Part shown: piece after piece, positions 1 to 36,414 of the stretch
Layout: each line of letters starts with the position of its first letter
How positions within the stretch are numbered: position 1 is the stretch's first letter
NCBI GenBank assembly: GCA_016180755.1
Contig: JACPAO010000064.1
Coordinates: 1-36,414, forward strand
Direction of reading: 5' to 3'
DNA length: 36,414 nt
DNA from: Methanobacteriota archaeon
Lineage (GTDB): Archaea > Thermoplasmatota > E2 > JACPAO01
Position numbers and translations under genes: made by a program
The notes under the pieces: generated by a model
What the model saw: the letters and a program-made list of their open reading frames with translations, nothing else
What the model was told of the DNA's origin: nothing
The model's database searches: none

Positions 1-812
1 CGGAAGAGCCGCGTCCACCGCTCGAGGAAAGGCTTCCGGAAGGCCGGGTCCTGCATCGCCCAGACCACAAGGGCCGGCTTCGACGCGAGCTTCGAGAGGC
101 CCGCCTCGATGCGATCCATCGTCGCCCAAGACTCGTGGTCCGGGTGATCTGTGGGAGGGATCATCTGGGCGAACCGGGCGACGCCCGTGCGGTCGGCGGG
201 CGTGGGGTGCGGCGCCCGGTACGGGGCGAGGTCCCGGTCGTTCTTTTTTTGCGCCTTCCCGATGAAGATCTCGGTGAAGACGTTCTTCTTCGTGGCGCGA
301 CGCCAGCCGCCCTTTCCGAGGACGAGGAACCGGAAGAGCCAAGGGAGCTTCATGGGCGGGTCGCGCACGAACGCCCACGTGTTGAACACGACGCAGCCCG
401 CGACCCGTTCGGGATGCGCCGTCGCCCACCCCATGCCGATCGGTCCGCCCCAGTCCTGGACCACGGGGACGACGTTCCGCGCCTTGAGGTGCGCAAGGAG
501 CTTCGTGAGGTTCTCGATGTGGCGGTCGAGCGAGTAGTACGCGGGGTCGCGAGGCTTGTCGCTTCGGCCGAAGCCGACGTAGTCGGGGACCACGACGCGA
601 TGGTGGCGGGCAAGCGGGCGGATGAAGTCGCGGTACAGGTAGCCCCACGTGGGGTTGCCGTGGAGCAGGAGGAACGTGACCGGCGCGTCCCGCGGGCCTT
701 CGTCCACGTACGCCATCTTGACGCCGCCCCCCACGTCGAGCCGCTGGCTTCGCCAGGGGAAGCGCCCTTCGAAGTCGCCCTCGACGTCGAGTCCGGTGTA
801 GACGCGGGCCAT
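1..812 (-). CDS. Haloalkane dehalogenase-like alpha/beta hydrolase (3' end runs off window)
   Basis: Not in the ORF track; translated by hand from ATG at 812: MARVYTG...MAYVDEGPRDAPVTFLLLHGNPTWGYLYR...VPDYVGFGRSDKP...VQDWGGPIG...VVFNTW. HGNPTW oxyanion and QDWGG nucleophile-elbow motifs fit the HLD/OleB family. Confidence 0.85.
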   Translation of the reverse strand, partial: MARVYTGLDVEGDFEGRFPWRSQRLDVGGGVKMAYVDEGPRDAPVTFLLLHGNPTWGYLYRDFIRPLARHHRVVVPDYVGFGRSDKPRDPAYYSLDRHIENLTKLLAHLKARNVVPVVQDWGGPIGMGWATAHPERVAGCVVFNTWAFVRDPPMKLPWLFRFLVLGKGGWRRATKKNVFTEIFIGKAQKKNDRDLAPYRAPHPTPADRTGVARFAQMIPPTDHPDHESWATMDRIEAGLSKLASKPALVVWAMQDPAFRKPFLERWTRLF

Positions 813-865
813 GGACGTCCGCGATGCGACGCATCTAGATAACGGGGACGCGGGTTGAGGGGAGG

Positions 866-1660
866 ATGCGTCTTCTGGTCCTTTCGGACCTCCACGTGGA
901 CTACCCCCAGAACATGCAACGGGCGCGGTCCATCGCCGACGCCTTCCTGAGGGAGGACGCCGAGGCGCTCGTGATCGCGGGCGACGTGAGCCACAAGCCC
1001 GACCAGATCGAGGCGGCCCTGCGGCTCTTCGACGGCTTCGGCGGGCCGCGCCTCTTCGTACCCGGCAACCACGACGTATGGGTCGTGCGCGGCCCGCCCG
1101 AGGACAGCTGGCAGAAGCTCGACCTCGTCGACGACGTCTGCCGCCGGAGCGGCTTCCACAACCTCGAGCGCCGGAACGCGACGGTCGGGCCCTTCACGTT
1201 CGTCGGGACCATGGGCTGGTACGATTATTCCTTCGCGAGCCCGGCCCTCGCCCTCCGCGAACAGGATTACGCCCGGAAGACCTGGCACGACCTCACCTAC
1301 ATGGACGCCAAGTACGCGAAGTGGGGAGAGCCGGACGCCGACGTTGCCGCGTGGTTCACCGCGGCCGTCCGCAAGCGGCTCCACGCGGCGGAAGGCCCCG
1401 TCGTCTTCGTCTCACATCACGTGCCGCTCGAGGAGCTTGTCCTTCGGCGCGGGCATGCGAGCTGGGACTTCTTCAACGCCTACATGGGTTCGCGGGAACT
1501 CGAGCACGTCGTCCGGACCGCGGGCGTCTCGCGGTTCGTCTTCGGCCACACCCACCGTCCCGTCACGTTCATCGGGCCGCAACGGTTCGTCATCAACAAT
1601 CCGCTTGGCTATCCACGCGAGGCGCTCAACCCGGTGCGGACGTCGTTTGACGTGACCTAG
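866..1660 (+). CDS. Calcineurin-like metallophosphoesterase
   Basis: Motifs DLH, GD, GNHD, SHH and GHTH in the canonical order. Confidence 0.9.
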   Translation: MRLLVLSDLHVDYPQNMQRARSIADAFLREDAEALVIAGDVSHKPDQIEAALRLFDGFGGPRLFVPGNHDVWVVRGPPEDSWQKLDLVDDVCRRSGFHNLERRNATVGPFTFVGTMGWYDYSFASPALALREQDYARKTWHDLTYMDAKYAKWGEPDADVAAWFTAAVRKRLHAAEGPVVFVSHHVPLEELVLRRGHASWDFFNAYMGSRELEHVVRTAGVSRFVFGHTHRPVTFIGPQRFVINNPLGYPREALNPVRTSFDVT

Positions 1661-1667
1661 GGTGCGG

Positions 1668-2723
1668 TCAGACCGCTGCCGGTTGCTGCTGGCTGACGCA
1701 GTGGATCGTGCCCATCCCCCAGACGAGGTCCTCGCAGCGGATCGGTACGACCTTCCGTCCGGGCAGGCGCTCGCCGAGGACGGCGGCGGCCCTCCGGTCG
1801 TTGGGGTGGCCGAAGGCCGGGACGAGGGCGACCTTGTTTCCGATGTAGAAATTGGCGTAGCTCGCGGGAAGCGGTTCCCCGTCGTCGGTCGCGACGCGGC
1901 CGGGCATCGGGAGCGGGACGATGCGGAAGGGTTTCCCACGGGCGTCGCGCATCGCCTTGAGCGCGGCGAGGTTCTTCTCGAGGATCGCGTGGTTCGGCTC
2001 GGCCTCGTCGGGCTCGACGGCGGCGACGATCGTGTTCGCGTCCGTGAACCGGGCGATGTCGTCGATGTGGCCGTCGGTGTCGTCGCCGACGATGCCCTCG
2101 TGGAGCCAGAGGACCTGTTCGACGCCCAGGTGGTCGCGAAGGGCGGCCTCGATGGCGGGCCGGCGAAGCGTGGGGTTCCGGTTCTTGTTGAGAAGGCACT
2201 GCTCGGTCGTGAGCACCGTCCCCGCCCCGTTCACCTCGATCGAGCCTCCCTCCATGACGAGGCCCGGGGTGAAGCGGCGCAGGCGCTGGATCGTGGGGAG
2301 GCGCTCGGGGATGCCGTCGTCCGGAAGGAGCGTGTCGTACTTGCCCCCCCAGGCGTTGAAGCGCCAGCGGTTGTAGGCGACCTCGTGTTTGTTTTTTTGT
2401 CCGCCCTTCACGAAGTTCGGCCCGTAGTCACGGATCCACGAGTCCGCCGTGCGCACGCGGTGGAAGGCGACGTTGTCGACACCCTCGTCGCGCAGGCGCT
2501 TCCTCACCTTCGCCTCCGACGCGGCGTCATCGACGAGGAGGTCGACCCGCTCGTGGGGCGTGAGGGCCCGCATCATCTCGACGAACGCGGCCTCCGCCTT
2601 CGGCACCCGGTCGGGCCACGTGACGGGGTCCTTCGGCCAGGCGAGCCACGTCGCCTCGTGGGGCTCCCACTCGGCCGGCATGGAGAATCCCAGCTCGCGC
2701 GGGGTCGGCGCCAACGGGATCAC
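1668..2723 (-). CDS. aguA: Agmatine deiminase (PPAD/AguA family)
   Basis: MPAEWEPHEATWLAWP, WIRDYGP, EGG, DDTDGHID, SYANF and terminal GTIHCVSQQQP. GTG start at 2723 overlaps the upstream TGA (GTGA). Confidence 0.93.
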   Translation of the reverse strand: MIPLAPTPRELGFSMPAEWEPHEATWLAWPKDPVTWPDRVPKAEAAFVEMMRALTPHERVDLLVDDAASEAKVRKRLRDEGVDNVAFHRVRTADSWIRDYGPNFVKGGQKNKHEVAYNRWRFNAWGGKYDTLLPDDGIPERLPTIQRLRRFTPGLVMEGGSIEVNGAGTVLTTEQCLLNKNRNPTLRRPAIEAALRDHLGVEQVLWLHEGIVGDDTDGHIDDIARFTDANTIVAAVEPDEAEPNHAILEKNLAALKAMRDARGKPFRIVPLPMPGRVATDDGEPLPASYANFYIGNKVALVPAFGHPNDRRAAAVLGERLPGRKVVPIRCEDLVWGMGTIHCVSQQQPAAV

Positions 2724-3619
2724 GCGTCCATGAACCGCTGCGTGATGGGGCCGTAGGCGTCGATCCGGCGGTCCCGGAGGAAGGGCCAGCCGTGGCGGAA
2801 GCGCTCGATGTCGCCGAGGTCGCAGTCCGCGTACAGGATCTCCTCGTTCGCCTCGCTCGCCTTCGCGACGACCTCGCCGAAGGGGTTGGCGACGAAGCTG
2901 TGGCCCCAGAAGTCGAGCTCGCCCTCGCGGCCGACGCGGTTGGGCACGGCGACGAAGACGCCGTTCGCGACGGCGTGCGAGCGCTGGATCGTCTGCCAGG
3001 CGTCGTGCTGCGCGACCTGGTGCTCCTTCTCGCCGATCCAGGTGCCGATCGCCGTCGGGTAGAAGAGGATCTGCGCGCCCTGCAGCGCCGTGAGTCGGGC
3101 CGCCTCGGGGTACCACTGGTCCCAGCAGACGAGGACCCCGATGCGCCCGAAGCGCGTGTCGAATGCCTTGAAGCCGAGGTCGCCGGGCGCGAAGTAGAAC
3201 TTCTCGTAGAACCGGGGGTCCTCCGGGATGTGCATCTTCCGGTACTTGCCGACGAGGGACCCGTCGGCGTCGATCACGACCGCCGTGTTGTGGTAGAGCC
3301 CCTGCGCCCGCTTCTCGAAGAGGCTCGCGACGATGACGACGCCCTGCTTCTTCGCTGCGTCGGAGAGCCGTTTCGTCGTCGGCCCGGGGATCGTCTCCGC
3401 GAGCGCGAAGTTCCGTGGGTCCTCTGTCTGGCAGAAATACTGGGACCGGAAGAGCTCCTGCAGGCAGACGATCTTGGCGCCCTTCTTCGCCGCCTCCTTG
3501 ATGCGTTCGAGGGCTTTCCCAAGGTTCGCGTCGGGGTCGGGGCCGCAGTGCATCTGCACGAGCGCCACGCGGACGGGACCGCCATTGTTTTTTTGTAAAA
3601 CCTTCCTGTTCGAGGCCAA
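2720..3619 (-). CDS. aguB: N-carbamoylputrescine amidase (carbon-nitrogen hydrolase)
   Basis: CLQELF, YRKMHIPEDPRFYEKFYF, VCWDQWYPEAAR and WPFLRDRR; coupled to aguA. TTG start about 26 nt after a TATA-like GCTAAAAG. Confidence 0.92.
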   Translation of the reverse strand: MASNRKVLQKNNGGPVRVALVQMHCGPDPDANLGKALERIKEAAKKGAKIVCLQELFRSQYFCQTEDPRNFALAETIPGPTTKRLSDAAKKQGVVIVASLFEKRAQGLYHNTAVVIDADGSLVGKYRKMHIPEDPRFYEKFYFAPGDLGFKAFDTRFGRIGVLVCWDQWYPEAARLTALQGAQILFYPTAIGTWIGEKEHQVAQHDAWQTIQRSHAVANGVFVAVPNRVGREGELDFWGHSFVANPFGEVVAKASEANEEILYADCDLGDIERFRHGWPFLRDRRIDAYGPITQRFMDA

Positions 3620-3680
3620 GGCGGCCGGTGAGAGAGGGCGGCGCCTTTTAGCTTTCGCCCGGCGCCGATGCGCTTTGCCC

Positions 3681-3971
3681 TCAACGGTCCGGAGGCATCG
3701 CCCGGGCGGGGACCTGGAAGCCTTGGGCCGCCGCGGTCCGCTCTACGACGATGGGCGCGGCGGCCTTCTGTTCCGCCGCCCAGGCCGTGATTGCGAGCAT
3801 CGGGCCGACGAAGAAGGCCTTTCCCAAGAAGTACACGCCCAGTGCGGACCAAACGACACCTTCTTGGTCGTCGCCCCAGCCCGTCTCGTTGAGTAGCCAT
3901 ACCCCGGCGCCCGCGCAGGCAACGCTCGCGAGCGCGCCGAACACCGACCCGATGACGAAGACCCTGCCCAC
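3681..3971 (-). CDS. Small 2-TM membrane protein, hypothetical
   Basis: C-terminal part of the 3681..5681 ORF from GTG at 3971 (GRVFVIGSVFGALASVACAGAGVWLL...VVWSALGVYFLGKAFFVGPMLAITAW); two hydrophobic helices; GAAGGTG upstream. Confidence 0.6.
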   Translation of the reverse strand: MGRVFVIGSVFGALASVACAGAGVWLLNETGWGDDQEGVVWSALGVYFLGKAFFVGPMLAITAWAAEQKAAAPIVVERTAAAQGFQVPARAMPPDR

Positions 3972-4124
3972 GCCGCACCTTCGCCACCCCGACCGGGCCG
4001 GCGCTACATCAAATCTGCCCCCCGGCGCGTTTATTAGCCCGGCCGGCGACGCCCGGGCGGCATGCGAAGCGGTAAGCGTCCGTCCAGTCTCCTTATCTTG
4101 GGCGTACGCACTCGTCGGTCTACC

Positions 4125-5450
4125 ATGCGAACGCACTGGATCTGGCCCCTCCTCGTGGGCCTTCTGTTGGTCCCGACCGCGAACGCCGGCTCCACGCTCG
4201 AGGACGAGTCCGTCCTTGCGGGGCCCGACTTCGTCGAACTCGAGGTCAGCGAGGTGGCCGACGGGGCCGAGGGCGCCTCCTGGTACAACCGAATGGACCT
4301 CGACGGTGATGGCACAGCGACCGAGCAGGAGACGTCGAAATGGTCGTTGGCGTGGAAGCTCGACGCGGCGGACGTGCCATCCTGCTTCGTAGGGTTCTCC
4401 TACGCGACCCTGGGCGGCGACGCGCCGATCGGCTTCGCCTCCGTGCGCAGGTCGGCCCTCACGTGGGAAAAGGACGGAGCGCACGCGGTGGGGCTCCTGA
4501 CCGTCGTCCGGCTCCAGTACGCCGCCACCTCCGGCGACGAATACAACGCCGCCCTCCACCTCTGGGAGCGCGACCAAGTGGAATCCGCGTACCGGTGCGT
4601 GACCGGCCGCGGCCACCGCCTGTTCGAGCACGAGGGGCCTCCGACGGTGATCCTCGATGTTTGGACCCCGCCCGGCGTCGAGATCGCCAAGCGCAGCGTC
4701 CACCCCTCGGAGTTCCGCGACAACTACTGCGACTGCAGCTCGACGGTCGTGTACGCCGACGCGTGCAACACCACGACCGGCGAATGCACGCATTCCGACC
4801 GCGAGCCCGAGACCACCTTCTATACCGTCCTCCAGTTCCGGCGCGATGGGATCGCGAAGGCCTACACGAACGAGATCCGCTTCCACGTGGGGCCCGCGTC
4901 GACGGACTGGTCCGCGATCCTTCTCGCGACGACCGGCCTCGGGGCCCTCGGGGTCGCGGCGCGCGTCACGTTCTCCGACTGGGGTCGCTTCAAGTTCCTT
5001 CCCTTCGTCCCGTTCTTCACGCGCATCACGAAGGCCAAGGCCCTCGAGCACGACCTGCGCGACGCCCTCAACACCTACGTCGCCGAGAACCCCGGCGCGT
5101 CCTTCGGCGAGATGCGGCGCCATTTCAGCGTGGGTCACGGGACCCTCATCCACCACCTTCGCGTCCTCAAGGAGCAAGGCTTCGTCTCGATGCGTCGGGA
5201 CAAGCTCAAGGCCCGCTTCTACAAGGTCGGCTTCCCGCTTCCCTCGACGCCGACGCTGAGCGACGAGCAGGCGCAACTCCTTCGCCTCGTCCAGGGCGAG
5301 CCCGGGCTGCGCCAAGTGGACCTCGCGGGGCGCGTCGGCCTCGCCCGGGAGAACGTGAAGTACCACCTCGGCGTCCTCGCCGAGGCGGGCCTTGTGCGCG
5401 TCGCGCCCGACGGACGGGCCCGGCGGTACTACCCCTCGGGCGCGAGTTGA
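4125..5450 (+). CDS. Membrane-anchored transcriptional regulator: signal peptide, extracellular domain, TM, tandem winged-helix (COG3398-like)
   Basis: MRTHWIWPLLVGLLLVPTANA signal; TM WSAILLATTGLGALGVAA; LEHDLRDALNTYVAENPGASFGEM...HHLRVL, then EPGLRQVDLA...VKYHLGVL. CCTTATC about 28 nt upstream. Confidence 0.85.
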   Translation: MRTHWIWPLLVGLLLVPTANAGSTLEDESVLAGPDFVELEVSEVADGAEGASWYNRMDLDGDGTATEQETSKWSLAWKLDAADVPSCFVGFSYATLGGDAPIGFASVRRSALTWEKDGAHAVGLLTVVRLQYAATSGDEYNAALHLWERDQVESAYRCVTGRGHRLFEHEGPPTVILDVWTPPGVEIAKRSVHPSEFRDNYCDCSSTVVYADACNTTTGECTHSDREPETTFYTVLQFRRDGIAKAYTNEIRFHVGPASTDWSAILLATTGLGALGVAARVTFSDWGRFKFLPFVPFFTRITKAKALEHDLRDALNTYVAENPGASFGEMRRHFSVGHGTLIHHLRVLKEQGFVSMRRDKLKARFYKVGFPLPSTPTLSDEQAQLLRLVQGEPGLRQVDLAGRVGLARENVKYHLGVLAEAGLVRVAPDGRARRYYPSGAS

Positions 5451-5498
5451 GCCCGGCCGAGGGCGCGTCCTTTTACGCCCCGGGGCCGTGGCGGGACC

Positions 5499-5873
5499 GT
5501 GCGCCCCCTCGCGGTCACGGCCCTCACGCTCACCCCCCTGCTCGTTCCCGTCGCCTTCGGCGCGTTCCTCGCCGCCAACTGCGAGGACGATTGGTGCCCC
5601 GGCGCCCTCCTTGAACTCGGCGTCGAGTTGGTTGTGGCGGCCGCGGTCATCGCCTCGGCGCAGTGGATCCTCGCGGCCCACGGGCTGCCCGCTTGGCGCG
5701 CCGCGCTCGCCGCGTGGACCCTCGCCTTCGGCCTCGCCGCGTTCGTCTTCGCGGCGTCGCAGGCGTACGAGCGGGACTGGATGCCCGCGTTGGCCGCGGT
5801 CTGGACGGCCGCCGGGCTCCTCGTTGGGAGTTTTGTCCTAGGCGCCAGGCGGCGGCCCACCGCGGCCCCCTGA
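5499..5873 (+). CDS. 4-TM hypothetical membrane protein
   Basis: Four hydrophobic segments; codon usage like neighbouring genes. Confidence 0.65.
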   Translation: MRPLAVTALTLTPLLVPVAFGAFLAANCEDDWCPGALLELGVELVVAAAVIASAQWILAAHGLPAWRAALAAWTLAFGLAAFVFAASQAYERDWMPALAAVWTAAGLLVGSFVLGARRRPTAAP

Positions 5874-5932
5874 TCGTCCGTTCGACGTGCGTACTAGCAA
5901 ATTCTTCTAACCCGTGGGACGCGCGGCGCGGC

Positions 5933-6343
5933 GTGGGCGACTACGTGGCCTTGGCCTTCAACGTGCTCGCCGCGGGGGTCTTCCTTGCGGCGGGCGTCGC
6001 GCACTTTTCTCCCGTGGAGGCGCCGGAAGACGTGCTCCGGGTCGTCGATGAGTTCGCGCCGGCCCCTTGCACGATCGATTGGTGCACGCTCGACCCGCTT
6101 CCCGCGTCCATCGATGCCTCGGTCGACTCGGCCCCCCAGGACGAAGAGGCGAAGGACGACGCCCTAGCGGAGGCCGGAAATGCGACGGTCCTGGAGCCAC
6201 GCGTCCTTGACGAGATCCGCACGACCTTTCCGACCGAGCCCGACGAGCGGACGAAGGGCTGGGAGAAGAAGTGGGGTCGGCAAGGGTGGCGCCCCGGGCT
6301 GCTTCGCTTGCGGGACGTTTACGTCCCTGACGCGGACGCGTGA
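5933..6343 (+). CDS. Hypothetical protein with N-terminal signal/TM segment
   Basis: GTG at 5933 after an AT-rich promoter-like stretch (5893-5910); hydrophobic YVALAFNVLAAGVFLAAGVA followed by an acidic region. Confidence 0.55.
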   Translation: MGDYVALAFNVLAAGVFLAAGVAHFSPVEAPEDVLRVVDEFAPAPCTIDWCTLDPLPASIDASVDSAPQDEEAKDDALAEAGNATVLEPRVLDEIRTTFPTEPDERTKGWEKKWGRQGWRPGLLRLRDVYVPDADA

Positions 6344-6461
6344 AACGGCGACGGAGTTTCGTCCCGGGACAACTTCGCGAAGGCCGCGAGGAACGTCCCA
6401 CAATCCTAGAATCCCGAACTAGGGTGTCCGCGGCCCACGCCTTAGGCCGGAGCGGGAATCG

Positions 6462-6914
6462 ATGATGGACCTCAACCACCCCAAACGCGCGCTTGCACTC
6501 GCGACCGCCGCCGTGACGCTCGTGGTCGCGGCGTTCGTCATGCCGGTGGCCTTCGGCCAGTCGCCGACGACGACGTCCCCCACCGCCACGACGACGTCCT
6601 GCCCGACGACATCCACGAGCGCCACGACTGCGACTGCCACCACCGCCACGTCGACGCCGGCCGGCACCCCTACTACGACAACTTCCACCACCACCTACGT
6701 CGCCTACCAGGGGACCGCCACGACGACGCCTTCGTGCCCCACGTCCGGTCCGACCAACATGACCGAACCGACCGACACGGGCTTCACGGGATTCCCGACG
6801 GATGACACGGGCGGATCCCCCGAGGGCGAGGGCGGCGCGCCGGCCCTTCTCTTGCCGATGGCGGCCCTGGCGGTCTTGGCCGTGGCCCTGGTCATCGAGC
6901 GGCGAAAGCGGTGA
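6462..6914 (+). CDS. Thr-rich secreted surface (glyco)protein with C-terminal TM anchor and basic tail
   Basis: Signal peptide, Thr/Ser/Pro low-complexity body, C-terminal GGAPALLLPMAALAVLAVALVIERRKR. Confidence 0.8.
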   Translation: MMDLNHPKRALALATAAVTLVVAAFVMPVAFGQSPTTTSPTATTTSCPTTSTSATTATATTATSTPAGTPTTTTSTTTYVAYQGTATTTPSCPTSGPTNMTEPTDTGFTGFPTDDTGGSPEGEGGAPALLLPMAALAVLAVALVIERRKR

Positions 6915-7230
6915 GGCGCGCGTTGCGCCTGCCCCGGCGCCCCCCCGGGGGAATGTTCCCGGGGAGGCCCGGCCACCAGGAACGCGGGCCGGTCTTCGGG
7001 CGTCCGGTACTGACCAGGCCGAATCAATCGTCGGCCTCGGCGTCGGCCATGGCCTTGAGCGTGCCGGGGCTCAACGACTCGAACAGCCTGATACGTTCGG
7101 CCGGGGCGAGTTTCCCGGGCTGATGCTTTCGGGCGTCGCGAGAGCCGGTCCCCGTCACGAAGTCTGACTCGCGGCCGGCGGCGAATATGTTTCCCGTTGG
7201 CGGCCGACTACCCGCTCCCGCCGCGGAAAG

Positions 7231-7303
7231 TGGGTCTGTCCGGATTTGAACCGGAGTCTCATGGTCCCGAACCATGAAGTATACCAAGCTAGCCCACAGA
7301 CCC
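7231..7303 (-). tRNA. tRNA-Pro (anticodon CGG), intronless, CCA not encoded
   Basis: Reverse complement GGGTCTG TG GGCTAGCTTGGTATACTT CATGG TT CGG GA CCATG AGACT CCGGTTCAAATCCGGA CAGACCC A: 7-bp acceptor stem, anticodon stem CATGG/CCATG, TTCAAAT T-loop. Confidence 0.95.
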
Positions 7304-7340
7304 AGAACGAAGGGGGCGAAGGGCCCAAGATGGGACTTCG

Positions 7341-7346
7341 TTTAAA
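7341..7346 (-). promoter_or_regulatory. TATA box (TTTAAA) for tRNA-Pro, overlapping the TAA stop of the upstream gene
   Basis: TTTAAA about 38 nt upstream of the mature tRNA 5' end. Confidence 0.6.
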
Positions 7347-8223
7347 CCCTGCGCGTCCGCTCGAGGAGGATGCGGGGCTTCGTGCCGGCGTCGGACGCCA
7401 CCGGAGCCACTGGTTCGGCCTGGGCCGCCTGGAGGTCCCCGATCGTGAGGGCGCGGCCCCACATCGCCCGGTCCTCCGCCTCGCGGGCGCTCTCCGCTCG
7501 GGCGAGGAGCCGCCGCCACGTGTGGCCCTCCTGCCGGTCCCGGCCCGCCTCGAGCCGGTGGCGGACGCTTCGCGTCATCGTGACGGCCTGGACCATGCTG
7601 AGGATGGCGCCGATCGCGACGCCGATGAGCGGGATGACCCTGATGACGATCCGGGAGTAGACGATGCGTAGGGCGCGCCGACCCAGGATGGGGAAGGCCT
7701 GCTCGAGCATGGATTCGCCGAGCTCGCCGGCAAGGTTCTTGAGCGCGGCCTTGCCCGGGTGGTGGTCCTTCCCGTGGAAGACGTACGGGAGCGCCTCCTC
7801 GAGGAGTTGGCGGTCGGAGCCACGGTGCCCTCGGAACAGGAGGAGCGTGATGACGTAGCTCAACTGCTCTTGGACCTGAAGCCCGGTCTCGAGAACGGTG
7901 GCGGCGACGACGCTCGGGATGGAGATGGGAAGGAACGGGATGATGCCGGGGACGCTCGACACGCCGCCGTAGACCGTGAGGCGCCGCACGAGGGCCCGCG
8001 AGGCCAGTCGCTCGAGCGTCGCCGGGTCGGCATCGGGGAATTTCCGCACGAGGTCCCCGGCGCGCTGGCGGGCAAGGGGGGCGGCGCGCAGGATGTGGGC
8101 GCGCACGCGGTCCTCAACGAACGCCTTGAAGGTCAGGCGGCTCCGGCGGTGCAACTTGAAGAGCTTGCGGTCGAGCTTAAGCTCCGCCCGGAACTCGTTC
8201 GCGTCCGTCGTGTCAGTCGCCAC
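7342..8223 (-). CDS. Hypothetical membrane-associated protein, EcsC-like
   Basis: GTG at 8223 downstream of TATATA (8274-8279). LVRRLTVYGGVSSVPGIIP...RVIPLIGVAIGAILS resembles the EcsC-type helical pattern; family call tentative. Confidence 0.65.
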   Translation of the reverse strand: MATDTTDANEFRAELKLDRKLFKLHRRSRLTFKAFVEDRVRAHILRAAPLARQRAGDLVRKFPDADPATLERLASRALVRRLTVYGGVSSVPGIIPFLPISIPSVVAATVLETGLQVQEQLSYVITLLLFRGHRGSDRQLLEEALPYVFHGKDHHPGKAALKNLAGELGESMLEQAFPILGRRALRIVYSRIVIRVIPLIGVAIGAILSMVQAVTMTRSVRHRLEAGRDRQEGHTWRRLLARAESAREAEDRAMWGRALTIGDLQAAQAEPVAPVASDAGTKPRILLERTRRV

Positions 8224-8308
8224 CTGGGTCCACCCACGCGTCGAAGCCGTCCGGTGTGCCAAATCGAGAGCGATATATAGCGTGTGGGTCCGGGTCGGGA
8301 CGCAAGAC

Positions 8309-9385
8309 CTACCGGGTCGCCGCGATCTCCTGCATCGTGGCCAGGGGCCCTGGATGCCGGCGGAAGTACTCCCGGACGGGTTCGAGGACCTCGTTCGTGT
8401 ACTTGGCGACGCCTTTCTTGAGGTCGGCCGGGTGGAGCTTCCCGCCGACGAACGCCGCCTCCAAGTGGGCGTAGGTCGCGAACGTGGCGGGGCCACCGAA
8501 CTTCTCCGGCCGGTCGACCACGAACGCCTCGGCCGGGTCCCGCTCGAGATGGCCCGCGAAGACGACCAGGCGGGCGAGGTCGAGGACGGGGTTTCCCTCC
8601 GCGGAGCCCTGCGGGCAGACCGCGCTGTTTATTTTTTGCTCAACAGCCTTCGCGTCGTCGTGGATGAGGATTCCGCTCTGCGGATTGCTCTTGCTCATCT
8701 TCGCCTCGATCGGGTCCATGCGACCTTGCGCCTGGAGCGAAGGCAGGAGCGGCGTGTGGATGGCAAGCGGCACTTTCTTGCCTAGCTTGTGCGCGACGTC
8801 GCGGGCGAGCATGTGCGCGTGGCGCTGGTCGAGGCCGCCGTAGGCGAGGTCGAGGTCGAAGTGGAAGATGTCCGCCACCTGCATGGCCGGGTAGATGAAC
8901 TTCGACATGTCGCGCTCGGCCTCCTCGGCCGACCGACCCAGGATGTCCATCGCGCGCTTCATGCGGGCGAGGCTCGTCGCCTTCGCCGTGCCGATGACGA
9001 GCGCCCAGTAGCTCGGGTCGTCGACGTAGTCGGACGCGTACAGGAACTCGACCCGGTCGGTCGGGACCCCGAGCGCCGCGAAGCAGTGCTTCATGTACTC
9101 CCCGCAGGCTTTTATTTTTTGCAGGTCCCCGCCGAGCTTGTCGTTGATCTGGGCGTGCCAGTCGGCAAGGAGCACCTTGACCTGGAGCCCCGCGTCGACG
9201 AGGTCGGTCACCTTGTCGGCCGTGATCTTCCACCCGAGGTGGACGCGGCCGCTCGGCTCGAAGCCGATGTAGGCCTTCCGGACGGCCCGGGCTGCGAGGT
9301 CGGCGGAGAGCTTCTCGGCCTCCGGTTCGGTCACGATCTCCGCTGTGTTGCGGCGAAGAAGCCCGAGGATCGAGGCGGGGTCCAT
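8309..9385 (-). CDS. tyrS: Tyrosine--tRNA ligase, archaeal type
   Basis: YIGFEPSGRVHLG (HIGH-like), LADWHA, YPAMQVADI, GGLDQR, KMSKS and LHPADLK. Confidence 0.96.
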   Translation of the reverse strand: MDPASILGLLRRNTAEIVTEPEAEKLSADLAARAVRKAYIGFEPSGRVHLGWKITADKVTDLVDAGLQVKVLLADWHAQINDKLGGDLQKIKACGEYMKHCFAALGVPTDRVEFLYASDYVDDPSYWALVIGTAKATSLARMKRAMDILGRSAEEAERDMSKFIYPAMQVADIFHFDLDLAYGGLDQRHAHMLARDVAHKLGKKVPLAIHTPLLPSLQAQGRMDPIEAKMSKSNPQSGILIHDDAKAVEQKINSAVCPQGSAEGNPVLDLARLVVFAGHLERDPAEAFVVDRPEKFGGPATFATYAHLEAAFVGGKLHPADLKKGVAKYTNEVLEPVREYFRRHPGPLATMQEIAATR

Positions 9386-9460
9386 CGGCCGACCGCAAGC
9401 GGGGCGCAATTGAAGTCGTTTGGGGTTGGGCGCCCGTAATTCTTGGGACTTACCCGCCCC

Positions 9461-9940
9461 TCAGTAGAGGATGTACAAGACGCCGTACAGGATGAGCCCG
9501 GTCGCGAGCGTCGCGTACCACAGGTTGGGGTAGTACCGCGCGATCCGCCGGTGCCGCTCGCGCACGTGCGGCGTCACCGTGACGACGATGCCGTTTCCGT
9601 CACGGACGGTGCCCTGCCGCGCGATGCGCCAGGAAAGGAAGGCGATCGTCAGCGCGCTGATCGCGATCGTGAGGTGGATGGCGAGGAGGGGGATGAACAC
9701 CCAGAGAGGGGCCGTTAGGCCGCGTTCGATGGTGTTCGTCGCCTTGATGACGTCCGTGATGAGGAAGGAGACGAGGAGGAAGCCGTTGAGGCCGAGGGTC
9801 GTGAGCATGAGGGTCCGGTGCGCGTGGACCTCGTTGCGGCGGATCCGGCGGACGCCCAGGTACACGAGGACGCTGATGACGAGCTCCCCCAGGATGAGAA
9901 GGTCGGTGGGGAGTCCTGCGTCCGTTCCGAAGAGCGCCAC
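9461..9940 (-). CDS. DUF420-family membrane protein
   Basis: Four TM helices with conserved His in HRTLML, LAIHL and HRRIAR...LW...TG. Confidence 0.75.
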   Translation of the reverse strand: MALFGTDAGLPTDLLILGELVISVLVYLGVRRIRRNEVHAHRTLMLTTLGLNGFLLVSFLITDVIKATNTIERGLTAPLWVFIPLLAIHLTIAISALTIAFLSWRIARQGTVRDGNGIVVTVTPHVRERHRRIARYYPNLWYATLATGLILYGVLYILY

Positions 9941-9992
9941 GGTCGTGGGGCACGTGGGGTCGTGGTTTAGGCTTTGCGGGGACGGGGCCAGG

Positions 9993-10748
9993 TTATTTTT
10001 TTGTGCCCAGGGCGTAGAAGAGGGGCAGGTAGTTGAGCTGCGTCCCTTCGCGTAGCGAGGCGACGTACTCCCGCTCCCAGGCCTGGACCTCCGCCGGCCC
10101 GAGCCCGGCGTCGGCGAGCGCGCGGTGGTAGAAACCCTTCTCGACCTCGTAGCTTGCGAGGTCCTCGTCGCAGGAGGGGATCCGGGGGTTGCTGAGCCCG
10201 ACCTCGGTCTCGAGGCCCGCCCGGACGAAGTAGGTGCGAAGCTTCCGCCCCGCGTGGGGGTCGCCGCCCTTGCGCTCGATCATGCGGCCCTGGAAGACCT
10301 GGTCGACGATGGGGTTCTCCGGGTAGTGCACCTTCCCGCCGTAGTCGGGCTCCATGGAAGCGAGCACGCGGCCGCCCCGTCGCGCGACGCGCGCGAGCTC
10401 GTCGGCGGCCTCCTGCGGCCGCTCGGCCCACATGAAAAGGAGGTTCGCGACGACGAGGTCGAAGGTCTCGTCCTCGAAGGGGAGCTTGTGGGCGTCGGCG
10501 CGGCGCAGCGTCACGTTGGGGACGCCGCGGAGCGTCGAGCGGGCGGCCTTCACCATCGCGTTGTCGAGGTCGACGGCCGTGACGTGCCCGTTGGTGAGAA
10601 GGCACAGGTCCCGGGTGACGCTTCCCGATCCGCAACCGACGTCCAGGATGCGCTTCGCGTCGGGGAGCCCGGCCCGGAAGTAGAGGGGATGCCGTACCGG
10701 GGCCGTCCGCAGGGCCTGCCGGTCGAGGCGCTCGAGGAATTGCCGCAG
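9993..10748 (-). CDS. Class I SAM-dependent methyltransferase (start uncertain; CTG at 10748 assumed)
   Basis: ILDVGCGSG motif I, AVDLD, ADAHKLPFEDETFDLV, RVARRGG and EPDY. Confidence 0.85.
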   Translation of the reverse strand: MRQFLERLDRQALRTAPVRHPLYFRAGLPDAKRILDVGCGSGSVTRDLCLLTNGHVTAVDLDNAMVKAARSTLRGVPNVTLRRADAHKLPFEDETFDLVVANLLFMWAERPQEAADELARVARRGGRVLASMEPDYGGKVHYPENPIVDQVFQGRMIERKGGDPHAGRKLRTYFVRAGLETEVGLSNPRIPSCDEDLASYEVEKGFYHRALADAGLGPAEVQAWEREYVASLREGTQLNYLPLFYALGTKK

Positions 10749-10795
10749 GTTTTTGGGCGTCCGTTTGGGCGACGTGTCGAACTCATCGACAACCC

Positions 10796-10803
10796 TTTTA
10801 TAA
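10796..10803. promoter_or_regulatory. Candidate bidirectional TATA box (TTTTATAA) between divergent genes
   Basis: The only TATA-like element between the methyltransferase and lipoprotein genes; about 30 nt before ATG 10834. Confidence 0.55.
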
Positions 10804-10833
10804 GTGCGGATGAACGGGGACTCGACCGCTGCC

Positions 10834-11613
10834 ATGTCCGTCCGAACCCTAGCTGCCGCCCTCATCCTCGTGTCGACCGCCCTTTCCGGTTGCTTCGCCT
10901 CCGCCAACAACACCAACCTCACCGCCGGCGCCGAGATCGTGCTGGATGCTTCGGCCTCGAGCGACCCCATGGGCGGGAACCTATCCTTCGCCTGGGACCT
11001 GGGCGACGGCAACTCGACGGAAGGCATGGTCACAAACCACACGTACGCCGCCGAGGGCAACTTCACGGTGACGCTGACCGTCGTGAGCGATGCGAGCCAG
11101 CTGAACGGATCCGCGAACCAGACGCTCGTCGTCGTGGCCGGCGCCGTCAAGGCCCGGGCTCCGATGACGTTCACCGACGCTTCGGGGGACGGGACGACGA
11201 ACTACCACGACCTGCGCCTGACCACGGTCTCCGACGACGCGGACCTGCTCACCATCAAGTTCACGACCGGCGCGGTCCAACCGAGCTCCGGCGACATGAC
11301 GGCCGTATGCTACCAGCTCTTCCTCAAGGCCGGCGCCGCGGCCGAGCTGCGGTTCGAGATCTATGGGGACGGAGGCGCCTACGTCCTCTACGACACGGGC
11401 TTGAACCGCGACGTCCCCGAAAGCACAACGAAGCTCGCGGGGACCGGGTTCACGACGACGGCGTCCTTTGAGAACCTCGGCATCAAGGGCGAGCCGGTCC
11501 CGCTCCAGGTGCGACTCGAGTCCTGGACCTGGGCCTGCACGCCCCAGGAAGGAAACCCGACCGCGAACGGGCCGCTGAAACTCGACGTCGCGGGTCCGTA
11601 CATGTACCAATAG
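10834..11613 (+). CDS. Lipoprotein with PKD domain and C-terminal DOMON/glucodextranase-like domain
   Basis: Lipobox LSGC; PKD signature LDASASSDP...FAWDLGDG...HTYAAEGNFTVTLTV; then FTDASGD...DLR..TV. Confidence 0.85.
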   Translation: MSVRTLAAALILVSTALSGCFASANNTNLTAGAEIVLDASASSDPMGGNLSFAWDLGDGNSTEGMVTNHTYAAEGNFTVTLTVVSDASQLNGSANQTLVVVAGAVKARAPMTFTDASGDGTTNYHDLRLTTVSDDADLLTIKFTTGAVQPSSGDMTAVCYQLFLKAGAAAELRFEIYGDGGAYVLYDTGLNRDVPESTTKLAGTGFTTTASFENLGIKGEPVPLQVRLESWTWACTPQEGNPTANGPLKLDVAGPYMYQ

Positions 11614-11925
11614 CCACCGGTCGCCGCGCGTCGCCTGTTCCCCGACACGCTCCCCGGGGTCCCCCGCGGGGGCGCCAGGATTGGCGCGCGTTGCCATTCG
11701 TCGGCCCGTGGGACGGGCGGATCGATACCGGGGCGTCCCCGTCTCGTAGCCCCGCGCAAACGCAAAGCCTCAAGTCGGCCGGACGCTAAACCTGCCATTG
11801 GACGAATACGCTTGCGGTCCAAAGCAAGAGAGGCGACCGTGCGCGCCTCGGTCGAAAACAACGGACGACCAGCGGGGCGTGCCCGCGAGGAAGGTCTGCG
11901 TCAAAAGCGCCGGCACCGTGAGCGC

Positions 11926-12411
11926 ATGTCCGACCTCGCCGGCGCCCACTGGAACGTCCAAGGGCACCGCGCGAAGCACGCGTACCTTGAGCGCATCCGC
12001 TCCGCCCTCGAGAAAGAGGGCTTCCAATCGACGGTCCTCCAGTGGCGGCACAAGGGACACGCCTACGGCCTCATCAAGGACCTCGGGGACAAACAGATCC
12101 ACGTCCGCGTCTACGAGGACGGCGTCGTGGACGCCGAGATCGAGATCCACAAGCGGTACCTCGAGCACCTTTGGTCCCCGCGGCCTTCCGCCCACAAGCA
12201 GGTCCAGAGGATCTTCACCAAGCACGGCATCCCGATCCATTTCGTGAACGAGAAGTACCTCCCGCAGGTCGGGGCGAACCGCAAGGTCTACCCCAAGATG
12301 CGCACCCGCGTTTCGCACCTCATCGCCGGGGCGGCTGCCGGGCTCGGTCTTGCCGGTCTCTACGTCGCGCGGATGTACCTTTCGCGCGTCAAGCGACGGT
12401 TCCCGCTCTGA
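11926..12411 (+). CDS. Hypothetical protein with C-terminal TM tail
   Basis: Host-like codon usage from ATG 11926; QIHVRVYEDG...DAEIE...EHL; hydrophobic LIAGAAAGLGLAGLYVA followed by a basic tail. Confidence 0.75.
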   Translation: MSDLAGAHWNVQGHRAKHAYLERIRSALEKEGFQSTVLQWRHKGHAYGLIKDLGDKQIHVRVYEDGVVDAEIEIHKRYLEHLWSPRPSAHKQVQRIFTKHGIPIHFVNEKYLPQVGANRKVYPKMRTRVSHLIAGAAAGLGLAGLYVARMYLSRVKRRFPL

Positions 12412-12420
12412 GGTGCGACC

Positions 12421-13308
12421 GTGGTGCGCGTGCTCGTCGAGTCCAGCCCGGATCCCGCAAGCGTCGGCATCGCGGACGCGTTACGAACGCGACCGGGATG
12501 GCACCGAACGAACGGCTCCTTCGAAGAAGCGCCGTTGTGGAGTCGCGGCGACACGCGTCTCGTCACGATCGACGAGGTCCACATCCATGCCGAGGGCCTG
12601 GACGAGCGGCTGCGGCGCAACGGCTTGGCGGCCTCCTCGATTGTTTTTTTATCAAAGCACAAGAGCCAGAGCGGTCGGCCGACGCTCACGGCGCATCCGG
12701 TGGGGAATTTCACGAAGGCGGACTTCGGCGGGACGCCGGGCCGGCTCACGCCGTGCCGCGGCGAACAGCTCACCCACATGCTGCGATGCCTCGACGTTGC
12801 CCGCCGCGCCCTCGAGTACCCCGCCGAGGTGGCGTACGAGACGACGCACCACGGACCCCTCCTTGACGTGCCATGCCTCTTCGTCGAGCTCGGCTCCTCC
12901 GACGCGCAGTGGGACGACCGCGCGGGGCACGAGGTCGTCGCGGAAGCCGTGACCCGGTTCCTCGACGCCGCGATCCCGTCCTATCGCATCGTCGCCGGCC
13001 TTGGCGGCGGGCATTACGCGCCCCGCTTCACCGAGGCCGCGCTGTCGAAGCAGGTCCACTTCTCCCACATGCTGCCGACGCATTACGCCAAGGCGGCCGA
13101 TCCGCCGTCCATCGCCGCCGAGATCCGCCGGGCGTCACCCGGTGCGGATGCCTTCTATTACCACGATGGGACGCTTCCTAGGGAGGTCCGCGAGCCGTGG
13201 TTCGCAGCCCTGCAGGCGGCCGGGCTCCGGAAGGTCGACTCCTCCGAATGGTCCCCGCTGGCCGGCCCGAACGCGTCACCTGGGGAGCCCGGCGGCCACA
13301 ACAGGTAA
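12421..13308 (+). CDS. dtdA: D-aminoacyl-tRNA deacylase (archaeal DTD2)
   Basis: SKHKS...PTLTAHPVGN, ETTHHGP, FVELGS and GGGHYAP. Confidence 0.93.
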   Translation: MVRVLVESSPDPASVGIADALRTRPGWHRTNGSFEEAPLWSRGDTRLVTIDEVHIHAEGLDERLRRNGLAASSIVFLSKHKSQSGRPTLTAHPVGNFTKADFGGTPGRLTPCRGEQLTHMLRCLDVARRALEYPAEVAYETTHHGPLLDVPCLFVELGSSDAQWDDRAGHEVVAEAVTRFLDAAIPSYRIVAGLGGGHYAPRFTEAALSKQVHFSHMLPTHYAKAADPPSIAAEIRRASPGADAFYYHDGTLPREVREPWFAALQAAGLRKVDSSEWSPLAGPNASPGEPGGHNR

Positions 13309-13387
13309 GTTTTGACAGGCCCACCAACAATGCTTTAAGGCTCGGCCCGGACTGGGCTTATATACTGAGAGAAACCGGGGTCCAGTG

Positions 13388-15118
13388 ATGCGGAACGCTA
13401 TCGGGGTCGCGGCGGCCGTCTTCCTCGCTCTCCTAGTCTTCCTCCCCTCCACCCAAGCCTCCCCTGGGAACCTGGTCGCCACCACCGGGGCCCCCGTGAA
13501 ACTCTACGGCGACGCCGCTGTCAAGGCCCGCGACGGCCTCGTCGTCCTCGATCCGGCCGAACCGCTCACCTTCCCGGCCTCGGGCGCGACCATCACCCAC
13601 GTCCGGGTCACAAGCTCCTTCGCGAGACTCCCCACCGGCGCCGAGATCCTGGGCGCGCGCGACATCGACTCCGAGCCCGTCGACGCCGAAGGCTCGACCG
13701 CCCGCCTCGTCCCGGCCTCGGACGCCTTCGTCTCCGTCCGCGCGCGCGACATCACCCTCTCCACGCGCCAGGCGACCGCCGAGGCCGAACCGCCCGCCGA
13801 CCTCTGGCGCGACGCCCACGCCCAACTTGGGATCCTCCTCGGGGACGAGACCCTCGGCCCCGCGTTGCCCGGCGTGCGCCTCGGCCAGGCCTCCGCCGAG
13901 GAACCGATCCCCGGCTTCGCCGCGCTTGCGGCAGGAACCTACGTCGCGGAGGCCTTCGGGTCCCGCGTCACCCTCAAGGCCGACGAGCTCGTCGTCGCCG
14001 GCGCCACCCTCGAGGTCGGCCCCCAGACCCTCGTCGCGGAGCGACGCACGACGCAGGCACCCGGCGCGGTCTTCGTCCCGGACGCCGACGGCGGGACCTG
14101 GACCGGCCCCGGCAGCCACTCCGAAGAGACCCTCGACTACTACGTCCTCGCGCTTCCCGGAGCGGGCTTCGACGTGACGGTCCGGGAGGCCGAACTCGTC
14201 TCGGGCGCCGTGTTCATCCTGCACGACGGCTTCGTCGGCCTGCCCTGGGCCGAAGGCAGCCTCGAGACGGACGCCGAGAACGTCCGCCTCCACGGGGAGC
14301 AGACGATCCTGGGCGGCGTGCTCCGGCTCCGGCCTGTCTCCGTCGACCTCGACGGGGCCCCCCGCATCACGCTCCTGGGCGACGGGGACGTCGCCTTCGT
14401 CCGCGTCGGCGTCGAGTCGACCACGTTCGCGAACGCCGAGGCCGCCGCTGTCGCGGGCGGCGCCGCGGCCGGTCTCGGGCTCGTCGCCCTCGCCGTCTAC
14501 TACTGGCCGACCCTCAAGTACGCCTTGAGCGCCGCCCTGCTCCCACTCTACGCGCGCGTGCCCAAGGAGCAGACCCTCGACCACAAGGGCCGCGAACTCC
14601 TTTACGACCTTGTGAAGAACGAACCCGGGATCAGCACGAACCAGCTCGCGAAGGAGGTCCCCTTCGGCTGGAGCACGCTCACCTACCACCTTCGGGTCCT
14701 CGAGCGGAACGAGGCCATTGTGAGCGTCCGCGACGGCCGCTACAAGCGCTTCTTCGACCGCGCGAGCGGCCGCTTCAGCAACGGCCGCAAGTACATCCTC
14801 GCCGTCCTCAAGAACGACGCGACGCTCGGGATCGCGCGCTTCATCAAGGAGAAGCCGGGCTCGAGCCAGAAGGAGGTCGCCGGCACGTTCCAGCTCTCCC
14901 CGTCGAGCGTGCACTGGCACGTCGAGCGCCTCAACGAGGTCGGCCTCGTCGAGAAGATCCGCGAGGCCCACAACGTGAAGTACTTCCCGGGCGAGGCGTG
15001 GGGCCACGTCACGTTGGAGGACCTCAAGACGCTCGAGCCGAAGCCGGACGCGCCGGGGGGAGCCACCGTTGTGCAACCGGCCACGGTCCCCGGCGCCGAT
15101 GCCCAGCCCTCTGCGTAG
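13388..15118 (+). CDS. Membrane-anchored transcriptional regulator: signal peptide, ~330-aa extracellular beta-rich domain, TM, tandem winged-helix (COG3398-like)
   Basis: Signal MRNAIGVAAAVFLALLVFLPSTQA; TM; PLYARV...LDHKGRELLYDLVKNEPGI...YHLRVLE and second HTH KPGSSQKEVA...VHWHVERL. TTATATA at 13358-13364. Confidence 0.88.
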   Translation: MRNAIGVAAAVFLALLVFLPSTQASPGNLVATTGAPVKLYGDAAVKARDGLVVLDPAEPLTFPASGATITHVRVTSSFARLPTGAEILGARDIDSEPVDAEGSTARLVPASDAFVSVRARDITLSTRQATAEAEPPADLWRDAHAQLGILLGDETLGPALPGVRLGQASAEEPIPGFAALAAGTYVAEAFGSRVTLKADELVVAGATLEVGPQTLVAERRTTQAPGAVFVPDADGGTWTGPGSHSEETLDYYVLALPGAGFDVTVREAELVSGAVFILHDGFVGLPWAEGSLETDAENVRLHGEQTILGGVLRLRPVSVDLDGAPRITLLGDGDVAFVRVGVESTTFANAEAAAVAGGAAAGLGLVALAVYYWPTLKYALSAALLPLYARVPKEQTLDHKGRELLYDLVKNEPGISTNQLAKEVPFGWSTLTYHLRVLERNEAIVSVRDGRYKRFFDRASGRFSNGRKYILAVLKNDATLGIARFIKEKPGSSQKEVAGTFQLSPSSVHWHVERLNEVGLVEKIREAHNVKYFPGEAWGHVTLEDLKTLEPKPDAPGGATVVQPATVPGADAQPSA

Positions 15119-15123
15119 AGACG

Positions 15124-15516
15124 CTAGTCGGCCCACGTTTCGACGCGGACCCCTGGGAAGGAACCGAAATCCTTCACGTTTCGCGTGACGATGGACGCCC
15201 CTTCGGCCGCGGCGATGCTTCCAATTAAGGTGTCCATTACGGCAACCATCGCGCCGCGTCGCTTGTGCTCGCGCCGGATGACGCCGAACGCGCGGGCCGC
15301 ACGCGGCCCGAACGGCAGGAGCCGCAGCCGGGACAGAAGTTGGTCAACCTTGGACAGCGCCTCGTCGGGTCGGCTTGCGCCCGCCGCGCCCTCAAAGAGT
15401 TCGGCCGCGTTGAGGGTCGTCGTGAACGCGTCGTCCCCCAAGGTTTGGAAGACCTCCACCGCCTTCGGGTGTCCGCGGAGGAACCCGATGAGAAGGTCGC
15501 TGTCGAGGATCTTCAA
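15124..15516 (-). CDS. vapC: VapC PIN-domain toxin
   Basis: ILDSDLLI, AELFEG, DTLIGSIA, IVTRNVKDF and VETW. TTG start overlaps the antitoxin TGA (TTGA). Confidence 0.92.
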   Translation of the reverse strand: MKILDSDLLIGFLRGHPKAVEVFQTLGDDAFTTTLNAAELFEGAAGASRPDEALSKVDQLLSRLRLLPFGPRAARAFGVIRREHKRRGAMVAVMDTLIGSIAAAEGASIVTRNVKDFGSFPGVRVETWAD

Positions 15517-15743
15517 AGCTCCACCTTCCGGAAACGCGACGCCTTGCGGTTGGCGTAGATGTCGTCCGTGATGCGCTTCGCCTCTTCGTCCGAAATCTTC
15601 CACGACCCAGCGAGTTCCAGGATGGCATTCTTTCGGGCCGTTTCGCCGAGGCGGCGGATCGCTTCCGAGAAGGATTCTGCTGGACGTTTCAAGGCTCGGA
15701 GCAGGTCGTAAACGTCGTCGGCAACCGAGATTTGACGTGTCAC
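15513..15743 (-). CDS. vapB: VapB-family antitoxin (archaeal RHH type, DUF217-like)
   Basis: TRQISVADDVYDLLRALKRPAESFSEAIRRL...ILELAGSW; directly upstream of vapC. Confidence 0.88.
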   Translation of the reverse strand: MTRQISVADDVYDLLRALKRPAESFSEAIRRLGETARKNAILELAGSWKISDEEAKRITDDIYANRKASRFRKVEL

Positions 15744-15776
15744 CAATATCGATATGTGTGTCGATATATATTGACA
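15738..15776. promoter_or_regulatory. AT-rich vapBC promoter/operator with nested inverted repeats
   Basis: TGTCA(15738)...TGACA(15776), CAATAT(15744)...ATATTG(15773), palindrome ATATCGATAT (15746-15755) and TATATA. Confidence 0.6.
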
Positions 15777-15816
15777 TTTGCCCTCATCAGGGCCTCCTGG
15801 CGTACCTCGCCAGGCT

Positions 15817-16713
15817 GTGACCGCGGAATTCCCCATACGCCGTCTCCACGACGCCCTCGACGGCGCTGCCGTGCGCGCCCTCCGCCGCCAGGACTCCATC
15901 GCCATCGCGGTGAGCGGCGGGCTCGACTCGAGCATCCTCGCGGCGCTCATCGCCCAACACGCCGACGTGACCGTCCAGCTCGTCACCGTGAGCGTGCCGG
16001 GCGCCGTCGATTCGCAACGCGCGCGCCTCCTCGCCGAGCATCTGGGACGCCCTCTCCTCGAGGTCGTCATGACCGCGCCGCGCCTCGAGGCGCTCCTACC
16101 CGAGATCGTCCCCCTCATCGGAACCTCGCGCGTCGATCCCGCGCGCGCCCAGGAATGGGGCATCCCGCCGGAGAGCGCGTTCGTGAGCCCGCTTCTTACC
16201 GGCTGGGAGGTCCCGCTCTTCGTCGCGGCGCGCGAGGCGCGACCATACGCGAAGCGCCTCGTCGTGGGCCAAGGTGCCGACGAATGGTTCGGCGGCTACG
16301 CAAGGTACGCAGGCCTCGAGGGGGACGAACTCATCCTCGCCCTCGACCGCGACCGGGAGGCCCTCGACCGCGACGTCCTCCCCGTCGAGGCCCGGATCGG
16401 GAAGCACCACGCGGTCCAGGTCCACTACCCGTACCTCGACGCGGGCGTGCGCGGCGTCGCCCGCAACCTCCCCCCCTCGGCCCTCGTCGATGGCGCCGAC
16501 CGGAAGGTCGCGCTGCGCGAGGTCGCACGCATCCTCGGCCTTCCCGAGGCGATCGTCTCGGTGCCCAAGACGGCCGCCCAGTACGGCTCGGGCGTCGCGG
16601 GCCTCCTCGCGGGACTCGCGAAGAAGGCCGGCCTCCACCAGAACGAGTACCTCACGCGCATGCTCACGAGCGCAGGATCGGCGAGCTCCACGACTTCCGC
16701 ACGTAGTGCTTGA
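15817..16713 (+). CDS. Asparagine synthase C-terminal (ATP pyrophosphatase) domain protein without glutaminase domain
   Basis: SGGLDSS PP-loop, GQGADEWFGGY, YPYLD, RKVALRE and KTAAQYGSG; no N-terminal Cys Ntn domain. Confidence 0.85.
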   Translation: MTAEFPIRRLHDALDGAAVRALRRQDSIAIAVSGGLDSSILAALIAQHADVTVQLVTVSVPGAVDSQRARLLAEHLGRPLLEVVMTAPRLEALLPEIVPLIGTSRVDPARAQEWGIPPESAFVSPLLTGWEVPLFVAAREARPYAKRLVVGQGADEWFGGYARYAGLEGDELILALDRDREALDRDVLPVEARIGKHHAVQVHYPYLDAGVRGVARNLPPSALVDGADRKVALREVARILGLPEAIVSVPKTAAQYGSGVAGLLAGLAKKAGLHQNEYLTRMLTSAGSASSTTSARSA

Positions 16714-17686
16714 GCAAGGGGTCCCGCACGCGGTAGACGCCGCGGTCGGTGCGTTCGACGACGCGATGGGCCTCGACGAGGCGGCCGAGCAGGACGACCA
16801 CGTTCTTGGGCTCGAGGCCGAGCCGCTGCGCGATGACGGTGGGCGAGCTCTCGTCGTAGAGGCACATCGCGACGAAGATGTCCCGCATGAGGCCCCGGAG
16901 CGAGGCCCACGCGCCCATCGGGCCGTTGGGAAGATGCTCGACGACCTCCGCGAGGGCCGCCTCCGCCTCCGTGGCGCCAAGGTGCCGCGCGCCGGTCGCG
17001 AGGGCGCCGAGCCAGGCGGCCTCCCCGAGCCGCTGCAGGTCCGCGGGGCCCCCGCGGGAGAACTCGTAGAAGATGTCGAGGGCCTCCTCGCCCACTGCGA
17101 GGCCTGCAGCCTGGAAGCGTCGGCGCAGGAAGTCCGCGGCGGTCGCTTCGCTGAAGGGCCGAAGCGCCACCTGGGCGTCCGCGAAGGGTGCGAGGGTCGT
17201 CGCGTCCCCGGTGAGAAGGACGTGGTAGGGGAGGCGGTCGAGGAGGACGTAGATGTCGGCAAGTAGGGAAGGATCCAGGCTGGCGAGGGCGTGGGCGTTG
17301 TCAAGGACGAGCAGTCCTCGCTGGCCCTTCGCGGGAAGGGCGAGGTCGGCGTAGACGGCCCCCGGGGGCCGGTCGGGGGCGGTTGGAGCGTCGACGCCCA
17401 GCGCGGTGGCCAAGAGCCGGAAGAAGCCTGCCCTCGAGGCCGGCCAGACGCGGGAGCAGTCGAGGTGGGCGCGGGGCGAGGGCAAGGAGGGGCCGATTCC
17501 CAGGACCAGGCTCGTCAAGCCCGACTCGGGCGCGCCGGTAAGGGCGAGGCGGGCAGGCCTCCTGCCTGAAAAGCCCTGCACCAGTAGGCGCCGTTCCTCC
17601 TCGAAGCCGTACAAGTATGTTCCGGCCATGGTCGGGGGAATCGGTCCGGCGGTGTAGAAGGGGCCCTGCGTGTGGAACAACTCCAA
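16664..17686 (-). CDS. Archaeal STAND-like ATPase fold plus C-terminal winged helix, with degenerate catalytic motifs
   Basis: GPFYTAGP, LYGFEEE, Walker A GAPESGLT, Walker B LLVLDNAH, GGP, and wHTH ending GVYRVRDPLLKHY. Confidence 0.78.
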   Translation of the reverse strand: MELFHTQGPFYTAGPIPPTMAGTYLYGFEEERRLLVQGFSGRRPARLALTGAPESGLTSLVLGIGPSLPSPRAHLDCSRVWPASRAGFFRLLATALGVDAPTAPDRPPGAVYADLALPAKGQRGLLVLDNAHALASLDPSLLADIYVLLDRLPYHVLLTGDATTLAPFADAQVALRPFSEATAADFLRRRFQAAGLAVGEEALDIFYEFSRGGPADLQRLGEAAWLGALATGARHLGATEAEAALAEVVEHLPNGPMGAWASLRGLMRDIFVAMCLYDESSPTVIAQRLGLEPKNVVVLLGRLVEAHRVVERTDRGVYRVRDPLLKHYVRKSWSSPILRS

Positions 17687-17704
17687 AGTTTACGACGTGT
17701 TGCT

Positions 17705-17878
17705 TGTACTAATCGTATGTCGTATTAGTTATAAGGAATTTCGGTTCTCTCTTGAGAAAACGGTCAAACAAAAGGCGAACCTTAATCTTGTTCGCCTTCG
17801 ATTGAAGGGAATACCGGCAATCTTCCCTGGAGGGATCCCCCTTGGCTAAACCAGCTAATACGACAAAGAAATTGTACA
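17705..17878. repeat. Inverted repeat pair flanking the promoter, leader and start codon of the giant surface-protein gene
   Basis: TGTCGTATTAG (17718-17728) and CTAATACGACA (17855-17865) are perfect 11-bp complements, extending imperfectly to TGTAC/GTACA (17705/17878). Confidence 0.7.
17729..17841 (+). promoter_or_regulatory. TATA box, structured 5' UTR and SD of the giant surface-protein gene
   Basis: TTATAA at 17729-17734; hairpins AAGGCGAAC/GTTCGCCTT (17772-17798) and AGGGAA/TTCCCT (17806-17828); GGAGG at 17829-17833, 8 nt before TTG. Confidence 0.7.
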
Positions 17879-20800
17879 CAGTATTTGTAGTCGCGGCCCT
17901 GCTCGCGTCGTCAATTCTACTTATCGGCTCGGGGAACGACTCGAACGCCGTCGCCCAGACCGCCCCCGCGCTCCAGATCACTGCGCTCGACTACACGACC
18001 CTCCCCACCGAGATGTTCGGCGACGGCGCGGCCGTCCACGTCAAGCTCATCGACTCCGCCAAGGACACGACTGACCTCCCCGACAAGGTCACCGGCGTCT
18101 CCGTGAAGTCCGTGACGTCGGGCGGCGCCGCCCTCGACCCCCAGGGGGCCAGCGGAACCCCATGGACGATCGACCTCATCGAGACGGGCTACCACACGGG
18201 TGTCTTCGTCGGCTCCTTCATCGTCGCGACCGCCCCCGGCTGCACGACGCCCGGCGCCTCGCCCGCACCCCTGTGCCCGCCCGTGAAGACCCACCCCCAT
18301 TACGGCAAGATCTTCGGCGACGGCATCCTCAAGGTCGCGGCGAACGCCAAGATCACGGTCTCGAAGGACTCGCTGACAGATGACGTCTCCTGGCGGGTCG
18401 CGGACGACTCGACCGCGACGGCCGCCGTGGTCGCGCCCGTGCCGGCCCCCGCGGGCTTCCCGCCCGTCATCCCCGGGTACGGGATCCAGATCGGCTTCCG
18501 CGTCTTCGACGCCGACCTCCACGCGACGACTTCGCTCGACGTGTACCCCGCGGCCGGCGTGCCCTCGCTCCTGCGCGTCTTCTCCGACAGCGACCCCACC
18601 GGCGAAGTGGTAACGCTCGTCGAGAGCAAGGACCAGAGCGCGACCGTGACGACGCCCGTGCCGACGCCCGGCGCAAGCAAGGCCGACGGAGGCTATTTCT
18701 TCGGCACCATAGGTTTCGAGGCGAGCGCCGTGCCCGCGAACGGCAAGGTGTTCGTCCAGCATGGGGACCGCGTCCAGGCCGTGCTCACGGACCTTCGCGG
18801 CACAAACGGGCTCGCGCGCACCCTCGAGCTGCCGCGGGACCTCGTCGCCTCGTTCAATTCCTGGACCTTCCAGACGTCGAGCGAAGGAAGCGTCGGTTTC
18901 GCAGGCGACCCGTACTTCGGGGCGGACGCCGTTCCGGCCGGCGGCGACGGTTTCTTCGAGACCCAACCCGTCCTCTTCGTGTTCGACGTCGACGAGTCGG
19001 TCCAGAACGCGGGGCGCGACACCGTCGTCGTCAAGGTGACGACGACGAGCGACAGCGTGGGAAGCTGCGTCGAGCTCACCGAGCTCGGAGGGGGCAGCGG
19101 CCTGTTCTTCGGAAACTTGGTCGTCGTGACGACGGACCAGGCGCAGGTTCCAACGAGCGCCGCGAACGCCCGCCACCCGCCGCCTTCGACGCCCTTTGGC
19201 GGCGGATGCCCGAACCAAGGACCTTGGGTCCGCGCGGCGAACGGCGACCGCCTCAACGCCCAGTACACCGACCTCACGGACTTCGGCGGCGTCACGCAGA
19301 CGCGGACCGCCCTGTCCCGGTTCTTCACCGTCCAAACGGCCTGCGTCCAACTCGGCCCCGACGGATGCGCCGCCTCGACCGGCCCGACCGGCCGCCTCGT
19401 CGGCGCAACGGGTTCCCACAACGTGATCGTCGTCGACCCCGACGCGAACCTCGACCCCCTCGTCCAAGAGCAAGTCACGGTCAAAGTGAAGTCCACGAGC
19501 GATCCCTCTTCCCTCAGCGTCACGCTCACCGAGATCCCGGAGAACAGCGGTCGCTTCATCGGGAACTTCCAGTTCGGGGACTCGACCGGCGCCGGCCGCC
19601 TGCGGGTCACCGACCGGGACCAGGTCGTCGTCGAGTACGACGACGCGCGCCGTGCCGACGGGACCCGTGGGATTGTGCGCTCCAACCTGGTCACCTGGCG
19701 CGACGCGACCGACGGCCAGGTGTTCCTGGACGCGCCCTACTACGTGAAGCAGGCCACGGGCACCTCGTACGGCACGGCAGCCAACGTCATGATCCTCGAC
19801 GCCGACCAGAACGACCCCTACCTGCGCGACGTCGTGAGCGTCAGCATGGTCGACCTCGACAGTGGGCAGGGCGTCACGTACGCGAACGTGCTCGAGACGG
19901 GAATCGACACCGGGATGTTCCATGTCGAGGTCCCGTTCGGCACCGGGACCGTGGGCGGCGTTCCACGCTTCGACCCCGGCACGCTCGTCACCGACAACAA
20001 CGACGACCTGCGCGCCGAGTACTCGGACCCCGTCGCCGACGACGGGACGCCGAAGACGTTTGCGTCGCCGAACGCGAAGTGGCTCGTGGGTAGCGCTTTG
20101 AGCCGGCTGGAGACCGCGACGGGCGAGCGGCTCACCTCCATCTACATCGGCACCGCGGCCCCCCAAAGCCTCGACCTCACGGTCAAGGTGGCCGTCTACA
20201 GCTCCACGCCCGTCACGTCGATCGGCGTCCACTCCTCCCGCTGCAGCACGGACGTCCCGGTGACGCTGTCCCCCTCGGGTGACCGGTTCGTCGGCGACCT
20301 CATCCTCACCACCGACCCGGGAACCGCGGGCGACCAGGCCGCCCGGTGCACGGCGCTGCGCCAGGGCTCACCGGCCAAGCTCGGCGTGAACGTTGGCGAC
20401 GGCCAGGTCGTGCAGATCACCGGCGACACCGCGAACATCGCCGTCTCGCGCGCCCGGGCAACGACCGGCTACGACTTCCTCGACGCCTCGGGCGGCCCCC
20501 TCCTTCGCGCGTTCGGCCGCGTCGCGCCCGTTGGGCTGCGCATCGTCGGCAGCGCCCAGAACGAGGACTCCTCCGCCCGCGACGTCGGCGTCCTGCAGAT
20601 TTTCCCGCGCGGCGCGATCCTTAGCCCGGCCGATGCGGACGTCATCAACGTCGTCGCCGTGGAGACCGGCTCCGATACGAACACGTTCCTCACCTCGTTC
20701 GGTTTCGGCGCCGTCTCGAGCGGGGCGGCCCAGGTGGTTCGGGCGAACATCCCCACGACCGCCCAGGTGCCCCGGGACGTGCAGAACGGCCGGCAGCTGC

Positions 20801-23800
20801 CCGGCGCCAACATCCGTGCGAAACTCATGAACGACCCGGCCGTGGAAGGCGTATACTGGTACCCGGCGACCGACCCCTCGTTTTCCCCGACCGCGGCGGG
20901 AAGCCTCTCCGGCAAGCCCCGAGTCCGGATCGTGGACGACGAGTCGACGGGGTACGTCTTCGGCGAGACCCTCCAAGGCAGCGGTGTGGCGGCGTACACG
21001 CTGGCCTCGAGCTCCGTCGAGGCCTCCCACGTGATCGTGTCCGTGACGCGCGCCGAGACGACGCCCAGCCCAAGCGAGCACACGGTCGGCGCCGTGGCGG
21101 AGGGCTCGTTGCGGCCGATCCTCGACAGGAACCGGGACGGCGTCCTATCCTGCGCCGACGTGACCCTTTCGCCGAGCACGGCCACCTGCAGCAGCACGGA
21201 GGCCGATCTGGTAGCCGGCGTGGTCAAGTACAGCACGCCGTCGTGCACGCCCTCCTTGACGCAGCAGTGCGCTTCGTTCGAGGTCCAGTACGAATACCAG
21301 GCGATCCCGTCGACATCGCTCGCGAGCCCCAACAACGACGGGTTCCACTATCGCCAGACCCTCGCGAACCAAATCACGTTCGGCGAGGCCATCCCCACCG
21401 GCCGGACGATCTCCGTGGACTACCGTGTGACGTCCATGATGGTTGCGGTCGGAAGCGAGAACGGCGGCGAACAGGAGCAGATCCCCTTTGTCCTCATCCG
21501 CACCAACACGGCCCAGGCGAATGACCCGATGCAATACGAGGCGCAGATCACGGTCGAGGCGTTGGCGGTCGCGAGCAACCAGGCCGTCAAGGTCACCGGG
21601 GGGGCCACCACCCACCAGGACCGGCTCGTCGTGAGCTACGCCGACCCGCACATGGTCGATGGCCTTCCGGGCGTGAGCTCGTCGTCCCACTTCCGCAACC
21701 GCGTGGCGACCGTCGACTGGCTCGAGACCGAGACGGGCACGCTGTCGTTCCGCAAGAGCGACTTCAGCGGGGCGGCGCCCTCGCCGTTCTTCGGCCCCTT
21801 CGTCCCCGTGGAGGTCCGGGACCTCGACTTCGATTCGACCGGCGATCCGGACTCGTTCCTCATCACGGCCCGCAATGCCGCCAACGCCCAGGACACCGTC
21901 GCGGTCGCCGTCCGCGAGACAGGGACGCGCACAGGCCTCTTCCGCGGGCTCGTTCCGGTGGTACCTGGAACGCCGGTATCGGGTGACGGATCCATCAACA
22001 TCGCGGGCGGCTCCGGGGCCATTGTGGTCTCGTACACCGACCCGCAAAGCGTCACCGGCACGACCGTCACGCCGGCGATCAGCATCGGCTGGCGGCCCTC
22101 CGCGACCGGTTTCGTCGTGGTCTCGGGCTCCCCCGCGGTCCCTTCGACGAACCCCGGCCCGCCCGTCCCGCCGGTCACCCTCAAGGGTTCCTCGGACGCC
22201 CTCTACATCCGTGTCACCGATGGCGACCGCAACCTCGACGACAACTTCATCGACCAGCTGACGGTGAACGTGTTCTCCTTCGCCGACCCGGCCGGCGAGA
22301 CCATCACGCTCCTCGAGGACGGGCCGCGGACGAACAGTTTCGTCTCCGCGGGCGTGCGCTTCGAGACGTCGCTCGTGGCTGGCAACGGCAAGGTCTTCGC
22401 GCCCGACTTCGCGGGCGGAGGCGAGACGATCCGCGTCCGGTACGTGGATCCGCTCAACCAGGTCGGGCTGCGCGTGACGGAGGAGCCTCCCGCGACCATC
22501 TCGTGGGACCGGACCTTCGACACGCAGATCGCGTTCAACCGGGAGTTCTACATCGGGTTCGATCCCACGATTTCCCCCGACCCGAACGGGGTCCACGCGA
22601 ACACCCTCATGCAGGACGTCACCGTGCTGGTGGCGGACGGCGACCTCAATCAGCTCGCCGGCACGGTGGAGCGGCACTCGACCCGCCTCAAGCTCGGTAG
22701 GCTCGACGCGAGCGGTGAGTTCGTAGCGGGAACCGACAAGACGTTCGAGATCGTGGAGGTCGGCGCGAACACGGGCGTGTTCTTCGGCCGCGCCACCTTC
22801 AAGAACTCGGCCGCGAGCGACCCCGAGGATGCCCCCATCACGTCCACGGCCAAGACCGGCCGCGTCGGCATGACCCCTGATCTTACGAACGCGCGCCTGA
22901 GGGCCCGCGTCGTCGACGATTTCGGCGCGGCCGGCGACTCGCTGGTCTTCGTCCGGGACGCCGACTGGTTCCGTCCCGGGTTCGGCGTCATCAAGCTCGA
23001 CCGGGCCGGGTACAACGTCATCACCCAGCAGCCCGAGATCAGCGTCTGGGACGCCCACCGCGACACGGACCCCACGGGGACCGGGACGGCGGACACGCTC
23101 TCCGTCACGGTGAAGTCGAACGAGAACCCGACCGGCATCTCGCTCACTCTTACGGAGACGGCCGTGCACAGCGGCCTCTTCAAGGGCAAAGTCACGTTGA
23201 GCCAGGCCGCGACCCCGGCCGCAGGAGCCATCAAGGTCCGCAACAACGACGTCCTCCAGGCGGTCTACGCGGACCAGAACCCGACGGGCAGCCGCACGGC
23301 CTCCGCGACGATCGCGATCGGCGACACGACGCCGCCGGTAACGAGCCTCGTCACGTCCCCGGCCGTGGCCGATGGCCTGCGCGGCGTGTTCAAGACGAAG
23401 CCCTTGGTATCGTTCACGGCGAGCGAGCCCATCCAGAAGACCTTCTACCGGATCGGCACCGGCGCGACGCAGGAGTTCCCCCAAGGCGGGACCGCGTTCG
23501 AGCTCGGCGAGGGATCCCACCTCGTGAAGTTCTGGAGCATCGACTCCGTCGGCAACACGGAGGCGGACCCGAACCGCACCGTGGAAGTCGACCTCACCAA
23601 TCCGACCCAGGCGCTCTCCGGGCTCCGCGGGGCCGCGGACGCCGGGGGCAAGGTCACCCTCAACTGGACCGCGCCCGCCGCCACGACGAACCCGTTCGAC
23701 TTCTTCGAGTACGTCGTGTTCCGCGACGGCGGCGCGACGCCCCTGGGCGCGGTGTCGCAGCCGAACTTCACGGACTCGACCGTGAACGACGAGCAGGCTC

Positions 23801-25119
23801 ACACGTACCAGGTCGCGATCCGCGACAAGTCCGGCCGCCAAGGCCCCTTGTCGACGAGCGTGAGCGTCACGCCCGACAAGACGGTCCCCGTGCTCTCAGG
23901 CGCGTCCGTCTCGCCGGCGAAGTTCGACACGCGCGCGAAGCCTACGGGCCTCGCGGTCGCGGTCACGGCGACGGACACGAACCTGAAGGAGGTCACGGCG
24001 GCCCTCGTACCCCCCTCGGGGACGGCCATCGTCACGGCGACCCTAACTCGCGGCGCCTCCGGCCCGCACGCCGGGACGCTCGCGGTCTCCGCCGTCGACC
24101 AGCCGTGCGCCTGCCAGGTCGTGTTCACCGCGACGGACCAGGCCGGCAACGTCGCGACGGCCAACGCCTCGCTCACCGTCACCGGACCCGACACGGAGCC
24201 CCCGAAGGTCTCGTTCCCCAACCTTGGCTCGAACGCTGAGGTCGCCCTCGGGACGCCCGTCGACGTGACGGTCACGGACAACGTCGCGCTCGCAACCGTC
24301 ACCTACACCGTCGACGGCGGCACCCCGCAGACCGCCACCATCACGACGCCGACCTCCGTCTCGTTCAGCGTCCCAACGGGCACGCTCGGCCTGGGCCCGC
24401 ACACGGTCGTCGTCACGGCCGTCGACCAGGCCGTCGACGCGAGCGGCAACCCCGCCCCCAACCAGGCCGTGGGCACCGCGAACTTCGTGCTCAAGGAAGC
24501 CGCCCAGATCGGAAAGAGCGGGTTCCTGCCGACCAACGCCACCGCCTTATCGAACGGAGACGTGAAGGTCACGTGGACGCTGCCCGAGGACGTCCCGGCG
24601 GGCGGCGTCGGTGGCTTCCAGGTCTGGCGCGCCGCGAGCCCCTTCGCGCTCGTCGGGACCGTCGAGGACCCGAGCCGCCGCGAATTCATCGACGAGTCGG
24701 CCGTCGCCGGCCGCGTCTACCGCTACGTCGTCTCCTGGTACGGGGCGTCCCCGCTCGAGTCGCTGCAGCAGGTCGTCGGTTTCACGTCCGAGGAGGACGT
24801 GCCCGCCTCCGCCCCCGTGACGGCGGAGAAGACGGGCATCCCGGCCTGGGTCTGGGTCGTTTCCGCGATCGCCGGCATCATCGCGATCGCCATCATCGTC
24901 GGCGCGACCGTCGCCATGCGAAGCCGCAACCGCGGCGGCGCGACGCAGCAGGTCGTCATGACCCCGCCCCCCGAAGCGGAGGCCTCGGGGCAGGAGGCGG
25001 CTCAGGGCGAGCTTCACCGGCTGAAGTGCCCCCAGTGCCAGCACCGGTTCGAGGTCGTCGGGACGAAGCCGATCGTGACCGTCTGCCCCAACTGTGGCAA
25101 GAAGGGCATCCTCCGATGA
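17842..25119 (+). CDS. Giant 2425-aa cell-surface, S-layer-like protein: signal peptide, ~11-12 DxDxN/ETGxxTGxF repeats, Ig/FN3 domains, TM, cytoplasmic zinc ribbon
   Basis: N-terminal signal; repeated D-x-D-x-N-x-D and (L/V)xETGxx(T/S)GxFxG motifs; DTTPP-type Ig and WTAP...YxVFR FN3 modules; TM IPAWVWVVSAIAGIIAIAIIVGATVAM; CPQC...CPNCGKKG. Confidence 0.9.
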   Translation: MAKPANTTKKLYTVFVVAALLASSILLIGSGNDSNAVAQTAPALQITALDYTTLPTEMFGDGAAVHVKLIDSAKDTTDLPDKVTGVSVKSVTSGGAALDPQGASGTPWTIDLIETGYHTGVFVGSFIVATAPGCTTPGASPAPLCPPVKTHPHYGKIFGDGILKVAANAKITVSKDSLTDDVSWRVADDSTATAAVVAPVPAPAGFPPVIPGYGIQIGFRVFDADLHATTSLDVYPAAGVPSLLRVFSDSDPTGEVVTLVESKDQSATVTTPVPTPGASKADGGYFFGTIGFEASAVPANGKVFVQHGDRVQAVLTDLRGTNGLARTLELPRDLVASFNSWTFQTSSEGSVGFAGDPYFGADAVPAGGDGFFETQPVLFVFDVDESVQNAGRDTVVVKVTTTSDSVGSCVELTELGGGSGLFFGNLVVVTTDQAQVPTSAANARHPPPSTPFGGGCPNQGPWVRAANGDRLNAQYTDLTDFGGVTQTRTALSRFFTVQTACVQLGPDGCAASTGPTGRLVGATGSHNVIVVDPDANLDPLVQEQVTVKVKSTSDPSSLSVTLTEIPENSGRFIGNFQFGDSTGAGRLRVTDRDQVVVEYDDARRADGTRGIVRSNLVTWRDATDGQVFLDAPYYVKQATGTSYGTAANVMILDADQNDPYLRDVVSVSMVDLDSGQGVTYANVLETGIDTGMFHVEVPFGTGTVGGVPRFDPGTLVTDNNDDLRAEYSDPVADDGTPKTFASPNAKWLVGSALSRLETATGERLTSIYIGTAAPQSLDLTVKVAVYSSTPVTSIGVHSSRCSTDVPVTLSPSGDRFVGDLILTTDPGTAGDQAARCTALRQGSPAKLGVNVGDGQVVQITGDTANIAVSRARATTGYDFLDASGGPLLRAFGRVAPVGLRIVGSAQNEDSSARDVGVLQIFPRGAILSPADADVINVVAVETGSDTNTFLTSFGFGAVSSGAAQVVRANIPTTAQVPRDVQNGRQLPGANIRAKLMNDPAVEGVYWYPATDPSFSPTAAGSLSGKPRVRIVDDESTGYVFGETLQGSGVAAYTLASSSVEASHVIVSVTRAETTPSPSEHTVGAVAEGSLRPILDRNRDGVLSCADVTLSPSTATCSSTEADLVAGVVKYSTPSCTPSLTQQCASFEVQYEYQAIPSTSLASPNNDGFHYRQTLANQITFGEAIPTGRTISVDYRVTSMMVAVGSENGGEQEQIPFVLIRTNTAQANDPMQYEAQITVEALAVASNQAVKVTGGATTHQDRLVVSYADPHMVDGLPGVSSSSHFRNRVATVDWLETETGTLSFRKSDFSGAAPSPFFGPFVPVEVRDLDFDSTGDPDSFLITARNAANAQDTVAVAVRETGTRTGLFRGLVPVVPGTPVSGDGSINIAGGSGAIVVSYTDPQSVTGTTVTPAISIGWRPSATGFVVVSGSPAVPSTNPGPPVPPVTLKGSSDALYIRVTDGDRNLDDNFIDQLTVNVFSFADPAGETITLLEDGPRTNSFVSAGVRFETSLVAGNGKVFAPDFAGGGETIRVRYVDPLNQVGLRVTEEPPATISWDRTFDTQIAFNREFYIGFDPTISPDPNGVHANTLMQDVTVLVADGDLNQLAGTVERHSTRLKLGRLDASGEFVAGTDKTFEIVEVGANTGVFFGRATFKNSAASDPEDAPITSTAKTGRVGMTPDLTNARLRARVVDDFGAAGDSLVFVRDADWFRPGFGVIKLDRAGYNVITQQPEISVWDAHRDTDPTGTGTADTLSVTVKSNENPTGISLTLTETAVHSGLFKGKVTLSQAATPAAGAIKVRNNDVLQAVYADQNPTGSRTASATIAIGDTTPPVTSLVTSPAVADGLRGVFKTKPLVSFTASEPIQKTFYRIGTGATQEFPQGGTAFELGEGSHLVKFWSIDSVGNTEADPNRTVEVDLTNPTQALSGLRGAADAGGKVTLNWTAPAATTNPFDFFEYVVFRDGGATPLGAVSQPNFTDSTVNDEQAHTYQVAIRDKSGRQGPLSTSVSVTPDKTVPVLSGASVSPAKFDTRAKPTGLAVAVTATDTNLKEVTAALVPPSGTAIVTATLTRGASGPHAGTLAVSAVDQPCACQVVFTATDQAGNVATANASLTVTGPDTEPPKVSFPNLGSNAEVALGTPVDVTVTDNVALATVTYTVDGGTPQTATITTPTSVSFSVPTGTLGLGPHTVVVTAVDQAVDASGNPAPNQAVGTANFVLKEAAQIGKSGFLPTNATALSNGDVKVTWTLPEDVPAGGVGGFQVWRAASPFALVGTVEDPSRREFIDESAVAGRVYRYVVSWYGASPLESLQQVVGFTSEEDVPASAPVTAEKTGIPAWVWVVSAIAGIIAIAIIVGATVAMRSRNRGGATQQVVMTPPPEAEASGQEAAQGELHRLKCPQCQHRFEVVGTKPIVTVCPNCGKKGILR

Positions 25120-25480
25120 CGGGCCGCGGCGTAAGCCTTAAGAGGACCCGCGCCCCCGGACCGGGGGGTATGCGGCGGTTGTTCGTCGTACGGCCGTCTT
25201 CGGACGCAAACGAATCGACCTATATACTCCCAGGGACGTTGGACACGTCCGCGCCGCCCGAGGCCGCGATGGGCCGCGTCGACGGGATAAGTATGGGGCC
25301 AAGCTTGTGCCACAACGGATTAATACGGACCTCCGTGAGGAGGGGGTTTGCCCGACGTCCGGTACGGGACGTAGGCACCAGCAACATGGGGTGCAATGGC
25401 GTGGTCGCGGTTGGATGTAGCCTGACGATGAGTGGACCCGCCCTCGCGACCCTTTCGGACACACCGCGGAGGAATGCGTA

Positions 25481-28400
25481 ATGCGACGGATCTTGGCGTT
25501 GACGTTTGTTGGAATCTTTCTTGCCTCCGCGCTCGCGGGCGCGGGCCAGCTGCGCGTCGAGGCGCAGATCCCCATCGTGAGCGACGAGTTCGAGGGCCAG
25601 ATGGACGGGATCGAGGACGCCATCGAGGCGCAGCGGCTCGCCCTCATCGCCCAGCCTCCCATCGGCGATGTCGGCAGCGCGCTGTACGTCGACTTCTTCG
25701 ACTATGATTCGGCGACGGTTGGGGGCGACTTTGACGCGGACGGACGCGACGACTTGCTTTATGGGCAGATCTTCAACGGCGACCCCACGTTCCCATCCTG
25801 TTTCTTCATTCAGACTGACTACTTCCATTCGGCGGCCACGAAGGCCAAGACGGACCAGGACCCAACAACCGGGGCCCCCGCCGCCGACCGGACCGAGTTC
25901 GCGGCCCGGATGATGGTCTACGTGAACCAAATCACCACGCCGAACGGCGCGACGTTTTTCCTCAACGACCCCGAGGATTGTACTCAGCAGGCCTTCCCAT
26001 CGATTGGAGGGAACCCCCACCAAGTCAACGTCGATGCTGTGGTCGACCCAACAGCTCAGTGTGAGACGCGCGCGACGCCGGCCGATTCGTCCGACTTCCA
26101 ACCTTGCAAGCTCCTCCAGATCTTTGACCCGACCTCGACGGGGCTCGCGGCCCAAGGCGCGTCCTCGGGCGGAAGCTCGGTGTCCACGCAGCGAACGCCG
26201 GTCACGGGCAACGTCGACACGGCCCTGTTCCAGGTTGAACAGTGGACCCGCCTGTCGGGGTCTACCAACCTTGGCCCGCACCTGGTCCTTCGCGTCATGG
26301 ATTCGCTCGTCCAGTTCTCGGCCACGGTCAATGGCGTGGGACGGCCGACCCCTGGAAGCGTTGGCGCATCCACCACCGCCCAGCCTCTATTCTCGGCGCC
26401 CTTCGATTTCTCCAACCTCCACCTACTCTGGGGCGGCAACACGGGCGACGCCCAGCTACTGTCCAACCAGCTCTCGCGCCTCGACCTCGACGACGACGGG
26501 CGCACGGCCTTCGACGAAATCGTCTCCGGCTCGAACCCGATCAATGGCCGCTCGGTGCCCGCCGACCGCGACGGCGACGGGGCTGCGAACGGGATTGACA
26601 AGTACCCCGACGACCCTTCCAAATTCCGCGACTTTGACTGGACGATCAGCGCCCTCGGGACGACGGGCATCGGCGCGGGCATCACGCAGACGACACCGGT
26701 CACCGCGACCTTGGCGGCTCCCGCCAGCCACGTGCACCTGAAGACGGTCGATGTGTACTGGGTGCGCGACCGTGGTCAGGGAGGTACAGGCATCGACCTC
26801 TCGGACCTTTCAAAGGACCTCCGCTACCTCGTCAGCTCCACAACGTGCGGGTCCCCTCACGACTGCGGCGCGCCGTCGTTCACGACGGGGTGGAAGATCG
26901 ATGATATCGGACACGTGGACGCGACTACGGGGCTTCTCACCGACCGAAGTTGTGCCGCCAATGACTGTGTCTACACAGTGCCGGACGGCCAAGACATCAA
27001 ACTGTACATCGAGATCACGGACGACGGCGTCTACGCCGGCCAGCCTGGACAGTCGCTGACAGCCATTCTCCTCGGCGCCGTGTTCCGGGTTTCGCACAAG
27101 ACCATCGGGCCGCCGAACGCGCCCTCGGTCATCTCCGTGGTAGACGTGAACGACGTCCGGGACCTCGCCGGGACGGTTTCCGACCATATTAAGGTCACCT
27201 GGACGGCCGGGACGGCGTCGCGCAGCGGCTCCGTGAACACCGTCGTCAAGGCAACGCTGTGCCCGGCGTCGCCCGCGGCGTCGCAGACGGCCCTAGCGAT
27301 TGTCAGCGGCCCAGCCAACGCGGCGAGCGGCACGAACCTCGAGACCGTCTTTGCAATCCCGCGGACGACGGCAGGCCAATTGTTCAAGTGCGTTGACTCA
27401 AATGGAAATGAAATCCTTGTCGGCGGGCAGCCCGCTCGCGGCCGGCTTGACGCCGTCGCCACGACCAGCGAGCTCATCGACGGCGTGACCCGAACGGCGA
27501 CGGACACGAAGACCGTGACGGCTTTACACAACGTGCCGCCCACGTTGAACGCCGCCACCGGCACCGGGGTCTCGGAAGTCACGCAGAATTTCGGAGGTGC
27601 AGGCCACGCCACGGTGGAGACGGCACCGATGGGCGACTCCACCGTCAGGTTCCGCGTGCTGTACAAGGACGACAACGGTGAATGCGTGAGTGGAAGCCCG
27701 GCCGATCCTGGGCCGCAATCCGTCAAGCTAATCATCACGAAAGAGAACGGCGTGACGCTGAACCCGGCCGTGGAATTCAGCATGGCCCGCGAGGTCCAGA
27801 CGAACCAGAAGGCTCCCTCCCTTTCCTTCGTGTGTCCGACCGGCGAAGATTACAAAGCTGGGGACACGCGGTTCGTCAAGGACCTGCCCGTCTCCCCCCT
27901 CAGCAAGGCGGGATTCCTTACCATCGGAAAGACATACGAATACAAGTTCCAGACCTTCGACCGTCACGGGAACGCCATGTCCCAACCGACCGGTGTTCCG
28001 ACGAGCGGGCCCGACGCCACGATTCACCTTCAACTGGTCACGCGAAACGGCGCGGCCCCCTTCACGGTCCGCCAAGACGCCGGGTCCCAGGTCAGCGGCT
28101 TCCAAGAAAGCGTCACCACGTTCCTGAAGGGCCAAGGCTGCGACCCCGCGAAACCCGCCGAATGCCCCGACGGAATCAAGGACAACGTCGAGACCACCGC
28201 CAACTGCGACCTCGACGGCGACGGTAAGGTCGGCGACAAGCCCATCGCCACGGTGCCCGGCGCCCAACCCTGCAAAGACGTCGGCACCTCCATCGTGCAG
28301 CCCATCGTCGACGGCCTCGTGGAAGACGTGACCGAGGCCATCAACGGCGCGATGACGAACGGCCTTCCGAACCCCTGGACGAGCACCCGCTGCGACCCGA

Positions 28401-30514
28401 CGAAGCCCTTCATTGGCCAGACGTGCACTGACGCCGCCGGCCCTAACCAGGACTCCGATAAGGACAGCTTCACCGACGCTGATGAAGACGCTGCCGACAG
28501 CGACCCCGCGAAGCCCAACAAGTACAACCCGTTCAGCACTCCGCTCGATACCGACGCCGACCTCTTGCCCAACCTCATGGAGAGCACCTCCCTCGAGGTC
28601 AACGTGTGGAAGATCGTCTGGGTCCGAAAGAGCGACCCCAACACCGCGTGCACGACCGCTCCCCAACCCGCCGACTGCCAGGGCGTCCTGAAGCTTCGCG
28701 ACGCCGGAACGCGAAACATCATCATCCACGGAGGCGCCGGTTCGAACCTATTCGAGATCAGCGAGACGCCGACGGACACGATGATCCTGCGCGCCAACGA
28801 AGGACGGTACTCTTGGACCCTGTTCAGCGGCGTGTTCGTCTTGACCCCCCATCCCGACTGGTTCCAACTGACGATCCACGCGGAGGACAAGACCTTGCTC
28901 TTGGATTCGATCGTCCACCTCAACAAGCTCGGCGTCGCCGGGTCGCCCGTGCTCGACGTGCGGGCTTTCGGCGCGACGGGCGACTTCGGCGCCATAACCA
29001 CTTACCACCGGGAGATTCGGTTCGAGGTCATGACCAACCCCTTCGAGGTCATGTACACCGGCAACGGACGCGAGTGCTCCACGCTTGGTTCTGGCATCCA
29101 GAGGATCGACACCTCGAGCGACTCGTCGGTTCCGCTGTGTCCGGACCAGTCCGACCGAAAGACGCTCGCCGAGCACGTCCTGGACCTGTTCGTCGGGGCC
29201 TACATCGTGAACGGGAACTCGCTCACCGAACGGCAGAACATGCCGGACGTATGCGACTACCCAGGCCCGCAAGCCAAACGGGGGACGACGCAAACGTGGT
29301 TCCGCATCGAGCGGCATGGCGACAAGCTGCGGGTCTGCGGCCAGGCCCGCGGTTCCGGCGCGAATGACCAACGGCCGTTCGGCCCGCAGGACACCGAAGA
29401 CCTCATCCCGCCCTTCGTCGGCGTCGCCGACGACGGAGGTCAGAAGAAGCTCTGGCTCGACCAGAACAACGACCGCGTCTACCAGTCCAACGAGGCCCTC
29501 GGCACGCTACCCCCGCCACCGTGCGACATCGGGAACCCGCAGAGCTGCGCCAACCCCATGCAGGCGCTGCGGACCGCGCTGCAATGCCAAGAGACTCCGA
29601 CATCCGAAGACATCGTGGTCTGCGCCCAGCGCCGCGCCGGCGAAGAGTCGAGTGCGGCACGGAAGACGGCGCGTGACAACGCTGGGTGTGGGAGCGCCCC
29701 CGACGAGGCCGCCTGCATCGACGCCAAGGCGAACGGCGCCGTCGCCGAACTCATGACGGTCGTCGGATGCGCCGGGCTCGGCCCCGACGACTGCGCCACG
29801 AAGAAAGCGACGGAAACGATTGCCCAGGCCGACGCCGCCCGAAAGACGGCCCGCGACACGGCGGGCTGTGGCACCGCCGCGGACGAAGCCGCGTGCGCCG
29901 AGGCCAAGGCGAACGAACACGCCGGAACGGTCATCACCGCCGTCAACGGAATCCTCTCGACGGCCCGAAGCGCCGCCGGGTGCGACCCGGGCGAACCCGA
30001 CGACGTCTGCGCTCAACGCCAAGCCAACGAGCAGAAGGCGGCCGTCGAAAACGTCGTGCGAGGCCCGTTGAGCTGCACGACGACGGAGACGATCGACCAG
30101 TGCGCCGCACGCCGCGCCAACGAACAGGCCGGGGCCGTCCTCACGTCCGTCACCTCCACGGTCCGTTCCGCCGCCGGCTGCACGCCTCTTGAGACGCTCG
30201 AGCAGTGCGCGGCCCGACGTGCGAACCAGGAGGCCGGCGCGGCCGTCGCGACGGTCATGGGCCTCCTCGTGGGCGCCAAGGACACCGACGGCGACGGGTA
30301 CGAGACCGCCCTAGAGCTTCAGCGCGGCTCGAACCCGTTCAACAAGGACTCGACGCCGTCCCACTCGGGCGGCGGCTTCCCGCGCGACTTCGACGGGGAC
30401 GGGTTCTTCAACGAGTACGAGCTGCAGCGGGGAAGCGACCCCAACAAGGCCTGCAGCACGCCCAGCAACCCCAACGGGGGCGTCAACAGCAACTGCCGCA
30501 GCGGGCCCTTCTAG
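25481..30514 (+). CDS. Giant 1677-aa secreted protein with FG-GAP-like and TSP3-like Ca-binding loops and Cys-paired helical repeats; no C-terminal TM
   Basis: GGAGG SD; signal MRRILALTFVGIFLASALAGA; GDFDADGRDDLL; several DxDxDG...E...GS(N/D)P motifs; seven C-x7-11-C repeats. Confidence 0.88.
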   Translation: MRRILALTFVGIFLASALAGAGQLRVEAQIPIVSDEFEGQMDGIEDAIEAQRLALIAQPPIGDVGSALYVDFFDYDSATVGGDFDADGRDDLLYGQIFNGDPTFPSCFFIQTDYFHSAATKAKTDQDPTTGAPAADRTEFAARMMVYVNQITTPNGATFFLNDPEDCTQQAFPSIGGNPHQVNVDAVVDPTAQCETRATPADSSDFQPCKLLQIFDPTSTGLAAQGASSGGSSVSTQRTPVTGNVDTALFQVEQWTRLSGSTNLGPHLVLRVMDSLVQFSATVNGVGRPTPGSVGASTTAQPLFSAPFDFSNLHLLWGGNTGDAQLLSNQLSRLDLDDDGRTAFDEIVSGSNPINGRSVPADRDGDGAANGIDKYPDDPSKFRDFDWTISALGTTGIGAGITQTTPVTATLAAPASHVHLKTVDVYWVRDRGQGGTGIDLSDLSKDLRYLVSSTTCGSPHDCGAPSFTTGWKIDDIGHVDATTGLLTDRSCAANDCVYTVPDGQDIKLYIEITDDGVYAGQPGQSLTAILLGAVFRVSHKTIGPPNAPSVISVVDVNDVRDLAGTVSDHIKVTWTAGTASRSGSVNTVVKATLCPASPAASQTALAIVSGPANAASGTNLETVFAIPRTTAGQLFKCVDSNGNEILVGGQPARGRLDAVATTSELIDGVTRTATDTKTVTALHNVPPTLNAATGTGVSEVTQNFGGAGHATVETAPMGDSTVRFRVLYKDDNGECVSGSPADPGPQSVKLIITKENGVTLNPAVEFSMAREVQTNQKAPSLSFVCPTGEDYKAGDTRFVKDLPVSPLSKAGFLTIGKTYEYKFQTFDRHGNAMSQPTGVPTSGPDATIHLQLVTRNGAAPFTVRQDAGSQVSGFQESVTTFLKGQGCDPAKPAECPDGIKDNVETTANCDLDGDGKVGDKPIATVPGAQPCKDVGTSIVQPIVDGLVEDVTEAINGAMTNGLPNPWTSTRCDPTKPFIGQTCTDAAGPNQDSDKDSFTDADEDAADSDPAKPNKYNPFSTPLDTDADLLPNLMESTSLEVNVWKIVWVRKSDPNTACTTAPQPADCQGVLKLRDAGTRNIIIHGGAGSNLFEISETPTDTMILRANEGRYSWTLFSGVFVLTPHPDWFQLTIHAEDKTLLLDSIVHLNKLGVAGSPVLDVRAFGATGDFGAITTYHREIRFEVMTNPFEVMYTGNGRECSTLGSGIQRIDTSSDSSVPLCPDQSDRKTLAEHVLDLFVGAYIVNGNSLTERQNMPDVCDYPGPQAKRGTTQTWFRIERHGDKLRVCGQARGSGANDQRPFGPQDTEDLIPPFVGVADDGGQKKLWLDQNNDRVYQSNEALGTLPPPPCDIGNPQSCANPMQALRTALQCQETPTSEDIVVCAQRRAGEESSAARKTARDNAGCGSAPDEAACIDAKANGAVAELMTVVGCAGLGPDDCATKKATETIAQADAARKTARDTAGCGTAADEAACAEAKANEHAGTVITAVNGILSTARSAAGCDPGEPDDVCAQRQANEQKAAVENVVRGPLSCTTTETIDQCAARRANEQAGAVLTSVTSTVRSAAGCTPLETLEQCAARRANQEAGAAVATVMGLLVGAKDTDGDGYETALELQRGSNPFNKDSTPSHSGGGFPRDFDGDGFFNEYELQRGSDPNKACSTPSNPNGGVNSNCRSGPF
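29560..30270 (+). repeat. Seven tandem Cys-paired helical protein repeats
   Basis: CQETPTSEDIVVC, CGSAPDEAAC, CAGLGPDDC, CGTAADEAAC, CDPGEPDDVC, CTTTETIDQC and CTPLETLEQC, each followed by an xxx(K/R/Q)ANE-like helix. Confidence 0.8.
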
Positions 30515-30529
30515 GGCCCAGGCCCGGCC

Positions 30530-30566
30530 GCGGCTCCCAAGGGACGAGCGGGAGCCGCCTTCTTTT
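30530..30566 (+). terminator. Hairpin plus pyrimidine/T tract after the 1677-aa gene
   Basis: GCGGCTCCC/GGGAGCCGC 9-bp stem followed by CTTCTTTT. Confidence 0.6.
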
Positions 30567-30691
30567 CCCCCCTTACGCCGCGGGATCGGTACCGCCGCAC
30601 AGCCCCGCCCGGCCGCTGTTTCCGCAGCAAAACCGCACTTCCTTATATGGGTCAAGGACATGCGAAACCAATTCGGGGTCGAAGGAAGGCC

Positions 30692-33610
30692 ATGAACCAG
30701 ACGTACGTCCGCGCCCTCACATTCGTAGGATGCCTCTTCCTGGCCGCCGCCCTTTTCGGCGCGAGCCCGCCGGCCGACGCGCAGTCGGCCAGCGGGGACC
30801 AGAGGATGAGCGACGGGTCCCGCACCATCGACCAGACGGGCCTGCTGAACCCCCCCGCGAAGTCCCTCAGCGGCCTCGTGGACAACACGTTCCGCGGGAC
30901 GTACTCGCCGAGCGCCACGGGGACGCTCGACCAGGAGGCGACGCTCTTCTGGACCCTCGACGGCACGAACCCGGGATCCGGGACGACGACGAAGAAGGAG
31001 ATCTCGTGCGTAGGGGCGCCCTGCGTCCCGGGCCAGTTGGAGTACAGCGGAGCCCTCACGGCGACCGACTTCGCGGCGGCCCCGCCGAACGCCGAGGTCC
31101 GCTTCATCCTCCAGATCCGCGATGCCGCGAACGCCAACGTCATGTGTGACCCGGTGCCGAACGCCGTCGCCTGCCCCGCGAGCGCGGGCACGTACTACTT
31201 CTACCGCATCGACCGGACCAAGCCGCTCGTCGATGCGGCGGCGGCCCTCCCGGCGAAGGTCGCGGGCTCCTCCGTCGATGCCGGCATCACGACGGACGAC
31301 CGGACGCCGTTGCGGTTCGTCCTGCGCGACGACAACCGCGAGCAGCCCCTTAACGGCACGGCGGCCGCCACGGCGATCACGGTCGACGGCGTCGACAACA
31401 CGGCCCTGTTCAAGCGGACCGACCTCACGCCGCACGCGTTCCAGTTCGACTTCGACTACACGAAGGTCTCGGCGAGCTTCAAGTGGAGCCACCAGCCCCA
31501 CAAGATCGTCGTCACGGGCAAGGACCTCGCGAACAACCAGGTGGACACGGCGAAGAACAGCTTCACGTTCCACGTCGACACGACGCCCCCCACCATCCCG
31601 GCGACCGCCATCACGGCCGTACCGAACGCGGGCCTCCCGGGGTCGCAGACGCAGCTTCCCATCACCGCGCGCGGCGTGAACGTGACGGTCAAGTCGGACG
31701 TCACCGACGTGAGCCTCGACACAAACTCGAAGACGAACGTCTTCGCGCAGCACTTCAACGCGACCGTCGGCGCGGTCTCGCCGCTCTTTCCCCTCACCTA
31801 CAACCCGACGAGCAAGCTGTGGGAGTCGACGGGCGTGACCATCCCCCTCACGTGGCCGGCGCAGGAGTTCCGTGTCCACACGCGGATCATCGCGACGGAC
31901 CTCGCCGCGAACGTCGGGTTGAACGTCACGGCGAAGGAGCAGTTCATCATCGACCCGATCCCGCCCTCCGTGACGGAGGCCCCGCCACCTCCGAGCTTCA
32001 TCCTCGACAAGGACTACAAGGTCCGCGCCACGATCAAGGACGGGACCGGCCTCGACACGAACAAGCTCCTCGTCCGGTTCAGCAACACGACCGGCGGGTT
32101 CAAGGCCGCGCTTCCCGCCTCGGTGACGAAGATCAACCAGAACACGTTCGAAGGGAAGATGGCGCGGGAAGGCCAGACCGACAACTGGACGTTCACGATC
32201 CCCGCGCCCAAGCCGGACTCGGTCATCACGTACTTCGTGAGCGCGACGGACAAGGCGGGCGGCGTCACCAACACGACGCTCCGGACCCTCACGGTCGACA
32301 CGAACGGCCCGCTTCTTGCCGAGGTCGACGCGAAGACGTTCCGCGCGGGCGAACCCTACGTGTTCACGGTCACGGCCACCGACGCAGGCATCGGCGTGAA
32401 CGCCTCCACGGTGAAGCTCTTCTTCGCGACCTCTGGGACGACGTTCTCCCCCCTCCCCATGGCGCAGGTCGGCACGACCTCGACCTTCACGGGGACGATC
32501 AGCCAGGCCGTCGCGGACGCCACGACGATCAAGTACTACTTCGAGGCGTTGGACCTCCTTGGTACGAAGGGGATGCTCGGCGAGCCGACGGGGGACAAGC
32601 ACCGGAACACGACCGTCGACAAGTCGCCCCCCACGACGCTCCAGCTCACGGCGCCCGCGAACGCGACCACGACGACGTTCCCGGTCAAGTGGAACGCGAC
32701 GGACGCAGGTAGCGGCGTCGCGAGCTTCACGATCCAGGCGCGGCTTGCCGACCCCGGGAAGACCCCCAGCATCTGGGTCACGTTCCTGAACGCGACCACG
32801 CTCCGCGAGACGGACTTCTGCGGCGAGGGCAACCACACGTACGAGTTCCGGGGCTTCGCGACCGACAACGTCTCGAACAGCGCGCCCGTCCCCACCGCGG
32901 CCCAGGCGACGACGGTCGTCACGGGGGCCGGCTGCCCGGAGGGCGTCGTCGTCGCCGTCACCTTCCCGACGACCGGGACCCGCGTCGACAACGCGCAGAC
33001 GACCCGGACGCTCCAGGTGCGCTACACGGCGGCCCCCACGCGCGGCCTCACGCCCGCCTCGGAGCTCAAGGTCCGCGTCCTCTACAGCCCCGACAACGGG
33101 GTCCACTTCTTCGAGCTCGCGAAGGACCTTTCCAACACGGGCTCGTATTCGCTCGACGTCGCCTCGCTCCCAAGCTGCAAGGCCTGCCTCGTGCGCGTCG
33201 AGGCCACGACGCTCTCGGGCGCGACCGCAAACGGCACGAGCGGCGTCTTCGTCGTCGCGGGCGGCTCCGCCACGGCCGACCTCGACGAGAACGGCCTCGC
33301 GGACTCGTGGGAGACGCGGTACGGTTCCCGGCTCGGGGAGATGGAGGCGGACGCGGACACCGACGAGGACGGCCTCTCCAACACCGACGAGGCGGCGGCC
33401 GGCACCGACCCCAACAACGCGGACACCGACGGCGACGGCTTCAGCGACCGGCTCGAGGTCCGAAGCGGCACGAACCCGCTTAGCGCCACGAGCGTCCCGA
33501 CGCCCGAGCAGGCCCGCTCCGAGCAGTTCACGCACTGGTACTGGAGCGTGCCCGCCCTGTTCCTCGTGACGGGGGTCCTCTTCTTCGTGGGCCTTGCGCG
33601 GAGGTGGTAG
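30692..33610 (+). CDS. 972-aa membrane-anchored surface protein with Ig-like domains and TSP3-like Ca-binding repeats
   Basis: Signal peptide; repeated ATD.AG(N) and VDTTPP Ig boundaries; DLDENGLADSWE, DTDEDGLSNTDE...GTDP and DTDGDGFSD.LE...GTNP; C-terminal TM then RRW. TTATAT at 30643. Confidence 0.88.
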   Translation: MNQTYVRALTFVGCLFLAAALFGASPPADAQSASGDQRMSDGSRTIDQTGLLNPPAKSLSGLVDNTFRGTYSPSATGTLDQEATLFWTLDGTNPGSGTTTKKEISCVGAPCVPGQLEYSGALTATDFAAAPPNAEVRFILQIRDAANANVMCDPVPNAVACPASAGTYYFYRIDRTKPLVDAAAALPAKVAGSSVDAGITTDDRTPLRFVLRDDNREQPLNGTAAATAITVDGVDNTALFKRTDLTPHAFQFDFDYTKVSASFKWSHQPHKIVVTGKDLANNQVDTAKNSFTFHVDTTPPTIPATAITAVPNAGLPGSQTQLPITARGVNVTVKSDVTDVSLDTNSKTNVFAQHFNATVGAVSPLFPLTYNPTSKLWESTGVTIPLTWPAQEFRVHTRIIATDLAANVGLNVTAKEQFIIDPIPPSVTEAPPPPSFILDKDYKVRATIKDGTGLDTNKLLVRFSNTTGGFKAALPASVTKINQNTFEGKMAREGQTDNWTFTIPAPKPDSVITYFVSATDKAGGVTNTTLRTLTVDTNGPLLAEVDAKTFRAGEPYVFTVTATDAGIGVNASTVKLFFATSGTTFSPLPMAQVGTTSTFTGTISQAVADATTIKYYFEALDLLGTKGMLGEPTGDKHRNTTVDKSPPTTLQLTAPANATTTTFPVKWNATDAGSGVASFTIQARLADPGKTPSIWVTFLNATTLRETDFCGEGNHTYEFRGFATDNVSNSAPVPTAAQATTVVTGAGCPEGVVVAVTFPTTGTRVDNAQTTRTLQVRYTAAPTRGLTPASELKVRVLYSPDNGVHFFELAKDLSNTGSYSLDVASLPSCKACLVRVEATTLSGATANGTSGVFVVAGGSATADLDENGLADSWETRYGSRLGEMEADADTDEDGLSNTDEAAAGTDPNNADTDGDGFSDRLEVRSGTNPLSATSVPTPEQARSEQFTHWYWSVPALFLVTGVLFFVGLARRW

Positions 33611-33613
33611 TCG

Positions 33614-34204
33614 GTGGAACGCACCGCCCTCCGACGCTCGGCGAGCGTGTTCTTCGGGATCGCGATCCTCGTCGTCCTTTTCAGCGCCTACGTGGCCCTC
33701 GTGTACCACGGCGACATCGACGAAGGCGCCTCGTGGGTGGTCGACCTCGACTTCGATGTGTGGATCTCGATCTTCGCGGTGACGCTCGCCGTCATCTTCG
33801 CGGTCCTCTTGATCATGTTCCTCGTGCCGGCCTCGACGGGCGGCGGCCCCGCGCCCGCCCCGCCGACGGGCACGAGCGTCGTGCGCATCGACTGCACGAA
33901 CTGCCACCAACTGTACGAGATCGACGACACGGGCGAGCGCCCCCTCTTCCACACGTGCCCCCACTGCGGCTTCGTTGCCGAGATGGGCGGCGAACCGACC
34001 GCCGCGAGCGCCCCGGCGCCCTCGGCCCCCGTGCCCTCGGCGACGGCCACGACCGATGAGAAGGGCCCGATGGTGATCCGCTGCGGCAACTGCCAGACGA
34101 ACTTCGAGGTCCCGTTCACGACGGAACGGCCGCTCGTGACCGTCTGCACGAACTGCGGCCGCCGCGGGATCCTGAACGCGCCCGCCGCCGAGGCGTCCGC
34201 GTAA
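33614..34204 (+). CDS. 2-TM membrane protein with two cytoplasmic zinc ribbons
   Basis: Two TM helices, then CTNC...ERPLFHTCPHCG and CGNC..NFEV...ERPLVTVCTNCGRRGIL; starts 3 nt after the upstream stop. Confidence 0.88.
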   Translation: MERTALRRSASVFFGIAILVVLFSAYVALVYHGDIDEGASWVVDLDFDVWISIFAVTLAVIFAVLLIMFLVPASTGGGPAPAPPTGTSVVRIDCTNCHQLYEIDDTGERPLFHTCPHCGFVAEMGGEPTAASAPAPSAPVPSATATTDEKGPMVIRCGNCQTNFEVPFTTERPLVTVCTNCGRRGILNAPAAEASA

Positions 34205-34216
34205 TCCGCGGGGACC

Positions 34217-34759
34217 TCACAGCCGGCGTCCGCGCACCCACGGTTCGTCGACGGGCACGAACACGAGGCCCGCCTCCACGAGGGGCAACGCGACGGTCCC
34301 TGCGATCTCGAGGAACCAGCCCGACTGGCCCGTGAACGTCGCGTTCCCGGTGAAGTCCGATCCCGTGTAGTGGAACTCGTCGAAGAAGTCCGTGTCCTGC
34401 GTGATCTCCTCCGGCCAGGCCGTCGCCGTGTAGAGGACGGCCGCGAGGCCCAGGGCGGCCGTGAGGACGCAGGCGCCCACGACCTGGCCGCGGGTGGCGG
34501 CCCGGCCGATCGTGGGAAGGAGCTCGAGCACGAGGGTCGCGAGGGCGGCCGCGGCCGCGAGGGTCGCGAGGATGCCGGTGAACAGGACCTCGTCGGAGAG
34601 GACGTCGCGGTCGGGCTGGTCGGCGAAGTCGCCCGCCCGGTAGGGCGCGACGGTCTCGGAGACGCCTTGGCCGAAGATGTCGAAGCGGACCTCCCACCAG
34701 GGAAGCCACAAGGCGGCGAGGGCGAGGAGGAGGGCGAAGCCGAGGATGCCGATGCGCAT
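34217..34759 (-). CDS. Multi-pass membrane protein (TM-PWW-loop architecture), hypothetical
   Basis: GGAGG adjoining ATG 34759; MRIGILGFALLLALAALWLPWW, an extracellular loop and three more hydrophobic segments, the last after SGWFL. Confidence 0.75.
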   Translation of the reverse strand: MRIGILGFALLLALAALWLPWWEVRFDIFGQGVSETVAPYRAGDFADQPDRDVLSDEVLFTGILATLAAAAALATLVLELLPTIGRAATRGQVVGACVLTAALGLAAVLYTATAWPEEITQDTDFFDEFHYTGSDFTGNATFTGQSGWFLEIAGTVALPLVEAGLVFVPVDEPWVRGRRL

Positions 34760-35036
34760 CCTCCGAGGTCGGCTGAGGAGTCGAGGTTGGAAGGCCATTT
34801 CCCGCGGCATGGCCTGGCCGCTTTTAGGTTGCTCCGATGCGCTCCCGGGGCGCCTCCCGGCGGGCGCGCGTCGCCGGGCCGCCTGGAGCTCAGGCAGGGC
34901 CGGCATTTTTCACTGTTGTCTTTTCGTTGGTATGAATAACATGACAAACATTACAAGAAAAGTAATATCAGAAATGGCACGGGCGGGCGCAACGGGCTCC
35001 GCGACGCTGGCCGGCGCGTCCTCCTCCCGGAAGCGC

Positions 35037-35043
35037 TTAAATA
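35037..35043 (+). promoter_or_regulatory. TATA box of rps6e
   Basis: TTAAATA 28 nt before ATG 35072. Confidence 0.7.
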
Positions 35044-35071
35044 GGAGGCGGGACTGCGGAAGAATCCCGCC

Positions 35072-35455
35072 ATGGCCGAATTCAAGTGCATCGTGAGCCA
35101 CGAGGGCAAATCCTTCAACGTCGCGGTCAAGGGCCACCACGCGAACGCGCTCGTGGGGAAGAAGATCGGGGACGACGTCGACGGGCTGTTCGTGAAGCTC
35201 CCCGGCTACAAGCTCCAGATCACGGGCGGCTCCGACAAGGAGGGCTTCGCCATGCGGCCCGACCTTCCCGGCATCGCGCGCCGACGCATCCTCGCGGTCG
35301 AGGGCCACGGCTTCCACCCGGAACGCAAGGGGCTAAGGCGCCGACGCTCCGCGCGCGGCAACACGATCACGCTCGACATCGTCCAGGTGAACCTCAAGGT
35401 CACCAAGGCCGGCGGCAAGCCGGTCCCGGACATGTTGGCGGAAGCGAAGGAATAG
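35072..35455 (+). CDS. rps6e: 30S ribosomal protein S6e
   Basis: FKCIVS...GKKIGD...GYKLQITGGSDKEGFAMRPD...GLRRRRSARGNTI..DIVQVNLKV. Confidence 0.97.
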   Translation: MAEFKCIVSHEGKSFNVAVKGHHANALVGKKIGDDVDGLFVKLPGYKLQITGGSDKEGFAMRPDLPGIARRRILAVEGHGFHPERKGLRRRRSARGNTITLDIVQVNLKVTKAGGKPVPDMLAEAKE

Positions 35456-35542
35456 TCGCGGCGCCGGGCCGGTCCATTCGGGTTCGCGGCCCGACGTCGA
35501 TGGCTGCGTTTGCCCCCAGGCAAGCTCGTCTCGGGCGACGCC

Positions 35543-35953
35543 CTACCGCGGCTCGTGGAGCACCTGCACGGCGACGCCCTGTCGGTTCTTGAAGAGGGGC
35601 CGGTCGTGGGTGAGGAGTTTCGCCCCCAGGCCCTTCGCCTGGGCGAGGAGGATCGCGTCGGCGAGGCTGAAGTCCCGGCGGTGGGAGCGCTCGGCGGCGT
35701 GGATGCGCCCCGCGAGGGCGAACACCTCCTCGGAGGGCACGAGCACATCCGAGGCCTCGTGCACCTTTCGGACGACCCAGTCGACGCGATGGCCGAGGCC
35801 GCGGCGTGCGAGGATGCTGTGGAGTTCCGCGATGGAGACGGCGGACGTCGCGATCTTGTTCCGTGGGTTGTGCCGGATGCCGTCCACGACCGGGTGGGGG
35901 CCGCCGCGGGACGCCAGGGAATGCCATACGCTCGTGTCGAAGAGCCAGTTCAG
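35543..35953 (-). CDS. vapC: PIN-domain (VapC-like) toxin with probable CTG start
   Basis: Extending the ORF upstream gives LNWLFDTSVW (first PIN Asp), then SIAEL, FSLADAILLA and LLTHD. An in-frame TGA lies three codons before the CTG at 35953. Confidence 0.85.
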   Translation of the reverse strand: MNWLFDTSVWHSLASRGGPHPVVDGIRHNPRNKIATSAVSIAELHSILARRGLGHRVDWVVRKVHEASDVLVPSEEVFALAGRIHAAERSHRRDFSLADAILLAQAKGLGAKLLTHDRPLFKNRQGVAVQVLHEPR

Positions 35954-36165
35954 TCGCGCTCACGCCCCCGGCTCCAGGAGCGGTCCCAGTCCCCTAGCTC
36001 GGGGAGCGACCCGGAGAGCTCGTCGAAGGCCTGGTCCCGGCCGGTGAACACGACGACCCGCTCGTCGCCGGGCTTGAGGCGCTCGCGGTCGACCACGTCC
36101 TTCGGGATGGTGGCGATGAGGCTTCCGCCCGCGCTCCTGAATCTAATACGTGCCGTAGTCGACAT
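35950..36165 (-). CDS. AbrB/MazE/SpoVT-family antitoxin
   Basis: RSAGGSLIATIPKDVVDRERLKPGDE signature; stop codon overlaps the toxin start. Confidence 0.88.
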   Translation of the reverse strand: MSTTARIRFRSAGGSLIATIPKDVVDRERLKPGDERVVVFTGRDQAFDELSGSLPELGDWDRSWSRGRERD

Positions 36166-36200
36166 TGATACCTTAAATGATACTTTCTCCTACTTATCCT
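36166..36200 (-). promoter_or_regulatory. AT-rich TA promoter with direct repeats
   Basis: GTATCA twice at a 12-bp period (36178-36183 and 36166-36171) directly before the ATG. Confidence 0.45.
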
Positions 36201-36414
36201 TTCGTCCTCACCGCGAGGGCTATGTCGGTTCGCAGCCCGACGGGGCCGTTGGATGCCGGGGGAATCGATGCGGAGCGGTCATGCCTGTTTTGGTAGCCAC
36301 GTTTGCGGGAGAGGGCCGCCCGACGGGTCAGACGGCGCCGCGGCGGCCAGGTGCTCGCGGAAGGGCGGGCTGCAGGTGAGCCTGGGGCTCAGGGTGGTGA
36401 ACATGTGGCGCGAA

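Follow-up and report, generated by a model that had tools for sequence, protein, structure and literature searches.

A T-rich word written over codon preference is a candidate genus-specific signal in a GC-rich archaeon

We describe a short T-rich word, W-TT-[G>A>C]-T6-8-G-Y, that recurs within and between genes of a GC-rich archaeon and is confined to one uncultured archaeal genus. Synonymous shuffles, base-for-base conservation of synonymous positions within the genus and restriction to that genus all support a signal that is selected at the nucleotide level and overrides codon preference, as a first-pass annotation of this DNA had proposed. The word is best described as a genus-specific cis-acting signal that purifying selection keeps at set positions, some within housekeeping genes and some between them. 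Our leading guess at its function, offered with reserve, is that its oligo-T tract makes RNA polymerase stop or pause.

The window, that is, the whole stretch of 36,414 nt that was analysed, is 68.3% G+C. A direct count gave ten T runs of at least five: five T7 runs (244-250, 2392-2398, 3588-3594, 9996-10002 and 12644-12650), two T6 runs (8632-8637 and 9115-9120) and three T5 runs. All seven T6-7 runs are on the + strand, within 241-12651, and each is preceded by TT and then C, G or A; the next base is G in 6/7 and A in the dtdA copy (Table 1). This reproduces the count, positions and flanks of the seven + strand TT-V-T6-7-R tracts in the first-pass annotation, which had also held them to be the only T6+ runs, with no A6+ run on the + strand and no tract beyond 12.7 kb. 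Those points were borne out: even A runs of at least five are absent from the + strand of the whole window, and the last tract ends at 12,651. The statement that all seven lie inside ORFs stands for most of them but not for the copy at 3588, which falls at the extreme 5' end of aguB or in its leader and is not securely inside the gene. Some 50 nt separate copy 6 from the DUF420-tyrS genes, which lie downstream of it. The codons involved do run contrary to the genome's bias, and strings of them are very unlikely by its codon usage (AAA, 11.8% of Lys; CAA, 22% of Gln; ATA, 1.7% and ATT, 5.3% of Ile; TTA, 0.6% of Leu; TTT, 7.4% of Phe; GTT, 5.5% of Val).

Table 1. Copies of the word and the genes that carry them, in window coordinates.
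Feature	Position	Strand	Context
Copy 1, TTC-T7-G	241..251	+	antisense in alpha/beta-hydrolase gene (- strand); sense GCG CAA AAA AAG AAC
Copy 2, TTG-T7-G	2389..2399	+	antisense in aguA; sense GGA CAA AAA AAC AAA
Copy 3, TTG-T7-G	3585..3595	+	aguB 5' end or leader, downstream of promoter-like GCGAAAGCTAAAAGG
Copy 4, TTA-T6-G	8629..8638	+	antisense in tyrS; sense GAG CAA AAA ATA AAC
Copy 5, TTA-T6-G	9112..9121	+	antisense in tyrS; sense CTG CAA AAA ATA AAA
Copy 6, TTA-T7-G	9993..10003	+	final codons of the methyltransferase gene with its stop; sense ACA AAA AAA TAA
Copy 7, TTG-T7-A	12641..12651	+	sense orientation inside dtdA; ATT GTT TTT TTA TCA
aguA (agmatine deiminase)	1668-2756	-	
aguB (N-carbamoylputrescine amidase)	2720-3619	-	
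tyrS	8309-9409	-	
Methyltransferase gene	9993-11174	-	
dtdA	12421-13308	+	

The consensus was derived from 64 copies in G000, the genome holding the window, and its congener G001. It is asymmetric, with W at -4 in 43/64, G at -1 in 41/64, G at +1 in 57/64 and Y at +2 in 59/64, and the T run measures six, seven or eight in 17, 38 and 9 copies, respectively. The 2.31 Mb of G000 contain 162 A/T runs of at least six; TT-V-T6-8 occurs 30 times, or 24 times when A or G is required next (TT-V-T6-8-R), a density of about one per 77-96 kb, and G001 has 57 copies genome-wide. Seven of the 30 fall in the window's 12.5-kb stretch. This is a true cluster: in 20,000 trials of 30 random placements none reached seven, and the maximum, six, arose once. 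In G001, nine copies lie on the 57-kb contig C2, which is syntenic to the window, three on C235 and one on C49. About a third of the copies are intergenic (11/30 in G000), several in divergent promoter regions, with the same flanks as the genic ones. The word occupies all three reading frames, which excludes a codon-level or frameshift device.

As a null we used 100 codon-preserving (synonymous) shuffles of 1,651 ORFs. The word with its A run in the sense strand was observed 15 times against 0.68 in the shuffles (shuffle maximum 4) and with its T run in the sense strand three times against 0.45, while the word read backwards showed no enrichment in the same ORFs (1 against 0.65 and 0 against 0.33). 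Restricting the count to the 3' two-thirds of each ORF (1,514 ORFs) gave 9 against 0.34 (A-in-sense) and 2 against 0.14 (T-in-sense). Enrichment in coding sequence was 22-26x over shuffles, and 7- to 14-fold for T-in-sense copies. Other homopolymers in coding sequence fell to a fraction of their shuffle values (A4 0.58, A5 0.49, T5 0.73, G5 0.63, C5 0.68, G6+ 0.43, C6+ 0.41), and A7+ and T7+ were enriched 2.1x and 2.4x. The comparison with shuffled codons that the first-pass annotation had suggested places the word, and not its reverse, far above the synonymous null.

The second line of support is conservation. Five of the six testable window copies occur at the same codons in G001, in proteins that are just 58-74% identical. 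For 22 G001 copies an alignment spans the corresponding G000 site; in 11 of these cases G000 has the word in the same place and in one it has part of it. The core is 100% identical, against about 75% in the flanks, and at synonymous positions it is kept base for base in the congener. An order-wide comparison counted 10 copies in G000, 21 in G001 and 0-3 in each of the other 36 genomes, and in sister genera the same residues are spelled with the usual GC-rich codons. Copies were found in four assemblies of the clade. In tyrS, copies 4 and 5 are identical in G001 and in the metagenome contigs L070 and L071, whereas genome G002 reads GAG AAG AAG ATC GGC at the former and a partial form, GAA AAA ATC CAA, at the latter; G002 is without the tyrS copies even though its TyrRS is 72% identical, against 74% for G001. 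The aguA copy reads CAA CAA AAA AAC AAT at the same codons in G001, and G002 lacks these three codons. The methyltransferase end is ACA AAA AAT AAA in G001 and ACA AAG CGT TAA in G002. The dtdA copy is ATT GTT TTT TTG TCA in G001, and the corresponding residues, (I/L)VFLS, are written CTC GTG TTC CTG AGC in G002 and CTC GTC TTC CTC AGC in G003. Copy 1 is not conserved in G001: no word lies between the G001 copies at 861 and 8112, the interval with its hydrolase gene, and the alpha/beta-hydrolases of the two genomes are only 36-47% identical; copy 3 fell outside the G001 comparison, as the G001 contig begins inside aguB. Both G000 and G001 also have private copies, reached through several synonymous changes (e.g., TAT TTT TTT versus TAC TTC TTC).

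The T run is antisense in 34 gene-associated copies and sense in 8 (G000 and G001, with copies common to both counted twice and the dtdA copy reassigned to sense); synonymous shuffles alone give 60-71% T-antisense orientation, and the observed 34/42 is modestly above this. The A run is in the sense strand in 8/9 conserved gene-associated copies. Contig neighbours share an orientation in 26/34 pairs, and 12/14 copies in the block syntenic to the window (G001 comparison) are on one DNA strand, though five of them are T-in-sense. On contig C92, however, the orientations (+, +, -, +) follow gene direction and not DNA strand, and the converging HerA and malic-enzyme genes each have a copy facing the other. 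The earlier remark that the dtdA copy keeps its DNA orientation is right for the window and for G001, where it is conserved, but does not generalise elsewhere. No consistent relation to GC skew emerged: local skew on the T strand is positive at 17 copies and negative at 13, and skew in G000 tracks gene direction (r = -0.55); the assembly consists of 163 contigs, from which replichores are not drawable.

Oligo-T is an established archaeal termination signal, and Dar et al. (2016) reportedly worked on archaeal oligo-T terminators. In our leading proposal, the word would be read as a U/T-rich single-stranded tract in RNA transcribed from the T strand. At such a tract archaeal RNA polymerase would halt or pause strongly with no hairpin needed, either intrinsically or with the aid of the aCPSF1/FttA cleavage factor. 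Most copies point against their host gene (34 versus 8), so that antisense or read-through transcripts would be ended before crossing housekeeping genes or arriving at the next promoter. Sense copies, which are few and include that in dtdA, may be internal attenuators isolating a gene from its upstream neighbour. All 64 copies, the 7/7 in the window included, have at least five uninterrupted T on the non-template strand. Since the T run varies from six to eight between its flanks, the word fits a loose-register single-stranded tract better than a rigid duplex site, and the passage from T to G in 57/64 copies would match the pyrimidine-then-G pause rule. Three intergenic G000 copies sit at places suited to a terminator: a T8 on C81, 17 nt past a stop codon and between converging genes, a copy directly after a gene on C110 and one 229 nt after a gene on C163.

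Other observations weigh against a polymerase stop. Just 2-3 of the 30 G000 copies (those on C81, C110 and C163) lie shortly downstream of a same-strand gene. Within 120 nt of the stop codon, T5+ was found in 37/1,436 ORFs and A5+ in 34/1,436, T content there was flat, and the 3' sides of 40 tRNA genes had T2-4 only; this reading is weakened because G000 does not use oligo-T at its gene ends. In sense strands the T5 value, 0.73 of shuffle, is not below those of the other homopolymers (G5, C5 and A5, given above). Copies are no closer to the nearest upstream gene on the T strand (median 2,116 nt) than antisense positions drawn at random (1,625 nt), and they are no nearer to converging-gene ends than random positions are. 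Sister genera manage without the word. A strong stop at T-in-sense copies such as the conserved one in dtdA would cut the host gene's own transcript, and a bare U tract leaves the fixed TT-G prefix and G-Y suffix unexplained. A bacterial-type hairpin terminator was rejected, as no upstream hairpin was found (mean folding energy -11.1 kcal/mol, against -10.9 kcal/mol for random 40-mers).

The word resembles archaeal oligo-T terminators in part. A study of the GC-rich Haloferax volcanii reports that a T5C tract ended 95% of transcripts and that a gene's terminator is often located within a converging gene on the opposite strand (PMC7237163). A review describes oligo-T termination as independent of hairpins, with U tracts recognised by aCPSF1 (PMC13675443). 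The likeness to such terminators extends to at least five T on the non-template strand, no need of a hairpin, a possible seat in the coding region of an opposite-strand gene and strength in a GC-rich archaeon. Unlike them, the word has a longer tract (6-8) with fixed asymmetric flanks, is almost never at the organism's gene ends, occurs also in sense within genes, and is conserved at synonymous sites across species while being confined to one genus. Moreover, the same Haloferax paper argues that GC-rich coding sequence leaves little room for oligo-T tracts (PMC7237163), and it is there that the word is placed. A second partial parallel is with the Nrd1-Nab3 motifs of yeast, short RNA words that are likewise commoner antisense to genes than in messages. 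They serve the selective termination of antisense and cryptic transcripts, in which a surveillance factor halts non-coding transcription and leaves the gene unharmed. That pathway depends on eukaryotic factors and on 4-5-nt words at high density, whereas the present word is 10-13 nt long, has tens of copies and shows a modest antisense excess over the coding-constraint null.

Nearly as likely as a polymerase stop, and put forward just as guardedly, is that the word is the site of a putative lineage-specific, sequence-specific DNA-binding protein, which might serve as a roadblock, chromosome-domain organiser or global regulator, with a logic like that of parS, matS or Ter and with gene orientation secondary. 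The asymmetry and informative flanks of the 64 copies, the enrichment of both gene orientations over shuffle by similar factors, the clustering (seven in 12.5 kb; 9, 3 and 1 on the G001 contigs C2, C235 and C49), the strand agreement of 12/14 copies in the syntenic block, five T-in-sense copies notwithstanding, and the third of copies that are intergenic, several in divergent promoter regions, all favour such a site; restriction to one genus is as expected for a lineage-novel reader. parS and matS are palindromic sites of fixed length bound by ParB and MatP; they share with the word a few tens of copies, regional clusters, synonymous conservation in housekeeping genes and lineage restriction. 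The word clusters regionally and is conserved within genes as they are, but it is asymmetric, its length varies (T6-8) and its reader protein is putative; a shift of up to 2 bp between flanks is rarely tolerated by rigid duplex readers. C92 also breaks the strand coherence. Among the double-wHTH and chromatin genes examined, no genus-specific candidate was found: both double-wHTH genes of the cluster fall in a family that has 15-49 matches per genome in the five genomes searched, including G002, G003 and G005 (a full-length orthologue of the first was not found in G001), and the chromatin genes, one of HU/HTa type and one weak histone-fold match, also occur in sister genera without the word. 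The latter, with the asymmetric flanks left unexplained, also speaks against the histone-exclusion site suggested earlier. It is conceivable, if doubtful, that the word is recognised by a predicted genus-specific factor, which would either mark a domain of the chromosome or block polymerases one-way; the word would then be an archaeal counterpart of matS/Ter/parS-type chromosome punctuation at some 30-60 places, mostly inside essential genes and kept via synonymous-site selection.

The remaining explanations fare worse. An unstructured A-rich stretch, C-A7-CAA, amid GC-rich, highly folded messages could be a ribonuclease entry or cleavage site, an RNA-binding-protein site, or a ribosome landing or pausing element. 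The A run is indeed in the sense strand in most gene-associated copies (34 versus 8, and 8/9 conserved ones), among A/T homopolymers in coding sequence short A runs (A4 and A5) are avoided most strongly, which suggests a cost in messages, and some copies lie just 5' of start codons (e.g., an intergenic insertion on C158 of G001, and the aguB copy). We consider it improbable all the same, since the enrichment extends to T-in-sense copies with identical flanks, the one in dtdA is conserved, and a single RNA reader cannot see both forms; intergenic copies, moreover, take either orientation relative to their neighbours. Less probable still is a KOPS/Chi-like, replichore-oriented motif guiding a translocase or recombination nuclease, as raised in the first-pass annotation. 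Chi and KOPS/SRS are, like the word, species-specific short asymmetric words set in genes via synonymous choice with local strand agreement, and the seven window copies share one strand, oppositely oriented dtdA included, as do most neighbouring copies (26/34 pairs; 12/14 in the syntenic block). Those systems, read by RecBCD/AddAB and FtsK/SpoIIIE, are G-rich and replichore-oriented and recur every few kb chromosome-wide (1 per 4-15 kb), whereas the word, with 24-30 copies in 2.31 Mb and seven of them in 12.5 kb, is about 10-20x rarer and clustered, has no consistent skew relation (17 versus 13, skew itself following gene direction) and partly follows gene direction, as on C92; the orc1/cdc6 genes are on contigs without copies. 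An uptake sequence, also suggested earlier, does not agree with tens of copies (30 and 57), as DNA uptake sequences number hundreds to thousands per genome. That the word is a by-product of conserved clusters of A/T-rich rare codons, slowing the ribosome for co-translational folding, appears very unlikely. Every coding copy is a string of rare codons, the rarity is kept among congeners and both gene orientations occur, but the reversed word, with equally rare codons, is not enriched, the common AAC (93.6% of Asn) is retained where the word needs C, 11/30 G000 copies are intergenic with the same flanks, and other A/T-rich islands within genes are scarce; what matters appears to be the nucleotide word and not rarity. 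Least credible is that the word has no function and reflects chance, homopolymer sequencing or assembly error, or a lineage mutational habit that lengthens A/T runs. Homopolymers are prone to error, and such a habit would yield private copies by several synonymous changes in G000 and G001. Against this, independently assembled contigs from a single groundwater study (four DNA runs; low depth, about 5x) had no indel at 2392, 8632, 9115, 9996 or 12644, which with the same copies in four clade assemblies answers the concern about homopolymer artefacts voiced in the first-pass annotation. The shuffle and cluster statistics contradict chance, the core is 100% identical against 75% in the flanks, and G002, with a TyrRS as close as that of G001, lacks the tyrS copies; the absence of function is already largely refuted.

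These data provide a clean and statistically strong case of a short non-coding signal within the protein-coding sequence of an extremely GC-biased archaeon, spelled in codons of 0.6-12% usage and held throughout the divergence of one genus. If the copies are protein-binding sites, they would represent a new chromosome-organising or roadblock system in Thermoplasmatota-like archaea. If they are polymerase stops, archaea would have their first described case of conserved oligo-T insulators within genes, in a lineage whose gene ends otherwise lack oligo-T, with consequences for how antisense and read-through transcription is controlled in archaea.

A homopolymer scan of the window (36,414 nt, 68.3% G+C) returned ten T runs of at least 5 nt and no A run of that length. 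Seven of these T runs measure 6-7 nt, and all seven lie on the + strand, follow TT plus one non-T base, and are followed by G (six copies) or A (one copy). The scan thus upheld the first-pass annotation, which had described seven + strand tracts after TT-V, no other T6+ and no A6+ run, and nothing beyond 12.7 kb: no T6-7 run was found between 12.7 and 36.4 kb. Copies were assigned to genes by positional G+C, six-frame translation and Pfam. All seven had been placed inside ORFs; this holds for five (hydrolase gene, aguA, tyrS twice and dtdA) and for a sixth that forms the last codons and stop of the methyltransferase gene, while the aguB copy falls at the start of its gene or in its leader. Six copies run antisense to genes on the - strand. 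The one in dtdA lies in the sense strand of a + strand gene and does keep the common DNA orientation despite the opposite gene strand. Programmed frameshifting was rejected: copies of the word are spread over all three frames, and each coding copy leaves the reading frame intact.

Positions of the T-rich word in the window and of other features in the genome holding it (G000) and its congener (G001)
Feature	Position	Strand	Remarks
T run, hydrolase gene	window 244-250	+ (gene on -)	sense GCG CAA AAA AAG AAC
T run, aguA	window 2392-2398	+ (gene on -)	sense GGA CAA AAA AAC AAA
T run, aguB	window 3588-3594	+ (gene on -)	extreme start or leader of aguB
T runs, tyrS	window 8632-8637, 9115-9120	+ (gene on -)	sense CAA AAA ATA AAC and CAA AAA ATA AAA
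T run, methyltransferase gene	window 9996-10002	+ (gene on -)	final codons and stop, ACA AAA AAA TAA
T run, dtdA	window 12644-12650	+ (gene on +)	sense ATT GTT TTT TTA TCA
tRNA-Pro (CGG)	window 7230-7303	-	same strand as tyrS operon, downstream of it
384-aa ORF	window 7342-8496	-	atypical codon-position G+C; overlaps tyrS 3' end
Two proteins with C-terminal double winged-helix	window 4062-5450, 13385-15118	+	HTH_HVO_0163_N + HTH_24/MarR
Three very large ORFs	window 17842-33610	+	2,425, 1,677 and 987 aa
Promoter-like word GCGAAAGCTWAAR, by eye	window ~3648-3664, ~9960-9976; G000:C46 ~31212-31228	-, -; +	upstream of aguB, DUF420-tyrS genes and one C46 gene
Four T/A runs of 7-8 within 60 nt	G000:C46 31151-31211; G001:C9 1186-1242		
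Two word copies 1.2 kb apart (L045)	G001:C282 594-604, 1832-1841		1.9-kb contig

The host genome (2.31 Mb in 163 contigs, 67.5% G+C, 75% complete) is archaeal, as shown by its DtdA, its S6e ribosomal protein and its regulators of the HVO_0163 type; it also has a chromatin gene of the HU/HTa type. Around the copies in the window, the tRNA-Pro gene has only TTTCC on its 3' side and no long T run, and GCGAAAGCTWAAR looks like a BRE plus TATA box. The three very large ORFs, in which no copy of the word was found, are probably surface proteins: the longest has no Pfam match and the other two combine bacterial TSP3 repeats with an Ig-like domain. The double winged-helix proteins belong to a strongly expanded family whose members differ in their N-terminal parts (tblastn matches: 40 in G000, 44 in G001, and 49, 15 and 21 in the related genomes G002, G003 and G005). 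The 384-aa ORF had no match in G001, G002, G003 or G005 and may be species-specific, or no gene at all. Elsewhere, the C46 run cluster is intergenic, flanked by two divergent genes, one lipoprotein-like and the other small and on the + strand; part of this arrangement recurs in G001. The two C282 copies have in common a further upstream flank of about 15 nt (TTG-S-TCTGCATTCAATTA), which points to a local repeat carrying the word.

A/T runs of at least 6 nt are scarce in G000, with only 162 in 2.31 Mb. The 59 T7-8 runs carry a flank signature (T at -3 in 29, T at -2 in 31, G at -1 in 28 and G at +1 in 35) that is absent from T5 and T6 runs, after most of which C comes next. The 64 copies of G000 and G001 taken together gave the word W-TT-[G 41, A 13, C 10]-T6-8-G (57/64)-Y (59/64). 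As the first-pass annotation had proposed, it forces codons against the habit of the genome, where AAA supplies 11.8% of Lys, CAA 22% of Gln, ATA 1.7% of Ile, TTA 0.6% of Leu and TTT 7.4% of Phe, and GTT and ATT stand at about 5% each. In the shuffle test that the first-pass annotation had called for, synonymous codons were permuted within each of 1,651 ORFs 100 times. With the T run antisense to its gene (A-in-sense), 15 copies were observed against a shuffle mean of 0.68 and a maximum of 4; with the T run in the sense strand (T-in-sense), 3 against 0.45. The backwards control, the same letters in reversed order, stayed at the null level (1 vs 0.65 and 0 vs 0.33). In the 3' two-thirds of 1,514 ORFs the word still counted 9 vs 0.34 and 2 vs 0.14. 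Relative to the shuffle, coding homopolymers are generally avoided (A4 0.58, A5 0.49, T5 0.73, G5 0.63, C5 0.68, G6+ 0.43, C6+ 0.41), a rule reversed only for A/T runs of at least 7 (A7+ 2.1 and T7+ 2.4 times the shuffle value). A simple cluster of rare codons was rejected: the word shows no enrichment when read backwards, AAC, a common codon, persists where the word requires C, and one third of the copies are intergenic with the same flanks.

The copies are also clustered, 7 of the 30 in the genome lying within 12.5 kb, a number that none of 20,000 random placements reached. Homopolymer artefacts do not explain them, as contigs assembled separately from four DNA runs of a single groundwater study span five copies, at low depth, and show no indels, and copies recur in other assemblies. 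A contig-end artefact was likewise rejected; by a rough estimate from positions, about 13-16% of copies lie less than 700 nt from an end vs about 10-12% expected, no clear enrichment.

Conservation was examined in a tyrS codon alignment of 20 orthologues from the order. Both copies are base-identical only in G000 and G001, whose TyrRS proteins are 74% identical. G002, from a sister genus, has a partial first copy (GAA AAA ATC) and AAG AAG ATC at the second, and the remaining orthologues use ordinary GC-ending codons at both sites. The G002 TyrRS matches that of G000 as closely (72% identity) as the G001 protein does, yet G002 lacks both full copies. In two more metagenome contigs of the clade (TyrRS 81% identical to G000 and 93% to G001), both copies are unchanged and adjacent synonymous positions vary. 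At the dtdA site, G000 and G001 read ATT GTT TTT TTR TCA, and the same residues are encoded by CTC GTG TTC CTG AGC in G002 and CTC GTC TTC CTC AGC in G003. The aguA and methyltransferase copies are common to G000 and G001, the hydrolase copy is not conserved in G001, and the aguB copy fell outside the comparison, the G001 contig ending there. For 22 of 42 G001 copies, an alignment to G000 spanned the site: 11 have the word at the same position, 1 is partial and 10 are private to G001; at these 10, G000 uses common codons for the same residues (e.g., TAT TTT TTT vs TAC TTC TTC). Shared copies are 100% identical over the core vs about 75% elsewhere, and no wider conserved block surrounds them, conservation being confined to about 11-12 nt. 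Split by orientation, conservation extends to 1 of 4 T-in-sense and 8 of 15 A-in-sense copies, numbers too small to show a difference.

Among relatives, TTGTTTTTTT occurs 16 times in G000 (backwards control 2), 29 times in G001 (control 8) and once each in G002, G003 and G005. TT-V-T6-K gave 57 in G001 (control 20), 4 in G002 (control 4) and 4 in G003 (control 1). When TTGTTTTTTTG was counted in 197 genomes of the class, only G000 (10 vs 1) and G001 (21 vs 3) stood out within the order, the other 36 genomes of which hold 0-3; the numerous copies counted in other families, which are probably those richer in A/T, match their backwards controls. On these counts the word is a novelty of one genus. 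Together with the shuffle and the conservation, this restriction supports the earlier proposal that the word is a selected signal at the nucleotide level.

Orientation was compared with gene direction and GC skew. The A run is in the sense strand of 18 gene-associated copies in G000 and 16 in G001, and the T run in 2 and 6 (dtdA included). The raw counts favour A-in-sense (34 vs 8), but the excess over the null is modest, because the shuffles alone yield 60-71% A-in-sense, a share set by what coding sequence can hold, and shared copies count twice. Adjacent copies on a contig share a DNA strand in 26 of 34 pairs (tallied from copy positions), and where synteny with the window holds, 12 of 14 copies are on one strand although five are T-in-sense; on C92 of G000 and its G001 counterpart, orientation tracks the genes (+, +, -, +). 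Local GC skew, which itself tracks gene direction in G000, bears no consistent relation to copy orientation (17 vs 13).

Several readings were discarded. A KOPS/Chi-like polar motif, suggested earlier, does not suit a word so sparse and so clustered, and for an uptake sequence the copies are far too few. Proximity to an origin was rejected, the orc1/cdc6 genes lying on C138 and C161, both without copies. A regulon was rejected, because the copies sit in housekeeping genes of mixed function (TyrRS, SerRS, ABCE1, RFC, HerA, PurD, malic enzyme, QueC, CtaA/B, an aminotransferase and others) that share no pathway. A bacterial-type terminator was rejected, hairpin stability showing no excess upstream of the T run. 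An extended RNA element or known RNA family was rejected, with about 11-12 nt conserved and no Rfam match at the word; across the window Rfam matched only the tRNA-Pro gene, and eight loci carrying intergenic copies gave no match.

From the earlier proposals only the U-tract terminator is kept, and as a leading guess that we hold tentatively: a U-rich tract in the T-strand RNA would act as a hard stop or pause for antisense or read-through polymerases. Oligo-T is the archaeal termination signal [PMC7237163; PMC13675443], and in Haloferax, which is GC-rich, 95% of transcripts ended at a T5C tract and terminators often lie inside the converging gene, the authors remarking that GC-rich coding sequence leaves little room for oligo-T tracts [PMC7237163]. 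The literature searched yielded general work on archaeal termination and no conserved intragenic oligo-T word. A U-rich tract read in RNA would match the loose T6-8 register, the frequent G after the T run, the antisense position of most copies and the placement of several directly 3' of a stop codon or in the space separating two convergent genes. It would also match the convergent gene pair for HerA and malic enzyme, whose copies point at each other. Against a stop or pause, T5 in sense is not specially avoided (0.73 of the shuffle value), T-in-sense copies are enriched over the shuffle and one is conserved, and the fixed flanks are unaccounted for. Distances to converging gene ends are no shorter than for random positions, and on that ground a role as terminator of converging genes was rejected. 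The genome's own gene ends also speak against it: within 120 nt after the stop, T runs of at least 5 follow 37 of 1,436 G000 ORFs vs 34 for A runs of at least 5, and the 40 tRNA genes have only T2-4 on their 3' side, with no long T tract, which suggests that this lineage terminates transcription independently of such tracts.

The main rival, which we regard as possible though somewhat doubtful, makes the word the site of a putative genus-specific DNA-binding protein. Such a site would account for the fixed flanks, for enrichment whichever way a copy faces its gene, for the clustering and for the confinement to one genus. This reading leaves the variable length of the T run unaccounted for, and no reader emerged among the candidates: each of the five genomes searched, G002, G003 and G005 among them, has 15-49 matches to the double winged-helix family, HU/HTa and histone-fold genes are no different from one genus to another, and the ORF at 7342-8496 is private to G000. 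A signal read in mRNA from the A tract, which most gene-associated copies place in the sense strand, seems improbable. The word, from a genus of uncultured archaea, is an exceptionally clear example of a short signal that overrides codon choice.

Follow-up and report, generated by a model that had tools for sequence, protein, structure and literature searches.

The window, meaning the whole 36,414-nt stretch of archaeal DNA that was analysed, contains six open reading frames of interest, P0001 to P0006. All six lie where an earlier note on this DNA had placed them, and their coding GC3 is 0.84-0.94. The genes and the divergent intergenic region are:

16664-17686, minus strand: P0005, 340 aa, an archaeal-ATPase-type AAA+ core followed by a C-terminal winged helix
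17687-17841, no strand: AT-rich divergent intergenic region between P0005 and P0001, with the TATA-like element TTATAAGG; putative promoter
17842-25119, plus strand: P0001, a 2425-aa type-I surface protein with a TTG start
25481-30514, plus strand: P0002, a 1677-aa secreted protein with no anchor
30647-33610, plus strand: P0003, a type-I surface protein of 987 aa, or 972 aa from Met16 (30692)
33614-34204, plus strand: P0004, 196 aa, an N-in/C-in membrane hairpin of two membrane helices
34217-34906, minus strand: P0006, with 4 predicted membrane helices

Topology prediction agrees with the earlier description, in which P0001 and P0003 are anchored, P0002 is unanchored, P0004 spans the membrane twice, and P0006 is multi-pass. 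P0001 and P0003 each begin with a signal-like helix and have a single membrane helix towards the C-terminus; of these, P0002 has only the N-terminal helix. The view that the window encodes large secreted or anchored surface proteins is supported. None of the window proteins matches an S-layer family in Pfam or NCBIfam or has a sequence relative in the PDB, and the claim that no described surface complex is matched here stands. TATA-like elements lie in the gap between P0001 and P0002 (361 nt) and in that between P0002 and P0003 (132-177 nt), so the three large genes are probably separate transcripts.

P0001 is composed of the signal-like helix, repeats, an OmpL47-like/Ig-like region, an FN3-like domain, the membrane helix, and a zinc-ribbon tail. 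Its description as a repeat protein is borne out by eight copies of the motif E-[TILV]-[GPA]-x2-3-[STG]-[GN]-x-F (ETGxxSGxF-type), for which Pfam has no family. Its orthologues are 3042 aa long in G001 and 2484 aa long in G005. The C-terminal part of the protein contains the following features:

24547-25116, plus strand: anchor module of P0001, made up of the FN3-like domain, membrane helix, basic stop-transfer stretch, acidic linker, and terminal C4 zinc ribbon
24856-24912, plus strand: membrane helix of P0001
about 25009-25116, plus strand: terminal C4 zinc ribbon of P0001, ending GILR-COOH

The ribbon reads CPQC-x17-CPNC and fits the MJ0042-type pattern of CxxC, about 19 residues, and CxxC. 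In an alignment of 16 such tails (A1), the positions C161, P162, C164, F168, G172, P175, C180, P181, C183, G184, and G187 are invariant, giving the common consensus CPxC..F..G..P....CPxCG..G. The Pfam model Zn_ribbon_4 (PF13717) scores the P0001 tail at 17.6 bits, under its curated cut-off, and matches 1 of the 16 tails at E <= 0.001; TIGR02098 has no match listed for the window proteins at E <= 0.01. A model built from the tails matched, at E <= 1e-30, five of five genomes of the order that had contributed no row to it. By this profile evidence, the P0001-type anchor module occurs across the order.

P0005 lies upstream of P0001 on the opposite strand. Its AlphaFold2 model (pLDDT 82, pTM 0.77) has as best Foldseek matches 2qen (E 3.7e-11) and 2fna (E 2.8e-10), with TM-scores normalised by query length of 0.65 and 0.61. 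These structures are the archaeal Walker-type ATPases PAB2304 (2qen) and SSO1545 (2fna), and the P0005 model aligns with them along its whole length, sharing the AAA+ core followed by helical and C-terminal winged-helix parts that mark the family. To our knowledge, neither has a known function. P0005 differs from this family at the nucleotide site, where neither an intact Walker A (GxxxxGK[ST]) nor an intact Walker B (hhhhDE) is found. Walker A reads GAPESGLTS in the window, with leucine replacing the lysine, and Walker B reads LLVLDN, with DN instead of DE. No Pfam profile scores above its cut-off, and the sole ATPase match, AAA_22, reaches 23.7 bits against a cut-off of 27. The lysine is intact in a same-genus relative; in the alignment of homologues, Walker A reads GPAASGKTS in G001, and the lysine position is occupied by Arg in G022.

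Five genomes from three families (G000, G001, G005, G022, and G034) have a P0005 homologue next to a gene for a zinc-ribbon-tailed giant, in divergent orientation; a P0005 match was present in seven of the 41 genomes searched. In G022 and G034, the giant beside the P0005 homologue resembles P0001 in the C-terminal module only. The ribosome-binding motif GGAGGGAT can be read directly in the sequence 8 nt ahead of the P0001 TTG start, and the AT-rich region between the two genes would, judging by its sequence, serve as a promoter. P0005 is likely a regulator of the divergent giant gene, most likely acting on its transcription via the winged helix, with a nucleotide site that may be decaying. In this first unit, the order-wide anchor, with its acidic and disordered linker, would fix P0001 in the membrane, and the giant gene would be transcribed divergently from P0005. 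P0005 homologues occur in just 7 of 41 relatives, although zinc-ribbon-tailed giants are order-wide, which indicates that the regulator is not needed for tailed giant genes in general.

The second unit is formed by P0003 and P0004. The features that bear on this pair are:

about 33278-33487, plus strand: three TSP3 repeats of P0003
33542-33598, plus strand: membrane helix of P0003, after which the chain ends RRW
33599-33616, plus strand: coupling junction CGG AGG TGG TAG TCG GTG, running from the final three codons of P0003 through its stop and a 3-nt spacer to the P0004 GTG start
about 33878-33985 and 34070-34174, plus strand: two cytoplasmic four-stranded C4 zinc ribbons of P0004

P0003 has Ig-like, Big_13, and fn3-like domains and 16 N-x-S/T sequons. 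Homologues are present in G001, G003, G002, G005, G007, and L047; the RR[W/H] at the end of the chain is conserved, as are the juxtamembrane residues. The P0004 start 3 nt past the P0003 stop, as reported earlier, is read in the sequence. The string GGAGGTG (33600-33606), with the ribosome-binding motif GGAGG, lies inside the final codons of P0003, which encode RRW. A P0003-type gene is directly upstream of a P0004-type gene in seven of seven loci found, each with a 2-3 nt spacer and GGAGG in the last P0003 codons. These loci are those of G000 and the five homologue-bearing genomes just named, from families f1 and f3, and that of the metagenome contig L047.

P0004 is the small partner. Its AlphaFold2 model (pLDDT 78, with 82-90 per 10-residue block in the zinc ribbons) consists of a membrane hairpin and two ribbons, which matches the architecture first proposed for it. 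The outer loop YHGDIDxGA is conserved, and Y26, A28, L29, Y31, G33, D34, G38, and A39 are invariant in alignment A5. The ribbons, CTNC-x17-CPHC and CGNC-x17-CTNC, also fit the MJ0042-type spacing, and the second is 47% identical to the P0001 tail. PF13717 scores P0004 at 27.7 bits, below its cut-off of 30.3, and matches 5 of 14 members of the P0004 family at E <= 0.001. A Foldseek search of solved structures with the P0004 model gave no significant match. The earlier note had described a zinc ribbon common to three giant proteins. The ribbon occurs once, at the P0001 C-terminus, and twice in P0004; none is found in P0002 or P0003. The inside-facing folded module that the note proposed is real and conserved.

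In eight of eight single-pass surface proteins of ~1000 aa fetched from elsewhere, the cytoplasmic tail at the C-terminus aligns with the tandem ribbons of P0004 (residues 72-193), so the P0004-type module is fused to a surface protein in other lineages. Family f2 has an analogue of the pairing in G004 and G029: the first gene encodes a TSP3 protein with the C-terminus ARRWAL or GRWGA, and the next one encodes two membrane helices and two zinc ribbons. Across f2, the P0004 homologue is found downstream of pyruvate phosphate dikinase and not of a surface gene (4/4 upstream genes tested), which indicates that the P0004 family can work without P0003.

The f2 arrangement favors a reading in which the neighborhood has no functional meaning. 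The region would be a hot spot for surface genes, P0004 would stand alone with its own role, and its place after P0003 would be inherited synteny with no complex. The order-wide spread of the P0004 family fits this, as do the hypervariable slot upstream of P0003 among the relatives' loci and the flanks, an Asn_synthase gene and the gene for ribosomal protein S6e, which are conserved among relatives as the gene content between them changes. (In G002, the S6e gene is directly 3' of the P0004 homologue.) Against it are the retention of the short spacer and GGAGG at every one of the seven loci in two families, the second, diverged case of the same pairing in f2, and the fusion of P0004-type ribbons to surface proteins elsewhere. 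We consider the hot-spot reading possible but unlikely. Under the coupled-pair reading, the glycoprotein-like P0003 stops right past its membrane helix, at RRW, and would be translationally coupled to P0004. The two proteins would be made together and most likely bind each other, through their membrane helices and juxtamembrane segments. They may represent a two-chain version of the one-chain design of P0001, with its ectodomain, membrane helix, and zinc ribbon.

P0002 is an orphan. Calcium loops of the TSP3 type lie close to each of its ends, it also contains helical repeats rich in Cys, and its GC content is lower, at about 0.645. No true homologue was found in 40 relatives, where matches are confined to calcium-binding TSP3 repeats, and the same-genus genome lacks it in the interval from P0001 to P0003. 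P0002 is a lineage-specific occupant of the hypervariable slot. Calcium-loop motifs had been claimed for all three giants, and this holds for two of them: D-x-[DN]-x-[DN]-G occurs six times in P0002 and three times in P0003, and P0001 has a single weak DRNRDG. The Pfam family TSP3_bac (PF18884, cut-off 25 bits) is matched by P0003 (61.0) and P0002 (26.4) and has no match in P0001. Being unanchored and TSP3-capped, P0002 may hang on the anchored proteins through calcium.

Under the original proposal, all six genes would encode parts of a single S-layer or adhesion apparatus of several components, whose docking or signalling module faces inward. The genes for the three large surface proteins are co-oriented, the TSP3 calcium loops of P0002 and P0003 could mediate assembly, and the same-genus genome keeps the order of four of the six window genes. 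The conservation pattern argues against a single machine: P0002 is missing as described, the G003 locus is without P0005 and P0001, and P0006, which has matches in 6 of 41 genomes, is beside the cluster in none of the relatives and is unrelated to it. The lack of an S-layer family signature also counts against it. The six genes are not co-conserved in relatives, so the six-component apparatus fails the synteny check that the earlier note had set beforehand as its refutation test, and we regard it as highly improbable. What is conserved across relatives is two gene pairs only. Our preferred reading, to which we assign a probability of about 55%, sees the region as a surface-protein island of variable content whose genomic place is fixed, with an asparagine-synthase-like gene on one side and S6e on the other. 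It would be composed of two conserved two-gene units and lineage-specific cargo, with the zinc ribbons as probable docking knobs.

The docking role is suggested by membrane-tethered ribbons of known function. ZitP of Caulobacter and GltJ of Myxococcus are bitopic proteins whose cytoplasmic MJ0042-type zinc ribbon, on a flexible linker, docks proteins: PopZ for ZitP, and its own linker and MglB for GltJ (PMC11135422). The window proteins share with them a small cytoplasmic C4 ribbon that a flexible linker connects to the membrane, with CxxC-x17-19-CxxC spacing. The ZitP and GltJ ribbons are N-terminal, ahead of the membrane helix, and belong to bacterial proteins with small outer parts, whereas here the ribbons come after the membrane helix, at or near the C-terminus, either in archaeal giants or in a two-helix protein encoded separately. 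ZitP (2nb9) ranks sixth against the P0004 model in Foldseek (E 0.46, probability 0.82, 46 alignment columns, TM-score normalised by target length 0.50), a domain too small for significance.

CdpC of Haloferax volcanii is described as a double zinc-ribbon membrane anchor whose ribbon binds the filament protein FtsZ1, with remote multi-zinc-ribbon relatives, per its authors, in all Thermoplasmatota classes (bioRxiv 10.64898/2026.07.16.738847). By that description, CdpC and P0004 are both archaeal and membrane-associated with two zinc ribbons, but CdpC uses an amphipathic helix and a 243-residue linker where P0004 has two membrane helices. C122, a four-ribbon soluble-type protein encoded elsewhere in this genome, looks closer to the CdpC description. 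The eukaryotic lysosomal protein TMEM55B, per the Foldseek row titles, resembles P0004 in having a two-helix hairpin and two tandem cytosolic zinc modules that recruit adaptors; its match (E 0.13) is not significant and serves as an analogy only. In TMEM55B, the zinc modules precede the helices.

Like P0003, archaeal S-layer glycoproteins of the Haloferax csg/PGF-CTERM class are large secreted proteins that have a signal peptide, carry N-glycosylation sequons, and are anchored in the membrane at the C-terminus. The window proteins differ from this class by a folded cytoplasmic domain, either within the chain itself or supplied by a partner chain. Pfam and NCBIfam gave no hit in them for PGF-CTERM or another sortase-type C-terminal signal. 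P0001 ends in a membrane helix and zinc ribbon, P0003 in a membrane helix and RRW, and P0002 is unanchored.

Two other roles for the ribbons were considered. In some relatives, a DUF4332 helix-hairpin-helix domain follows the ribbon, which could point to nucleic-acid binding and not protein docking. The ribbons would then tether DNA or RNA to the envelope or act as a proteolytically released signal. Of 14 P0004-family members, 2 carry DUF4332/HHH_5 behind the ribbon, as does the C67 giant encoded by this genome, and one source gives relatives the automatic label 'predicted nucleic acid-binding Zn-ribbon protein'. P0001 and P0004 of the window are without this domain, the tail linkers are strongly acidic and thus unfavorable near nucleic acid, and characterised membrane-tethered zinc ribbons bind proteins; this role is improbable. 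The terminal ribbon could instead be a biogenesis device, either a fast-folding cytoplasmic plug that fixes type-I orientation in very long secreted proteins or a mark for a dedicated insertion or quality-control factor. In its favor, each tail ribbon forms the very end of a protein of 1235-3042 aa, behind a basic stop-transfer stretch. P0004, with two ribbons, has no large ectodomain to orient, and 11 invariant ribbon positions are far more conservation than a plug needs, leaving this explanation little likelihood as well. The ribbons are probably cytoplasmic protein-docking knobs that link the surface proteins to a cytoplasmic partner.

A rigid wall is lacking in many archaea of this phylum. 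We know of no account of what holds and positions their very large surface proteins and links them to the inside of the cell. A bolder and rather doubtful extension is that the tails and the P0004 adaptor form a phylum-wide archaeal transmembrane coupling, in which giant adhesins would be positioned or mechanically coupled through docking to a cytoplasmic scaffold (FtsZ/CdpC-like, bactofilin, or another filament) in wall-less Thermoplasmatota-type cells. If true, this would be a prokaryotic counterpart of focal-adhesion/integrin-type links, and surface proteins without a tail would join that scaffold through P0004-type proteins. Correcting the idea of a six-gene machine matters because it would otherwise mislead annotation. 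In the window, a separately encoded adaptor, P0004, would be made together with a tail-less surface protein, P0003, and a binding experiment should be straightforward to set up, given the split and fused forms of one design and the tight coupling junction. The conserved, folded cytoplasmic knob provides a handle, usable as bait for what the surface is wired to.

Six genes make up the candidate cell-envelope cluster. All six open reading frames lie where the earlier note placed them and have a coding GC3 of 0.84-0.94. The topologies of P0001-P0004 and P0006 are taken from a hydropathy scan.

16664-17686, minus strand: P0005, ATPase/winged-helix protein
17842-25119, plus strand: P0001, giant of 2425 aa with a signal-like N-terminal helix, a single C-terminal membrane helix and a zinc-ribbon tail
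25481-30514, plus strand: P0002, secreted giant of 1677 aa with an N-terminal helix alone
30647-33610, plus strand: P0003, anchored TSP3 surface protein of 987 aa (972 from Met16) with an N-terminal helix and a single C-terminal membrane helix
33614-34204, plus strand: P0004, double-zinc-ribbon protein of 196 aa with two helices
34217-34906, minus strand: P0006, multi-pass membrane protein of 229 aa with four helices

The window, with a GC content of ~68%, is an entire contig (C2, 36,414 bases) of the source genome (G000), which is 2.31 Mb and 75% complete. Housekeeping genes around the region are archaeal and encode ribosomal protein S6e, an archaeal-type D-aminoacyl-tRNA deacylase, and a class I Trp/Tyr-type tRNA synthetase. 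By sequence, P0001, P0002, P0003, and P0005 each had 0 matches in the PDB. DNA of the stretch, whole or in part, is present in three runs of one groundwater study, one of which may be the window's own source; no RNA run containing it was listed in the sequencing-run search. Outside the cluster are two PIN-domain genes (15124-15777 and 35543-35887, both minus strand), the first of which lies just upstream of an asparagine-synthase-like gene (15778-16713). It lies on the strand opposite P0005 and shares ~50 nt with the 3' end of that gene. Proteins of 462 and 577 aa (4062-5450 and 13385-15118, both plus strand) end in HTH_HVO_0163_N and winged-helix domains and have long N-terminal parts without an assigned family.

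Each window protein was searched against 40 relatives and G000 itself (41 genomes). The relatives are all draft genomes with contig breaks beside these repetitive genes and, being related, are not independent samples. The earlier note had read the six genes as one system. Its observation is partly confirmed, but the six-gene system is not supported, as the genes do not form one conserved unit among the 41 genomes. P0006 has matches in 6 of 41 genomes, never on a contig carrying the cluster. Ribosomal protein S6e follows P0006 in the window and directly follows the P0004 homologue in the relative G002, so P0006 is an extra gene in a conserved flank. The upstream asparagine-synthase-like gene is common to the G000, G001, and G003 loci, and the G003 locus is without P0005 and P0001. 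P0005 homologues are found in 7 of 41 genomes. P0003 is matched over most of its length in G000, G001, G003, G002, G005, and G007, which are all the sampled genomes of families f1 and f3; outside these families, the matches listed cover only the end made up of TSP3 and the membrane helix. P0004 has matches in 32 of 41 genomes at E <= 1e-3, a count that includes ribbon-only hits within giant open reading frames.

P0002 is the orphan of the cluster. It is matched in 3 of 41 genomes at E <= 1e-5, itself included, and both foreign matches are confined to the TSP3 end. In G001, of the same genus, the P0003 homologue directly follows the P0001 homologue with no P0002 between them, and the spacer between the two shows no similarity to the window spacers past the coding end. 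The same slot in G003 holds an unrelated secreted protein of 1791 aa that has only TSP3-type stretches at both ends in common with P0002. The P0002 region (25000-29000) has a GC content of ~0.645 against ~0.69 around it, and the protein contains 42 cysteines and zero N-x-S/T sequons. These features are compatible with recent acquisition or fast turnover. Calcium loops, previously attributed to all three large proteins, hold for P0003 and P0002, where TSP3 scores 61 and 26.4 bits, respectively, above the Pfam cut-off. P0001 has no TSP3 hit and one weak DRNRDG only. Speculatively, calcium-dependent TSP3 contacts may keep P0002 on the surface.

The first conserved pair is P0003 and P0004. A P0003-type gene is immediately upstream, on the same strand, of the f1/f3-type P0004 in 7/7 loci found (the six genomes with near full-length P0003 and the metagenome contig L047). 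In the window, the junction reads CGG AGG TGG TAG TCG GTG, and P0004 starts 3 nt past the P0003 stop, as had been reported. The final P0003 codons (Arg-Arg-Trp) thus include GGAGGTG. This layout recurs in the other six loci, where the spacer is 2-3 nt; in L047, the last P0003 residue is His and GGAGG is retained. GGAGG pairs with the 3' end of 16S rRNA. The organism appears to use such motifs, since they also occur 7-8 nt before the P0001 and P0002 starts, and GGAGG at the junction is therefore read as a ribosome-binding motif. The 16S 3' end sought for an anti-Shine-Dalgarno check was not found in the incomplete G000 genome.

P0003 and P0004 would be made together and would associate in the membrane. 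From the distribution of positive charges, both P0004 termini and the end of P0003 are predicted to be cytoplasmic. The juxtamembrane segment and RR[W/H] terminus of P0003 are conserved, and close relatives show almost no variation in the short outer loop of P0004. This conservation on both membrane sides fits contact between the two proteins. The main rival is pure synteny, in which the genes are neighbors and the proteins do not bind. A predicted complex of the C-terminal 140 aa of P0003 with P0004 scored 0.25 against a mark of 0.32, in a run without controls. A search with the P0004-family alignment (A5) returned just the two known loci from genome contigs and one new short contig from metagenome contigs.

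Family f2 bears on how strictly the two genes are tied. In the f2 genomes G004 and G029, a smaller TSP3 protein ends in ARRWAL or GRWGA, and the next gene, a diverged one, encodes a pair of membrane helices together with two zinc ribbons. At the f2 loci inspected, the gene preceding the P0004 homologue is the one for pyruvate phosphate dikinase, the identity of 4/4 upstream genes tested. This argues against a strict dependence of P0004 on P0003. At five f2 loci (L015, L016, L017, L022, and L038), the P0004 homologue is just downstream of an open reading frame of ~960-1010 aa. These ~1000-aa frames were considered as distant P0003 relatives and rejected on the same 4/4 result. The adjacency to pyruvate phosphate dikinase is seemingly conserved and functionally puzzling. 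In both f3 genomes, a gene for a conserved protein directly follows the P0004 homologue (L023:8587-9540 and L024:2309-3346, both minus strand). The G005 copy (L023), the one of the two that was scanned, matches Pfam Bactofilin at 55.5 bits against a cut-off of 27.9. This cytoskeletal-type neighbor might have a bearing on the docking target of the ribbons.

A P0004-family profile, run against 1.84 billion representatives, matched 347 proteins at E <= 1e-3, of which 16 reach E <= 1e-30. Many of the weaker matches fall at the C-termini of single-pass proteins of ~1000-3400 aa. The tandem ribbons of P0004 align with the cytoplasmic tails of single-pass proteins in 8/8 fetched, and the ectodomains of these are unrelated to P0003. 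The same module is thus fused to surface proteins elsewhere and separately encoded in the window. Public taxon labels conflict: the L045 and L046 records are labeled 'uncultured Halobacteriales archaeon' and the close P0004 homologue P0008 'Candidatus Thermoplasmatota archaeon'. The source organism is taken here to be Thermoplasmatota-like.

In the P0004 structure model (pLDDT 78), residues 2-32 and 47-70 form a helical hairpin, the linkers are disordered, and the two four-stranded ribbons span 89-124 and 153-187 (block-mean pLDDT 82-90). Foldseek with this model gave zero rows at E <= 0.001; among the first rows are TMEM55B, through its tandem zinc domains, at E 0.13 and the zinc finger of ZitP (2nb9) at E 0.46. 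The Pfam families matched are as follows.

Pfam matches of P0004-family members and P0001-type tails
Zn_ribbon_8: 12/14 P0004-family members, 2/16 tails
HypA-like: 12/14 P0004-family members, none of 16 tails at E <= 0.001
Zn_ribbon_4: 5/14 P0004-family members, 1/16 tails

The placement of the ribbons by Pfam is only loose. The window's own ribbons score under the curated cut-offs. The precomputed Pfam listing for the window's own P0004 is PF27353.

The P0001 tail and the second P0004 ribbon share 47% identity. The earlier description, in which one type of zinc ribbon connects all three giants, was overstated, as the ribbon occurs once at the end of P0001, twice in P0004, and in neither P0002 nor P0003. 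The shared C-terminal module is found in 16 giants (1235-3042 aa) drawn from 11 genomes within the order. It runs from an FN3-like domain through a membrane helix and a basic stretch to an acidic linker, whose length varies, and closes with a terminal ribbon of invariant pattern CPxC..F..G..P....CPxCG..G, usually followed by x-L-x and the stop. The tail model matched 180/301 genomes of the phylum at E <= 1e-4, small ribbon proteins included. The five genomes of the order that did not contribute a row all match at E <= 1e-30; G014 matches at 4e-20 and G002 at only 1e-8. Outside the order, the best E-value is 8.7e-17. Among the 150 matches listed, more than 30 sit in open frames of at least 1000 aa in other families.

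Zinc-ribbon-tailed giants also occur in tandem. Two or three giants of 1235-2252 aa lie side by side in G015, G028, G009, and G012 (L028, L031, L032, and L033), with tails alike and ectodomains different. A second giant with the module is encoded in G000 on contig C67 (L048:6465-10592, plus strand; 1375 aa, with PKD domains). Its ribbon is not terminal and is followed by a DUF4332/helix-hairpin-helix region (41.9 bits, cut-off 23.2). The same extension is present on the P0004-like proteins of G002 and on the protein P0015. In the linkers of the 16 aligned tails, Trp occupies one column in 12/16, often in a Y-x-W motif with acidic residues after it; P0001 lacks this Trp. PMC11135422 describes a GltJ ribbon that binds a motif in its own linker, and by analogy the shared Trp column may be a contact site. 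The P0001 repeat gave no Pfam family in ten slices. In the ESM Atlas, residues 330-760 had low recognition and fell in unnamed clusters only; a SlaA-like identity for this region was rejected because the cluster at 0.80 is at chance level.

The second conserved pair is P0005 and a zinc-ribbon-tailed giant. The AlphaFold2 model of P0005 (pLDDT 82, pTM 0.77) matches the archaeal Walker-type ATPases 2qen (E 3.7e-11) and 2fna (E 2.8e-10) over its full length, followed by Orc1/Cdc6 and RuvB. The earlier description as an ATPase plus winged helix was right. In window P0005, Leu replaces the Walker A lysine, and Walker B reads DN. Walker A is an intact GPAASGKTS in G001, of the same genus, has Arg in G022, and is degenerate in G034. 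The nucleotide site is thus decaying in some lineages. The C-terminal half is the better-conserved part.

Neighbors of P0005 were examined in six of the 7 genomes with a match. In five of them (G000, G001, G005, G022, and G034), which represent three families, the gene next to the homologue is a divergently oriented zinc-ribbon-tailed giant. The paired giants of G022 and G034 share only the anchor module with P0001. G006 has a weaker P0005 homologue with other neighbors. The spacer between P0005 and P0001 (17687-17841) is AT-rich and contains a TATA-like element. We infer that P0005 may be a regulator of the giant gene.

Membrane-tethered ribbons with protein partners are described in other systems. 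ZitP and GltJ ribbons dock protein partners (PMC11135422), and in Haloferax, the CdpC ribbons link FtsZ1 with the membrane (bioRxiv 10.64898/2026.07.16.738847). By analogy with these proteins, the ribbons of the window are most likely docking knobs for a cytoplasmic partner. A further protein on G000 contig C122 (L049:5090-7237, plus strand) has four zinc ribbons of the form CxxC...CPHC in a row and a long tail rich in Lys, Ala, and Pro, and matches Pfam Zn_ribbon_FGT1_2 at 48.5 bits. Compared by description only, it is a closer fit than P0004 to the published account of multi-zinc-ribbon proteins remotely related to CdpC. Full-text and targeted literature searches turned up neither a report of archaeal surface proteins with cytoplasmic zinc-ribbon tails nor one of an adaptor like P0004. 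The extended data of the CdpC preprint may include proteins related to P0004 or to the C122 protein. The terms zinc, transmembrane, and surface protein are all absent from a 2025 paper on Thermoplasmatales cell surfaces.

By associating with P0003, P0004 would supply it with two cytoplasmic ribbons on a separate chain, equivalent to the single in-chain ribbon of P0001. Under the docking reading, archaeal surface proteins would carry membrane-tethered zinc-ribbon docking modules, either in the chain itself or via a translationally coupled adaptor.
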